Positions 1 through 64,000 of a stretch of 64,000 nt of DNA are shown piece after piece. Where the stretch lies: NCBI GenBank assembly GCA_965178125.1, contig OZ237762.1, positions 372,001 through 436,000 on the forward strand, in the 5' to 3' direction. Numbering within the stretch: the first letter of the stretch is position 1; every line of letters begins with the position of its first letter. The notes beneath the pieces were generated by a model that was given only the letters and a program-made list of their open reading frames with translations, did no database searches and had not been told where the DNA came from. This DNA comes from Bilabrum cf. latius. Its lineage: Eukaryota. Made by a program: the position numbers and the translations under genes.

Positions 1-147
1 AGTCGCGGAAGCGAGCATGCAGCAGCCAGGGGTGCTCATTCCAAGGGCGGCAAGACAATCGAGACGAAGGGATTCTTCACTCGGAAGAGCGAGGGTAGCG
101 GCAGCGGTGTTGTGAACATGGTGGATAGCGACAGAGATGATGATGGA

Positions 148-178
<31 letters not shown>

Positions 179-1116
179 TTGATGAATTTGACGCGGCCGT
201 GTCCGGAGCAGCAGCCAGCAGATCAGGCCGTGCTGGATCCAGCAGTGCCCTGCGAGCCATGGAAGACGAATTAGACGACATTCTCGGGCTAGGCGAGGAC
301 GAAGAGAGTCGAAATCGTGGTGATAGCAGCAGCAAGCGGCGCTCGCAATTCGCTGCAGGGGACACGCCGGAGAAGCGGCACGCAACGGATACTCGGTAGA
401 GCGCAGGGTCTGAATTGGACGGGCACGATACTGACGATGACTTGTTCCCCGTTACTTCGAGCCCCCGGCTGCCGGCACGTGATGCGGTTCACGGCCTGGG
501 CGGGGGCAGCACGGATGGGACTGGGAGGGGGAGGGGGGCAGTGACAAGCAGCAGCAGCAGCGGCGGCAGCAGCAGCAGTACGCAGGCAGGCGCTGGTGCT
601 GGCGGCATGGACACGTGGGGAGACTCTGAGGCCAGAGGGGTCGGATCAATCGATCAGATGGACTCTGAACGGACGGACGGTCGCGTGCCAGGTGGCCTAG
701 AGGACGTTGGCGGTGGCCTTGATCTCGATCTTGGCCTGCCGGGGCCCGGCGATATGCTCGCGATGGAAGCCTAGGATGACGCGCGGGCTGGCATGGAGGA
801 GACACGGGCCTACGCGCCTTCTGGCTCCGGGTCCTCTAGGCTCGCTGCGGCGCGTGACGCGAGGCGGCAGAGGATGCGGCAGGGAGCGGGCGGGTTGGGG
901 AACAGCGCTGGGGCGGGGCAGGTGGGCATGGACGGTGGCCTGGAGCTGGAGCTGGGGGGCGATGCCGCGGCGATGGGCAACGTGGGTGGCGCGGGGGCGG
1001 CAGGCTTCAAGTATTCTCAGGTTAGCGCTTCGGCGGGCGATGCCAGCCAGCGCCCGGGGAACAGTCAGGGCGAAGTGCCTGGCGCTGGTGCTGCTGCCAT
1101 GGACGATGGCCTTTAA
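1..1116 (+). CDS. 3' end of an unknown protein (acidic, Gly/Ser-rich low-complexity tail), 5'-truncated by the window
   Basis: Frame +1 is open from base 1 to TAA 1114-1116 except for TAG 397-399 and TAG 772-774. ORFs 112-399, 415-774 and 793-1116 share that frame and have continuous composition. Confidence 0.7.
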
Positions 1117-1428
1117 GAGCGGCATGCTTTGTCCCGTTGCATGATAGGCGTACAAAAATCTACATTTTCATGATAGTGGTGATTCTGCGGGGAGTACATA
1201 CAGAGGTCTACTCCCTGCCCAGAGGCTGAGCCCCAGCCAGGATCTAATCTCTGAATCCTGAGTGTCACGCCCCACCATGCATTGCAGGCGGACCGACAAC
1301 AGCAAGCCTCTCAAGTACTCCAGTACACCCATCTGTGCCTCCTATACCACCCTTCCATCCGTTTGTGGATTGCGGCTCGACAGTCCCCCACCGGTCCATT
1401 CACCTCTATCCGATCCGGAGATCCAGCA

Positions 1429-3528
1429 TCAGTCCATCTTGATCTGGCTGTAGATGGCCCTCACGAACGCGAGCGTGGACAGGAAACCGATGGCCCCAGT
1501 CATCAGGAAGAAGGCCCACGAGGCGATGGCCATGTACGCGAAGTAGACGAGCGCCGCCGTGCCGGTGGAGAAATCCAGGGCGAGGTAGTAGTAGTAGATG
1601 GCGTACAGGAACAGGTACCCCCCCGAGGCAGCGGGCGTCAAGAAGCTCCTCCACTGCCAGTTGGGATCTTCGTGCCCCAGGTGGAAGTAGCACAGCACGA
1701 TGGAGATCTCGGCGCTGACCACGCCCAGCGACAGCATCACCACGAAGAGGAAGCCAAACATGTAGTACACGTGGCTGAGCCAGACCGAGCTCATGATGAA
1801 CACGGCCTCCATGAACACCGCCCCGAAGGGAAGCAGCCCGCCCACGAAGATGCCGACCAGCGGCTGCACAAATAGGGGCGTGGGCACTGGGATCCGCTCA
1901 AGGTCGTTGGGCTTGATCACCGGCTCTACCTTGTCCTGGGTGAACCCGATGTACGCGCCCAGCGCCACCAGCGGTAGCGACACAAAGAACCAGAGGGCCA
2001 CAACCGCAAGGAGCGTGGTGAATGGGATGGCGGCAGACGAGTGGTAGTGCCACATGTAGCCGTTGACCATCATCACCACGGCCGCAACCACGCCCGGGAA
2101 AGCCACCCCTGTGAGGATCACGTTGCGCATCCACTGCCTGCCGTCGAACATCTTGTACACGCGGGAGGACGTGTATCCAGCGAAGCAGCCCATTGCCACG
2201 AACACGAAGATGAGGGCGGACAGCATCCCGCCCCTGTTGGCAGGCGACAGAAACCCTAGAACGGCGAACACCAGCACACAGGCAGTCATGAGGACGACCT
2301 GAGCGCCGCTGCCCACAAACACCGAGAGGAACATGGGCCCGAAGAGACCCCCTGGGGGGCGGAACACGTCCCTCCCCACGATCTTCCAGCCGGTCAGGTC
2401 GACGGGATCGTCCACCTCCTCGTTGTACCTGTCAAAGTCCTTGAAGAGGTGCCTGCGAAGGATGACCGCCACCATGGCGGACAGCAGCAGGACGATGAGC
2501 GAGCTGTTGGTGATGGCGAACCAGTGCACCTCCCTGTCCTGGTGCTGCCTCAGGTAGACGTCCCACCGGTGCGCCCAGGGGGTGGAAGTCTCCTGCCAGA
2601 TGACGTCATAGGTGAAGATGACCTCGCCGCCTAGGTCGATCCTCTGCTGTGGGAGGTCCCTAACCACGTCCTGGCCGTGATTGCAGGTGTCCAGCTGCAC
2701 CTCTGGCTGTGGGTCGCCCGTCTGGTGCTCCATCGGCCACACGTCCTCGTACTGGTGCTACACCGAGTAAGGCTCCACCTCCACCCCGATGATGTGGGCA
2801 GGGCGAGCCGAGGCAGGGACCTCGGCTCCGCTGCGGGCGGCTTCTTCCTCTGCCGCTGCCTCGTCGTCTTCTTCCATGTGATAGCTGACGATGAAATGGA
2901 TGTGGTTGTAGAGGTAATATGCGGGGCCCGAAGGCGTGTCCATCTTGTACCCAAGCGGGAAGGAGCGCTCGAGGGATGTGTCCGACAGGTCATCGGGGTT
3001 GATCAGCCGCACGGATGCTGGCATATTGTCCATCAACCAGCTGACGGTATACTCGTTCTCAATGAAATCGGCGAACTGGCTGCCCTGCTCCGCAGTGTAC
3101 TCCTTGCGGCAGAGAATCTTGCACCTCTCATTGATCTTCATCTGCAGGTGGTATCCACTAGGCTCAATCCTATCTCCCATAAGAACTTCTCCGAGAGTCT
3201 CCCTCTCAGGCGTGCCGCCGCTCGGCTTGCAGAAAGGCAGTGTGTAGAATCGGTACGGCATTTGCGTTTTCGTAGAGGTCAGCTTGTTCACCATGAGGGG
3301 CACCTGCAGCGCTAGGTTAATGCATCACACATAACACATAGTACAAGTCTAGCCCACAGATTCCGCCAAATATATATTACTTCCTTAAGGTGGTGCGCAA
3401 AATCAACCAACGTGTCTCACCTCATCGCGTCGATTGAATGAATGGGAAGCGACACCAGGCAAATAGAAAGGAGACGCCAAGCACGAAGTACCCCCAATTA
3501 CGGCCAGGAATGCTAAGATGCTGTGCAT
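1429..3528 (-). CDS. TM9SF: Transmembrane 9 superfamily (nonaspanin/EMP70) protein, about 660 aa; exons 3528-3421 and 3303-1429
   Basis: Signal peptide plus FYLPGVA...VPLMVNKLTS, LGEVLMGDRI, YLYNH, VHWFAITNS, GWKIVGRDVFRPP, GFLSPANRG, WQWRSF and the C-terminal IYSQIKMD. GT-AG intron 3304-3420. One in-frame TAG at 2758-2760 (EPYSV*HQYE). Ends TGA. Confidence 0.95.
3304..3420 (-). other. Spliceosomal intron (117 nt) in TM9SF
   Basis: GAG|GTGAGA...CTGCAG|GTG. Removal joins FNRRDE to VPLMVNKLTS in frame. Confidence 0.85.
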
Positions 3529-3721
3529 TTGTCCCCCGTTGGACTACTACAACCTGGCGCGGCAAATCATGAAAGCACTGTTGGCGCCGCGCATCATGAT
3601 GCGCACAGAACGGAACCTCATCGCAGAATAGCAAACCCCTATCTACTACGGAGTCAATGCTTGAGAGAACCGAGGTATGATATGATAAACATTACATGCA
3701 ATGGTATCTGCCTCTCCGGGT

Positions 3722-5230
3722 TCACGATACGACAGAGTGCGACGTCAAGCCGAGTACCAGCTCGCCTGTTTCAAGGAACGGCTGCTGCCCCGCAGCCGTA
3801 GCAGGCCCAGAGGCATTGCGACGGGCATGCTTTGCTGGCGGAACCAGCTTTGAAGATTCCCCATCCACGCCACTGTTAGTCTTGCTCTCACTCTCGCTGT
3901 TGCCATCGCCCTCGCACTCCACCTTGCTCTCTTGCTCCGCGACCACTGGCAGCCCTGAGCACTTGCCCTTCGACTTCCCGGTCGCAAAAGCGCCCCCGTC
4001 GCGCACAGCTGCAGCTGCAGCAGCGATTGCCGCAGATTCATCTGGCTGCGCGTCCATCGATCCAGTGCCCGTGGTGCCATCGGCGGCCCCCACAGAGCTG
4101 GCCCTGCTTGCCAGTGGTGCTACTCCTTCTCCTTCTCGTTCCACCGCTCCCGGCCGGCCCATGGTATCCACGCACCGCCCGATCACAATCACCGCAGGGG
4201 CTGCCACACCTTTCCGCGCCGCCACGTCGGCAATCTCCCCGAGCTCCGCACTCGTCACACGCTGCGACGGCAACCCGGCCCTCTCCGCGACCGCGACCGG
4301 CACCGTCGTGGGGTATCCCAACGCTCCCAAATCGCTCTCCAGAGTGCTGAGGCGGCCCACCCCCATGAGCATGACCACGGTCCTGGAGGGCGAGTAGCGC
4401 GGGAGATCTGGCATGCCGCCGCCCCTGTCCCTCCCTGTTGTGAGCAACACCTGGTTTGCCACTCCGCGGGACGTGACCGGGATGCCGGCGAGCATCGGGG
4501 CAGTGAGTGCGGACGATAGTCCGGCGACAAATCTCGGTTCAAAGCCGTGCTGTCTGAAAAACAATACTTCTTCGGCTCCCCTCGCGTACAGCAGCGGGTC
4601 CCCGATTTTTAGGCGAGCAACGCACTTGCCCGCTCGCAGCGCAGCAAGCCCCGCAGCGTTGAGACCACCCTAAATGCCGTCCGCCCGTCCTTTTGATTTG
4701 CGAGCAGCGACTAAAACCTCGCAATCCTTGCGGAATAGGGACCGCAGAGACTCGTCCACGAGCCGGTCGGACAGCACAACTTCGGCTCGAGCCAGTATGC
4801 CCACTGCTTCCAAGGTTAGCATGTCTGGTCGACCGAGCCCCGCACCAATCAAAAATATTTCTCCCTTTAGTCTCTTTTCAACGATGGGCTTGGCACCGAT
4901 CTCTCCAAGCTGCTTGGATTCGACTTCCTGGTGCTGCTGTCGAGCGATGTGCACCAAACGTGCAGCCTGCAGAGCTGCGTCAACAGCCGAGTAGTCCGAT
5001 GCACCGCTGTTTCTTTCAGAATATTCAAAGCTGGTTGAGCTCATCGTTGATCGTGAAACGGCTGGTGCAAGCTATGCTTTGCCCGGTTCGACCTGCAGTC
5101 GACGAGGCGCCGTGGATTCGGCAGACTCCGCAGTCGATGAGTGGGATAGCAGCCTGTACAGGACTACAGACAGTGCAGCTCCGGCTGCAAATGCTCCAAA
5201 CAATCGCAAATTCTCGATCTGAGACAACAT
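3722..5230 (-). CDS. Uroporphyrinogen-III C-methyltransferase (SUMT; CobA/Met1/CysG-A type), about 502 aa, with an N-terminal hydrophobic segment and a low-complexity C-tail
   Basis: IFLIGAGLGRPDMLTLEA, VVLSDRLV, VARLKIGDPLLYARGAEE, AGIPVTSRG, TVVMLMGV, PAVIVIG. In-frame TAGs at 5072-5074 and 4670-4672. Ends TGA. Start taken as the first in-frame ATG (5230), which is uncertain. Confidence 0.9.
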
Positions 5231-5580
5231 TGCTGCTGATTTTTTAACCTTTCTAGCAAGTTGACGTCGTTCGTGTGCATCGTCACCATTTTGCACTCCG
5301 GACGGAAGATGAAACGCAGCCTTGCGACCAACATCATTTGAAGATGAACTCAAACAAGTAGACCCCAGGGCTAATCGTCAAGAATGCCAGGCGCTTGATG
5401 AAGCTTTTCAAGTATAGCCCAAAATATATGATTCAAAGGGGTAATATTTGCTGCGAGGGTCGGCGCAGCTGCAGAGCTCAAGTGGATGATCGAGCGCGGC
5501 CCGGGAGCTGCCATGATGGAAGGGGTGAGGTGTGTCTATGATACTCTCGTACACTCCAGATGCATACACGGACAAAGAGC

Positions 5581-8500
5581 TCACGCCCACGCTCCGTCGA
5601 CACCCCCAAATTCACTCTCCCTCTCTTTCGCCTCCCGCGCTTGCCGCGCTTCTGCCATGCGAAGCACTCGCGCCGCTTCCTCTCTGTGAGCCTCGTGGTC
5701 CTCCCAATCCCATAGCATAGCACGAAGACGCTCGGGCAGCACGAGCGGTGGAGGCGGGGGCAGGCCGGGGGGCCTCTGTGTGAGCAGCGCATGCCAGCCC
5801 TGCCCCAACGGACGCGGCGGGCAAGACGCAAAGGTGCCAGTTGACGCCTCCTGCTGATACATGGCCAGCAGCCGCCGCTCAAGCGCATCTTCATACGGCC
5901 CACGGGCATCAAGCCAGGCGCTGGCCGGAGGCCGGCCTTTTTTAGAGGGAGGCACCACCCTGCCACCGGGTCTCGCACCCGCGCCCGACGCGGACTCTTC
6001 GTGGCCTCCATCACCTCCCTCCGTGGGCGCGCTGTCCACACCCGCTGCTTGCGCGCCCTCTAGATCTACAGCCCCCGGGGCCAGCTACCCCTGGAAGCCC
6101 TCCTGGTCCTCTTTGCCCCTTCCTCGCTTTTCCTCTGCTATCGCCCGGAGGATCGGGTTGTTGTTCGACCCGCGCTTGCTATTCGCGCTGGAGCCGCCCT
6201 GCTGCTTTTTCTTCTTCTTCTTCACGCTCACCCTCCCGCTGGTGCTGCCCTAGATGCTGCTGCTGCTTCCCGTGACATTGCCACTCTTACCGTATCCCGA
6301 CGAGGGGGCCACACGACCTGCAGCACCACCACGGCCCGCACTGCCACCACTGCCACCGTCACCGGCATCGGCGGGCCCGAGCTCTCGCATGTCCAGGGGC
6401 AGGTAACCCCTTGGCACGCCCTCCCTCACGATGTGACCGTCACCCACCAGCTCAGGAGAGCGGATGATTTCCTGCACGGCCGCCTAGCTGTGGCGATCCG
6501 AGGACCCTCGAGAGCCCAGCGCCATCACGGCACCCAGCGACACCCCTTCCTTCGTCATCGCGCCCGGCTGGAACTCCGGCCAGGCCCCATCGGTAAACCC
6601 ACGAAGCATCCGAGCCAGCCACTGCTCCCCGCCAAGCAGCAGCGTGTTGCACGTCAGCAGCTCCGGCTTGCCCGTGCCGAACTCGCGGTCCTGCTCGTGA
6701 CCCATACCTTTACCCTGGACCGACAGACCCATCCGCTGCCAGATGGTCCGTGGTGCATTCACGGTGGTGTTGATCGCCACTCGAATGGGTGCCAACACGT
6801 CCTCCTCGCCCTCACCTCCAGCAGCCGCGTCCCCTGAGCTCTCCGCAGCGGAAGACGCGATGGCAGCGGCTGCCGCTGCACCGGCATCCCTCCATCCCGA
6901 CGCACTCGTCACACCACCCATCGCATTCTCCCTGGTGCGCAAAGCCAGACCCACCAGACGGGCCGACACGCGAGGGTCCACATCGTGACCGTGCTGTGCC
7001 ATGGCTGGGCGCAGGCACCCCGGAGGCAGCGCCAGTCGGTCGTCATGACCACCGGTCGACAGAAGGCTCAGTGGGTCGCACGGCGGCAGCTCTCCCGGAC
7101 CTCCGACGGCCCGCAGGGCATCTGCGCCAGTGGCGATGCCCTGCATGGGATCGTCGCCCAGGCCCGGGAGTCTGCCTCGCAGCCTCGTGGACGTGCTAGG
7201 CCGCAAGCTGCCTGCAGACCCGGGTGGAGTGGGCGCCGGCCCATCGGATGCGTGCCCCTTATCGGCTCCGGCTCCACTGCCCCCAATGGTGCCCCCCTAC
7301 GCTTCGCCGGCTTCTTCTGCTGCAGAGGCCAGACCGGCCGATCGCGCTGGTTCCAGCAAGATCGCTTGAGTGTCGCCTTTGCCCACCCCTTCGATCCGGT
7401 GTCTATTCTGCTAGCCAAGCGATACCAGGACCCACGAGCGCATGGCTGAAAGCCGCAGCAGCCGCTGCCGCATCGCCTCCCTCACGTGCACCGGCAGCCT
7501 TCGCACCACCCGGTCTCGATCCCGGGATTCTCCGTCCCCGCGGGTGGACACCTCGCGTAGAAACGTCAGGCCACCACTCGGTGCTGCCCCACTCAGAAGG
7601 GCCCTTGCCTCGGCCAGGGACGAGACCCGTGTGGCACCTTGCGGCAGGGAAAGGGGACCCCGTTGCACCGTTCCTCGCAGCAGCCCAGCGGCCTTGGTGG
7701 CTGCGTCCGTGCGGCGGCTCTGCTTCGATTGGACGGACGGACCGTCACTTTTCCCGTCCATAATGTCCGCACCGCGGCTCAAATCAGACCCTGCGTCACT
7801 CGCAGCCGCTTTGGCCACATCCTGCTGCGACTCGCCTAGCATGCGCAGCAGCTGCGCGTTGCTTCCAAGTCGACACAGCTCCGAGATGGCGAAGAGGCAA
7901 GCCTGCTGCGTCTCTCTGGGCAGACTCGTCGGCACGTCCCTTGCTATGAGCTCCGACATGAGAGTGACAGCACCCTGCGTGCCCAGCTCGCCGGACAGGG
8001 GCGCGCTGCGTGCCAGAGCCCCCACGCACCGCGCAACCGACTGCACGATATCAACGTCGTCCGGGTACCGCCTCGCGCCTCGCAGCAGCAAGAACACAAT
8101 GCTGGGGAGCTCCGCCACCTCCAGATCCAGCAGAGACACGGGGCTGCAGTTGACGGGAGCGCAGCACGAGTGGGGCTGCAAGGGGTCATCCGGAGGTTGC
8201 AGCTCCTCGAGCGGAATCCCTGCCGTGAGGCTGGCGCCTGGCGGTGCTTCTCCTGCCCTCCTGCTTTGAGTGCCTTCATGAGGGCTTGTGCCCACACCAG
8301 TGAGCGGAGTCCCAGCCCTGTGTGCCTGCGGACTGGCAGCCCTGCCACCCTAGGAGCTAGTGGTAGTCCTGGTCTGTGGGCCAAACGTGGCTTCTGAGCC
8401 ATCACCGAATGGTCGCCGATGCCTGCCCGCGATTGGACCGCGAGATGGGGACCCGGACCCAGCTGCCCCTGCCCCTGTTCCTGCGATTGCCGCGGGCGTC

Positions 8501-11181
8501 CCAGGTGACACGGCATTCGGCACGGCGGCAGGGGTCCTCGCATGGTACTCGTTCAAGGCTTCGTCACCTGCCAGACCAAGCAACAGCTAGATAGTGGACT
8601 TCTTCGGAGGCTAGTCGTCCCCAGCTTTCGAATCCGGATCCTGATTGCCACTTGTGCGTCTTTTGCTCTCGCTATCGCCCCCTTGCTGCTTATCCTTCGC
8701 TTTAGCATCGTATTCAATACCGGCTCGACTGGCGGGGCGGGTACCTGATGGACTCTGCGCTCGTGCAGTCTGCACTTGACCGCCTAAATCGCCTCGATCC
8801 TTATCCTCAGCACTGCTGGGGCGGCTGCTGCCGGAGCCAGCACTGCCGGGGCGCAGCTCGGGCTGCATCCATCCTGACTCGCCCCTCCTGGCTGCCTGCC
8901 TAGTGGCCGCCATGCTGGCATACTCGTCGTCGCGGCTGGACACCGCCTTTGCGCTCTTGCCCCGGAACAGCCTCGGATCTGGGGGAGGGCCATGACCCAG
9001 GATGGTGGCTAAAGTGGCCATGACGCACCTGAGCGCCCTTCTGTGGTTGCGGTGGTACCGCAGCAGAAGCAGAAGCAGCTCAACATCGAGCGTGTGCGTG
9101 GCCATCGGCAGCAGAAGCTCTAACTCCGGCAGAGGGCACGGGTGTTCTAGCATTAGCTCCACGGCGCCCTCCCTGCTGCGCTGCAGTGGAAACCTCCTCC
9201 TGCGCTCTGCGTCTCGGCTCCACCACCACTCGCACACGGCCTGAGGAATCGCCCGCAGGGCAGGGCCCGAGGAGAATGGACCGGCCACAGGCGCCTGCCG
9301 ACTGCTGAACTGCATCTGTGCCGCGCCCCCGCGCCAGCCTCCTGCCGGGAATGCAGCATCGCACTGCAGCGCAGCCGTAAGCATGGCGTCGTTTCTTTTG
9401 CCAGCCAGCACTAGAGCATCACTGGTCAGCCTTGATACCTGGGGGCGCGAATCCTTCGATGCAGCTGGAGCTCGTGACCGGGCCTTCTGGCCTCGGTGGT
9501 GGGGGCTCGAGTAGGCAGCCGGGCCGAGGGTGATGGCCTGTGCAGCAGGCAGAGACCTCTTCGCGAGCGCTTCTTGAACTCCAGCGGCAGCCCCGTTCCC
9601 CGCCCGCAGAATGCGCGGCGCCAGTTCCGTTTCGAAACCGAGCAGCCTCGCCGTTCGCCTCTCGTCGGCCTTGAGCTGCTCCCATGCCACCTCCCGCCTC
9701 AGCTCAGACGTCCTCTTTCGAGTCTCCAGGCGACTCAGGTCGAGAGCTAGCCCGCCGCGAAGGGCAGCAAGCTGGGTGCCCCCTCCTTCCTCCTCTGCCT
9801 TCCGTGCCGCCCTACGCCTTCGGATCTCCCTTCTCCGCTTGGCCGCCTGCTTCTTCTGCGCCGCGGACAGCTTCGATTTGGCGCCGTCCTTGCCCAGCGT
9901 CAGACCAGCTGCACGCGCGAGAATGAGTCTGTCAGCATCATCCAGAGGCTCATCGTCATCCACACCGAGCTCCAGGGCGAGGTCATCCTCACCTTCTTCA
10001 CCCGAACCTCTCTTGCCCTAGTCGCCCTGTCCAGCTGCTCCTCCCCTGCTCGACCCGACCCCGTACTTGCTCTTCGGCTCTTCACCAGGCAGGCCCCCGT
10101 CGCCTCCCTCCTCTTCAGCAGCCACCCGCGCGTCTTCTTCCTCCCAGGCGGCGGCTTCTTGGTCGTTGCCGTACCCCTCCCCCTCGTCGTCGTCGGAGTG
10201 ATCCCACCCATTCCAGGCGCCCTCTACTCCGATCATCTGCTCGGCACCCGGAGCAAATCCAGAGACCCCTTTCTCCCGCAGCATGGCAGCCTCTTCGCTG
10301 CTCCTCGTATCCCCGCCGCCACTGCCGCTCCCGCCTCTGCCGTTGCCCTTCCCGCCGCCCCCCACATCGATCCCCTGAGGGCCCAGAGACACAGCTGCCC
10401 CCAGCCTCTCCTGCACGGCCTCCTTCTGCTGGCGGTATCTTCGAGTGGCTGATTCCTGCTCGGATAGGAGCCTCAGCCTGCGCAAGCGGGCCACTTCCGT
10501 TTCGACTGCGTGGCTCGAGTGGGTGAGCGGCAGTGCGGCTCGCAGTGCCTCGATGACTGCAGGCGGCGCGTCCGATTGCAACAGTCGAGTTTCGCCGGCC
10601 CCTGGAACAGCGGCTGGCATCGTGGCGCCATCACCGGATGGCTTTTCGATGGAACTTTCCTTCTGATGCCGGACAGGCGGCAAGTTTACGAGCGGGACGC
10701 ACAGGCGCCTAGCCGCGGCGCGCCATCGCCACACTCCGCGTAGCGCTGCTCGCAATTCAGAGATGGCCAGCACAACGTCTGGGCGGCGACTGCTGGCTTC
10801 CGTAACCATCGCTCTTTCAATAGCATTCAATCCTCGCAACATTCCAGCTTGTAGGCACTGTTGCCGCGCAGTGTCGGTTGGCTCAGCCACGAGGACCGCA
10901 AGCAGCCGGCACCCATCTGTAGTGACAGGGGCAGCATACGTGCCATGTCGTTTCAGAGAATCCATCACAGCCAAAGGCACATCCAGTTTGACCATTTCTT
11001 GGGCCATCCACGCTGCATCATCGGGTTCTAGCTCTTGTAGTAAGGATACGAGCTGATGCAGCCCTTTCGCCTGCTCCACTGGATCTGTTCTACGCAGCCA
11101 CAACAGTCGAAGAGTCCGACGAATGAGCTATTTTTCCCGCAGTTCACAAACGTCTTGGCATGCTGAAACAAGAAGACCCAT
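5581..11181 (-). CDS. Large helical ARM/HEAT-like protein, about 1,866 aa, with N-terminal MGLLVSAC myristoylation-type motif; function unknown
   Basis: Seven listed ORFs share one frame. The only interruptions are TAGs at 11128, 10018, 8611, 8587, 8350, 7411, 7297, 6484, 6250 and 6085. Ends TGA 5581-5583. ARM-like segments include VPLAVMDSLKRH...GCRLLAVL and IVQSVARCVGALAR...GAVTLM. Confidence 0.75.
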
Positions 11182-11456
11182 TGCGGCGTGCTGATTGCTC
11201 CCAATGCTTGCAATCCGTTGCGTTAATGAAAACAAAAAGGGGGGGCCCTGGCCCTGTTACGATCGAGACTGGGTCGTCTCAGTAACTCATGTTAAATTGG
11301 AAGTCAGCGGCAACTGTGGAAAATGATTCGACCCCCTTCAGTGGCAGGTTTTGATCTGGCTGCGCATTCGTCAGCTGCAGCGACCACAAGCTGATGAGCA
11401 CATGGTCGCAAGCCCCACCATCTGCCCACGGCGCCTCATGAAGCCAAGAGTGACAT

Positions 11457-14400
11457 TCAGCTTCCCAATGAGGCCACCGCAACTTCAACCCACCTGCCGT
11501 TCAAGCTGCTCCGAGTCGCCACTATGGAACCATCCACCGAATCGCCCCTAATCTGCCAAACGTCCCCATCCTCTGCGTCCCCGCCCAGGCTACCGGAGCC
11601 ATCGTTCCACGCTGCGACGATCCTACTGCTGAGCTCGGACACTGCAGTATCTTCATGCACCCCGCTGCTTCCCACGGCCAGCCTCTTGATCTCCTGCCGC
11701 AAAGCCGACAGCCCATCCGAGTCGCCCGACCGCAAACGCCTGCCAGACAGTACCATCGGAAGGCCGAGTGCAGCGCACTGCTGTTCACTACGCTGAAGCG
11801 ATCCACGTGAGTCCACTGTATCGATCACACGGGCACTCGCAATGACCACCTGGGTCAGCAGCTGCGAGCCTGCCCCAAACCCTGCCGAGACCAGCAGCTC
11901 GCCGCTGCTCTGCAGTCCAACCGGCACCCGTCGCGCGCTGTGAAACGCGCTCGTCCCTCCACCGCCCCAGAGCTGACCCATGGTCCCGGCATTAGCCGTC
12001 AAGATACTGGCAGGGCGTGTGGCAGCCCCGCCATCAGGGAGCCACGCCACCCCCATCGACACGGTCAGCCGCAAGCCGCCCTCGGCCGCAGCCTGGTCAT
12101 CGCTCTGGTCCTCGGCCTGCTTCTTTCTTTCTCCTTCCTCTCCCGTATTCCCACACGATCCGACCACGCATGCGCTACACGCCCACTTTATCGCAGTGGA
12201 CGGGTCTGAGTGCATCGAGACGACTTGGCCTCTGGGCTCCACGGGTGCCACCGCCAGCACAGTGCCGACTAGGCCCTTCGCACCGGCCGCACCGTCGTCA
12301 CCATCACCCTTTCCACGGCCAGAATCCATCAATTTGACAGAGATAGTGGCGCCTACCGGGTCAGGAGACCCCTCACGATCGTGCTTAGAAGGAGGGGGCC
12401 GCGCAGTGATCTGAATAATATCCCCGCTCGCACGAGGTGCGTCGATTCCACTGCTAGACCCACTAGCTGAAATATCCGAGGTACCCGCGCCAATTGCGGC
12501 CCTATAGCCCGGTACCTGCCCTGAGTCCAGGCCTTTGCGCCATAGGCCGCCCATGGCGCGCTTCAGAAGACTCTCCAGCGGCTCGTCTTTCTTCATCATA
12601 CCGGTGCTACCTCGCTGACTGCTGCCAGCTATCCCATCGTTCAGCTGCTCGCCTGTATTTGACCTGCCCAGCTCGGTTTCACGCAGGATGCCACGCAGGG
12701 CCTGGCGCAGGCTGGAGTTGCCTCCACTGCCGCCATCACCACCGCTGTCTGCTGCGGCTGCGGCGCCTGCGAACCTCTCGCCAATACCGCCCTCTAAATC
12801 GACATCAAGGCCATCGTCGCTCAAAGAGCCATCGGAATCATCGTCGAACCCGTCGCTGCCGCCGTGCGATGCTCCTGTACCACCAGCACTGGCTCTCTAG
12901 CGATCGACAGAGCTCGGCTGCTCCAACGCCGCAGAGTCGCCCCATGACCAACCTGAGTTCGACTCGCCGCCCGGCGCTGCCATCGCACCTCGTGCGAGCT
13001 GGTCAAAGTGCTCCATCGCCCCACTGGAGCTCTTGGCCTAGAGCTGACGAAAGTCTTCCTGTTTGCGCGCTAGGTTGGCTTGCTTGCGGTACCTGTCTTG
13101 CTGCTTGCGTCTAAGTTGCTCCTCCTTCATTCTCTATTTCCTCTCCTCCATCTCCTTCTTCAGCTGCTCCTGCCTGACCTTCTCCTGCTCCCTCATCTCC
13201 TCCTCCTTCTTGCGATCAAGCTCCAGCTGCCTCTCTAGCCGAGCCTTCTTCTCTTCCTCCGTCATCTTGGGGGCCTCTGCGGCTTTCTTGACCCTCTCGG
13301 CCATGTCTTTCTTCTGCAGCCTCTGGTTGACCTCCCGCCTGCGGATGTCCTCCCACGGCCACAGCGTGAACTCGCCCCAGATCGCCTCGAACTCAAGCTC
13401 CATCGTGGCAGCCACAAAGTAGAAATTCTTCTCAGTGACCTCCCTGCCGTCCTTCTGAAACAGCATGCCCTTCTCTTGCAGCTTTCTCCTCGCAGCAGCC
13501 ACCCTTTCCGGCGAAGGATAGAATGGTCCTTTCTTCGCCCCCTCCCTGAGGTCGCCGCCCCCGGCCTCTCGTGCCATGTCCCTCGACGCTTCTGCTTCCG
13601 ATGAAAGCATCTCGTACTGCGCCGGAAGCGCTTTGCTGTCGCGGTTATAAATCTTGGAGGCCTCCCAAATCCATCGAATGTCGGCAGCAAAGTGACCTAG
13701 GTCACGGTAGGCCATCACGTCATCGTCGTCGAAGGGGGTCTGGAGCTTGCTCTGCACCGTCTACAAGTCCATGGGGGCCTTGCCCCCGATCGCATCAACG
13801 TACGCGGACGCAATCGCAGGGAACAAGATCCCGATAGGGTGGTCAAACACGTTCTTGACATACTGCTTGAGTTCCTGTCCGTTGAGCCTCCGCAGCACCT
13901 TCTTCTGCAAGGGCTCTTTCCATCTAGAGTGCGAGAAGAACCACACCGGCTCCTTGCCGATTTCTTCGTCCCGCTTCCGGCGATGCCTCCTCCTAGCGAG
14001 GTCGCCGCCGTCAGCAGCAGCCAGGCGAGGCACCACCTCGGCCAGGAACTCGCAGGCCAGCCCTTCGTAGTAGTCGAGCAAGTGCTTGGCCCAAAGACGC
14101 ATCCTCTGGTCGTGCCTCCCGTCCTCTTCTCCGTGCTCCTCTTCAGTCCTTGTGTAGAATTGGATAGCCGCGCTGAAGCACCACCTGATGTCCTCGTCGA
14201 ATTCCTTGGCTGGCTGCTGCACGTGAAGGTTCTCCACTTGGGTGCTGATCCGATCCAGCCACTGCTCCTGCCTCTTGCCCTCGAGAAACTTCTTCCAATC
14301 CTCTGCTCGCCTGCTCTCGATGGGGCCCCGCGCGTAGAAGGACCTCCTGAATGGCTGCGCGAAGGGGTGGTCTGATAGCTGCCGCAGCACGTCCTTGATC

Positions 14401-17400
14401 AGTTTCTGAGAGCCCTGGAGCTCTAGTGCCCGGGGTTTCTTTGCGGGCGGTTGACCCTGCTGGGATGGTGGGTGTGCGTGTAGGTGCCCAATTGGGCGCT
14501 TCTGTCCTCCTTTGCGATGGATGGCGGGCGCACCGGCTGCGGCTGCGGCGCCGCCAGCCCCGAATGCACCGCTCTTCCTGCCTGACACGGAAAACGATAT
14601 CATCGGCGTATTCTAGTGCGCTCCCTTTGCAACCGGTGTGCTGTCAAACCCCTCTGCCGTAACACTGACCTGCCGCATTGAACGGTGCGATGATCCAGGC
14701 ACGCTCGAACTGGCTGCAACTCCTCCTCCGCCGAGCTTGAGCTTGATCTTGGGAATGCTGATCTTGGGCACCCCAGCCGACTTTCTCGCTTCCTGCTGCG
14801 CAGCACCCTTGCCAGTGAAGGAGCTGCCAGCTACACCAGAAGTCCAAGCTGCTGGTTGCGCGCCACCAAGAACGCTCTTCGATGCAGACTTGGTGCTTCC
14901 CAAGGGCTACCTCCCGGCACCCTTGCCACCCTTCCCCCCCTTGCCGCCAGCAGCAGGCTGCTTCCTTGGCACTGGCATTCTTGGCTGCGGGATCGACAAG
15001 CCGACTGGCGGCTGCATGCTTGGCTTCATGGGGCTGTTGAACGCTGCATTGGTCCTGCTGCTGCTGTTGTTGCTAAATCCGGCGGGCCTGGCGCTGCTGG
15101 ACCTGCCGGACGGATCGAGCCCCGGGCTTGCCTTAGGCTTGCCTCCCGTAGGTTCAACGGACTTCTTGCGCGACACAGAAGACGGTCTCTTGGCTCTCTG
15201 GGCAATCTTTTGCACTGAAGGGTTGATGACGAGGGCTTCAGGAAGGCTGGTTCGCTTGTAGTCATATCCCGCGACGTTTGACTACGTCTTGCTAGCGAAG
15301 GCCTTGACGGTCTGGCTTGCGCACCACAGCAAATCTTCTGCCCCGTCCCGATTGATCCCACCAGTCTTCTGCAAGTGCGCGCAAAACTGCTTGCAGTTGG
15401 ACTCTATCAGGTTTGCGTCGTCCAGCACGGCGAACACGTCAGCATAGTGGGCCGCAAGGAGCTTTGCCTCGATACAGTCGAGGTCCATGATGGTCTTGAT
15501 CACCCCCGGGTACTCCCTGTAGTCCTTGAAGGACACCTCGTGCTCAAAGGCAGCAGCCACGTTGTAAGGTTCTTTCCGCTTCCTCACCGACACTGTGTGG
15601 TCGCGCGTGTCCTTCACAACCTTCAGCATAGTGTCAGTCAGCTGCCTGCCTTGCTAAGGAAGACCCTCGTAGGCGTGCAAATCCATGCTAGCCCTGTCGA
15701 GGGTGTGATCCCCCCGTCTTGGCGGCAGTTTGGAGCCGTACTTGCTGAGCTTGCCCCTGTACAGCTGCCTGGCAGCAGCCAGTGCCGCAGCGGTGGGCTC
15801 GCCGCCGCCTGTCGATCCAGATCGCGAGGATCGCCCGCTGCCTGACGCCTTGACGTTGCTCGAGCTTCGAGATGCCGGCCTGCTCGACACACCAGAGCCA
15901 CTGGCACTGTAGCTTGACGAGCTTGGTCCAATGGAAGGGTCAGCCAGGGCCATCAAGTTTGTCGAAGACGAGCTTGATGACGGCATGCTGGCAGCAGCTG
16001 CTGCAGCCAAGCCTCGCGCAAGCAGCTCGGCAGAAGCGCCCCCGGACGCATGCGCTGGGGCTGGCGGCAGGGGCGGGAGCGGCTGCAGCTCGAGAGCCCC
16101 AGCACTGCTACTGCCTGCACTGAGCACGGGCAGCGATGCTCCACCAGGGGCGGGTGCCTGAACCCCCTACTTGATGGGCGAGCCGCTCGAGTGGATCGCC
16201 TAGATCTTTTCCAGCATGCCCTTGCCCCCAACCGCTTCCATTTTCTTCAGCACGTCGTCATCATCGTCATCGTCGCTGTCGCTGTCGTCATCGTCGTCGT
16301 CCTGCATGGCAGCGACAGCAGGATCCTTCCTGCTCGCTGCTTGCTGCATCGTGGCAGCCATCTCGGCTAGGGAGGCAGAGACCTGCCGGCTTGGGACAGG
16401 CGGCCGAGCGACTGGTCCAGAGCTACTGGTTGCTTGCTTGGCGGATGCCTGCGTACTGCCGCTGCCAGCTCCACTGCTGGCGGCCTTGCCAGACATGGAC
16501 GCGGCAGCACCGCTGCTTGACGTGCCGAATTTCGTATCAATAAACCTGATTATCTCAGCCCGCTGATGGGGTGGGACCGGCCTGAATGGCATCGCTGCGA
16601 CCACTTCGGCCCAGGGCAAGCCCGGCAGCAACCGAGCTGTGTCTCGTTGCAGCTGCCTTGCGAGCGTCGCGCCGTCGTGAATGACTAGCCGGATGATATC
16701 AGCTGCATCTTTTCCGTTGCTCACGAGGAGGTCCTTGTTTGCTTCGAAGGTAAGTCTCCTGGCTTTGCAAGGGGCCTCGATCACCGCAAGAACCGCCGCG
16801 ATCGCCCGCGCCTCAGTTCTGTACTCGTACTAGAAGAACCGCCTGTAGACAGACCCAAGGCCGGCATCGCCTGGCATTCCGAAGCTGCGATACTGCGCAG
16901 CCAATGTTGGGTACATTGAAATGGGCCGCTGAAAGACGGAGTAGTCTATCTGGATTCCCAGCGCCTTCAGCTTGTCCGCCTGCAGGAACCACCGAGCCGT
17001 CTCATGGTACACCTCGGCGACCTTGGCAAACCCCGGCATCTCCGGTGCGACGACTGACCCGGGCGCTCCGGGGATTGGCAGGGGTGGCGACCTGAGCCGG
17101 AACTCCGTGTCTAGCCTAACGAGGTGCTGCCAGGCGTTATGCCACGTGGATAGGTCGACAATGTGGAACTCTAGCGCATTCGTGTAGACTCTCCTCAACT
17201 CGTGGGCGAACTCCTGAGCTGTTCGGAACGGTGGCTTGCCTGAGTCTTGCGACGATGATGAAGATGCTGCTGATGCTGCTGCCTGCGGTGCTTTCGCGTG
17301 CAGCCTCTTGCTTACGTCGAGCAGGAACGCGGGTGACTTGACCAGGCTCAGGTACTGGTCCTCCATGCCGCGGAGGGACTTCATCGGGTCAGGAGCGAAT

Positions 17401-18083
17401 ATGTTGCGGTCCACTTGCGAGAATTGCGGCCATGCTGCTTTTGGTGCCTTGGGTAGCGGTTTTTTGCTGTTCTTGTTCGGCAGGATGCGGGTGAAGAGCA
17501 CGGCTTGGCACGCAGCGATGTGCTCGCGTGGGAAGCCGGGACGCTCAAACCACTGCGCGGTCTAAAATGCAGTCTAGCGATCCTTCTCTGCGCTTTTCAC
17601 TGCCGATAAAACTTTCGACGGTGCCTGTTGCAGCAGTTTTTTGGCCCCATCCGCGACAATCTGGCGAGCTGGAACGCCATCGTTGAACTTGACCGCATTC
17701 TACCCTATCTGCCTGAGATCTGACTCGAGCTCTGCAACGCTAGTATACTGGCACACATATGCATACCTTCCTAGCTTGTCCGAAACTTTGACGAGATCCA
17801 CTGCGAATGACAGAGAGGGTTGATAATCAACGACAGGTGTGTACGAGACGCAAACCTCTCTGGTCGACGCGTATGCGAGACGCTCACTTGGTGTACTGAT
17901 TGCCTTCATATATTCAAGGCGAACCGTAGGGTCTGTAATTCCATCCGGAAGTTTGATTGCAAACAATGGGTACGTCTTTTTCAGCGTGTCCACCAACTTG
18001 CGCAACTTGTCATGCAGCCACCAATCAATACCAATACCACCACCTACGGGCTCCAACTGCGCCGAAGATGCAGATGCATGCAT
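11457..18083 (-). CDS. Multi-bromodomain protein (up to six bromodomain-like units), about 2,208 aa, with a coiled coil and a low-complexity C-terminus
   Basis: Ten ORFs in one frame joined across 14 TAGs (17700, 17574, 17562, 16830, 16200, 16167, 15654, 15282, 14907, 14613, 13761, 13134, 13038, 12897). Ends TGA. Bromodomain motifs: YPGVIKTIMDLDCIEAKL..Y..DDANLIESNC, PMDL*TVQSKL...FAADIRWIWEASKIYN, HPFAQPF, EFAHELRRVYTNA. Confidence 0.85.
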
Positions 18084-18195
18084 AGATCAGGCGAAAATCA
18101 AGGATCTGTTGGCTAAGTGATGCAAAATGTGGTTCAGCCCCGTCCACTCGTCACCGCGAGCAGAGCAACGCAAATTCTTTGACTTCACAGGATAT

Positions 18196-19074
18196 ATGGC
18201 AGCATGCTTGATATGCATGAGAGATGACGTGCAAGATAATACGGTTTTGCTGCCTTGCGGGCACTCTGGATCATGTTTTGGTTGCACTTTGACATGTTTG
18301 GAGATGTTGGGCGATGCTTGCCCCGTTTGTAGAGCAAGGGTCGGTCGCCTGATGCACAAATTAGTGTCAGAGTACCACTACTCATTACTGCTCTCCGATG
18401 GCACCGAACAGGTAGTTCGACGGACTGCACCACACCGAATTCGGGTGTTTGATAGGACTCGCGATCCACCTACTATTCGGCCAGCTGCCGCATCAAATAC
18501 GTAGGAGATTGATGACTGCCATGCTGCCGTTTGTAAGCTGGCAGTATGTTCCATAATTCGCGACGTATCCGCACTTAATTTGGAAAGGCAAACAGCTACG
18601 ACTACTTCATCTATGCCAAGTTTACGGCTGTCAACGATCCCATCGGGCAGCAGTAGTGGTTCAAGTGGGGCAGCCGGCCACGCATCGATGATGCACAGTA
18701 TTGCCACGGCTACCATATCAGCTTGCAGCAAGTAGCTTTCGGGTTCCAGCCACCAGTAGCGAGGGCTCAAGAGAGCTACGGTGAAAGCACGGGGCGCACA
18801 TCTTACTGCCACTGCCAGTGGCAGGCTGTCATCGCTGTGCGCAGGATGCGCTGGCATGGCACGCAGGGCCAAAACCACAGTCGTCGCGAGCCTGCAAGCA
18901 CTTGTAGGGGCGGCGCATGCTTCGATTCTCGGAGACACTGTTGCAGCCATCCTAGTGGGAGCACCGCACAGCGACTGCCTTGACCCCGCCCTCAAGGCGG
19001 TGGCAATGAACCACACGGATCCAGGGCCTTTTCCTGTCACTGCCACTGCCATTGCCACTGCCACTGTCATTGCA

Positions 19075-19117
<43 letters not shown>

Positions 19118-20088
19118 CCGCAAGCAATTTGCGTGCCACTTTAGCACAGGAGCGAGCACCTGGCCTTGAAACCGGCTCCAACTGCAAGGGCATAGCGGTC
19201 AATCGCAGGGCTTCAATTCCAGCCCACAGAATCGGTAGCAAGAGGGGCGCCCGGACCGCAGGATCCCGCTTAAAAGGGTCCCTTGCCAAACGCCAGAGGA
19301 TAGATGGCGCGGAAACCAAGACAGCTGCGGGAGCTGCTGGCAGTGGCGCGTACGAAGAAGATTGCGAGATTGCAGGAGAAGCCGCGTCAAGTCAGAGAAG
19401 CAAGCCCACCGGACCCGACAGGTGTCCTGGCTGGGCATGCGGTGGTATCCCAATTCTCACATTGCGTGAGCTAGACGAGAGGCTGGTCTACTCATTCTCC
19501 GGGCTGCAGAGCATCATTGATCTTCCTGGCTGCAGGGAAGAGCAGGCTGCTGGCGGCACGATGCCCCCAGGGACTGCAGCAACACCGGCAGAGAGGGGTG
19601 CATCGGCTGGCAATTGTAATGTGGCCTCTGGCACTGGGGTTGGCACTGGAGCGGTAGCTGGAGCTGAAGCTGGGGCTGGTGCTGGGGCTGGGGCTGGTGC
19701 TGGGGCTGGGGCTATTAGTAGCTCGCCCACAGCCCAGAAAGCTATTGCGGCATCCACCGCACCCAGCGCGTTGGTGCATATGGCGATGGTTACAGCGCAA
19801 TCAGTGCCCATGCCGCATTCCACCGACGTCAGCGGTGACCACAGTGGCCGGGAGTCAGGTGGAGCCACATCAAAGTCATCGTCTAGCGCCTGTAGCATCG
19901 CACCTGGCGAGAACCACGCGCTTGAAGCTGCTACTGCGACTGCATATACTGTTAAAGAACCACCCACGGGCACTGCTGCAGCACCAGAGCACCGTGATAC
20001 TAAAGGTGGGGCGTAGACCGTGTTTGTCGGTACCGCCTTGGAGGCCGACCAGCTTGTTCGTGATGCAATTAAGAAGTATTTCGGGTGA
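18196..20088 (+). CDS. RING-finger (C3HC4, PCGH type) protein with a long low-complexity C-terminus, about 630 aa
   Basis: CLICMRDD...VLLPCGHSGSCFGC...CPVCR. The frame continues through TAGs at 18502, 18733, 18757 and 20014 to TGA 20086-20088. An alternative upstream ATG lies at 18127. Confidence 0.75.
19078..19113 (+). repeat. (AGC)n trinucleotide tract encoding poly-Ser in the RING protein
   Basis: About 12 consecutive AGC units are visible in the sequence. Confidence 0.8.
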
Positions 20089-20151
20089 CTGCGAGTTGCA
20101 GCCGTGTAAATCGGATATGACAGGGCATGCAAAGAGTAAGGTTACGTAAGC

Positions 20152-21040
20152 TCAACCGTCTAATCTCTGCTTCACCTGTGCAAGCACCAATTGTAGATCC
20201 ACTGGACCTCCGATTCCAGAAGACGCCGCCGCAGACCCACCGCCTGCACCTCCCCCCATGCCCATGCCCGAGCCTCCCCCCATCTCTGCCCTTGCCGCCC
20301 GCTCCGCTGTCCTCTTCTCCTGGGCCTGCCTTGCCCTCGCCCTCGCCTCCTCGGCTGCTCCCCGCAGTGACGTACCTCCTGCCGCCGCGCTGCTGTTACC
20401 GGCCTAGCTGCTAAAACTGCTGCTGCCTCCAGCATTCCTACCAGCCGAGGGCAGCCCCCCCTCCATCATGGGGTCGTTAAAGGCACGGCTCATCGCAGCC
20501 CCTCGCTCCTTGCGCCGATTGCGACGGGCATCTGCGTCGTCGTCATCGTGACGGCCACCACGCCTCGAACCACTGCCTTGCAGGGCATGCGTGCCCGCTC
20601 CCTTGCCCTGCCCTCCGGCTTGCCCCTCCTTGCCACCAATACCAGCTCCAGCACCAGCACCTGCACCACCCCCCTCCCGCCCCGACGACTCGGTCATGGC
20701 AGCCACGCCGTCCCTAACTTCCTGCAGCTCAGCGGCCTCTTGCTCCGTCAAATTCTTGCGGAACCCCCACGCGCGTTTTCCCGCGCGTTCCGATTGTTCC
20801 CTGACATGGTCCGGAATCGCGCCCGTGTAGTACATCTGAAGCAGGCTACCCCCGTTCCACAGCGCGGCAAACTTGCGGAACATCTGGCGCGCGGCGACGC
20901 TCGAGATGTCCTGGATTCGCTTGCCCCCCTGTTCCAGCGCCAGCCACGCGCGGAACTCTCTGGATAACCGGAAGTAGTCCGACGGGGCGAGCGCCTCCCG
21001 TCCGTGCCTCGCCTCTCTCCCGGCATCCTTTCCGACGATT

Positions 21041-21075
<35 letters not shown>

Positions 21076-21783
21076 GTCTTCGTCTTCGCTATCGTCGCTT
21101 GTGCCCTGGCCGGGACGACGATAATATGCTTGGGCCTTGGATTTGCCGTCGCCGGCCGAGGCTGCCCTGCCAGTGCGTGCTTCGGTAGCTCGAGCAACTG
21201 CATCTGTTCCGAGTCGAGCACCACCGGTACTGGCACCCGATGCTCGGTGGCTGTGGGAGGAGCGAGACCTTGGCTGCTTCTCGCCCCTGCCACATTTGTC
21301 CGATACACCAATTGAATCGTGGGACTTGTGTTTTGATCCATGCCCTGAGCTAGGGCTAGAACCGCGATCGGATCTGCTCCTGCCTCCTTTCAAGTTGGCG
21401 GGTGGCTTGGAGGAGCTGCTGGAGTGCCGGCGAGAACTGGACTTGGAAGACGACGCGTGCCGCCGCTTGTGGTCCCTGCGATCATACTTTGAACTGCTTC
21501 TACTGTGCCTGTCGCGATCATGGTGTGCCCGCGATGACCTGCTGTGCTTGTCCCTGCTGCGATGGTTGTCGTCGCGGTCTCGGCTTCGACTGCGACTTCG
21601 GCTGCGGTGCCTAGACGATCGATCGGCTCCGCTTCGCCTTGAACTATGTCTATGTTTACTCGATGAGGGGGCATGCTTGTCAGATTCGCTGGGCCTGCCG
21701 CTGTCCTTTGATCCCTTTTCCGTGCGCCTTCTTGACGAGTCCCTACGATCATCCTCAGGATATGAATCACGCGACCGTTTCAT
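20152..21783 (-). CDS. Style cell-cycle inhibitor 1 (SCI1)-like nuclear protein with an RS/His-rich N-terminus, about 543 aa
   Basis: SDYFRLSREFRAWL...DISSVAARQMFRKFAALWNGGSL..YYTG resembles the SCI1-like core. One TAG at 20404-20406, then the frame continues to TGA 20152-20154. Confidence 0.75.
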
Positions 21784-21927
21784 TTACTTTATCTGATGCG
21801 GCAACACGATGCCAGGTGCTGCCCAATCACAATGCAAAACAGATTGGATTGTGAAACATTGCTGTGCTGTTCAACATTAGTTAGGACCAACTCGGAATTC
21901 TGGAACTATTGCTTCCTTGCCATACAC

Positions 21928-24159
21928 ATGAACACTGACGCCTTACTACTTGCTGTATCGATACCTTTAATCAGTGTTATATCAATTGCACGCAAGGTGG
22001 CGAAAAATGCCGGATTACGTTTTGTAGCGGAAGGAAAATACGGCAGTGTGTTTAGGTGCGACAAGACTTGGATGCATGCGCTGGCTAAAGGCACAGAAGA
22101 TGACTGCATACCACAAGTGATTAAAGTAGCTAAAAAGACGACGAGCGCGGATAATGTTTCCATTCATAAAGTAGGGGCGGCCCAAACAGTTCGGGCTACA
22201 ATTGAAGCTGCTGCCGCAAGGTTGAACGTATATGCTTGTCCCCGCACTGTGCGAATGAATCAATACGCTGGGCAGCTCCTCTTTGAATTGCAGTCGCACT
22301 CTGTGTCTTTTTCGTGGCGCAAGTCTTCGCCACTGCAAGACTCTGCCGCAAGCCAACGGGATGCCACATATGGGCCGACGCGTATCGACCTGAAGAGGAT
22401 AAACTCGCATTCAATCGCATTATGCGGCGGGTCTGGCTTTGCAATTGAGATTAAACCGAAGTCAGGAACGTGGTGGTCGCCAGAATCATCCCATGCTCCG
22501 GCATTCCGAGCCGATGCCGGCGAGATTACATGGAGACCGCATGCAAGCCTCGTGAGCTTCTACCGCGCTCAGTAGAAATGGAAGGCCATCAAGAAGGGTA
22601 CGATAGGGACAACATCAATGCATGATCCCGTTCAATTCTTCATGGCAGCCTACCCGGGAAGTTCAGAATCCGCACAAGAGACTCTTCCTGTCTCGCGACA
22701 CAGTGCACTCGGGGCCCAGCCGATGCGTGCACGCCCAGCGCTTGCAGAGCAACCCAGGTGCGAGTCACGAGCTAATTAGTTCGCGTTGCTTGTGCTTAGA
22801 CTGTTAGCCTGCCCGTAGAACAACGTGAGGGTCTTCATCTCGCCCTCAGTGCCCCACCTCTCTTTGAGTGGAACTGATGTAGCAGCCCGCGGTGCATCGC
22901 GGCAGACCGCTGTGGTACTCGGCGCCCTCAAGCAGACAATCACGTGGTTTAATGAAAGGTTGAACTGCTTTGCGTGCATGCTGCGCGACTTATTGTACCC
23001 AGTGACCTACAACGGTCTGCAGTGCGCGGTATCTGGGGAGATGCTGGGCAAGCAGCACACCGCTGGGCAGGCTTTCTCGCTGTTGCAGCGCGCTCTCGCT
23101 TCAAACGGCGTCATTTCGAGGGTCCGTGCAAATCTTGTCGACCGATCCGTCGACCGGTCGGCCACTAGGTCTTGTACAGCCCCGCAGTAGTACGGTTGTG
23201 ACGATGCCTCCTCCCCACCCGTATCCGAGGCTGGCGGCTCGATCGAAAAACCAGTGCATCCCCCAGTGCCTCCTGCCGCGCGGCTGATCGCCCGAGCCAC
23301 TGGCATGGTGCTGTCAGACAATAGCGACGTCATTCGAGCCCTGCATGAGGTATAGTGCAGGTCGGCGGTGCTGGCGGGCAGGCCTGCCTACGATGCCTTC
23401 GTGCGGTTGCTTCGAGCTGCAGAAAGCAAGGTTGACGAGGCTGAGGCAGATGACCCGGGAGCTAGTTCATAGCTCAGTAGCCTGGCAGATGCACCAGAGA
23501 GGCTGGCAGAACGAGTTAAAGATGCAGTCGACTACTTGCAGAAGAATCGTAGCCATGATTCTGCTGGAAGGGGAAGAGCAGAGCGCAGCAACGGCAGTGC
23601 CGAGGTTGCAATTTGCAACGGCAACACTGCCGTGCATCGTGATTTGAAGACTCTATTAGAGCTTTCAGAACTCATCTAGAAATCCAATAGCGGTAGCAGG
23701 GCAACGAATTTGACCCAGATTGATCCATTGAAGCTCTCAGGGACTGATGCCGACGTTCACGCCGTTCGTGTGTACTGCGAGTTCAAGACGGCTGGTGACG
23801 CCTCGATCATCATTGGATTCCGACCGGCAAGGTGCAGCCCCAGTGCTGGTCACAGCGACGTTTCGGTCGGTGCTGGGACCAGTTTTCTGCATGGGACTTC
23901 CCCTGTCGCGGCACCAGGCGGAGTCAGAGCGGGGTTCATTCCCACGCCTACAGGCGAGCGCGCACTGAGTGCGCAGCAAAGCTAGCAGAAGTTGGGCGGA
24001 AAATCGGCCCCAGCATGCAATTATGTAGATGGTTATGCCTACACGATAGGGCTGGTTGATCTGGAGCTGAAGCAGTGGCACAGGGTGCCCTACTGGTGGG
24101 CCATGGAGCAGCAGGTGGCAGCAGTGCAGCACGTTGGAGCTGGACCTCTTGCTAGCTGA
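21928..24159 (+). CDS. IPK1: Inositol-pentakisphosphate 2-kinase, about 743 aa
   Basis: Family motifs appear in order in one frame: FVAEGKYGSVF, IEIKPKSG, VSFYRAQ*KWK, P*NNVRVF, LHEV*, TAGDASIIIGF, IGLVDLELK. Eight TAGs at 22573, 22777, 22816, 23188, 23353, 23470, 23677 and 23983. Ends TGA. Start uncertain. Confidence 0.88.
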
Positions 24160-24363
24160 CGGGCTCGGAGTTGTGCGGAGCTCGAGATGTCGTGGGCGCA
24201 GGGATGCCAAACTTGTGGAGCGACACGCTATGCAGTATCCGATTCGGCTGCGCCCATGGTGGCACAGAAGATGCGGGTTGCGCGGTGCGTGCAGACAAGC
24301 ACTGGCATGATCAAGTTGGCATGAGAACAAAGGCACCGTTACTCCGATGTATTCATCTCAATA

Positions 24364-26070
24364 TCAGGTTGCCTGCACCTCGGCTTTCCCCATGCTTCCC
24401 ATCTCCAGCCCAACGCGATCGTCCATATTCCCTCGCATGCGTGTTGCCCGGCCGTTGTCGCCGAGAGCTGCAATACTGTCACCATGCGAGTTCTCACCGA
24501 ACACAACCGGAGGTGGGTGGCTGAGTCTGGTGGCTTCCTCCAGCGACTCACCCGTATGATCCACAGTGAATGCAAGCGTCCAGAGCGCCCCTGCAAGTGC
24601 CAGTGCCGCGCACACATACAGAACCACGGCAAGACCCTTCTGCACGTCTTCTTCAGAGCTGCCATAAGCGTGCAGAAGCGGTTCAAGCCCCGCACCTCCA
24701 ATCACAGCACCCAGCTTGCCGGAGGCTGCGCTGATCCCGTGGCACGTGGCTCGAATGATGGTGGGAAACGACTCTGCTGGCAGGACGTACGTAGTTGTGT
24801 TCGGACCAAAGTTGCTAAAGAAGAACGTGGCCCCATATAGCGCCACAAAGAGGCCGTGGAGGCTGCTTTCCAGCTGCCCGAGGGCCATCCCGATTACTGT
24901 AAATAGGACACAAATCGCCAAGAACCCTTGCAGCTGCATGACCCTGCGGCCAATCGATTCAATTGTTAGCACCGCCACAATGTACCCCGGCAGAGCAATG
25001 CCAGCCACGATCAAGTTTCCTATCGCAACGTGCGAGATATCCTTTCCTCCAACGCCCGCTGCCTGCAAAATGCCGGCTGCAAACAGGCCATTGGCATAGA
25101 ATACCACGTCGAAGATGAACCAAGACCCACTCGTCCCAAGAAGCACCCACCTGTAGTCCCAAAGAAGCTGCCACCTGTCCGGAGGTGCATCACTCTTGCT
25201 GTCGCCGGGCTGCGACTCTTCGGCGTACGTGGCAGGTGCACCGGCCAGCCTGAGCTCTGCCTGATTCGTGTGTCTATTAATGGGGTGCGAAGGATCCTGG
25301 AATGCAGCCCCAGCCTCAGCCCCAGCCTCTGCCTCAGTCTCTGCAATCTCCGAGGTGTCCACTGCGTCGTAGCTCACGTGGGAGCAGGGGCTGCCCGGAG
25401 CATCGCGATTGGATCCATGCACAAGCGGGGCTTCGTCCCCTGCTGCTGAGACCTGATGCGTACTGTGCTCGAACGACGCGCTTTCTTTCATTTGCACTCG
25501 CCAGTAAATCGTGAGGAGGCCCGGGACACCCCCCAGGAAGAGCGCGATGCGCCACATTGCGTCGTACCCAAGGCCAGAGTGCAACAATGCAACACCTACA
25601 AGGGCCGCTAGCACATTACCGACGCCCTGCATAGCAAATACTGAGCTTATACTTCGTCCCCTGGTCTCATCGGAGGATGCCTCCGACGACACGCTCGCTG
25701 CCACGGCATACTCACCCCCAATTCCTAGACCGAGCAGCCCTCTCCAACATGAAAGCTATGCGTATATGCTAAAGGCTGCTGACTGGAAGGACAGGGCGCT
25801 TCCGAACGACCCGACAATGACGCAGGACAGAGTAATTATAAAAATTAGCCGTCGACCAAACAAGTCGGCTAGGTACCCGAACGTCAGCATTCCAATCATG
25901 GCACCCACCAGGGCAGCACTAGAGACCATACTCGCCTCAGCGTCAGAGATTGTCTGCACGCCCTCATCCATGATGCGCTTTGTAATGTTGATAATGAAGA
26001 GATCATACGCTTCGCTTGAAAAACCAATTCCAGCTATGAGTAGTTTAAATGCAGGAGAGTAGTCCGCCAT
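24364..26070 (-). CDS. Inorganic phosphate:H+ symporter (PHO84/PHT1 family, MFS), about 568 aa
   Basis: GIGFSSEAYDLF, GYLADLFGRR, WRGLLGLGIGGEY, VFAMQGVG, WFIFDVVFY, NFGPNTTTYVLPAESFPTIIRATCHGISAASGKLGA. One TAG at 25756-25758. Ends TGA. Confidence 0.93.
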
Positions 26071-26472
26071 GAAATGGATGTCGCTCGAAGCAAGCTTGGA
26101 ATGTCGGCTTTGGATGCAAAAACGCGACAAACGAACGAACGAATCTTAATTTTCGAGCAACGCGACAAAACTGTTGCACCTTCAGGGGAACCTTTTGACT
26201 TCGCCGTCGGCGCTTAGATTCGACCCGGAATCCCGGATTGATCGGAGCAACAGCAACCCCAAAAAGCAAACCCTGCCAGAACTACTTTCTTCTTTAACTG
26301 GTGCTCAGGCCATCCTTGCGATCGAAAGAGCCGCGGTGCCTCCAGTACACCTCCCACCTGCACGATGCGTAAACAGCCAGAATGAACCCTGCAGTGCGAC
26401 AGGTAGGAACACAGCTCGATGATTGATGTCCTTGCTCCCACCCTCGCACCTCCAGGCGAATACCAGCGGCAA

Positions 26473-27282
26473 TCAGTCGCGCGCCAAACCAGTGGCATCG
26501 CGGATGATCTGGTTCCGCACGACCGCCAGCCTGCCCTCCTCTGTGAGCACGGAGCCGCCCTCCACCGAGTGACCGGGGCACACCTTCCTGGCTCGCCGAG
26601 CCTCGTACTCGGCCTGGGACAAAGCCACGGGCTTGCCACCGCCTCGCATCACGTGCTGCACCCGCCTGTAGATGTGGGCGAGCAGCACAGAGCCGGGCTC
26701 GAAGGCATCAAAACACACGCTGACCTCGTCGCAGGCATGAGATCCACCTCGGCTGCCTTGCTCTGCAGCACTTCGCGTGACAACCGCCATATACGAGACA
26801 ACTCGGCATAGCTAGAACGCTTCATTGCAGATAATTGCCCTGAGTTGCTCTGTGGTCGCAATCCGGCCGTACGACACGGCGCCGCAGCAGTACACGGTGG
26901 CAAGCTACGTCCCTACTCCCCTCGAAACCCACAGGCTTTGAGAGTGTACTATCCCACGCATGGTGGCAATACATGTGATACAACCAATGCCTCCAATGCT
27001 TCCAATGCTCGCGACAGCTCCGAGAGGAGGTAGCCATGCAGAGAAGTGCGCCAGGAAGCCCCAGCTAGCAGCCGCACCTATTGCCGCAGAAAGCATGCAA
27101 ACAAGTAGTAAACAGTACATACATACCAGCATGCTGGCAACCGCCCGAAGTCGACACTTGCTGAACTCCATCGCAACCTCGATGCTAGAGTCGCCTTGTG
27201 ATACGCAATAGTACGACCCAAATGCAGTGTTAACATGCTCTTTGACGATGGATTTTCCTCCAATAATCACGCCACGTTTCAT
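26473..27282 (-). CDS. PIGH: GPI-GlcNAc transferase subunit H-like protein, about 269 aa
   Basis: Two hydrophobic segments, then QSLWVSRGVGT*LAT...LRAIICNEAF*LCRVVSYMAVV...CFDAFEP...LAHIYRRVQ, resembling the PIG-H pattern (ExLLxIxxLGIQ...DIVINE...VxYYL...VF...P...VYR). TAGs at 26905 and 26812. Ends TGA. Start uncertain. Confidence 0.75.
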
Positions 27283-27619
27283 TTCATGCTCCCAACATAT
27301 TGAATCGAGCTGTAGTTGCTTTTTTGCCGGCGCTGCCTCTTTGAAAAGGAGAATCAATCCCGATCAATGCATTTTCGAAGACGAATCATCTAGGAAAGCT
27401 TCACAAACCAGCAAACTTCTGACTGATTCACGATTTATGGTTTGATTTTTGTGAAAAATCTGCTCAGATACATGTCAAGCAGCATCAAAATGCCAATCAG
27501 TATCGCAAACAGCGTTGACACATGCAAACCAACTCTCTTCAGCAATGGTTGGCTGCCCCCGCGCGGTAGCAGCACAAAATTGCGCATTGGTCTGCGCGAA
27601 TGTAGATGGCTGAGCCACA

Positions 27620-30600
27620 TCACACGATCTCGCTCGAGAAGCCGGCCTTGGCACCGGTGGCAGCAGCTGCTGGCCGCGCTTGATCGGCTGCACCGGCGCC
27701 TGCACCGGCCTTCTTGGCGGCGGCTGCCTTGGCGCCGGCATTGGCAGCTGCATCGGCCTTGCGGCTGCGCTCGGGTCTGCATAGGAAGCACGCGGCAGCT
27801 GCCGCAGCCAGGGCTACCACGCCGCAGACCGCGATGATGGCGATCACGCCGGTGCTCAGCGCATCATCGTCATCGGCGTCGTCAGGCAGCGGCGGCGCCT
27901 CTTCCACCTCGATGCTCCCAGACAGCGTCTCGCGTTCCACCACCGCGCTCGCTGCGTTCACCTGGATCGCCTGCTGCAGCTCGGCGGGTGCAGCCGCGCG
28001 CAGGTCGTCCACCAGGCTCCTCCTTGTCCCTGCTGCCGGACTGGAGGAAGTGGCAGCCACGTATGCCTGCAGCCCAGACTCAACCGCGGTCTCGTCTGCC
28101 CCCGCTGCGAGCAGCAAGGTGAAATCCACGTCGACAGCAGTGCCCTGCGACTGCGCCCGGCGGCCTGAGCCAGCAGCGGTCCCTGCCCCTGCTCCTGCCC
28201 CTGCTGCCACCACGCGGTCGATGGCCACCTCTTGTGCCCCCGTGCTGTTCCGGACGGCGCGCTTGAAGGGCTCCTGCAGATCACTGGCGAACTGCGCCGG
28301 GGTCACCCCGGTGATCTGCAGCTCGCGCATGCTGATGTACGTGCCCGCCTCGCGCACGGGTGCCACGCACCGCCTCAGCTCATTGGAGCAGATGAGCTCG
28401 CCCGCGCAGTTGACGGTGGCGATGCAGGCCCTTCCCTCGGAGCACAGAGGGCACGAGTCATCGGACGGATCGCCGCAGTCGATGTCCGATTCCTCACCGT
28501 TCTTGACGCCATCGGAGCATGTCAGCAGGTCATCGTCGTCCTCCTCGGAAACAGCAGCAGCCGCCGAGGTCGAGGTTGAGGGGGTCGCCGAAGCTGCAGC
28601 AGACGTTGATGGCGATGCGCTGGCAGTAGTGCTTGGGCTGGCGCTGGCCGTTGTGCTGGTGCTGGGGCTGGTGCTCGGGCTGGCCGTAATGCTGCTGCTT
28701 GGGCTGGCCGTAACGCTGCTGCTTGGGCTGGCCGTAACGCTGCTGCTTGGGCTGGCCGTAATGCTGCTGCTTGGGCTGGCCGTAACGCTGCTGCTTGGGC
28801 TGGCCGTAATGCTGCTGCTTGGGCTGGCCGTAATGCTGCTGCTTGGGCTGGCCGTAATGCTGCTGCTTGGGCTGGCCGTAATGCTGCTGCTTGGGCTGGC
28901 CGTAATGCTGCTGCTTGGGCTGGCCGTAATGCTGCTGCTTGGGCTGGTGCTGGGGCTGGTACTCGGGCTGGTGCTCGGGCTGGGCGATGGTGATGGCGCG
29001 ATGATGGCCATGAGGGCGGGCTCCTTGCCCATCCTGCCCTCATCCACGATCATGGCGACAGCGACCGTCGGATCCGTGGGGTTCGATCTGGGCACTCGGG
29101 CAAAGGGGTGCACCTTGCCTGCATCGTCCGTGTCTTTGCCAAGGTCGAATACCTTGCACTCGTTATCTCCCTTGAAGTAGCACACCACCACCTGATTGAC
29201 CGGGTCATCGTCGTTGTCCTCTGAGTTGCTGTACGGTTCCCAGCACACGGCCTCGCTGCCGATCCGGTTGATGCGCGGGTCTGCCAGCTCTGGCAAGAAC
29301 CTCGGCTCGCAGGTTACGTCGAGCAGCTCGCCCGACGGAACGTCCAGTCGAATCAGCTCCGACTACGAGTCGTCCGAAATGCTCCCCGACCCGCCTCCTC
29401 CCGGTCCGGGCTGAAGACGTCTCCTCCTGCTCGTCTCGAAGGTGATCAGCAGCACGTCCGTCTCGTCCAGCACGAACGCGTGCCGCACCAGATCGGGCAC
29501 GGTGAATTTCATCAGGGGCTCGTTCAGGCCGCGCGTATTCCACAGGCGGAGCACCAGCTCCTCGCCTGATTCCCGCTTTTCCATCTCATCGTCGTCGTCG
29601 ACGGTCACGTCTACCTCCGCACCCACCGTCACCGCGATCACCCCGCGCTCCCCGGACACGTCAGACACCACCCCGGTTCCGTTGGGGCCCTGGTACCATT
29701 CCCCCGGGCTGGCTCCCACCACCCGGATGTCCATCTTGACGATCTCCTCCATGGCGCCGTTGGCGTCAAAGTGGATCGCGCGGGAACGTCCTGCAAAGTA
29801 GGTCGCTGCCTCCGCATCGTCATCAGTGTCATCGTCCTGCTCGTGCTCAATGCCGAAGAGCATTTCTCCGGTCATCCCGTTCATGATAGGCATGGGGTGC
29901 CAGAAGTTGACCACGTCGTCGTCGTCGTGCAGCTCGCTGATGAGGTCGTCGCTGATGCTGCCGCCGTTCTGGATCTGCGGGCCGGCCGCCAGGTTCTGCG
30001 TGTCCCAGGACACAATATCAGCACCGCTGCCGTCAGTCTGCATCAAGTCGACGAAGAACCGATCGTACAGCACCGTCACCGCGCTAAAGACGAAGTCAGA
30101 GTCGTCTGTCTCGAATTGCTCGCTTGCCTTCGTGATGTTGGCGTCGGCGCCCAGGTCTGCCACCATCGGGATGTACTCTTCCTCCTCGTCGATGAAATAA
30201 ACGAACCTCCCGTCGCCCGCTGTCTCTGCCGCCGCGTCCCCGTCGGGGCTGAGCTCGACGTCGCCTCTGATCATGACAGGGGCGTGGTGTCCGTCAAAGT
30301 AAAAATGCGTGCTCTCATCGGCCTGCTCATTGTACTGCTCGAACAGAATGAAGCCGCGCCCTAGGCCTCTCTTGTAGTACTGCAGCCGGACGTAGTCGTC
30401 ATCGAACCCTTGGCTTGTCTGGTACGCAGTGATCTTGGGCGACTAGGGGTTCATGAGCGGGTGCACGGGCATCTGCGAGGCGAACTCGAGGCGGACTGCA
30501 CCGTCGCCAATACGAGGCCCCTCCGCGATGCAGGCAAAATCTATCAAGGTAGCGTTCTCGAACTTCATGCACAGCGCACCGTCGCCACCCCTGGTGAAGG

Positions 30601-32566
30601 CAGACTCCTCATCGCTGCTGCCATCCGTAAAGGACGGGCTCGGGTTGAACAAAGTCTCCTCCTCAGGTAGCCTGGCACCTGCCTCCGCAATGGCCGCGGG
30701 CCTGAAGACCAGGAGCTCCTGGCCGTCTGAGTACCTGTACTGCGTGATGCCGAGAGTGGTGACGCTGTTGGCACCGCTGCTAGTGCTCACGGAGGCGAAC
30801 GGGAACTCATCAGCAGAATCGTCGAGGCCCCGCTGGAACGTGCTCGCCGCGACGAACGCCGGCGTGTCCTCGGTGAAGCTGTAGAAATACATCGCGTGCG
30901 GGGTATCGCTGTTAGCCTCCTCGTCCGGGTTCATGTAGAACATCATGCCGTGACCCTGCCCCCCCCCTGGAAGTTCGTACTCGACGTGCATGGGCTGGTG
31001 GTCCGATACCGCCGCCTTCTCCGCGCCCGGAAGTATGTGGCCCAGGCCCGTCGCGCGGCTGACCAGCACGAGGGTGGTGGAGGTGGTGGAGGGGCTCGTG
31101 ACGTTCTGGATGCGGAAGGTGGCGTACTCGTCGCTCCACGGGGACAGATCCCCTTTGTTTCCACTGCTGTAGCTAAAGATGCCGAGTGCAAGCTGCCCTG
31201 TCAGGCTGGTGTCGAATGCCTGTCCGTCGATTGGCACGGGGTCCTGCCCCAACTTCCAGGTGACAGCCACCTCGCCCATGCGGTACGTCTGGTCGTCGAA
31301 GGCGAATGCCACGCCAACCTCCTCTGAGACTGCGTAAATGTACTTGACGTCGAAGTTGAGGGTCTGAGACGGAATCACGTCCTCCAGCTTGGTGATGGTG
31401 TCGGCGGGGAGCTCCCATGCGAAGACACCCTCCTTCACCCCGGTCTTGACGTACACGGTGCCATTGACGGCCGCAGCGATGATGTCAAACTGGTTGCTGA
31501 TATCTAGCTGGTCGGGCATCATAAAGGTGGTATTCTAGGAGTCCATGTAGCAGTGCACGTGGTTGTTAAACGAGGTGTCGTCTTCGTCACGCCCATTGTC
31601 CGAGTGCCAGCAGAGCAGATCGTCGGAAAGCACCGCCACGTTGCGCACGTTCGAGCTCGACTTGCGGAAGCTGGAGCCGGCGGCGTTGTCGTGCAGCTTG
31701 GTGAACGTAGGGCTGGATGAGGGCTCCGATAGGTCTGCCCAGAAGAGCTCGTAGTCCTCGTCCCCGTCGTGGCCCACCGTCACGAGGTATTTGTCGGCCC
31801 AGGCCCACACGTTCGCGTTCCAAAAGCCAGCACCGGCCACCTCCACGATTTGGTTGCCGGTCGGCAGCCGAGTGTCCCAGCAGTAGACCGCGCCATCCAT
31901 GATACCTCCATTCTAAGGTTCCATTTCAATGCCCACGCAGCGGACGGCTCCGTCCGCGAGGCTTACGTGGGAATTTGAATCGGGCATGAGTTTACGGCCA
32001 TCTCCTGCCAGGGTTGCCAGCGCGGTTCCCTCTCCAAAGGAATCGTTGAAGCCGAGCGGAAAGACTTCACCAGATGTGATGTTGACTGCATCCCAGCGGT
32101 ACTGCCTCCAGGCCGGGATTCCAAGGTTTGTTGGAGGTCGGCTCGCCTGTGTCACGAACTCCACTACATCTTCTCTTGCCATGAACGAGGCATGAGGGTC
32201 GCATCCGCTCGAGGTGCCTGGAGCATAGTCTTCAAATGGTACAAACAGGGTGTTGTCGTCGATTCCAGGTCCGCTGAGCTCGAGTTGCAGCGCGACGTCA
32301 TCATTTGCAGATTGTGACAGCCTAGCGATTGAAACCTCACTGCCATGGTTAGTGGAAACACAGCCCACCAGAGCCTACTCACGAACCTGAGTAAACGATT
32401 TTACAACGTGGTATACGTTGGGAGCTCCGTTGAAGTCGTACTGTGCTTGCAGAAGGGTGGCATTCTGAGGGCCGGTCGTTGTCTCAGAACGTCTGGCCGG
32501 CATGGCCCAGTGCGCCATCGTAGTGGCAACCATCAGCTGCATCAGCAAGAGCATATTCGAAAGCAT
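27620..32566 (-). CDS. Large type-I membrane/cell-surface protein, about 1,648 aa: signal peptide, acidic ectodomain, Ser/Thr/Pro stalk, Cys-rich module, TM helix, short tail
   Basis: Six ORFs in one frame joined across TAGs at 32375, 31913, 31535, 30443 and 29363. N-terminal MLSNMLLLMQLMVATTMA, then TCSDGVKNGEESDIDCG...C..C..G..C, then TM GVIAIIAVCGVVALAAAAAACFLC. Ends TGA. Confidence 0.8.
28682..28945 (-). repeat. 24-bp coding tandem repeat, 11 copies, encoding SPSSS(I/V)TA (mucin-like stalk)
   Basis: The unit gctggccgta(a)(t/c)gctgctgcttgg repeats on the + strand, with 11 peptide copies in the translation. Edges are approximate. Confidence 0.9.
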
Positions 32567-32759
32567 GCTTAGACGCTGGTAGCTTGGCGCAAACACTGGC
32601 GATACTGTCTGCAGATATGCTAGATTCTGCTGTGTGCACCCCCAACGCACGCGAATTCGCGGAACTAAAAGTTCAATGCGCGGCTAATGCGCGGCGCCGT
32701 AATGCACTGTTCGCGAAGATAGCCAGGGTCAAATCACCCCAGTCTCCCTATAAAACGTA

Positions 32760-34415
32760 TCAAAAACTAGAGAAATCAGCCGACCCAGCCGGAGAGGCAC
32801 CGTCGCCTAGAGCTTCCGGCCCAATCGGGGTCTCCTTGCTGAACGGCACCACAATGCGGCCAAAATCGCGCTCTCCCGAGCTGATCTGCTGCGCAATCCA
32901 CCCCACGTTCCTCGCCTCAATCAGCTTCAGCTTCACGTACGCATAAAACATAGCAAAGTGCATGTGTCCCTCGAAAGACCGCTGCAGGAGGTACATGTCC
33001 CGCCGAGCGAGCGCCTCGTGGATCAGCTTGTCGCCCGCCTCATTCCTCTCCGCCCGGGACCAGATCGCGCTGAAGCCCTTGTAAGGTGCCAGCGCTCTGG
33101 AAATGTCGTCCTCGGAGGCAGCTCTCGCCAGGTCCTCGCAGCAGCCAGGGTACAGAGGCCCGAAGCAGGGGAAGCACTCCCTCCGGATATCTTCGCGGAC
33201 AGCGGGCTGCGAGGGAGTGCCATCAGGTTGCGACGAAGGAGGGGAGGGAGAAAGAAAGAATGTTGGGCTTCCAAAGCACTCGTGCACAGCTTCAAGGAGT
33301 GGAGCACCCGCTGCCAACATGGCACAGTGCAATGCAATGCAATGCACGGCACGGCACGATTGGCCAATGCCTCCGTGGGCTGTCTCACTGCTGTTAGCTC
33401 GGAGCCCTCTTCGGCCCCACCGAACCCGACATCGTCGTCAAAGACCGATGCAGTCCCAGCGTCGGCTGCTCCCCCCCGGCCACCGCCACCGCCAGAGCGC
33501 CTGGCACTGACCGGGGTGGTGTTGTACGTGATGTTGATCTGCATGGCGGCGGCTTGCGCGGACAGGATGCAGTCCATTTGTTCCGCCGTCTCCCCTCCCA
33601 GATCCATGCAGAAATCCCTGAAATCCTCCATCCAAATTTTGCGAATAGCCGTCTCGAAGCGGTCAAGGCTCTGCTCGCGAATGCGGCTCGCGACGTCACC
33701 GCCAAGAATGACGCCGCTTTCCGCTGACTCTGCGAGGAAGCGCTCAAAGTATCTACCTACAGGGGTGTCTACCAGCACTGTAGCATACAGCTCCTCGATT
33801 TCTGCCTCGCTCGTTCCGAACGCGGTGATCGCTTTCGCTGTCGAATCGTCGATTCGCCCGAGGGGATTCGCCTGCTCCTTCAAAACTCGATCTACACGTC
33901 GTCTAAATTCATCTTCTGTGGTGTCAGCGTTTTCCGCTGCAAGCTTCAGCAGCTCCAATACTGTCGATATCATGTACTCGTGGCTCACAAAGTCCAAGAA
34001 GGTGGACAGTGGAGCACTGGCTTGGGATCGTAAAAAGTCAAACTCATCAGCTACTTTTTGCCTGCACGCTATTCGGACCCTCTTGGGGTCCTTGGCTTCC
34101 GTGGGGTTGTCTTTGTCTTCGAGCACTGAGCCGTAGTCGGTCTCCTGCAAGTTCACCTCGAAATCTGCGCATTGTGGGAGGTTGTTACAGATTGAAAGAT
34201 TAAGCTCACAGTAAACGCAAAAATACAGCGCATGATGTCCTGAAAGGGTATTACGGTAGCGCACCCTTCATGTCTGAGCACTCCTGCAAGCTAGCGTAGT
34301 CTGCATCAGTCAGGAATGTTGAGCGCAGACCTCGAACCAGAGCTTCTAAGAATCCGTGGTGCATATTAAACGACAAGTCGCCGAGAATATCAAGCGATCC
34401 GCCCGCAGCCGCCAT
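32760..34415 (-). CDS. ATP6V0D: V-type proton ATPase V0 subunit d, about 457 aa; exons 34415-34265, 34164-33389, 33206-32760
   Basis: FNMHHGFLEALVRGLRS.FLT..DY..L.EC, NLQETDYG, PLSTFLDFVSHEYMI, VLVDTPVGRYF, LGGETAEQM, INITYN, GPLYP, HFAMFYAYVKLK..E.RN..WIA. Two GT-AG introns. No in-frame TAG. Ends TGA. Confidence 0.9.
33207..33388 (-). other. Spliceosomal intron (about 182 nt) in V-ATPase d
   Basis: GCA|GTGAGA...pyrimidine tract...TCGCAG|CCC resolves the frame change between ORFs 33023-34264 and 32760-33347. The donor choice is uncertain. Confidence 0.65.
34165..34264 (-). other. Spliceosomal intron (100 nt) in V-ATPase d
   Basis: AAGG|GTGCGC...GCGCAG|ATTTC restores MK-D-FEVNLQETDYG. Confidence 0.85.
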
Positions 34416-35120
34416 GCTTTCTTGGTGAAATTGCTTTCAAGGCGGCGTTCATTTTTCATGCTCTTCTTCATATTTTATCAATTGTTAACATTGCTTGAAA
34501 TCGCATTAATATGTAGCATTCAGTAGAAAAGGTACATATGCATGTAATTTGTGGTGATTGGTGCTACGAATGAGGCGATATATACATCTGGGTCGACCGC
34601 CAGCGATGTGCAACTGCAACACGCACTGTGGCGCCTTTGAGCGTTTCCAGCGACAGAGATGACATACAAGAGCCTACACTCGACACTGACGTATGAACAC
34701 AACAAAAAGTACGCTGCTGAAGCGAATGGCGATGCACAAGCAGAATGTTGGGCTCCAAATTGGGATACTTCCTGCACACGCATTGCAATCTTTATAACTG
34801 CATCCGCAGGACCGAATCACAGCACTAGTGTGCTTGGTACAGGGTCTCCCAACAGCAACGCACAGCTATTGCCTGCTACTGGTATGCCTGGCTATGATTC
34901 GGTTGCAATCTCGGACCGGTCGCTGCCAGCGGCGGTTGCGAAATAGCTGCTGCCATCCACAACTGCTGTAGATTAAAATCGTAAGGCGCATCCTACCTTT
35001 TGCGCATCAATGCTACGCTGCCTCTGCATCAATGTGTCTCCCAGGATTCACCCTGGGCCACGTACCAAGCGTTCCCCACCGAGCTTGTAGCAAGGGACCT
35101 CTGCCTGCGCCTCTGTCAGC

Positions 35121-36788
35121 ATGCTTCGAAGCCTCGCCATGCCTCTGCTCGCCCTCATGCGCGCAGTCATGCGGGCACATGCATGCTCAATCGCTGTCGT
35201 TGGTATGGCTGCCGTTGCTCTCATGATCGGATACGTGGACTTCCAGGAGCAGGCCGTTCTCGGCAAAATCGCTGCTCCCTCCGCCCTCGAAGGTCCCACT
35301 GGCGCATCCGCGATTGGTGCCTCGGATCGCCACGGCTCAATCCGATCTAATCACCGCAGAGAACAGCATGCTGTCGCCAAGGGGGCCGCTGAAAGCCACA
35401 AGACCGCCTAGGAGCACCGCTTCGCCTCGAGCAAAGAGTCAGCGCTCTCCCGTCACGGTGTGTTTCCCGGGGGCGAGCTCACCCCGGCCCAGCTCGTCTT
35501 TAAAGTAAAGGCGCTGCTACAGTGCACAGATGGAAACCCTCCGGTATGGCGCCAGGCCTGGGGCAACGACTGCACCAATCCCGGCAACTTCGCCGCGCCG
35601 GCGTGCAGACAGGCGGCAGCCGCTGCAAGCAAGCAGCGCAATGGCGTAGCAAACCGCCCGGACGCGCACGACGCGATCGTGACATGGGTGCAGGGATACG
35701 CCGACAAAGTGAGCAAGGTGCTAGTTGACGCGCTGCATGTCGTCCAGGCCCCGAAGGTCCACTGCGGGGTAAATGCAACGGGGGATCTTGATGCACTCGA
35801 GGCGGGGCTCGCCGATGAGCTTCTGCCTGGAGAAGAAGACCAGTACAAGCTGGCTTTTAAGCAGCGGTTTCACGCAAAGCAGCAGGAATATGCGCAAGCT
35901 GATGGGGGGAACACTTTCTCGAACCGGATGGACTTGGGCGGCGCTCCAGAGGACTGGACGACGCTGCGGCAGCTGAAGCCTGAAGCCATCAACGGCAAGA
36001 CTCCGCTGGAAATCTTCGGGGCTTTCTCGGCCCTGCGACAGCACGCTCTCAAGATGAAGGTGCACATGCAGGGCAACCTTGCAGCCGCAGAGGCGGGCAA
36101 GATCACCGCGCACTACAAGCAGAAGGTCACGCAGTGCCTCGCTGCCCTGGGTGGAGCCCCCTACGACGTCGAGGGCCAGAGGGTCTTCGTCAAGGCCGGT
36201 GGCGCCACCATCGCCACACTCGTCACACCGGAACGCCTCCACATGACGACCAACCAGCTGGACCTGGCGGGCGATGTGGATCTGGAGGCCTTTGCCCAGA
36301 GGCAGGGCGTGCTACAGGCTGCGTCACCCAAAGCGTGCGAAGCCAGAGACGCACTCACCCCCCTGACCTTCGCCATCACCACGGACGGGGGACGTATCGA
36401 CGATTCTGTGGAATTTAACGGGTGGTTCGTGATGATCGTGGAGCCTAGCAACCCTAACGTTTCCCCCTTGCAAGGCTACAACAACGTGCACGCCTCCATG
36501 GCCCAGATCGACGACAACGCGCCGGATCATGGCCGTGATGCGCTGGCCGCATGCCACAAGGCGTGGCACGCGACAGCCGGCGTCCAGCTCGTGCAGGACG
36601 TGCAAGCCACAGTCCCGCTGAAAATCACCACCGTGAGTCTCGGTACGGTCGGTGCAGACGGGATCAAGCCCCCGCTGTCGATGGCGGTGGTGACGGAGGT
36701 GGCCGGTGGCAACCTGAACATTACCATGGGGCAGTTGGAGAATACGACCACAAACACCCTGGCCGGGGACCAGTGCGCGCTCGCGTGA
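35121..36788 (+). CDS. Orphan protein with an N-terminal hydrophobic anchor/signal, about 555 aa
   Basis: ORFs 35121-35411 and 35460-36788 are in frame across TAG 35409-35411. Strong GC3 coding pattern, hydrophobic segment ACSIAVVGMAAVALMIGYV, ends TGA. No family recognised. Confidence 0.7.
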
Positions 36789-36991
36789 ACTGCTGAGGGT
36801 TGCTGCCACTGCTGCTGATGCTGATGCGAGCGCTGTTTGCTGCTTACGATGGCACAGCAATGTGACAGCATGCTACGGAGGCGCCAGGGCCGCGCCGCGT
36901 TTGCGCGCTTCCGGTTTCACAGTGTTTGCTGTCTTGCGCTCTATCGAACAAATTGACGCTTTACTAGAAGCCAAAACTATTTCGCCCGAGC

Positions 36992-38255
36992 ATGGCTGAT
37001 GGTGTGCGATAGCGAAGGGGTTCACGGGCATCTGCTCCGGCTGGCAAGACCCAAGGCATTGATTCCACTGTACAAGCGCCTGAAGTTGCTGATTGCTTTA
37101 GGTTGCAGAGACTTGGAACTGCCGAGCAGGAATCCCGATCTTATTTGCTCTTCAATAAGTTTGTGCACCATGGCTACAGGCTTCCAGTGAGTTGTTCGAG
37201 TATTGCTTGGAAGGCGTGGCTAGCAAAGCCTGGCATCCCACAATTACCGTGCATAAAGAGCCATCGGCTAGGTGTGCGACTTGCAGACTAGTACGAGGTG
37301 TTATATATCATGAGGACAGTTTCAATGGTACTCGAGTCCGTGCAGCACGCTGGCTGTTGTCGCACGTGGGGATCTAGCAGAAATCCAGAGGTGGTTCGCT
37401 GTGCCCTTCACTCAGGCCTCTTGTGATTGCGATATCCTTGGTTTCGGTATGCCTCCCTTCTCCTTGCAGCCAATGAGCGCGTCCAGCAGTCTGATTGGGA
37501 TGGTGACGCAATGGCACAATGAGACGTTCAACGTGCTGTCGCACCTGCTGCCAAGCGTGTTTCTGTTCTCCTACGCCATGTCGCAAGAGTGGCGGGATCC
37601 AGGCACCGGCAAGGCAGTGCCAGAGAGAGTCATCCTCGTTTTCTTCGCGCTGCAATGCTCGGCAACGTTTGCGTGCTCCGGGGTATATCACATGTTTATG
37701 TCTGCGTGCGACAGCCAGTGGACGTACGACGCGCTGCTCAAGACAGACGTGATCGGCGTAGCGATGAGCATCACAGGCGGCCTATTGCTAGAGGTATGGA
37801 TGCCCCTGGCGTGCATCAGCGGCGAGCTCAAGGCAGCCGTCATCATGGGGCTGTTCCTTCTCGTGTCTGCCGGCATTTGCGTCTCCACGAACGTCAAGCA
37901 GCGGGGCATGGTGCTTTTCCCCCTGCTGCTGGTGCTGCTGGCCGGGCTGGTGCTGCGCATGAACTCGCCCATGCGAGTAGATGGGTGGTACGGGTGGTAC
38001 CTCTGGGGCAGGGGGACTATGATGGTGATGGCGGGAGGCTTCGTGAATGCCTTCCGAGCTCCGGAGCGATGGATCGGAGCGGGGCCGCTGGACTACTTTG
38101 GGAACAGCCACAACATCATGCACGTCATGGTGGTAGTTGCCACGTATTTCTCCATTCGAGCTGCCCTGGACGATGTGGAGCACGCGGCTCAGCAGGCGCC
38201 CGAGCTGCACGCTTGCGCTCAAGAGCAATGGCCCATGACGTGGCTGAATCAGTAA
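36992..38255 (+). CDS. PAQR/haemolysin-III family membrane protein (paralog 1), about 326 aa; exons 36992-37186 and 37470-38255
   Basis: FNKFVHHGYRLP|PMS...WHNETFNVLSH, SGVYHMF, PERW..G.LDYFGNSHNIMH. GTGAGT...TTGCAG intron 37187-37469. TAG at 37010-37012 in MADGVR*RRG. Ends TAA. Confidence 0.9.
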
Positions 38256-38468
38256 AGAAAAAAGTCGAGTGGGTGGACAAGTTTGAGTTCAGAGCGAAGG
38301 CTAAGATGCGAACACTCTTATATGCACGTGCGCGAGCTGCCCCATACCCTACCGGAGGTCTCGGCTGACACCGCGCAGCCATGATATCTACACCAGTACC
38401 GAGCCCAGCTGCCATGCCGTGGATTGCACATGCCTGCAGTCAAACAACTCAAACAATACAATTTTTCC

Positions 38469-39646
38469 TCAAGAATCTAGGGTTGATTGTAGCCACGTCA
38501 TGGGCCATTGCTCGAGAGCGCACGCGTGCAGCTCGGGCGCCCGCTGAGCCGCGTGCTCCACATCGTCCAGGGCGGCTCGAATGGAGAAATATGTCGCAAT
38601 TACCACAGTTATGTGCATGATGTTGTGGCTGTTCCCAAAGTAGTCCAGCGGCCCCGCTCCCATCCATCGTTCCGGCAGTCGCGCCGCGTTGAAAGCGGCA
38701 GTGACCACCACCACGGCAGTGGCCCTTCCCCAGAGGAACCACCCGTGCCACCCCTCCACCCGCATGGGCGAGTTCATCCGAATGAACAACCCACCAAGGA
38801 GAAAGAAGGGCAGCGGGCTCAGCGCCACTCCCCTCTCTGCCTCTGTTCTGGACAGGTAGACCCCGATCGACACCAGGGCGAACAGCCCCAGGATCACCGC
38901 ACCTTTGAGCTCGCCGCTCATGCAGGCCAGGGGCATCCAAACTTCAAGAGCAAGCCCGCCGATCGTGCTCATGACCACGCCGATCACGTCTGTCTTCAGG
39001 AGCGTGTCGTACTGCCACTGCGTCTGACATGCTGACATGAACAGATGGTATGCAACCGAGCACGCGTAGGTTGCTGCGCACTGCCAAGCAAAGACCGCTA
39101 GAATAACTTTTTCGGGTGCTACCGTATCACTTCCAGGATCTTTCCATTCGACTGAGCGAGCGAACAGTCCGAGTAGGACGGTGGGCAGCAGGTGCGACAA
39201 AACGTTGAACGTTTCGTTGTGCCACTGTGTGAGCATCCCGACAATGCAACTCATCGCTGTTGCTGGCTGCGTGTGTAAGGTTCTGTCGAGGCATATGTTT
39301 GGCAGTTCGGAACGGCGAAAGAAGGCAAAGTGCCGACGTTCTCGGGATCGGGTCAGCGAACGAATGCAGCCTTAAGGGATTCTCTCACTTGTAGACGATA
39401 GCCACGGTGAACAAACGTGTTAAACAGCAAGAATTTCCTCTTTTCATGGGTCAATGAACCGATACGTTGCATCCCAACACAATCAACTGACCTGTCATCT
39501 TCGTCATCACCGGAAGAAGTCAGCGAAGCTCTTGAGCCACAGAAATCCTCCGGCCTTGGTTTAGCACGATACGGAATCTGATGAAGAGGAATAATTGGCA
39601 TCATTGCCGACATAACTGGCTCGTTCTGATCCCTGCAGTTTTGCAT
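38469..39646 (-). CDS. PAQR/haemolysin-III family membrane protein (paralog 2), about 351 aa; exons 39646-39389 and 39266-38469
   Basis: FNTFVHRGYRLQ|PAT...WHNETFNVLSH, SVAYHLF, PERW..G.LDYFGNSHNIMH. Intron 39267-39388 is at the same position as in paralog 1. Ends TGA. Start uncertain. Confidence 0.9.
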
Positions 39647-39923
39647 CGAGCTGGCGGAAAGCCTAAACCGGAACTGGTTCCCGGAAAACGACCAAGTCCA
39701 GCAGAAAGAAGCGCGGGTTCTTGTATTCGGTGTTCTTCGTGTTTCGGACTGGATTAGAACCGAATCAAAGTGAACTTAGGCACGAGTGGGTAGCTCAGCG
39801 TCAGGAATGAGATAGTACACCCCATAGCCCCCCCCCCCCCTGACGCACCAAAGGCCACCGACACCGCCGTTTGAATCAGCCAGCTGTCCGAACCCACCCT
39901 CAAGGGCCCCAGGGGAGACTCAT

Positions 39924-41693
39924 TCACGTCAGTTCCCTGTGTAGTTCCTTGCCCTACTCTCCCACAGTCTCGCCGGTCCCCACCGATGCACCAGAGAGCG
40001 CCTGGACGTCCTGGCCAACATGTTCCCGCTCCATGTTCCCATCATCCTTGTCTCGCCTCGCGTACTAGATCCTCGCCAAGGCGAGCACGGCACCTGAGAC
40101 GAGCATGGCTGCCGGCATCAGCGTCAGCGCCCAGCGCGCGAGCACGTCAGGTGGCAATGCCAGAAACACCACGATCGTCGCATGGTAGACAAAGCAGACC
40201 ATTCCCCCCGCCAGCCCAGCCGCCGCCGGAAACCCCGCCTCCGCTGCCAGCTCAAAGTACAGGGGGTCCAGCCCTCCCCTTGCAAACCCCGCCAGGGAGC
40301 ACAGCGACATCTGCAGCGCGAATCCACCGGCCTGCAGCGACCCAATGGAAAAAGGAGGCAGACCCAGCGCCACCAGGACGAAGAGAACTGCAGAGAGCCC
40401 GGAGCCTACAAGCACCACGGATTTGAGCTACCGCTGCCACGACGGCACGTCTGTCAGCAACCCTAGGACCACTGCCCCCCCGATCCCAGCGAATGTGTTC
40501 GCGCTCCCGAGCCAACCGGCCTGTGTGGCAGTGAGCGCGTGCCTGCCCATCGCGTGGTGTGACGAGAGCACCGGGATGAGCACTCCGGACCAACCGCCGT
40601 ATACGCCTAGCTGCAGCCCACCCGCGACAGCAACGAGCACGACGTTTGGATTCTGCAGCAGCTCAAACACTTGCCCCGCTTCTGACCACACCAGAGACCA
40701 CGGATCCTCGTGGGATGCTCGCGAGGCCTACCCTCTTTCCGCTGGAGCAAGTGCTCCTGTGCGAGCATTCAGGCTGCCAGTCATCGCCCCATCGGAGCTT
40801 TGGGATACGCTCCCCGTCGCTATGATAGCCTTGCCGTGCGTTAGGCTATGTTGCATGCTAGTAGTTGCCATGGGCCCGCTTTCCTCCGTCTATTCCAGCA
40901 AAGGCGCTTCGAAGTCTGCATCTTCATTACTATGCGATCTTGGTGACCCCTTGCGAGGCCCGCCATCGACCCTTGGGCCGACACCAGACGACGATTGTTC
41001 TCCCCGCTGAAGCTTTTCTAGCTCTGCCGAGCAACTTGGCGGGCTGTCTGGTTCGTTGGGGTTCCAAACGAGCGCGCATAATAGTGGCACTGCGCAGAGC
41101 CCAAGCTCGAGCCAGAGCAAACGACCGAGCTCGGCCGATGTACCAACAAGCGCAGGGCCGATCAACTAGCCTATACCTCTACCAACGGCACCACTGACTG
41201 TTGCAATACTAGTAGCTGTATTTCTCTCGCGGGGAGGAAACCAAAGCAGCGAAAGATACGCCGGGGATATGACAACAAAGGGAGCCGAGGCTGCATTCAG
41301 AACACTGCCAACATGGACCAAAGCAAGGGCCGCAGAGTGTCGAGAGCTGCTATATGTATCGTCATGTCCAAATCCATCCCTAGACTGCGGTAGCAGTAGC
41401 GCAGCACACCTAAATGCTGCACCCGCAAACACTAGTACAGCTGCAACCAAAACGGACCTCGCAAGCCCATCCCTTGAGGATAGCAACACAATGGCGAAAG
41501 GTAATGCTACAATAAATGCAATCGGGCCCTCATTCAAGAGCATGTCCAGGGTTCCTTCGCCAGCACCTAGCCATTTGGCGGCCTCCGTTGGTGCACTGCT
41601 ATAGGCCAGCCACAGTAGCGATTGGAGCAGCGCAATAAAAGAGTATTGCCACAACGCATACCACCGATTCAAGGTGGGCTTGTACTGTGTCAT
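39924..41693 (-). CDS. MFS transporter, SLC49/FLVCR/DIRC2-like, about 589 aa
   Basis: RWYALWQYSFIALLQSLLW, PAYLSLLWFPPRERNTATSI, PDSPPS, QAGWLG, PLYFELAAEAGFP. TAGs at 41166, 40890, 40728, 40428, 40065 and 39954. Ends TGA 39924-39926. Confidence 0.85.
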
Positions 41694-41877
41694 GTGCGAG
41701 AGTAGGTGCAATCCAACAGCAATGGCTCTCGAGAGATCCAGCTGGGTCAATGACGAGTTGCGCCAACTGCAACTGCTCGTGTGCATCGGCCGACACCCCT
41801 GGCAGTGCGCAACTGCAAATGACAGAGGAACAGATATCTGTATGACTGTCCGCGGGTAAACTAAAACGCACTTTTAA

Positions 41878-43659
41878 TCACTGGGCCAAGCGCGTAGCAC
41901 CAGTCGCAAGCTAAGACGCGTGCCGACGAAGCCGCGCCCGCTCCTGCCTTGCAAGCGCCACTGCGAGTTCCCTGTCGCTGTCCATCAGGGCGGGAATGAC
42001 ACCGTGGGCCGGTGCCCTACTCCAAGACCGCAGGTTGTAGCCCTCCAGGTCGCCCGCCCGAGCACTTGCTCCGTGCTCGCCCGCCTCCCTTGCCACGTGC
42101 TCCCCCCATTCCCCGTACATGTAACCGCTCGCAGCAGCCGGCCTCTCCAGCACGACTCCGCGCGGCCACGCGTCGCGACCCTCGTGCTTAATCTCCAAAG
42201 AGGCAGCACCGTCGAAGTCCGCCTCTGCTTGTTCCCTGGCAGTGCCCACGCCGTGCACCCGCTGCAACTCCCTGAGCTTGCGCGCCACCCTCTCGGCCGA
42301 ACTGTCGTCGCTCGTCACACTTCCATCACTCGTCGCGCCATAGGTAGTCCTCAGCCGCATTTCTGCTTCCAGCTCTTCCATGTGCAGAGCCTCTAAAGCG
42401 AACTGCTCCTGCCTCAGGCGCGCGAGCAGCTCCAGGCGTCTCCTCCTGCTCGTGCGGAAGTCGGCATGACCACTGCGGCGTGACGAGTGCTCCTCTTTGC
42501 TCTCGCTCATCGTGCCCTCGCCGTGCCCGGCCCATGCCCACCGCACGCCGCCGGACTTGCGACCAACATCACACGCAGTTCCTCCGGCCCCTGCTTCCCG
42601 CTCCCGCTCCCAGTCCCAGTGCCCGTCCCCTCCCCCCTACAGTCTGTGCCTGTGCCCGTCCTGGGACCCAGTGCCCGCTTTAGCTGCATCCTAAGCATCC
42701 AATATCTCAGCAGACAAGACCCCTACCTTCACCAACCCCTTTCTAGTGGTCTCGCGGGCGCCCTCAAGGGCCACCCGAACGAACCCCTCGTGCTCCTGAG
42801 GAACCTTCGCTCGAGCCACGCCGAACCTCGCCCAGCGATCTGTTACGGTCACGCTTGGCAAGGATTTTCTCGCCGCCCGCGCCTCTTGCCGCATCCTGCT
42901 GCGAATGGCTGCGAGTTCCTTGGCCTCCTCTTGCTGCCGAGCCTGCTCCTGCTGCTAGTTCGCCCGCTCCCCCGCCGCCTCAGCCAGCCGCTGCCTCTCC
43001 TCCTCATGCAAATCGGCCAGGCCGTCAATGTCCGTAAGGGATTTGCGGCGGGCTCGAGCACGACCGTGCGCTGCACCTTGACCCAGATCGGCGATCGACA
43101 TTCCTCCCAAGTCCCCCGTGCCCCCAAATGCCTCCTCGCCGGGGAACGACTCGGAATGACCTGCAGGCAGGGGTATCTGCTCCGATCGTGAGTGAGGCAT
43201 CATGCATTCCCCGGCGTCCTGAGGCTCATCCCCGGGCCGTTGCCGTCCTCCCGCTAGTAGTGGCGGTCGGGGAGCAGAGGGTTGCTCGTGCACCAATGCC
43301 CCTAGCCGGAAGGGTGCCTGAGCTCCTGCTCTCGATGCAGTAGATGGGCGTGCCTATCTGCCTGAAACGGATCGTCTGCTTCGAACGGACGTTGATGCCC
43401 CGGTAGTGCTGCGTCGTGCGCTCTACCTGCCTGCACTGCTGCCGGCCGGCCCTCCCTTCGGCATGCTCGCTCGCTTGGTTCTGGTCTGAGGCGGCTGAAC
43501 CATCCCACGGATTTCCACCGTAGCTTTACGGTTTCCGTGCGATTTCCGCCTGGTTCCATGCGCCGAGTAGAACGAAAAGCTCCCGCCCTCATTGGCTGCT
43601 TTTCGCCATGCCACCACCTCACCCATGGTCATCATTGGCCGAGACGACGTAACTCCCAT
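41878..43659 (-). CDS. Hypothetical coiled-coil/low-complexity protein, about 593 aa
   Basis: Four ORFs in one frame joined across TAGs at 43423, 43354, 42955, 42691, 42637 and 41911. Ends TGA 41878-41880. Start uncertain (MGVTSS chosen; upstream in-frame ATGs exist). Confidence 0.6.
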
Positions 43660-44092
43660 GGTCAATGGAGCAGTCTGCGTGGACAAGACTTTGATCATAA
43701 AATACTGTATCACAGAAATCATTGAAATTGCGCCTGCAGGGATTTGCCGCTGTCACCAGGTTGCCAGATCCACTGGTGGACCCTAAAGGCAACTGCAAAG
43801 AGCGGACCCGCTCACACGGTGTGTTGGCATCGACGCATCGTGCTACGTGCCCAAGTATGTAGAGAACGGTAATCCATCAGGAAGTAGCTCGACTGTCGCG
43901 ATTCGTGCCATGAGGTTATGCTGCTGTCCTGCGGGAATCCTGTCCGTTCGGCCGGTTCGCGGTCGCGTCCGCCGGCGACAGGCGGCATGTGATGAGTGCA
44001 CGTCTCACATCCACGTTGTGGCTCGTTTCGATCAATTCTGACCATCTTCAGCGGTAGTTTATATGTTAATATTGTAAAGGTATACTTATTTA

Positions 44093-45460
44093 ATGTCAGA
44101 CAGCGGGGTATCTGCAAAGAGAGTACCTCGAGAGGATCGAATCCCAGCCATTATCCCTTGGAAGTCTCTTGTGCATCGAATATAGCAACTAGCAGATATG
44201 CTGGATCGTGACAGGCGATGTGTAGCGAGTGCTTGCCATTTGCTCCATAGAACCGCCTCATTGGCTCCCATGGAACGAGACGATCCAGTTCTGTACGCAT
44301 CGGTATGCTTCTTCCTGGGTTGCAAAGTTGAGGACAGTGCCGTTAAAATGAGAGACGTAATCAACGCTTCTGCACATATAGATAGACCTGAGAGCCCTCC
44401 GCCGCCTCTCGATGCGTCATATTGGCAGCTGAAAGAAAAGTACGTTTCGCGCGAACAGTTCGTTCTCAGGTGCTGCGGATTCGAACCCGAGGCCGAGCAT
44501 CCGTTTGGGCTTTGCTTGCGAATCGGCCAAGCAGCTGGCTGCAGCCCTGATTTACTGATCAAAGCGGTACAAGTTCTGTAGGATGCAGCGTACACCAGCT
44601 GCTTGTTTCGGGCAGCTTCGGCGGAGACGATGGCGCTTGCTGCCCTTCACCTGGTTGCCGCCGAGGACGAGTTTGGGAGGGGCGCGGGGTCGGAGAAGAG
44701 CACCTCGTGGTGCTCTGCGATTGGGGGCGATGCAAAGGCAGTTGCAAGGGCCGCGAAGGTCCTCGCGGCGGAGTTATCCCTGTCGCGGTCCGCGGCAGGT
44801 GCAGAGGAAGCAGTTGGGGCTATAGAGGGCAGAGGTGAGGCTGGTGCTGGTGCTGGTGCTGGTGCTGGTGCTGGTGCTGGTGCTGGTGCTGGTGCTGGTG
44901 CTGGTGCTGGTGCTGGTGCTGGTGCTGGTGCTGGTGCTGGTGCTGGTGCTGGTGCTGGTGCTGGTGCTGGTGCTGGTGCTGGTGCTGGTGCTGGTGCTGG
45001 TGCTGGTGCTGGTGCTGGTGCTGGTGCTGGTGCTGGTGCTGGTGCTGGTGCTGGTGCTGGTGCTGGTGCTGGTGCTGGTGCTGGTGCTGGTGCTGGTGCT
45101 GGTGCTGGTGCTGGTGCTGGTGCTGGTGCTGGTGCTGGTGCTGGTGCTGGTGCTGGTGCTGGTGCTGGTGCTGGTGCTGGTGCTGGTGCTGGTGCTGGTG
45201 CTGGTGCTGGTGCTGGTGCTGGTGCTGGTGCTGGTGCTGGTGCTGGTGCTGGTGCTGGTGCTGGTGCTGGTGCTGGTGCTGGTGCTGATGCTGGTGCTGG
45301 TGCTGGTGCTGGTGCTGGTGCTGGTGCTGGTGCTGGTGCTGATGCTGGTGCTGATGCTGGAGGCGATGTCGGTGGTGCAGGGACCGGTGCTGGCGTGGCT
45401 GCCGTTCCATCTGAGAGCAGCGCAGGTGTATCTAGTGCCAGCGGTGAGCCGGCCACGTGA
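44093..45460 (+). CDS. Transcriptional-type cyclin (cyclin T/K/L/Q-like fold) with a poly(Ala-Gly) C-terminal tract, about 455 aa
   Basis: HRI*QLADML...VASACHLLHR, ASVCFFLGCKVED..VKMRDVIN, YWQLKEKYVSREQFVLRCCGFE..EHPF, VL*DAAYT...ETMALAALHL. TAGs at 44183 and 44579. Ends TGA, followed by a second TGA. Confidence 0.85.
44840..45361 (+). repeat. (GCTGGT)n hexanucleotide microsatellite, about 87 units (74 perfect in a row), encoding poly(Ala-Gly)
   Basis: Perfect run 44840-45283, then occasional GCTGAT/GCTGGA variants to 45361. Confidence 0.95.
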
Positions 45461-45942
45461 TGAAAGGTCACAAAGCGTGTGTGGTGACAGTGGGAGCAGC
45501 AAATGCAACGCAGTCAGTGCAACACACGAGTGCCATTGATCGAAGCACGCCAGTAAGAGCTGTTCTGGTGGCCTGGCGCGCCATGTCGTGCAGATACTGT
45601 TTGTGCATCACGCACACCACTCCAGATGGAAGACTTATAGCATTGTCCATATAATCAATCAACAACGGAAGCCCACGCTACGGCAGCCAGACATGCGGTG
45701 TACGCGAGTTGCGGACGATTTATGGCCCATGCGATTTCAATAATCCATGTGCAGGGGGCATTTCTGTCGTCGCGCTTTCGGGACACCTGCTCTAGTGCGT
45801 CCTCTGCCTCTCTGCCTCGTACCCTGGAGGAGCATCCTACACTTCCAGGCTGCGAGCACGGCCGGAACCCACTTTGGCGAGCATGCCCGATACCACATAG
45901 GGCGAAGCTTCCGTCATCCATTTCGACTCTCCGATCATATGC

Positions 45943-46814
45943 TTAGACCTTGAAGGTGTACGCGAGGCAAAGGATGGGCTCGCCGTTCTGGTCCGTCCAC
46001 GAGATGGTGCCCTTGAGCGTCCCGCTGGGCGTGTCGGCGGGCACCTCATCGGTGGCCGAGGAATCGATGCTGCCGGACAGGGGGCAAGGAGAGTCGCCGC
46101 CCTCCAGCGTGTCGCAAAGGTCGTCCTTCTCGTTCACAACCGGGAAGCCGTCGAACGAGGCCTTGTACTTGGCGGTGCCGCTAGTCACCTGCAAAGTTTC
46201 GAAGATGCGGGTAAACGTCAGCAAATGAGCGGTGAGCTTGCAGAGGGCAGAGAACCCAATGCTTGCACGACCAGAGCAGACAAAAATAAAAACCAAACAG
46301 TTGAATTGGAACTAGCCACAGAAGCTTGCTGACACTCACGGTCTCATCGAGGTCGTAGATGGTGTGCAGCGTGTAGGTTTCCCCGATCTTGGGGTCGGTG
46401 GGATCGATCTCCACCACCAGATTCTTGGCATGAGCGTCAGAAGGGGTGCAAGATCCGTCCATGGAGAGCCTGCGGGGGCCCGCAGCGCCGGCGCGCAGCT
46501 TCCTGGAGCCAAACTGGGCCTTGATGGCCGGGATTGCCTTCTCGAGGGCCATCTTCATCGGGTTGAGAGCGCTAGCCTGCGCTAGAGGTAACCCAAGCAA
46601 GTTGGAACTTTTGCATACATTAATACTCTATTTAGGGTCAGATATAGACGCTTAGTGCCGAAACAGTAGCATACGCAGCACCGAAAGATGCTCTGAAAGA
46701 AAGCTAGCGGCAGTATACGATGATGCACGCAGTACCTGTATTAGCGATTCTACCAAACAAACTTACGCTGACAAAAAGGGCAGCCATGCATGCAATCGCG
46801 AAAGAGGCCTTCAT
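45943..46814 (-). CDS. ML-domain (MD-2/NPC2-like, PG/PI transfer) lipid-binding protein, about 176 aa; exons 46814-46767, 46576-46340, 46188-45943
   Basis: Signal peptide MKASFAIACMAALFVS, SC...VEIDPTDPKIG, DDLCD...CPL.G, P.DTPSG, WTDQNGEPILC. Introns 46577-46766 (GTAAGT..CAG) and 46189-46339 (GTGAGT..CAG). Ends TAA right at the domain end. Confidence 0.88.
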
Positions 46815-47408
46815 TTTATGTAGAAATCAACGGATGACCATTCCTCCCGAAACAAGGTGCAAAATATAAACTCTCTCATTTAATAAAGTAAGGTGTTCTT
46901 ATTTTACAAAATCATTTCTTCCTGTCGCAGTAAGCATCAACCCTACGGTCATCTTGGGTGACCTCGAGAGACTCGATTAGTGCCACAGAGTACTAGTTTT
47001 GGGCGAGGGTCCAAGCCAAGATCTCGAAGGTGATGATGACGATTGAACTAAGTGATACAGATCCAATCGCAATGAACATCATTCTCAGCATCCACCGTTC
47101 GTATCGCACTGGGAATTAATACAACGTACCAAAGACAGATTTCGTGTCCCACTTACATTGCCATGCGGGCCGCCGTAAGGCTAGTGACTCGATCTTCCTC
47201 ATTGATGCGTTGCAACAACCTCCATGAAGGCCTAAGCAATGTTGACGTGAACTTGAGTGATAGTATATAAATGCACCATCTCCTACTCATTAGCCTGCTA
47301 AGCTTGTAATAAGCATCTCTTCTGTTGTCGTGTAAAGGTAGTGTAGTGTAATGTACTTGCATTATCAATCTGGATCTAGCCCTAGAATCGAGACCCAATC
47401 CACCGGAT

Positions 47409-50400
47409 TTACTTCCCGTCCTCAGCCTCATCATCGACTTTCTTCAGCTTCTCGAGCCATGACTCGAGCGCCCGCATGTCTGCGCTAAGCATGGGCTCGC
47501 CGGCGTCCTCCACGCCTGCTTGGGATGCGCGCCTTCGCTCCCGCTTCAAATGCTTCTCTGCGATGACTCTAACTCGCTTCCTCAGTGTGGGGTTTATCTT
47601 CTCAGGATCCATCTTCCTGACCTTGTTCAGCAGCGTGATGACCGACTGCAAGTCGCTGCCGCTCGCAGAGTGACGCATTGACCGCTTCTTCGGCCCTGCA
47701 ACGCGTCCGCTTGCCGCTGCGGCGGATGCGCCGTCATCTGCCGAAGCCCGCCTGGAGCCCTTCTTCTTGCCGCGCTCCTTGAGCCATCTGAGGGCCTCTG
47801 CTGACGACTGCGACGAGGAGTGCCCCATGCCACGAGAGGGCGGGTCACTTGCCCGTGCCCGATCGCCATCCCGGCCACTGGGCGACGAACCAGAGCCAGA
47901 TGCAGCAGGCTATGTTGAAGCGGTGACAGCAGCACCGGCAGACTCACCAGGCTTGCTTCCGCTCGTCGGATCCTTGCCCTGGTCGTAAATTCCGAATTTA
48001 GCGAGCGCCGAGATGTCCACAAGAGGAGCATTGCTGTCCCTGCGCTTGTTTCCAGCACCCTCATCGCCTGCCTTTCCAGCATCGGGCTGGTGCTTGCTAG
48101 CAGGGCCGACACCAGCTCGCGTCTCGTCTATCCCATCCGCTGCTGGTACTCCTACAGCAGGTGCGACAGATCGCTCTTCTGAGGGGCCTCGTTCGGGGGC
48201 TTCTTCAGCCGCCGCTGCAGCCTCCTCGTCTTGCTTCGCCTTGGCCTTCGCTGCCTCCGCACGAGCTGCCCTGCCGCGAGCCACGGCCTGGATGCGAGCC
48301 GCAGCAGCTGCCTGCTCCGCCTCCTGCGCCTTGGCCTCTGCAGCCGCTGCAGTCTCGGCATCCCGCTTCGCCTGCGCTTCAGCCGCCGCTGCAGCCTCCT
48401 CGTCATGCTTCGCCTTGGCCTTCGCTGCCTCCGCACGAGCTGCCCTGCCGCGAGCCACGGCCTGGATGCGAGCCGCGGCAGCAGCCTGCTCCGCCTCCTG
48501 CGCCTTGGCCTCTGCAGCCGCTGCAGTCTCGGCATCCCGCTTCGCCTGCGCTTCAGCCGCCGCTGCAGCCTCCTCGTCTTGCTTCGCCTTGGCCTTCGCT
48601 GCCTCCGCACGAGCTGCCCTGCCACGAGCCACGGCCTGGATGCGAGCCGCAGCAGCAGCCTGCTCCGCCTCCTGCGCCTTGGCCTCTGCAGCCGCTGCAG
48701 TCTCGGCATCCCGCTTCGCCTGCGCTTCAGCCGCCGCTGCAGCCTCCTCGTCTTGCTTCGCCTTGGCCTTCGCTGCCTCCGCACGAGCTGCCCTGCCACG
48801 AGCCACGGCCTGGATGCGAGCCGCGGCAGCAGCCTGCTCCGCCTCCTGCACCTTCGCCTCTGCAGCCGCTGCAGTCTCGGCATCCCGCTTCGCCTGCGCT
48901 TCAGCCGCCGCTGCAGCCTCCTCGTCATGCTTCGCCTTGGCCTTCGCTGCCTCCGCACGAGCTGCCCTGCCGCGAGCCACGGCCTGGATGCGAGCTGCAG
49001 CAGCTGCCTGCTCCGCCTCCTGCGCCTTGGCCTCTGCAGCCGCTGCAGTCTCGGCATCCCGCTTCGCCTGCGCTTCAGCCGCCGCTGCAGCCTCCTCGTC
49101 ATGCTTCGCCTTGGCCTTCGCTGCTTCCGCACGAGCTGCCCTGCCACGAGCCACGGCCTGGATGCGAGCCGCGGCCTAATCTGCCTTAGCTTGTGCATCA
49201 TCGTCCAGCCCTGCATCATTCCGACCATGGCTCCTTTCAAACTGGCCTGCACCATTCCGCTCTTTCACCTTGCCCCCCTGCACCATTCCTTCCAGCGTGC
49301 GAAGCGCCGTGGAATCATCTTCCCCTACCATGGGCCGAGGTCCATCCGTGCCTGCAGACGCACTCTCGCGAGAGCGCTGGCTGCTGCGCCGAATTGCGGC
49401 AGCTGGCACTACCCAGCCCACATTAGGGACAAAGACGGACCCAGCAGGCATACCTGCAGGGGGTAGCGGTCCACTCGAAGAAGCAACACTGCTTACTGGC
49501 ATGCCGCCAGAACGAGCAGGGTCGTGAGTCCTCATTGGCGATTGCGGAATACCACCGTCTATTGGCGGATCCACGGCCTCGGTAGGGTGGCCATGGCTTG
49601 CAGCCTGCATTGCCTTGCGGTGCGCGATAGCAGCGATCGTGTGCTCCACCCTGGCCCTCTGCCTCCTGCCCAGCTGCTCTGACTGGCTGCCACTCGTCCC
49701 ACCGGCGCTCATAAACGTGTCTCTTCCCATCTTCTCTATCCTCTTATTGCGACGAATGGCCGCGGACTGCTTCTTGCGGCGACGGGGTGGTGGTTTGATG
49801 GCGCTGTGCATAGGCTGATACTCGCCGCCTTGCGACACTATTACCACGGCCCCGTCAGCGCCTGCCATGGGTGGTGCTCGCGGCGATGGGGCCCGAGCTT
49901 GCGCAGACTCCCGATTGCCACGTGCCTTGCCCGACGCTCGCAACTTGCGGCCTGGCGTCCCGGTCGGTCGCTTCCCAGCAGGCATGCGCGGAGAGGCAGC
50001 GGGCACAGCGATCATCCTGGAGGGTGCTAGCCGAGAGGGGCCCAGGCGAGCTGCCCTGATCTGGGCACGTCGGCCTCTGGGCGGGCCGGACGGAATGACG
50101 GTGGCAGGTGGACGGGCGGGAGGCTAGGGCTCGATGACCCTGGCACTCTGAGGCCCGTAGGCGGCAGCCACCTAAATCTTCTTCGATCGGCTACTAAATG
50201 GTCCGCGAGAGAGCGCAGTAGAGGCAGCGGGGCCCCCGCGTCGCAGGTCCAGCACGGGGACGGCCGGAGAATGGCCGTACTAAAGTTGCTGCTACTGGGG
50301 CTGCTGTTTGCGCCCTTCAGCTTGTCCGCCGCCGATCACCATGCCCTCGCCCACGGAACCGCTAGATAGCGACTGCGCCACCGCCCCTGGGTGCACCCCC

Positions 50401-53400
50401 TGATGAGCCCCAGTGGCGCTGTGCTGCTCCCCAGTGCCTCGCTCGTCCACCGACAGGGGTACCAGATCGCCATCATCCGCTCGAGCCGCCTCCATTCCCG
50501 CTTCGATCTCGTCTTGCCTCGGGGTTGCGCTGCCACCAGCCGGCCTGCCAAACGGCACTCCCCGCCGAGCTGCCTCCATGCGCGCACCCTGGCCCTTCGA
50601 TGGACTAGACTGCCGGACTGGCTGCAGCAGCCGACTGCCTGCACCAGATGATGATGCAGTGCTGCTCTCCTGTCTGGACCCGCCCCTGCCTTGCCTCGGT
50701 GCACGTGATCGGCCATGCGACGTGACCGATCGGCCCGAAGAGCCAGCTGCAGCGTGCTGCTGACCATCACTCCCGCCGGCAGTGCGGGCCCTGCGGCCGC
50801 TCCTACCGGCCTCCACGGCAGCCTCGATTTGTTCTCTGGTGGGAGGCCTCCCCTTGGGTGAACGGCGACCAGTGCTGCTGGCTACAGGATCAAACCGCAG
50901 GCTTCGGGAAACGTAGGGCAGGCTACTCTGATCGATTGAGGGGTATCCACGCGGGTTCTTGTTGTCTATGGGGGGATGCGGTGCCTCGTAGTGGTCGCCC
51001 GTGACGATAACGGCAGTGGTGCCATCCATTCCAGCGGTAGTCTCACGAGCCTGCCTCCGCACATGCGATGCCATCCCACCGTGCATCGCAGCCGCATCAT
51101 CCCTGCCTGCGTTCGACCCCTGCTTACCCCTCTTCCTGGCTTCCGCCATGAGGAAGCTTCTCGGTTCGTCCGAAGCACGAGGCGATACCTTGCTTCGTGT
51201 CCTGCCTGACATGGAGGCAGGGTGTCTGCCGGAAGCTCGCTGCGTGCCACTGCCATCTTCCTTGCTGTTTCCATCGGCAAGACTATCAATCGTCGACTTC
51301 GATTCCACAAGCCCGCGGATCCCGCCCCCAACGTTACCTCCCATCGTCTGCACCAAATGCTGTGACTTCGCCTCGGCATACCCTGCGTCTCCAGGGAACA
51401 AGCGCCGAAGCGACCCATCCGCGCCAACAACAACCACTCCCCTGTGTACGCCGGACTTCGCCCGTACCTCCTCCAGCTCCTTCTCACGCGCCTCTCGAGC
51501 CATGCGCCGAGCAGAGGAAATCCCCATCCGCTGCTGGCGAGCAGCTGCTGCAGCCCTCTCACCCTTCGCTCGCCGCGCTGCGGCAGCCCCCTCATTCGAA
51601 GTTGAGTACGGCGGCGGCCGCCTGGTGGCACGGATAGGACTCTCTGGGATGTACGCAGTGCCGCCCCACCCCCCGTCCATGCTGCGGTCGCTGGATGGAC
51701 TGCCTGCCTTGCTTTCGATGTGTCCCGTACCGCGGTACTGGGGAGTCTGTTGTCTCGTTGGGATGGCCTCCAGATCCATGCCATGGAGCTCTGCAAGCGC
51801 ACCATCGATGATCCTGGGCGAGCCCGCGCGGTACTGTGGCGGATGCTGCTGCTGCTGCTGCTGCTGATGCTGGAGGACAGCGTCCGGAGTGGTTGGGAGA
51901 GCGTTGCGCTCGGCACCTTCAGCGCTCCGATTCTCTTCCGCGTCCTCACCGTCCTCCTTGCCCTCTCCTTGCCCTGCGCTGCGGCTGTCTGAACCGCCAC
52001 GGAATGGCGTCACCGTGATGGTCGGGCGATCAGTGTCATCACCTCCTTTGCCACTGTTGTCCGAGCCGGCATCCGAGCTATCCGACTGGTTGCCAAAGAA
52101 TCCTTTCTCGTCTTGCTCCCCATCCTCCGATCCAACAGATGGTGATCGCGCAAGCACTACTTCGTGGATGCTGGCCCGGAGCCCGCGTCGCCTTGACACG
52201 TTGTCGCGCGTGCGAGAGATGCACCATCGCACAGCCTGCTACGCACCCCAGTCCATGCCATCGCCCACTGCTAGCGGCGAAATCAGCTCTGTTGCCTCAA
52301 ACATGACCGTTCCGCGGCCGATTGAGCCTCGGCGCGCGAACGGTGCCGGTGCAAGAGGGCGAGGCCTGGGTGCCACCGCACCAGTTCCGATCGCCGCTGG
52401 AGGTGGACTACTGTGTTTCTTGCCCTTTGGGTCCATGCCAGTCTTTGCATTGTACAGAGCAATGGTGGAACTGGCGGCAGAGGCCCGCCTGCCGTCCGCA
52501 GCAGAAGCTCTTGCTCCCTCTTTCCCTTCACCCTGCCCCAGGCCAGCCGCCTGCTGATTTTTGCCCGCGCCTTCCGGCTGCTGCTTGCCTACCACTGTGC
52601 CTTTCGTAAGGGCGACGAGGTCGAACGGACCGCGCGACACGGTTCTCCACAAGTTGCTGTCGAGTACAAAAGGAAATGCAGAGCACTCGCCCTGCTCCTC
52701 GTCGGTGACAGCCCTACCCCCACCGCTGGATGCATCCGCGAAAGACAGATCCTCATCATCTAGAGCGGTACCTGACTGCTCGGCTTTGGCGCGCGCGACC
52801 CTGGCCCTCTCTTCTGCCAGGCCCTTGCCGCTGAGATAGTACGTGTCAGCGCCCTGGGTCTCTTCGTCAGAATCAGTGAGCGCGGCCTCATCCGCATCGG
52901 CTTCACGGCGGATCTCATCTGTGGTTTTGCGGCGCCTCGTCTTGCTTGCCAGAAGACCTCTCCTCTTTGGCGGAACGTTACGACTAGTGGCGGCAGCTCC
53001 GTGGCTGGACGCTCGAGCGAAGAAAGCCGGCGGTAGCCCGCCGTTCTCCGCGAGTGCCCTCCGAGCTGCCGCTGCCGAGGCTGTAGGGGGCAGCGTCTGT
53101 GCAGCTGCTATCGCAGCGGGACTCTATGCCCGAGCCACGCCTTCGTCAAGCGAAGCATCTCGAAGGTGCATCTGCATCAATGAAGAAGGCACTCGGCCCA
53201 ATCGCCGTGCACTCACGTAGAACGACACGGACGCGCGATACAGTGGCTTGCCCGACGCGCGCTCCTCCGGTGAAGAAAGGACTGGAGTTGCAAGAGCAGC
53301 AGATGCTACGTTAAGCGCGCTAGTCTTCACGTTGAGGCTGCTCGACGCTGCTCTTGTAGATGCGTTAGGCATCTCTGAGCTATCAGTAGCGGCTGAAAGC

Positions 53401-56400
53401 GGGTCTCCTTCTTCACCGACGGCATGCGCTACAACAAAAGAGCCTAGTCGATCGCCCAGGGCCAGCTCATACACGGACTTCTTTCGTTTGGAGCCGGCGC
53501 TTGCCTTGCCGCTTGAGGCAGCTTGCTTCCGAGCTGCTTTGTCCTCCTCTGCCTTCCGTTCGCTTGGCAGCTTGAGCTCGTCGGCAGCTCGCTCCTGGGC
53601 CCTTGTTGCCATTGCAATGAATTCGGCGGCCACAGAGGCATCCACCAGCCGGATACCGAACCTCCTGCGGCTCTCCGGCCTCGCAGGGAGCATCGGTGCC
53701 GCGTGTCTCTGCTCCCTCAATATCTCATCCCCGCTCAATCCCCCGAAAAGTACCGCGTCAGAGCCCCCGCCGCCGTCCCCATCGTCGGCCAGGACAGCCC
53801 AGCTGGACCCGGAGCCGATGGCACCGCCCTCACGCACGATCTTCTTCCATGCCCTGCCTTGTGGTGGTGAGCCTGCGCCAGTTGAGGACGCGCCCAAATC
53901 ACCGTGTCTGCTTGTTTGCAGCTCAGTCAGGTCTACCACACGAGCTTCCTCAGTAACATTTGACTCTGGTCGAGGAGTCTCTAGATCTAGGTCTGCCTGC
54001 TGCGAGCCTGCTGCAAGGAACGTCTGCAGAGAATCGACACCTAGAGCAATGCCCAGGTGCGCGGGTGGTTTCCCTGGTGTCTTGTATAGCTCCAAGTCGA
54101 GCCCGGCAGGATACTGCATGGACTGCTGTCGATCTGCAGTCCTGGCTCGCAAACGCCTGCTTGCAGAGGAGTAGTCTGCCCCGCCAGGCGACATAATGGC
54201 GTGGCTGGGTGCGTACACCGGGCCGTTGTCTGTGTGCTCTGAACCAGCATCATCGCTGTTGTCCCCAACAACTGCTGATGCGCCAGTTGCAATCACTCCA
54301 TCCGTGCCAGCACCTGCGGCTTTGCCAGTGTCCTCCGCGTTGCTCTGATGTGTCTCTTCGGATGGGAGCAGCCCAGGCGCAAACAACATGCTGGCGTGCT
54401 CGTAGCCGAGGCGCAGTGGCCTGGAAGTCAGCCTGGTGGAGGGGTGCCACAGCGCCTCGTCGGTATCCAACGGCCCAAACACTGGAACTGCATTGTCTGC
54501 TGCCGCAATCTCGTTGGCAGTTTCTCCCCTGTTCTTCATGATGGCGATGAGCGCAGTCACGGCCCCGTCGGACACGACCTTGGATCCACCCTCTCGGCCC
54601 GCAGCTGGCAGCTGAGCGGCAGAAGCTGATGCGCCTCCACCAGCACTGCCGGCTAAAGCTTTGGCGTCCGCAGTCGCCGTATCTGTGAAACCGTCGATCC
54701 CCAGATCCTTGGCCAGCTGCAGCCTCGCTGCTTGAGCTGCGGCCAATGCCTCTTTATCCATCGCCCCGCTGTCTTCTTCGTCGCTGTCGCTCTGAGCAGT
54801 CGCCTGGTCCTGGTCGATTGCCAGCTCACATAGAGAGCGCAGGCAGGCGTTCCTGAGCTGCTCACTGCACCTGGGAGAATCGCTCACTGTGATAAGGGCA
54901 GTGGCCACTCCCAGGCTAACCAGGAGGGAGCGGCTTGAGGACTCTTGCGAGAGATTGCAGAGCACTTTCGCGGCGTCTGATCTGGACGTGAACTCAAGCT
55001 GCTCTGCAGACACGCGCGCATCCTCCAGCCCGTGAATGGTTCTCAGCAAATCGTCCACGGGAGACTCGAGTGTCGCCTTGTTCTCTTCAGCAGTGGACGC
55101 ACTGGGCTTTGAAGGCTAGCCGCCCGCGTGCTGGTGGTCTTCGACCGCGGCCGGCATGACATCTCGCAGCTCAAGCAAGAACCCGGTGGCCAAACTGCCA
55201 TGAAATGCGGCACGCAGGCAAGGTAACAGCTCGGGCCGGTTGTCGACCCCCTCTGTGGCAAGCCGACCGGCCGCCTCGAGGGCGATCTGGGAGCTATTCG
55301 GCCTCCTGCTGCGGTTGCTATCGCCCCGCCCATCGCCCTAGGCTGCGCCTTGCACGTTGCTTGCAGGCTCGTCCAAGCGGTTGTCGAGGGCGAGCGCCAT
55401 TGGTACTTTAAACACCGCCAAACGTTCAGCCAGGTATGGTGCCAGGCTCGGCGGGGGCGGAGATCTGCGCATCTGCATTCCTTGCCCGCTGACCGCGCTG
55501 ATGTGGTCAGCTATGCCGCCTCCGGAAGCGCCTGCCGACTTCACATCACTGCGAGAACCATGCCCAGAAGAGAGCCCATCTGCCCGGGAGGAGTTGTGGC
55601 TGCCGAGAGCTGCAACCGGAGGTCTATCGTGCTCTCCTTCCAATCCAACGTCGTCGGTCTGGTCTGCTTCGTTGCGAGCACTATCCGAGCCCTCGTCCAT
55701 GGTCTACTAATCCTCGCTGTCGGGCTGCCCATCAGAGGCGCTACCGTCTTCTACAATAGAGCGGTGTGCAAGGTCAACGGCCGAGCTAATTTCACTGCCT
55801 CTGCCGTCAGACTGTTGCGCATCAGCACCGCCCGATGCCTGCTTCACGATGGCATCCAGAAGGGGGGCGGCCTTCTTCGTACCCAGCTCGAACCGCACCG
55901 CAGGAGACGCACTGAGAGCTCGAAGGGCGGCAGACGCGCGCATCGCGGTACGGGGCTGGAGGTGCTCAGAGGAACCAAGGACGGCTCCAAGTGCGCCCAG
56001 CACTCCTCCCCTGATCAAGTACTTGACGAGGCCCTTGTGCAGAGCAAGGGATGTTGACAGCGAGGCGGCATCGTCAGCGAGTGCTTGAAGAACGTCGGTC
56101 AGCTTGCCTGTCGCAGCCGTAGACAGGACCCCGGCATTTTGACTGGATAGAAGCGCCCTCACCGCGGCACAGCCGGTCACACAAGCTCTAGCCGCCGTGG
56201 CAAATGGCGTGAACGAGTCCTTGGGAAGCAGAGGCAAGGGCTTGCCCCGCTTGCGACGCTGCATTTTCTTGGGGAGTGCCGCGGGCAGCAACTCGAAAGA
56301 CCAGTGCCTCTTTGTGGAGCTAGCCACCTCGGCATCAATGCTGCCACCTTCGACTACTCGCGCATGCGCCGCGCCATCCTCGCCCATGGAGCCGCCTTCG

Positions 56401-59400
56401 GCGGTCTATGCGCCCGATTCGCCAGACTCGGTGCCCCCCGATGCAGCCTTGGCCGCGATGTACATATCCTTCACGGCCTCGTCGTCGTTATCAAGGGCTT
56501 TCAGGAGGTACTGCTTGCCCCTGCGGCTCGCGGCGATGTTCGTCATTGCCGCCATGGCCAGCATGGCTGCGTCACTGTCGCGCTGCAAAGCCAGCACCGC
56601 CTCCGCCTCGGGGCTATGCCTCGAGTCTTCCCCCGTGCTCCCAGAGGCAACGTGCCCCACGTCCGGCACTGTTGTGTCCACGGGATGGCGCCGGGCCAGT
56701 GCCGCCCCTGTCCGCGCAAACCGAGCCAGGATACTCGCCATGGCAGCCACTCCTCCGTCCCGCAGCAGAGGTGTTATGTCACCTTTGAAGCAGCTGGCGA
56801 AGTGCAAGGCTGTCGCTGCTGCAAGCCTGTCCTCGGGCGACGGCCTGTTGGCAGCCATTCCAAAGACTCTGACTGCACCCGCGCCCAGAATGTCCTTCCG
56901 TTGCTGCCGATCTGCTGCCCAAAGCAGGTTGACGAGGCCGAGCAGACAGAGGCGGCGAGTGGCATCGGTCTCAATGTCCGAGCATCCAAGACGGACAAAC
57001 ACGTCCACGGCACCTTCTTCGGCGACCCTCTTCCGCACGGAAGATTTCGGCGAGCAGCTCAGATTATAGAGGCCCTGGGCGATGCTGGGCCTGAGCCTGG
57101 AGGCCACGCTGTCAATATCGCGCTCTGTTGGGTTGACGGATTCGATGGAGTTGAAACCGTGTACCATCTCCTCCTCGCCCTCGCTCGCTTTGTCGAGCGC
57201 ATCAACGTCGCCATCCGGGCGTGATTCGCTTGCAGGCTCGGGGCCGGCCTTGCTGGCGTCAGATGACTCTGCTTCCGTGGTCACGCCCAGCTTCGGAGGG
57301 ACTCGCTTCCTCCTGGATGGAGGAGGGGGGACAGCGACTAGCTGCCCCGTGATCTGGCTGACCCGCCTGCGCGTCGGCCGCATCGACCCCTTGCTGTCTT
57401 TGCTATCCTTCGACGATCGACTGCCGCCTGACTTAGTGGATGCGATGGACAGCTTGCTCCCGCTGGCAGGCCGCGATGACGTTGAGGCATGCCGGCCAGC
57501 TGGCGGTGGAGGCATCTTCTGAGCGAGGGCTACCCTGCTCTGCGACGGGTGTAGCGCACCAGATGCACTCGCCTGCCTTGAGGCGCGCCTCTCCTCTGCC
57601 ATGAGGCTCATATCACAGAGCATGACAAGGGCTTCTACCGCGCCCTCGTGCACCAGTACCTCTTCGTACCCGCGCTCCCTTGAAACAGCGGCCAGCACGC
57701 CGGCCAGCAGCGCGCTCACCGCACCGTCCACCTGCTTCGCCGGCTGAGTGGTGTGGAGCGCCTTGGGCGGTTGGATGGTGTCAGAAATCCCAACGACATT
57801 GCGACGAGGAGTCTGAGGCTCCCCTTGCTGCTGCCGGATCACGCTCCGAATGGCAGTGGTCGCGTCCACCTTGAGCTGGAGCTTGCCCACTTTCACGGGC
57901 TTGCTGGCATCAATGTCCCCGAGGTGCTTCATGCCCATCTCCACGAAGCTGTTCCTCCTCTGCGTCTCCCTCTTGGCTAATTTTGCGGAGTATGCCTGCT
58001 CCTTGGGACCCTGCGTGCGGTCGAGCTGCTCCATGATTCTCTCGCTGCGAATGTGCCTAAGCCTCTGCTTCGCCTGCAAGTTGCCGTAACCCTCTTGCGT
58101 CTCCGCCTGTGGGCTGCCGGCAGCCGAATTGTGCAACGCCGGAGCAGAGGCGAGGCGATACTCAGAGCTGACAGAGCCAAGCACGCTGCCGGTGTCCCTC
58201 TCGACGTCAATGCTGGTGTCGATGCCTTGTGATCCGCCTGCGACGCCGCTGGCCTCGTGCTACTGCCTCAATACCGTGATGACAGACCGAAGTGCCCCCT
58301 CGTTCACCAGGCGTGGCTACGCTTCCTTGTCCAAAGCAAGCTTGTGGAGCGTTTCTGCGCACGCCCTCTGCACCTTGGCGTATGGGGAGAGGCACAGCTT
58401 CTGCAGCAGAAACACGATACCGTGCTCTAGGCATTCCTGTCGGCTGACTGGATCTGCCATAATGTTCTGCAGCGCTTCGATTCCCATGGCCTATGAGTCC
58501 TCATCGTGAGTCCGTACGATCGCGACGGTTAGGAGAGCTTCCACTGCGCCAGCATCCACGAGCTGCCGCTCGCTTCCCTCGATGAGCGACAGGTTGAACA
58601 TGCTGGCGATTGCCTCCTGCCTGACCTGCTCCGTCATGCTCGAGCAAAACTGCACGAGGACGGGCACTGTGGCTTCTCGTAGCATCATCTGTGCCATCAC
58701 CGGAGCCCGTGACAGTTCTCGCAGCGCTACCGCGACCCTCAGCCTGACCGGATCGCGGTCAGACCCAAAGTTAGCGAGCGCCTTGAGAGCCCTGAGCACG
58801 CCCTACCTCTGGTTGGTAACTCCAGTACCCTTCGAAGCGGCACTAGGCTGGATGTCTCCCGCTGGATACGTATCACCCTGGAACGGCCTGCCGGTCTAGC
58901 TGGCCATCTCACCCAGGCCATCCGGGCCATCCGTGGCAGCAATGGCCCCTGCAGGGGTGTGACCAATCCTAACTGCCATCGCACCCTCCACCACGTCACC
59001 ACGCTCCGCAACCGCGCTCCTGGGCCTGTCAGCCTAGCTACTTGCCCCACCGTCAGGGCCAGCCGGGGTCCTTGCATCTGCAGAGGACAGCTGGTCAATG
59101 TCAAACGAGCGCTGCAGATCTGCAGCTAGGTAGCACAGCCCAAGGGCGCACTGCTGCCTTGCTCGCACAGCCAAATGCTCCAACCGGCCCTGTTCCTTGA
59201 GCAGCGCGGGGTCCACGTCGCCCTTGACACCTTTGAGACCCGTCTCGGGCTTGCTTGTCGTGACCCTGCCACCATCTATGCTCACGGGGCCGATCCTGGC
59301 TGGCGTTGCAGACCTTGATGCGACAGATGCGGCGCTGGAACGGCGACCGCTGTGTCCGGCAAGCGCCCCGCTAGCCGTGGATCCGCGCTCTGTCTCGGCT

Positions 59401-62400
59401 ACAGAATTCGGCGACCCCGGCTCCGCGTTGCTCGCGACTCTAGACCGTCCGCCGAGGCCACGAGTTCCCGGTGATTTGATCCCCGACCGGCCTCGGAAGC
59501 TGAGCAGGTTCGGGTTGCTGGCACTATGATCCTCCCCGCCAGCCACCTCGGATCGGAACGAGGAGATGCTAGCAGCCGTGGGTACTCGCATGAGCGATCT
59601 AGGCTGCTGGGTCGGGGCAGCCACCGGGGAACCAACGGGGGCCTTGTCGACGGGCATGTTGCCTGTCCCATCCTCGTGCTGCTTCTCTCCTTCCTCCAGT
59701 TCCTGTGCTTCGGCGTCGGGCTCCACGGCGCTCGTCAGTGTGCCAAGCGCATCTTTCCGGATCTGCGCCGTTCTGAGCGAATCCTCGTGCATCTGACGCA
59801 GCAGTCGCAGAGAGTACGCCTTAGATAGGGCAAGTGCCGACATGGGCGCATGGGCTGCAATGGGCACGAGAGCTGGCAGCGTGCCAGCGCGCACAATCGC
59901 GCGCCTGCACGACTGCGACCTGGATAGCCCTGCCACAACACGTACCGCATCCACGATGATGGGCAGCGGCAGCAGCGTGCTACTTGCGCTAGTGCTTTCA
60001 TGCAGATGCTGCAGAGACGTTGTCTCGTCCTCGGATCGATCTTCCATCCCACTCACGCTGCCTCCCAGTTGCGACTATGGCAATCCATGTCCTGTGCCCT
60101 CAGGCACGTCAGTCTCGCCTACAGCAGCAAGCCTAGGCGCCTGGTGGTGCAGGAACTTGGCGACTGTTGGACCGTCCCCGAGCGCCTCGCCCTCCAGTCC
60201 TACTGGAGATGCGGCCGAGGATTCGCTGATTGAAAAGAATCTTCCCTTGGCCCTACGAGCCTTGATGCTTTCCGCCGCGTGCACAACGATGGAAAACAGC
60301 CGATGGCTCACGTCCTGCTCGTTCACGAGACCACGCACCAGCTGGAATGGGTCGTTCCTCCTTGGTGCCAAGACGTGCATCATCGCACTCACCACACCAA
60401 GACGAACCATGATGCGAGACGCGAGTTCCCCGCCTCTGGCAGGCTTCTGGCCCTCGCTGAAAGCAGGCCCGCGCTGATCGGTGCCATCAGTCTGCTCATC
60501 TTCTGGTTCCTCGAACGTGCAGAGGTTTCGCAGCGCAGCGATGGCGAAGCTGATCACCTACACGGCGCGCTGGCAGAGGTGCGGCGCAGGTGTGCCGTCG
60601 GCCAGTGTGGGCCCTTTGCGCCTCTCCCGGGCCATCACGATGGCATCCAGAAGCATCTGCTGGCGCAGCTTCTCGTTTTCTTCTTCCTGCTTCCTGCGTG
60701 CGATCAGCGCCCGCTCCTTCTCCTCGTCTTCGAGTTGCCCGCCGACAACCGACTGCGACTGCGACTGCCCAGTGAACGTAAGCACCGTGTGCCTTCGGAC
60801 CGTGGGTGACTCAGGCGAACGCCCCGAAACACCCGCACTAGGCTCAGACGTCGACGTGGACTCCTGGTCCGACGCGGCAGGCGCCGGCGCGGGTGGCGGC
60901 TGCAGCGTGCGATACGCGATGTCAAGCAGGTGAAGAAGCGTGCGCACACCATCCCCAGTCGCTGTGCCAAACCGCTTCTGCCCCTCGGCCTGGTCCTCGT
61001 CCTCACCTGCGGATGATTTGCGTGCGGTATTTTCAGCGTGCCGCTCCTTGCTGTCTCTCGAGAACGGCACCTTCGAGATCGATGCTCCCGAGTCTCGGCG
61101 GCCGGTTTGTTCGCTCGTGTCCCCAGCTTCGCTCTTCAGTGCGTCGCCATCCAGCGGCTTTGATCGCGAACCCTTACCGCCGCGCTACTCGCCTGTTGCT
61201 GGTGCCCGGGCCTTAGGCAGCTTGACGTCGCCAGAACCCCGAATCAAATATTTTTTTGTGGAATCGTGGCAGGACAGGTTGTACAGGACATTTGCCGCCA
61301 GTACTGCCCTTTCGTCCAGGTCAGTAGGGAACAGCGCGCCTACGTACTCTTCGTAGGCCTTCGGGTCCCTCATCTTCTCGCCGCGGAGGTAGTACCGCGC
61401 GTGCTCCGGGGTACCGCGTGGTGCGAGGGGGTCGCCAACGTAGGCAGACTGATTTCCACCTCGAGTGCCTGACGCCACGCTGGATGAGTCGTCGTCGTGC
61501 ATCCCGGACGCCTCCTGAGACATGCGCCTCCCGCGGTTTTCTCCTCCCCCTTGTGCAGGAAGGGGACTTCCCATGGTGGTTTCAGCATGTACGGGCGGCT
61601 GGCAGGCCTTGGCATACCGCATGACAGCAGCGGTGATTCCCTGCTGACAGGCTCGGCTTGCCGTGTCCTCGTCCCCACAAGCCCTGGCGGCAGCGAGTAA
61701 ACACATGCGCGTGACTCTCGAGTCAGCGTGACAGCTGTCAAGCATGTGCCCCACCGCAATGGCAAGGCCATGTCTCCACGCCCACCCCGATTCGTTGTGG
61801 AACGATATGCGTCCGATTGCGACCGCCATCTTGCGAAGCGTCTTGCGCGCCCCGAGCACGGTCTACATCTAAGTCACAGCATGCGCTGCAATAAGCGCCT
61901 GTGTGTCCGTTGTGGTTGGACTCACGCATTGGGCTGCCGCTGCAGCATCTGCCTCAGATGGATACGAGCGCCCTCCATGCTATCCAGAGTGGCTCGCGCT
62001 CTGCACGGCAACACCAGTGGCGGACTGTTCCCCGAGCTTGGATGCGCGCCCGCTTGCGCCTGCAAGATCCGTTGAATCCGCGCTCTGACCGTGCTCATCG
62101 TCTTCGATGGACGCTTCCAAAATCTTGTCATCTTCCAAAGAGGAGTCGACAAACTCACGGGAGGCACCGCCGCCGCCGCCGCGGTTACCGTGCGATCCCA
62201 TCGGTGTGCGTGACCCTAGTCCCGCAGGCTGCGAGTTCTGCCTCCCGAACCCGTGCGTCTGCAGCCGCAGCCTCCTCGTGGCGGCCTAATATTTCTGATA
62301 GTACTAAGCAAATGCACTTGCGGCATTGGATGCCTCGACGGCGTGGTCCGCATAGCTGGCCGCAAGCGGCTCCATGGCGGGGTCTCCGGGTGCCCTGCCC

Positions 62401-64000
62401 TCAGGGCCAAAAGGACCCGACAGCTCCGTGATGGCAGGTACCGCTTCCGCAAACGCCCTGCCGCAGTAGCCCTTCAAGGCGCTTGTGATTCCATGCCTTG
62501 ACTGCACCAACCTAGTGAGACCTCGCACACACCTCCGCAAGATCCACGACGCAAACAGGAGGCTAGAAGAGTCCAGATCCGAACTGGCTGTGGCTTGGGT
62601 AGGAACAGCAGCGTCAGCCTCAAAGTCTCCACTCCCGTACGATTCGGCGTCCTAGTCTTCGCTTGCTACGCTTGACTTGGAGTGCTTGCGCTGCTTTCGC
62701 TCTACATCCGCTCTCGAAGAAGCCTTGTGCGCATTGAGCAGGGCGACGTAGCACAGACGGATGGCATCGCAGAACATATGCGTGACCCCATCTGCACTCA
62801 GCTTGTTGAGCGCTACCGCCTGTCGAGTAAGAGGTTCTGCGATCCTCGCAGCTGCAACGCACTGCAAGCGGGGACCCAGCCAAAACCACGATCCACGCAA
62901 GTCGTTCACAACGCTTGAAGCCAGCAGGGCCCTCCGCCCTGCGCCTGGATCACAGGCGATGTTGGCCAGCGCCTGCACGGCGCAGGTTGACACGAATGCA
63001 TCACGAGCGATGGTGCGCCTGCTCGGGCTGACGCCCTAGGCCTCTTCGTCTATCGAGACCGGTCGCAAGAGCCCAAGAATCGCAGGCACGCCCATGCCTC
63101 GGGCCAGAACGGGTCGATTACTGGGAGATGTGCTGAGGTTATAGAGAGTGGTGGCCAGCAGGCACCTCATGCTGCCCTGTGCGCGACGGGAAAGGTCTGC
63201 CAGGGCGAGCACGACGGGCGAGTCGAGCGCAGAGGCAGCCAACTCTGCCTCGCTGGCGACATCGGCAGCAGGCGTACCATCTGGCAAGCAAGTCAGCTGG
63301 ATGCCAGTCATGGCGGCCACATTGGCAAGCACTGACGGAAGCGGCTACTGGATGGAAGAGAGGTTGGCCAAGGCCTCGGCGCATTCGTGCCTCGTGCGCG
63401 GGCTGTCCGAGTCCTTCACAACCCTAACGAGTGCGTCCAACGCACCCTCTGCCAGTATGCGAGGCCTGTTCTCCGCCTGTCGACTGAGGTCCCGGATGGC
63501 CCTGGCACATTCCTGCCTCAGTGATCTTTGCATGAGCTTGGTCGCGAATCGCTCGTCAAGCACTGGCCCGCCCCAGCCGAAGCTGCGCCTGCTTGATCGG
63601 ATCTTCCTACCACTCGGGCCCACCTATGACGGCCTGCGGATTGGCTCTCCGTCCCTCACAAATGTAAGAATATCTCGCTCGCTGGAGCCGGGGATGATGC
63701 CCGAAGACCTCTTCTTCGTCAAGCCTCGCCTGGGAGCGTCAGTGGAGAATACTTGCGTCCCTGGTGCTGCGGGCTCGTTCTCCTGCGCCTTTGCGTAGTA
63801 TTCCATCGCAATGTGCTCGAATTCGGCCTAGCCGTCATCAGCCATGCCGGTGGGTATGTCCAGTCCCACGATGCTGTCCTTGCTATCTTTACTGCCTGCT
63901 CTTGACCTCTGGGCGTACGAAGAACGGCTAGCCGGTCGGTCAAATAGGGAACGTTTCGAGTCTTTCCTCATGGAATGCCTGCCTCGACTGCTGCTACCAT
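47409..64000 (-). CDS. Giant armadillo-repeat protein with C-terminal IQ-motif repeats, at least 5,530 codons, 5'-truncated by the window
   Basis: Twenty listed ORFs lie in one frame. Every interruption checked is TAG (32 counted) and the frame ends at TAA 47409-47411. ARM repeats include RILAEGALDALVRVV...RHECAEALANLS, QEAIASMFNLS..QLVDAGAVEALL and AQGLYNLSC...VAEEGAVDVFVRL. Confidence 0.85.
48203..49175 (-). repeat. 174-bp (58-aa) coding tandem repeat, about 5.6 copies, each with an IQ calmodulin-binding motif (IQAVARGRAAR)
   Basis: The anchor ggcctggatgcgagc recurs at 48285, 48459, 48633, 48807, 48981 and 49155, an exact 174-bp period. Confidence 0.92.

Follow-up and report, generated by a model that had tools for sequence, protein, structure and literature searches.

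Evidence that UAG is read as glutamine, with UAA and UGA as stops, in the nuclear genome of Bilabrum cf. latius

Analysis of a 64,000-nt stretch of Bilabrum cf. latius DNA (here named the window) indicates that the nuclear code of this organism very probably reads UAG as Gln and uses UGA (mainly) and UAA as stops, corresponding to NCBI table 15. This assignment of UAG had been proposed in an earlier note on the same DNA and is backed here by a methyltransferase gene, by profile scores, and by a metagenome contig and other relatives. Nuclear codes with unlike meanings for UAG and UAA are rare, and they inform codon capture as well as the discrimination of UAG from UAA by eRF1. Those named in one report comprise UAG as Gln in Iotanema, Protocruzia, and two phyllopharyngean lines, as Leu in one rhizarian, and as Ser in Scotinosphaera (PMC11687900).

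Reading frames and stop codons

With TAG treated as a sense codon and each ORF closed at whichever of TGA and TAA comes first, the window resolved into 19 stop-to-stop ORFs with 19,150 codons in total. These harbor 99 in-frame TAGs (0.52%), with at least one in 16 of the 19 ORFs, close to the earlier count of about 98 in 17 of 20 genes. Neither TAA nor TGA occurs inside any of the ORFs; that they end in TGA (16/19) or TAA (3/19) is a consequence of their definition. Under the standard code, the longest ORF has 663 codons, and read-through of TAG yields ORFs of 5,529, 2,209, 1,891, and 1,702 codons. Read-through of TGA gave a longest ORF of 859 codons without joining the fragments, and read-through of TAA left the maximum at 663 codons. 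Across all six frames, TGA and TAA account on average for ~1.27% and ~0.32% of window triplets, and roughly 300 of them would be expected in 19,150 codons. None was seen, and chance is thus no explanation of the open frames. The claim that UAG is sense is consequently borne out by 99 TAGs lying in open frames and by ORFs that only TAG read-through joins and lengthens.

The gene content is eukaryotic (EMP70, SUMT, bromodomain, RING, IPK1, MFS, PIG-H, V-ATPase d, PAQR/HlyIII, and cyclin). On the minus strand, a giant ORF with an open 5' end (47409..63998; 5,529 codons) contains 32 TAGs and a 174-nt tandem repeat (48203-49172) and ends in TAA. The same strand encodes a bromodomain protein (11457..18086; 2,209 codons, 14 TAGs), a protein without Pfam family (5581..11256; 1,891 codons, 10 TAGs), a protein with Ser/Thr-rich repeats and a C-terminal membrane segment (27620..32728; 1,702 codons, six TAGs), an Arg/Ser-rich protein (20152..21783; one TAG), and a further protein without Pfam family (41878..43752; 624 codons, six TAGs), all ending in TGA. 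The plus strand carries ORFs for a RING-finger protein (18121..20088; four TAGs), a protein without Pfam family (34977..36788; 603 codons, two TAGs), and a cyclin-like protein (44078..45460; two TAGs) with a GCTGGT x 87 microsatellite at 44840-45360, each with a TGA end, plus an acidic low-complexity ORF with an open 5' end (1..1116; two TAGs, TAA end). TAG is absent from the main exon of V-ATPase subunit d (33023..34267, minus strand), a gene with at least one further exon, probably at 32760-33437, and from two PAQR/HlyIII paralogues (37314..38255, plus strand, TAA end; 38469..39371, minus strand, TGA end). A possible 20th small gene (45943..46335, minus strand) would add one further TAG. The window is intron-poor with a GC content of 60%, and UAG makes up 0.5 to 0.8% of codons although the genome is 60% GC.

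A metagenome contig of 14,907 nt (L001) is open in one frame throughout; the 4,969 codons include 40 TAGs but neither TAA nor TGA. Its two other forward frames hold 12 and 27 TAAs and 83 and 113 TGAs. Its protein is 56% identical to the giant ORF of the window (residues 195-5023). At a CAA:CAG ratio of 86:383, the window by itself should contain ~22 in-frame TAAs had TAA mirrored TAG; none occurs in the 24,119 codons of window and L001 together, and UAA is therefore not sense. The earlier proposal that UAA and UGA both remain stops agrees with their absence in frame from the 19,150 window codons and the 4,969 codons of L001. A UAR=Gln code (table 6 type) was rejected on the same lack of in-frame TAA in 24,119 codons, and a code of the Condylostoma/Blastocrithidia type, in which all three stops are sense or depend on context, on the lack of in-frame TGA and TAA and the longest ORF of only 859 codons upon TGA read-through.

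Context-dependent stop codons have been reported for Condylostoma and Blastocrithidia, and UAG could have a dual role here, encoding Gln within genes and terminating translation near the 3' end of some. As ORF ends were set at the first TGA or TAA, a terminating UAG slightly upstream would escape notice, and TAGs do lie 9 to 23 codons before the end in the MFS gene, the 41878..43752 ORF, and the RING ORF. However, the last 11 codons of the ORFs contain two TAGs compared with ~1.1 expected under a uniform distribution, the Pfam match of IPK1 extends beyond its last TAG, and the EMP70 and HlyIII ORFs stop (TGA/TAA) where their homologues or paralogue stop. UGA, which closes 16 of 19 ORFs, is moreover already a frequent terminator. 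We consider such a dual role improbable.

Identity of the residue at UAG

TAG was replaced by each of ten residues in turn, and the translation was compared with protein family profiles. For uroporphyrinogen-III C-methyltransferase (SUMT; 3722..5377, minus strand, two TAGs), Gln scored 185.2 with NF004790, followed by Lys with 181.4, and the TAG at 4670-4672 aligns to Gln in solved structures (1v9a and CysG chains). This confirms the earlier view that the site is a conserved Gln. The same had been held for sites in IPK1 (inositol-pentakisphosphate 2-kinase; 21766..24159, plus strand) and PIG-H (26473..27363, minus strand). For IPK1, with eight TAGs, including 22816-22818 within 'CP_NNVRVF', Gln reached 36.6 and His 33.1 (PF06090); for PIG-H, whose two TAGs (26905-26907 and 26812-26814) both fall within the Pfam domain, Gln reached 33.2 and Lys and His 29.8 (PF10181). 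In both genes Gln was thus the best-scoring residue, but only as a sum over the TAG sites. For the cyclin, also claimed to have TAG at a conserved Gln, the profile was flat and uninformative.

Broad profiles gave other rankings: TP_methylase placed Trp, His, and Tyr above Gln, MFS_1 placed Arg first, and Sugar_tr placed Leu first, the single TAG of the MFS/sugar-transporter-type gene (24364..26145, minus strand, TGA end) being uninformative. Summed over IPK1, PIG-H, SUMT (NF004790), and Sugar_tr, Gln scored 345.3 and the next residue 333.6, a lead of ~11 bits over Lys, His, and Arg and of at least 17 bits over Leu, Ser, Tyr, Trp, and Ala.

In the comparison with L001, a first set of pairs was taken from conserved contexts, with flanks identical at 8 or more of 12 residues. 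In this set, window TAGs are paired in L001 with Gln (9), TAG (2), Ala (1), Glu (1), and Lys (1) (n = 14), and L001 TAGs are paired in the window with Gln (7), Ala (4), TAG (2), Ser (1), Gly (1), Glu (1), and a gap (1) (n = 17). Over both directions, TAG stands opposite Gln in 16 of 26 pairs, resembling true Gln codons, and opposite other residues in 10, five of them Ala. At three flank thresholds, the rate of TAG-Gln pairing was 0.58, 0.62, and 0.82, and the conservation of true Gln was 0.64, 0.74, and 0.82. The partner codons of window TAGs are CAA (5), CAG (5), TAG (2), and others (5); those of L001 TAGs are CAG (8), TAG (2), and others (7). Single sites in relatives point the same way. A database fragment with 96% identity (P0125) has Gln at the MFS TAG site 40428-40430, and residue 1147 of the giant ORF (TAG at 60558..60560, minus strand) is Gln in both fragment P0275 and L001, where all 12 residues of the flanks are identical. 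Judged by these alignments, UAG behaves in evolution as a Gln codon.

Another amino acid (Lys, Glu, or Tyr) or ambiguous near-cognate decoding would also leave UAG a sense codon, and some sites fit such a reading. In the MFS transporter (39924..41873, minus strand, six TAGs), the column at 41166-41168 comprises Phe (33), Tyr (3), Leu (1), Met (1), and a gap (1) among 39 homologues, and a purpose-built HMM scored Phe +3.9, Tyr +2.5, and Gln -2.6, which contradicts Gln. The column at the EMP70 site 2758-2760 is dominated by Lys (Lys 88, Arg 9, His 7, and Gln 5 of 120 listed), with HMM scores of +1.8 for Lys and +0.9 for Gln. A classifier based on neighboring residues did not separate Lys, Gln, Arg, and Thr, with Lys marginally above Gln, and found Leu and Ser to be poor fits. 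Against this stand the summed profile scores, the L001 comparison, in which the runner-up trails Gln by 69, 70, and 41 bits (log2 likelihood) at the three thresholds and Gln is ahead of every other residue by 41 to 70 bits, and the presence of Gln in near-identical and distant relatives where flanks are best conserved. A residue other than Gln is therefore highly improbable.

TAG codons in RNA and the decoding machinery

Four sequencing runs showed no differing letter across window positions 1-20000, and over this span an assembly error, with CAG in the reads, was not borne out. From the contigs of two runs (X5 and X7), two introns are missing that the contig of the DNA run X1 retains; on the coding strand, each is of the GT..AG type. 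One is the EMP70/TM9SF intron (3301-3417, minus strand; joint 3300->3418), which separates the main exon (1429..3324, minus strand, one TAG, TGA end) from a first exon upstream, and the other is the 87-nt in-frame intron of the bromodomain ORF (17801-17887, minus strand; joint 17800->17888). X5 and X7, which were available as assembled contigs rather than raw reads, are not on record as RNA, and an automatic guess at run type returned 'probably DNA' for X5 and 'RNA?' for X7; we took both as RNA on the basis of the two intron-less joints and uneven depth.

The spliced contigs span 1176-3300 and 5457-18102 without any other letter, the X5 contig covering the whole 1,891-codon ORF without a difference. 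They retain 25 TAGs (EMP70, 1; 1,891-codon ORF, 10; bromodomain ORF, 14), which are thus neither edited nor spliced out. On this reading of the runs, TAG is present in mature mRNA. Nothing was found in favor of untranslated TAGs. That the TAGs are untranslated, as sequencing or assembly errors, sites of editing to CAG, intron pieces, or marks of pseudogene decay, can practically be dismissed given these contigs, the agreement of the four runs, frames that never shift and are interrupted by TAG alone and never by TAA or TGA, and the same pattern in the independent contig L001.

Decoding of UAG as Gln would require a decoder, either tRNA-Gln(CUA) or an equivalent of it, together with an eRF1 that has lost recognition of UAG and kept that of UAA and UGA. 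The 64-kb window contains neither a tRNA gene nor an eRF1 gene, and no Rfam match was found in the window or L001.

Lineage and known code variants

The nearest named EMP70 relative among the matches listed is the stramenopile Cafeteria, a bicosoecid, and no ciliate is among the named ones of the 120 relatives listed. This single gene tentatively suggests a placement near Cafeteria. Since the trait is common to the window and at least one environmental relative with 56% protein identity, it would be a property of a clade and not of one strain.

UAG as Gln with UAA as stop is a known code variant, here in an apparently new lineage. The fornicate Iotanema spirale (Metamonada) is described with UAG as Gln and UAA and UGA as stops (PMC5304391; PMC11687900) and is likewise a non-ciliate eukaryote, but it belongs to a different supergroup, judged by the EMP70 affinity to Cafeteria; on the window side of this comparison stand the 60% GC and the scarcity of introns. 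Reassignment of UAG alone to Gln, with UAA still a stop, is also listed for Protocruzia tuzeti and, with two origins, for phyllopharyngean ciliates (PMC11687900). These are ciliates, whereas the window lacks ciliates among its named EMP70 relatives and has long genes and GT..AG introns of 87 to 117 nt. In the rhizarian exLh and in Scotinosphaera, UAG is likewise uncoupled from UAA in the nuclear code, with the meaning Leu and Ser, respectively (PMC5304391; PMC11687900), both of which trail Gln by 17 bits or more in the window. UAR=Gln codes, named for some ciliates, ulvophytes, hexamitin diplomonads, oxymonads, and Amoeboaphelidium, share the change from stop to Gln, presumably via a mutated tRNA-Gln (PMC5304391), but in the window UAA is not sense and closes 3 of 19 ORFs. 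Code 15 with TAG as Gln is also described for crAss-like phages (PMC9523058), which are bacteriophages, unlike the spliced eukaryotic nuclear DNA studied here.

We found no case in the literature of such a UAG-to-Gln reassignment in this kind of lineage. Together with the tentative placement near Cafeteria, this leads us to lean, by a little, towards an independent and undescribed change in a GC-rich, intron-poor protist clade possibly near bicosoecids, which would make it the first case of an altered nuclear code among stramenopiles. Such a further origin would provide an independent data point in a GC-rich non-ciliate with a wild relative, and possibly a culturable system.

For annotation, table 15 is the fitting code for the Bilabrum cf. 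latius genome and the metagenome bins of its relatives, as gene calling with the standard code breaks up its genes. The database fragments P0005, P0125, P0141, and P0276 are pieces left by such gene calling, and P0125 (96% identical), P0141 (94%), and P0276 (92%) each stop exactly at a TAG site of the window.

Reading frames, in-frame TAG codons and termination

The window (60% GC) codes for typical eukaryotic proteins, including an EMP70/TM9SF protein, uroporphyrinogen-III methyltransferase (SUMT), a multi-bromodomain protein, a RING protein and IPK1. It further encodes two MFS transporters, PIG-H, V-ATPase subunit d, two PAQR/HlyIII paralogues and a cyclin-like protein, and several of its long proteins matched no Pfam family. 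Neither tRNA genes (ARAGORN) nor Rfam families were detected in the window.

Read with the standard code, the window has no stop-to-stop ORF longer than 663 codons. Reading through TAG yielded ORFs of 5,529, 2,209, 1,891 and 1,702 codons, while the corresponding controls reached maxima of 859 codons for TGA and 663 for TAA. The earlier note had described genes interrupted by in-frame TAG and free of internal TAA and TGA. Our recount of ORFs matched this pattern, with 99 in-frame TAGs spread over 16 of 19 ORFs (19,150 codons) and no internal TAA or TGA, compared with about 300 expected by chance from six-frame average frequencies. A possible 20th small gene would contribute one more TAG.

Sixteen of the 19 ORFs end in TGA and three in TAA. 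One of the latter is a HlyIII paralogue, whose end coincides with that of its TGA-ended sister. In-frame UAA and UGA were absent from all 24,119 codons of the window and L001, a metagenome contig from a wild relative. Since in-frame UAA is missing and TAA serves as an ORF end, a code in which UAA and UAG both specify Gln was ruled out; a Gln-coding UAA would, at the CAA:CAG ratio of 86:383, give the window about 22 in-frame TAAs. TAG was not enriched at ORF ends (2 in the last 11 codons versus ~1.1 expected), these ends being set by TGA or TAA, so that termination at UAG is invisible to such ORFs.

TAG codons in assembled contigs of public sequencing runs

Assembled contigs of four public runs were aligned over positions 1-20000 of the window, and in none of the four did a letter differ. 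Run X1 gave a single unspliced contig (586-19024) of even depth. Two stretches, 3301-3417 (117 nt) and 17801-17887 (87 nt), are missing from the X5 and X7 contigs; each is bounded by GT..AG in the coding orientation. Depth in these two runs is strongly uneven from gene to gene. On the basis of the intron skips and the uneven depth, we interpret these two runs as assembled transcripts; their run type is a tool guess only, X5 being labelled "probably DNA", and no public run is listed as RNA.

The contigs that lack these introns show no mismatch to the window over 1176-3300 and 5457-18102, a span with 25 TAG codons. The alternatives raised in the earlier note, namely CAG in the reads (assembly error) and TAGs that are edited or spliced out of transcripts, are therefore contradicted for the genes of window 1-20000 covered by this RNA evidence in the form of assembled contigs, because all 25 TAGs persist unchanged where the introns are gone.

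One X5 contig (12,559 nt; 5457-18102) spans two adjacent genes on the same strand and the 200-nt gap between them. Overlapping transcripts, or transcription reading through from one gene to the next in a compact genome, may account for this. The intron of the bromodomain gene (17801-17887, minus strand) has a length of 87 nt, a multiple of three, and is stop-free, and the unspliced frame remains open. ORF-based gene models would wrongly take it in.

The amino acid at TAG positions

UAG is read through in the window and was matched to Gln. The decisive evidence for the identity of the amino acid is, at the level of sequence comparison, provided by relatives. A search with the giant protein (47409-63998, minus strand) returned three matches, the database fragments P0275, P0276 and P0277, in which Pfam found nothing. 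At giant residue 1147, P0275 (57% identical) carries Q, and the eight residues on either side are identical; P0276 (92% identical) stops directly before a window TAG, and P0277 led to L001 (14,907 nt, 60.7% GC). One frame of L001 is open throughout, with 40 TAGs and neither TAA nor TGA in 4,969 codons; the other two forward frames hold 12 and 27 TAAs and 83 and 113 TGAs. The L001 product shows 56% identity to giant residues 195-5023.

Where the context is conserved (eight or more of the 12 flanking residues identical), window TAGs are paired in L001 with Q (9), TAG (2), A, E and K (1 each), and L001 TAGs are paired in the window with Q (7), A (4), TAG (2), S, G, E and a gap (1 each). Non-Q partners account for 10 of 26 conserved-context pairs. 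Likelihoods in which each residue's substitution pattern was drawn from the window-L001 alignment itself put Gln ahead of the next-best residue by 69 bits at a flank threshold of 6, 70 bits at 8 and 41 bits at 10. At the same thresholds, TAG paired with Q at rates of 0.58, 0.62 and 0.82, versus a conservation of true Gln of 0.64, 0.74 and 0.82. Both CAA and CAG are present among the partner codons. On these comparisons, TAG acts like a Gln codon in the window and in L001 alike, and the two lineages share this trait across their divergence. By analogy with known codes of this type (PMC5304391), a tRNA-Gln with anticodon CUA would read UAG and eRF1 would no longer recognise it.

The MFS protein encoded at 39924-41873 (minus strand) had 1,808 relatives in an exhaustive search. 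Among these, P0125 (96% identical) has Q exactly at the window TAG 40428-40430, with identical flanks, and terminates right before the next window TAG. P0141, a 94% identical relative, ends right before another window TAG, and the 94% relative also has a stop at 41166-41168. The strongly conserved Phe/Tyr column of this TAG (41166-41168, minus strand) holds F in 33, Y in 3, and L, M and a gap in one each of 39 homologues, and a custom HMM scored F +3.9, Y +2.5 and Q -2.6. It is the sole site misfitting Gln and is read as a lineage-specific substitution.

For profile scoring, TAG was set to each of ten residues (Q, E, K, L, Y, W, S, R, H, A), or to only five for MFS_1 and cyclin; the remaining ten residues were compared only via custom HMMs and the L001 likelihood. 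IPK1 (PF06090) scored highest with Q (36.6 bits), followed by H 33.1, K 32.6, R 32.5, E 31.9, S 31.6, A 31.4, L 29.9, Y 29.7 and W 29.1. The order for PIG-H (PF10181) was Q 33.2, K and H 29.8, R 29.4, E 27.5, S 26.6, Y 26.4, A 25.9, W 25.5 and L 25.1. The placement of TAG at conserved Gln positions in these two proteins, as claimed in the earlier note, thus holds insofar as Q is best in both profiles, but only as a sum over the TAG sites. Its equivalent claim for SUMT was borne out, the TAG aligning to Q in solved SUMT and CysG structures and Q ranking first with NF004790 (Q 185.2, K 181.4, R 181.1, E 180.9, H 180.8, S 180.5, A 180.3, Y 180.1, W 179.7, L 179.5) and TIGR01469 (Q 174.5, next K 170.8). 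Summed over IPK1, PIG-H, NF004790 and Sugar_tr, Q reached 345.3 bits, K 333.6 and H 333.5.

The broad profiles gave no useful information on the residue: TP_methylase placed W, H and Y above Q, Sugar_tr placed L on top, and MFS_1 placed R on top of the five residues scored; Cyclin_N was flat across its five. The EMP70 TAG column is Lys-rich (K 88, R 9, H 7, Q 5 of 120), and an HMM of 119 homologues gave K +1.8 and Q +0.9 at this site. A neighbour-context classifier ranked K slightly above Q, but this is a weak method that placed true Gln sites on top in only 46% of trials. No IPK1 homologues were obtained among 7,999 scored candidates using a query with X at each TAG. PDB matches to IPK1 were DARPins only (E ≥ 0.027) and unusable, and PDB offered no usable match for EMP70 or the bromodomain protein.

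Lineage and further features of the window

The best EMP70 relatives were a EukProt transcript and Cafeteria roenbergensis (50-54% identity), and, of the 120 relatives listed, none of those with a name was a ciliate or fornicate sequence. A quick maximum-likelihood tree of EMP70 placed the window, on a very long branch, beside Cafeteria (SH-aLRT 89), within an 8-row group that is itself well supported (99). Named relatives of the MFS protein were few, comprising choanoflagellates and Phalansterium (~41-43% identity), and the ESM Atlas supplied no informative taxa. The organism is probably a heterotrophic stramenopile near bicosoecids, a tentative placement from a single gene. Reassignment of UAG alone to Gln is described for Iotanema, Protocruzia and, among ciliates, two phyllopharyngean lines, as are UAG=Leu for a rhizarian and UAG=Ser for Scotinosphaera (PMC11687900, PMC5304391). 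No report of UAG=Gln naming stramenopiles or related groups was found in full-text literature outside subscription journals. The code variant itself is known, and its lineage appears to be new; as runs X1-X8 are dated 2025, a description may be in preparation.

P0005, P0125, P0141 and P0276 are gene pieces in public collections, from the organism or near relatives, that are cut at TAG. Such pieces stem from standard-code gene callers, sometimes with a false start, and illustrate how the variant code degrades automatic annotation. The two PAQR/HlyIII paralogues (37314-39371), convergent and tail to tail, and the V-ATPase d exon lack TAG, and EMP70, with the highest GC3 (0.85), has a single one, a possible sign that strongly expressed genes avoid TAG.

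The giant gene exceeds 5,529 codons, is open at the window edge and has no detected introns; about 4,800 of its residues are conserved at 56% in L001. Near its C terminus lies a 174-nt tandem repeat (48203-49172; 5.6 copies, 97% identity) encoding Ala/Glu/Lys-rich units with the sequence IQAVARGRAAR, which we take to resemble an IQ motif. Residue 4941, just before the first unit, is TAG at the same aligned position in the window and L001, and later units have Gln at roughly the matching position. A 24-nt tandem repeat (28667-28947; 11.7 copies) encodes a Ser/Thr/Pro-rich stalk of TASPSSSI units in the 1,702-codon protein, which, with its apparent C-terminal membrane anchor, resembles a surface protein. 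Within the cyclin-like ORF, a GCTGGT microsatellite (44840-45360; 87 copies, 98% identity) translates to a long Gly-Ala run.

Follow-up and report, generated by a model that had tools for sequence, protein, structure and literature searches.

The window analysed here, a 64,000-nt stretch of DNA that is part of contig C28 in an assembly of 48.6 Mb (111 contigs, ~60% GC), contains a gene of the IPK1 family together with several other long frames:

21928..24159, plus strand: IPK1-family (inositol-pentakisphosphate 2-kinase) gene; 743 codons, 8 TAG read as Gln, TGA stop
3722..5377, minus strand: tetrapyrrole methylase; 2 TAG, one within the Pfam domain, TGA stop
5581..11256, minus strand: frame with no Pfam match; 1,891 codons, 10 TAG, TGA stop
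11457..18086, minus strand: bromodomain protein frame; 2,209 codons, 14 TAG, TGA stop
24364..26145, minus strand: MFS transporter, convergent with IPK1; 1 TAG within the domain, TGA stop
27620..32728, minus strand: frame with no Pfam match; 1,702 codons, 6 TAG, TGA stop
39924..41873, minus strand: MFS transporter frame; 6 TAG, TGA stop
47409..63998, minus strand: armadillo-repeat frame; 5,529 codons, 32 TAG, TAA end, 5' end outside the window

The best match of the transporter at 24364..26145 is a phosphate:H+ symporter, below the curated cut-off. Frames in the window lengthen when TAG alone is read through, and reading through TAA adds almost nothing.

The IPK1 frame contains no internal TAA or TGA and needs no intron; the other five frames over the same interval hold 6-19 TGA and 2-9 TAA apiece. 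The first-pass annotation had proposed aligning the read-through translation of 21928-24159 to the Pfam Ins_P5_2-kin profile (PF06090). This alignment scored 36.5 bits (E 5e-9; gathering cut-off 22.7 bits) and covered profile positions 2-374 of 375, with Gln as the best-scoring reading of TAG. The portions before and after the first TAG scored 15.4 and 20.7 bits, respectively, when searched alone. The protein carries EIKPK, TAGDASI and DLELK sequences, and we take EIKPK, TAxDxSI and DLDLK-type motifs to be marks of the IPK1 family. As the annotation had maintained, the catalytic motifs are intact past the TAGs, with TAGDASI downstream of seven of them and DLELK downstream of all eight. The sequence is nevertheless highly divergent. 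A HMMER search among 1.84 billion proteins returned four fragments only, a word-indexed protein search for relatives gave no match, PDB searches with the whole protein or with a fragment containing the first site gave no IPK1 match, and a single-sequence structure model had a mean pLDDT of 33.7. Environmental relative P0002 is 83% identical to the N-terminus (residues 1-69), and both C-terminal motifs of relative P0006 align with IPK1 chain 5mw8, at an E value of only 0.52. We regard IPK1 as an ordinary intact gene under a code in which UAG specifies Gln, with a predicted InsP5 2-kinase activity.

The letters of the gene were also compared with contigs from other sequencing runs (4 of the 10 matching runs, of unrecorded library type). 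From run X5, which is possibly the source sample, a contig of 5,704 nt spans 21045-26300 and shows 0 differences to the window, and two contigs of run X6, which carries another study code, together span all eight IPK1 TAGs, again with 0 differences. Separately, runs presumed to be RNA showed no alternative letter at the three IPK1 TAGs that they cover, an observation that we do not count as evidence.

The eight TAG codons, all on the plus strand, differ greatly in how much they say about the encoded residue:

22573..22575, plus strand: TAG at residue 216; weak Gln site, 0.9 bit, preceding codon also Gln
22777..22779, plus strand: TAG at residue 284; uninformative, ~0.1 bit
22816..22818, plus strand: TAG at residue 297; strong Gln site in a P-Q-N-N motif, ~3.9 bits
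23188..23190, plus strand: TAG at residue 421; in a poorly conserved insert, opposite Trp in P0004
23353..23355, plus strand: TAG at residue 476; opposite Gln in relative P0004
23470..23472, plus strand: TAG at residue 515; uninformative
23677..23679, plus strand: TAG at residue 584; uninformative
23983..23985, plus strand: TAG at residue 686; last TAG, with the DLELK motif downstream

When the TAGs were read in eight different ways, Gln gave the highest PF06090 score (36.5 bits), 4 bits above Lys (32.5) and followed by Glu (31.7), Ser (31.4), X (30.6), Leu (29.8), Tyr (29.5) and Trp (29.0). Nested fragments of the protein attributed ~3.9 of 5.9 bits to the site at 22816. The annotation had counted three independent diagnostic sites, at 22573, 22816 and 23353, which proved an overstatement. 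The site at 22816 stood as a Gln position, and it lies opposite PQNNFRVF in the environmental relative P0004 (judged by eye, beyond the BLAST alignment). The TAG at 23353 aligns without gaps to a Gln by BLAST, in P0004 as the one relative, and its gain in Pfam score was unmeasurable. At 22573 the gain was 0.9 bit; the best Pfam stretch ends upstream of this site and the sole relative there, P0005, stops one residue earlier. Because the codon preceding 22573 is CAG, which may itself be the conserved Gln, the register at this site is uncertain. IPK1 by itself appears to offer one strong (22816), one moderate (23353) and one weak (22573) Gln site. The annotation's wider claims, that TAG means Gln and that IPK1 is not a pseudogene, held: Gln is the best PF06090 reading, and the frame is free of TAA and TGA with a near-full match to the profile. 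The support for both comes mostly from the genome outside IPK1.

Much of that support is provided by 19 dynein heavy chain genes, whose frames of 3,710-5,666 codons (92,845 codons in total) contain no TAA or TGA and 3-60 TAG each, 411 overall. We scored the 249 TAGs whose columns are occupied by 14 or more paralogues and left out the other 162. In columns with at least 70% conservation, Gln was the conserved residue at 22/31 TAG, 183/260 CAG, 19/25 CAA and 7/385 GAG codons; the 9 of 31 conserved TAG columns that are not Gln correspond to a rate equal to that of CAG. Summed log-odds over the dynein TAGs were +157.6 bits for Gln, −51.3 for Glu, −127.4 for Lys and −633.7 for Tyr, and in controls nine of nine codons gave back their own residue. 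The Ras family, with 29 TAGs, gave +37.9 for Gln and +6.4 for Glu. The lead of Gln over the runner-up residue was 209 bits in the dyneins and 31 bits in the Rabs.

The switch-II Gln of the Rabs, seen with its motif in 21 of the 30 Ras-family loci fetched, is encoded by CAG in nine loci, TAG in eight and CAA in four. Five of the eight TAGs sit inside an unbroken D-T-A-G motif; the other three lie two bases past a likely splice acceptor and are weaker evidence. One switch-II TAG was aligned to the Gln of Rab-31 and Rab-22A. Introns as the cause of the in-frame TAGs were considered and dropped for IPK1, the dyneins and five Rab sites. Internal TAA or TGA occurred in 3 of 65 Ras matches, and the single one inspected proved to be an exon edge. 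By hand count, in-frame TAGs are present in family matches (eRF1, dyneins, Rabs, proteasome subunits) on ~30 of the 111 contigs. TAG is a minor codon that makes up ~9-11% of Gln codons, and its share falls as GC3 rises (Spearman −0.85, 38 genes). Since the share of CAA behaves likewise, TAG acts as a synonymous codon, and the bases that follow it are spread as they are after CAG. TAG thus seems to behave as a synonymous Gln codon fed by C-to-T change, through which new TAGs would arise from CAG. The TAGs in IPK1 most probably mark a genome-wide nuclear code in which UAG is Gln, with IPK1 intact; we put the probability of this reading, drawn from sequence comparisons, at roughly 0.93.

Gene ends were examined where a conserved motif anchors the C-terminus. 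Of the Ras loci, 20/30 terminate in a prenylation motif that is directly followed by TGA (16) or TAA (4). Thirteen of the 19 dyneins reach the conserved C-terminus, with 10 TGA and 3 TAA ends (two judged by eye); five of the others ran past the fetched DNA and one frame ends early. The eRF1 gene terminates in TAA. TAG was therefore found at none of 34 motif-anchored ends (26 TGA, 8 TAA), with a 95% bound of 8.4%. A further 36 frames were picked from 165 on 264 kb of C28, with TAG ends excluded by construction; 31 end in TGA and five in TAA, and 29 hold at least one TAG. The density of TAG in their last 30 codons (5/1,080) equals that of the interior (173/31,235), and a dip 30-200 codons before the end is common to CAA. 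Downstream of the last TAG a coding score was obtained in 7/7 cases. A dual stop/sense code of the Condylostoma or Blastocrithidia type was rejected on the absence of TAG from the 34 ends and the near-end density, which leaves room for use below about 8%. A code of the table 6 type, with UAR as Gln, was also rejected: UAA is still a stop, because TAA ends four Rabs, three dyneins and eRF1. The nuclear code would then use UAG for Gln and stop only at UGA, the dominant signal, and at UAA.

One eRF1 gene was found in the genome, and its model comprises four exons inferred from GT-AG boundaries and homology. It contains two TAGs. At residue 48 homologues have Gln in 72/77 and 89/94 rows of two alignments, and at residue 73 they have Leu in 89/95 and Gln in six, close relatives included; this second site weighs against the Gln reading. 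The possibility that eRF1 regulates itself by means of its TAGs was considered and dropped, the two TAGs among its 16 Gln codons being the genome rate. The N domain has an identity to consensus of 0.60, compared to a mean of 0.88 +/- 0.10 (94 rows) and 0.76 for Cafeteria roenbergensis; the M and C domains diverge at the C. roenbergensis level. Of the 28 departures from highly conserved columns, 18 fall within the first 134 residues, and they include Ser to Val immediately before NIKS and changes on both flanks of YxCxxxF. The cores of GTS, NIKS and YxCxxxF are intact, and the T32G change of the Iotanema type in GTS is absent, which we also counted against our explanation. T32G is peculiar to Iotanema and is no defining mark of the codon table. 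An eRF1 with such a drifted N domain would have lost or weakened UAG recognition, and we infer that the N-domain changes may remove it.

The same gene helped to place the organism. The best named eRF1 match was C. roenbergensis at 69%, after two environmental fragments at 88% and 100%, and a FastTree analysis of 43 rows picked from 120 matches plus our sequence grouped it with C. roenbergensis (local support 87). Among the best 120 matches to Nad7, the sole organism-named one was Cafileria marina at 71%, after an environmental clade at 88-100%. A metagenome scan with eRF1 returned 79 loci, none above 71%. Tandem 18S genes of 1,700 nt lie on contig C12, where a proteasome gene holds a TAG; a second, different 18S, which looks dinoflagellate-like, lies on C95 (17.9 kb). 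The mitochondrial contig (38.4 kb) contains 137 TGA versus 19 TGG in 22 frames, all TAA-ended, and uses UGA for Trp with a tRNA(UCA). This mitochondrial code with its tRNA(UCA) is known in both Cafeteria and Cafileria (PMC6723347, PMC6972860); it is shared with bicosoecids and is not exclusive to them. Judged by one nuclear protein with a fast tree and one mitochondrial protein, the organism is most likely a bicosoecid stramenopile related to Cafeteria. The UAG=Gln code may extend to the wider environmental clade.

A candidate decoder of UAG was detected by Rfam (69.8 bits) and ARAGORN as a single copy:

G000:C23:907607-907679, minus strand: tRNA, anticodon CUA

This tRNA(CUA) forms a perfect cloverleaf (z −2.7) with a 5-pair anticodon stem and a 5-nt variable loop, and its neighbours are TAG-using frames. 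Two pattern searches, which skip intron-bearing genes, found no second CUA tRNA and no UUA tRNA, the only other hits being two non-tRNA sequences; the accompanying census covered 63 of 780 Rfam candidates. Its 5' part had no match among viral contigs. Two copies of tRNA-Gln(CUG), a tRNA-Gln(UUG) and a GlnRS (above cut-off) are also present, the GlnRS with 0 TAG in the 751 codons seen. In the mechanism that we propose, the canonical GlnRS would charge the single-copy tRNA(CUA), which would decode UAG and not UAA.

The sole CUA tRNA found is closest to tRNA-Tyr and not to tRNA-Gln, which we counted against our preferred explanation. It shares 6/7 acceptor pairs and 4/5 anticodon-stem pairs with tRNA-Tyr(GUA), both differences being compensatory, as well as C1-G72 and the 5-nt variable loop. 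The corresponding numbers of acceptor and anticodon-stem pairs are 3 + 3 for tRNA-Gln(CUG) and 1 + 2 for tRNA-Gln(UUG), and both tRNA-Gln species have 4-nt variable loops. The two-stem score of 10/12 was reached by 0/224 different-isotype pairs among 22 tRNA types (maximum 8), with the acceptor and anticodon stems chosen in hindsight. When all four stems were counted, the agreement with tRNA-Tyr was 14/21, a score reached by 5/224 pairs, in a comparison set that has only a partial tRNA-Asp and no tRNA-His, -Leu or -Trp. tRNA(CUA) and tRNA-Gln(UUG) have identical D stems, and the D arm of tRNA(CUA) resembles tRNA-Glu as well.

Identity elements were compared next. The bacterial Gln set consists of G73, U1-A72, G2-C71, G3-C70, G10, U35, G36, A37 and U38, and no Gln set for eukaryotes is given in the same source (PMC9976931). 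The tRNA(CUA) has G73, G2-C71, G10, U35 and A37 and lacks U1-A72, G3-C70, G36 and U38, of a set that may not fit eukaryotes. It also departs from the full eukaryotic tRNA-Tyr set (A73, C1-G72, G34, U35; PMC9976931), keeping C1-G72 and U35 and carrying G73 and C34 instead. The changes from tRNA-Tyr at 73, 2-71 and 37 all approach the Gln set of bacteria, and two of the four eukaryotic Tyr determinants are gone; a Tyr origin of tRNA(CUA) is therefore plausible, and we lean slightly toward it. The comparison suggests remoulding by G34C, A73G, U2-A71 to G2-C71, G37A and acquisition of a Gln-type D arm. A mutant yeast amber tRNA-Tyr is on record as having taken trace glutamine from E. coli GlnRS (PMC1483225), and searches of the accessible full-text literature listed no natural Tyr-derived Gln suppressor. 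We propose tentatively, at a little under even odds, that this is the first stramenopile variant nuclear code and that its UAG-decoding tRNA is a duplicate of tRNA-Tyr(GUA) remoulded into a glutamine acceptor. If so, either the code would have gone through a stage with a Tyr amber suppressor, or such a suppressor would have been brought straight under GlnRS, a departure from the usually assumed single anticodon change in tRNA-Gln.

These features of the tRNA bear on the rival explanation that survives best, namely that UAG is mostly Gln but ambiguous, with tRNA(CUA) partly tyrosylated or eRF1 still terminating at some UAGs. Retention of C1-G72 and U35, two of the four eukaryotic Tyr determinants (PMC9976931), the intact eRF1 cores and the minor status of TAG, illustrated by its absence from the GlnRS codons seen, are compatible with such ambiguity. 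However, A73 and G34 are missing from tRNA(CUA), and a Gln/Tyr mixture over the TAG columns has its optimum at 2% Tyr, where it gains 2 bits. Occasional termination is countered by the 0/34 anchored ends and by the lack of any near-end excess or loss of TAG, and either form of ambiguity would have to be borne by a dynein with 60 TAGs and by Rabs whose catalytic Gln is encoded by TAG. We consider ambiguous decoding unlikely.

A standard code in which U-to-C editing of the mRNA turns UAG into CAG would need to change a single base, and the protein-level evidence is alike for editing and recoding. We know of no stramenopile with genome-wide nuclear U-to-C editing. Under editing, the well-formed tRNA(CUA), the selectively altered N domain of eRF1 and the disuse of TAG as a stop would go unexplained, and the spread of following bases is alike for TAG and CAG; this explanation is very improbable. 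It is hardly credible that IPK1 is a pseudogene or that its TAGs stem from systematic C-to-T errors in the consensus of the assembly: the gene is indeed very divergent (36.5 bits, no PDB or word-indexed match), but all eight of its stops are TAG in a frame free of TAA and TGA, eRF1, dyneins, Rabs and proteasome subunits on ~30/111 contigs show the same pattern, and no base differs in contigs under two other study codes. Finally, a different residue (Glu, Lys, Leu, Tyr, Ser) or pyrrolysine has next to no chance of being the meaning of UAG, since the tRNA-Glu-like D arm, the two tRNA-Tyr-like stems and the 'Pyl' label that ARAGORN assigns, which derives from the anticodon alone, are set against the 209-bit (dyneins) and 31-bit (Rabs) leads of Gln and a canonical cloverleaf with a 5-pair anticodon stem and 5-nt variable loop.

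With UAG as Gln preferred, the code can be compared with known systems. Nuclear codes in which UAG and UAA differ in meaning are rare. Iotanema, Hartmannula, Trochilia and Protocruzia tuzeti are known to reassign UAG alone to Gln; these four UAG=Gln taxa are the ones named in the 2024 list, which in its accessible part includes no stramenopile and shows the tRNA for none of them (PMC11687900). Iotanema spirale, a fornicate of an unrelated supergroup, likewise reads UAG as Gln and keeps UAA as a stop (PMC5304391, PMC9161772), and a CUA tRNA with an altered eRF1 is the expected machinery in both (PMC5304391). Its eRF1 carries T32G in GTS (PMC5304391), whereas the eRF1 described here has an intact GTS, with changes on the flanks of GTS, NIKS and YxCxxxF. 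A tRNA derived from tRNA-Gln(CUG) was predicted for Iotanema, unseen in the account given (PMC5304391); the tRNA found here is unlike that prediction, matching tRNA-Gln(CUG) at 3/7 acceptor pairs and tRNA-Tyr at 6/7.

The ciliates Hartmannula sinica, Trochilia petrani and P. tuzeti have the same codon table; the available text likewise does not indicate a dual meaning of UAG in phyllopharyngeans, and the suppressor tRNA is given as undetected in H. sinica and T. petrani (PMC11687900, PMC10089648). In five recoded phyllopharyngean genomes UAA ends 86.9-98.3% of genes (PMC11687900, PMC10089648), in contrast to the UGA dominance seen here (26/34 anchored ends, 31/36 frames) at ~60% GC. The UAR=Gln codes of Tetrahymena, hexamitids, oxymonads, ulvophytes and Amoeboaphelidium (PMC11687900) have UAG=Gln in common with this one, but here UAA is a stop (8/34 anchored ends) and a UUA tRNA was not found. 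Phage 'genetic code 15' makes the same reassignment (PMC9523058), in bacterial translation with RF1/RF2 and not in a nucleus. C. roenbergensis, Cafeteria burkhardae and C. marina share a GC-rich compact genome with the organism studied here, and for C. roenbergensis a non-standard code is stated for the mitochondrion only in the text available (PMC6972860, PMC6723347). Its eRF1 retains the consensus N-domain motifs. Because the identities to Cafeteria (69%, eRF1) and Cafileria (71%, Nad7) are so low, the present organism is a different taxon. No stramenopile nuclear variant code was found in full-text literature searches, which mostly do not extend to subscription journals, or in the accessible parts of PMC12220804, PMC13524828, PMC11412368, PMC10553269, PMC10089648 and PMC9161772. 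The codon table is known; what is new is the lineage, a GC-rich setting in which UGA dominates, a GTS left intact and a tRNA that resembles tRNA-Tyr.

The codon table, a candidate tRNA, GlnRS and a single eRF1 can here be studied in one contiguous genome, and C. roenbergensis provides a standard-code relative for comparison. This makes testable how an eRF1 can lose UAG but retain UAA and UGA with GTS untouched, and from what source stop-decoding tRNAs arise. Viruses of a host with UAG=Gln would presumably need to avoid UAG as a stop. With TAG in 29/36 of the sampled frames, standard gene callers truncate most genes here, which would hide the lineage in protein databases.

The IPK1 of one distant relative is deposited as separate pieces (P0004-P0008) that are 35-57% identical to the window IPK1. 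A 7,113-nt contig is given for both P0006 and P0008, and P0005 ends one residue short of the first TAG of the window IPK1. This piecemeal state is the pattern expected if a recoded gene is called with the standard code, and the UAG recoding may therefore be common to a whole clade. Contig ends or introns could also account for the pieces.

In the Ras set L187-L216, the switch-II Gln is encoded by TAG in 8 of 21 loci, compared with 9% of the Gln codons in the dynein genes (Fisher p 0.0004); the Ras domains are rich in TAG as a whole. The GluRS gene (L257) contains two TAG, whereas none was seen in the GlnRS gene:

G000:C33:558064-561330, minus strand: GlnRS (L256), 0 TAG among 751 codons seen

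In the eRF1 tree, a protein labelled Symbiodinium sp. KB8 clusters among Cafeteria-like sequences (P0012, P0014-P0016 taken together), a grouping that suggests a contaminant under the wrong label. Gln at the Leu69-equivalent site is common to the clade that these sequences form.

At least six dispersed tRNA genes (L033, L043, L047, L054-L056), with a variable loop of 4 nt, were called as Met from the anticodon CAT or from CAT read within a CTCATTA loop. Six of the seven acceptor pairs are common to these genes and tRNA-Pro(UGG), hinting at more tRNA remoulding or at a tRNA-derived repeat. A second 18S gene, identical at 1,411 positions to the tandem 18S of contig C12, probably comes from a co-cultured organism:

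G000:C95, 17.9-kb contig, 54% GC: second 18S (L001 / L107), 1,802 nt

The gene convergent with IPK1 lies 205 nt from the IPK1 stop:

24364-26145, minus strand: MFS transporter

Among NCBIfam families it matches a phosphate:H+ symporter best, with a score of 313 bits that is under the cut-off of 610. Inositol phosphates signal phosphate status; the closeness of the two genes may be coincidence.

Of the 19 genes for dynein heavy chains (L068-L105), at least 18 form one unbroken frame each across the fetched DNA. Long genes therefore have almost no introns, in contrast to eRF1 and many Rabs, in which introns are present. Other window genes include a convergent pair of paralogues and a cyclin-like frame:

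37314-38255, plus strand: HlyIII/PAQR-family paralogue, no TAG
38469-39371, minus strand: HlyIII/PAQR-family paralogue, no TAG
44078-45460, plus strand: cyclin-like frame containing a long Gly-Ala dipeptide repeat
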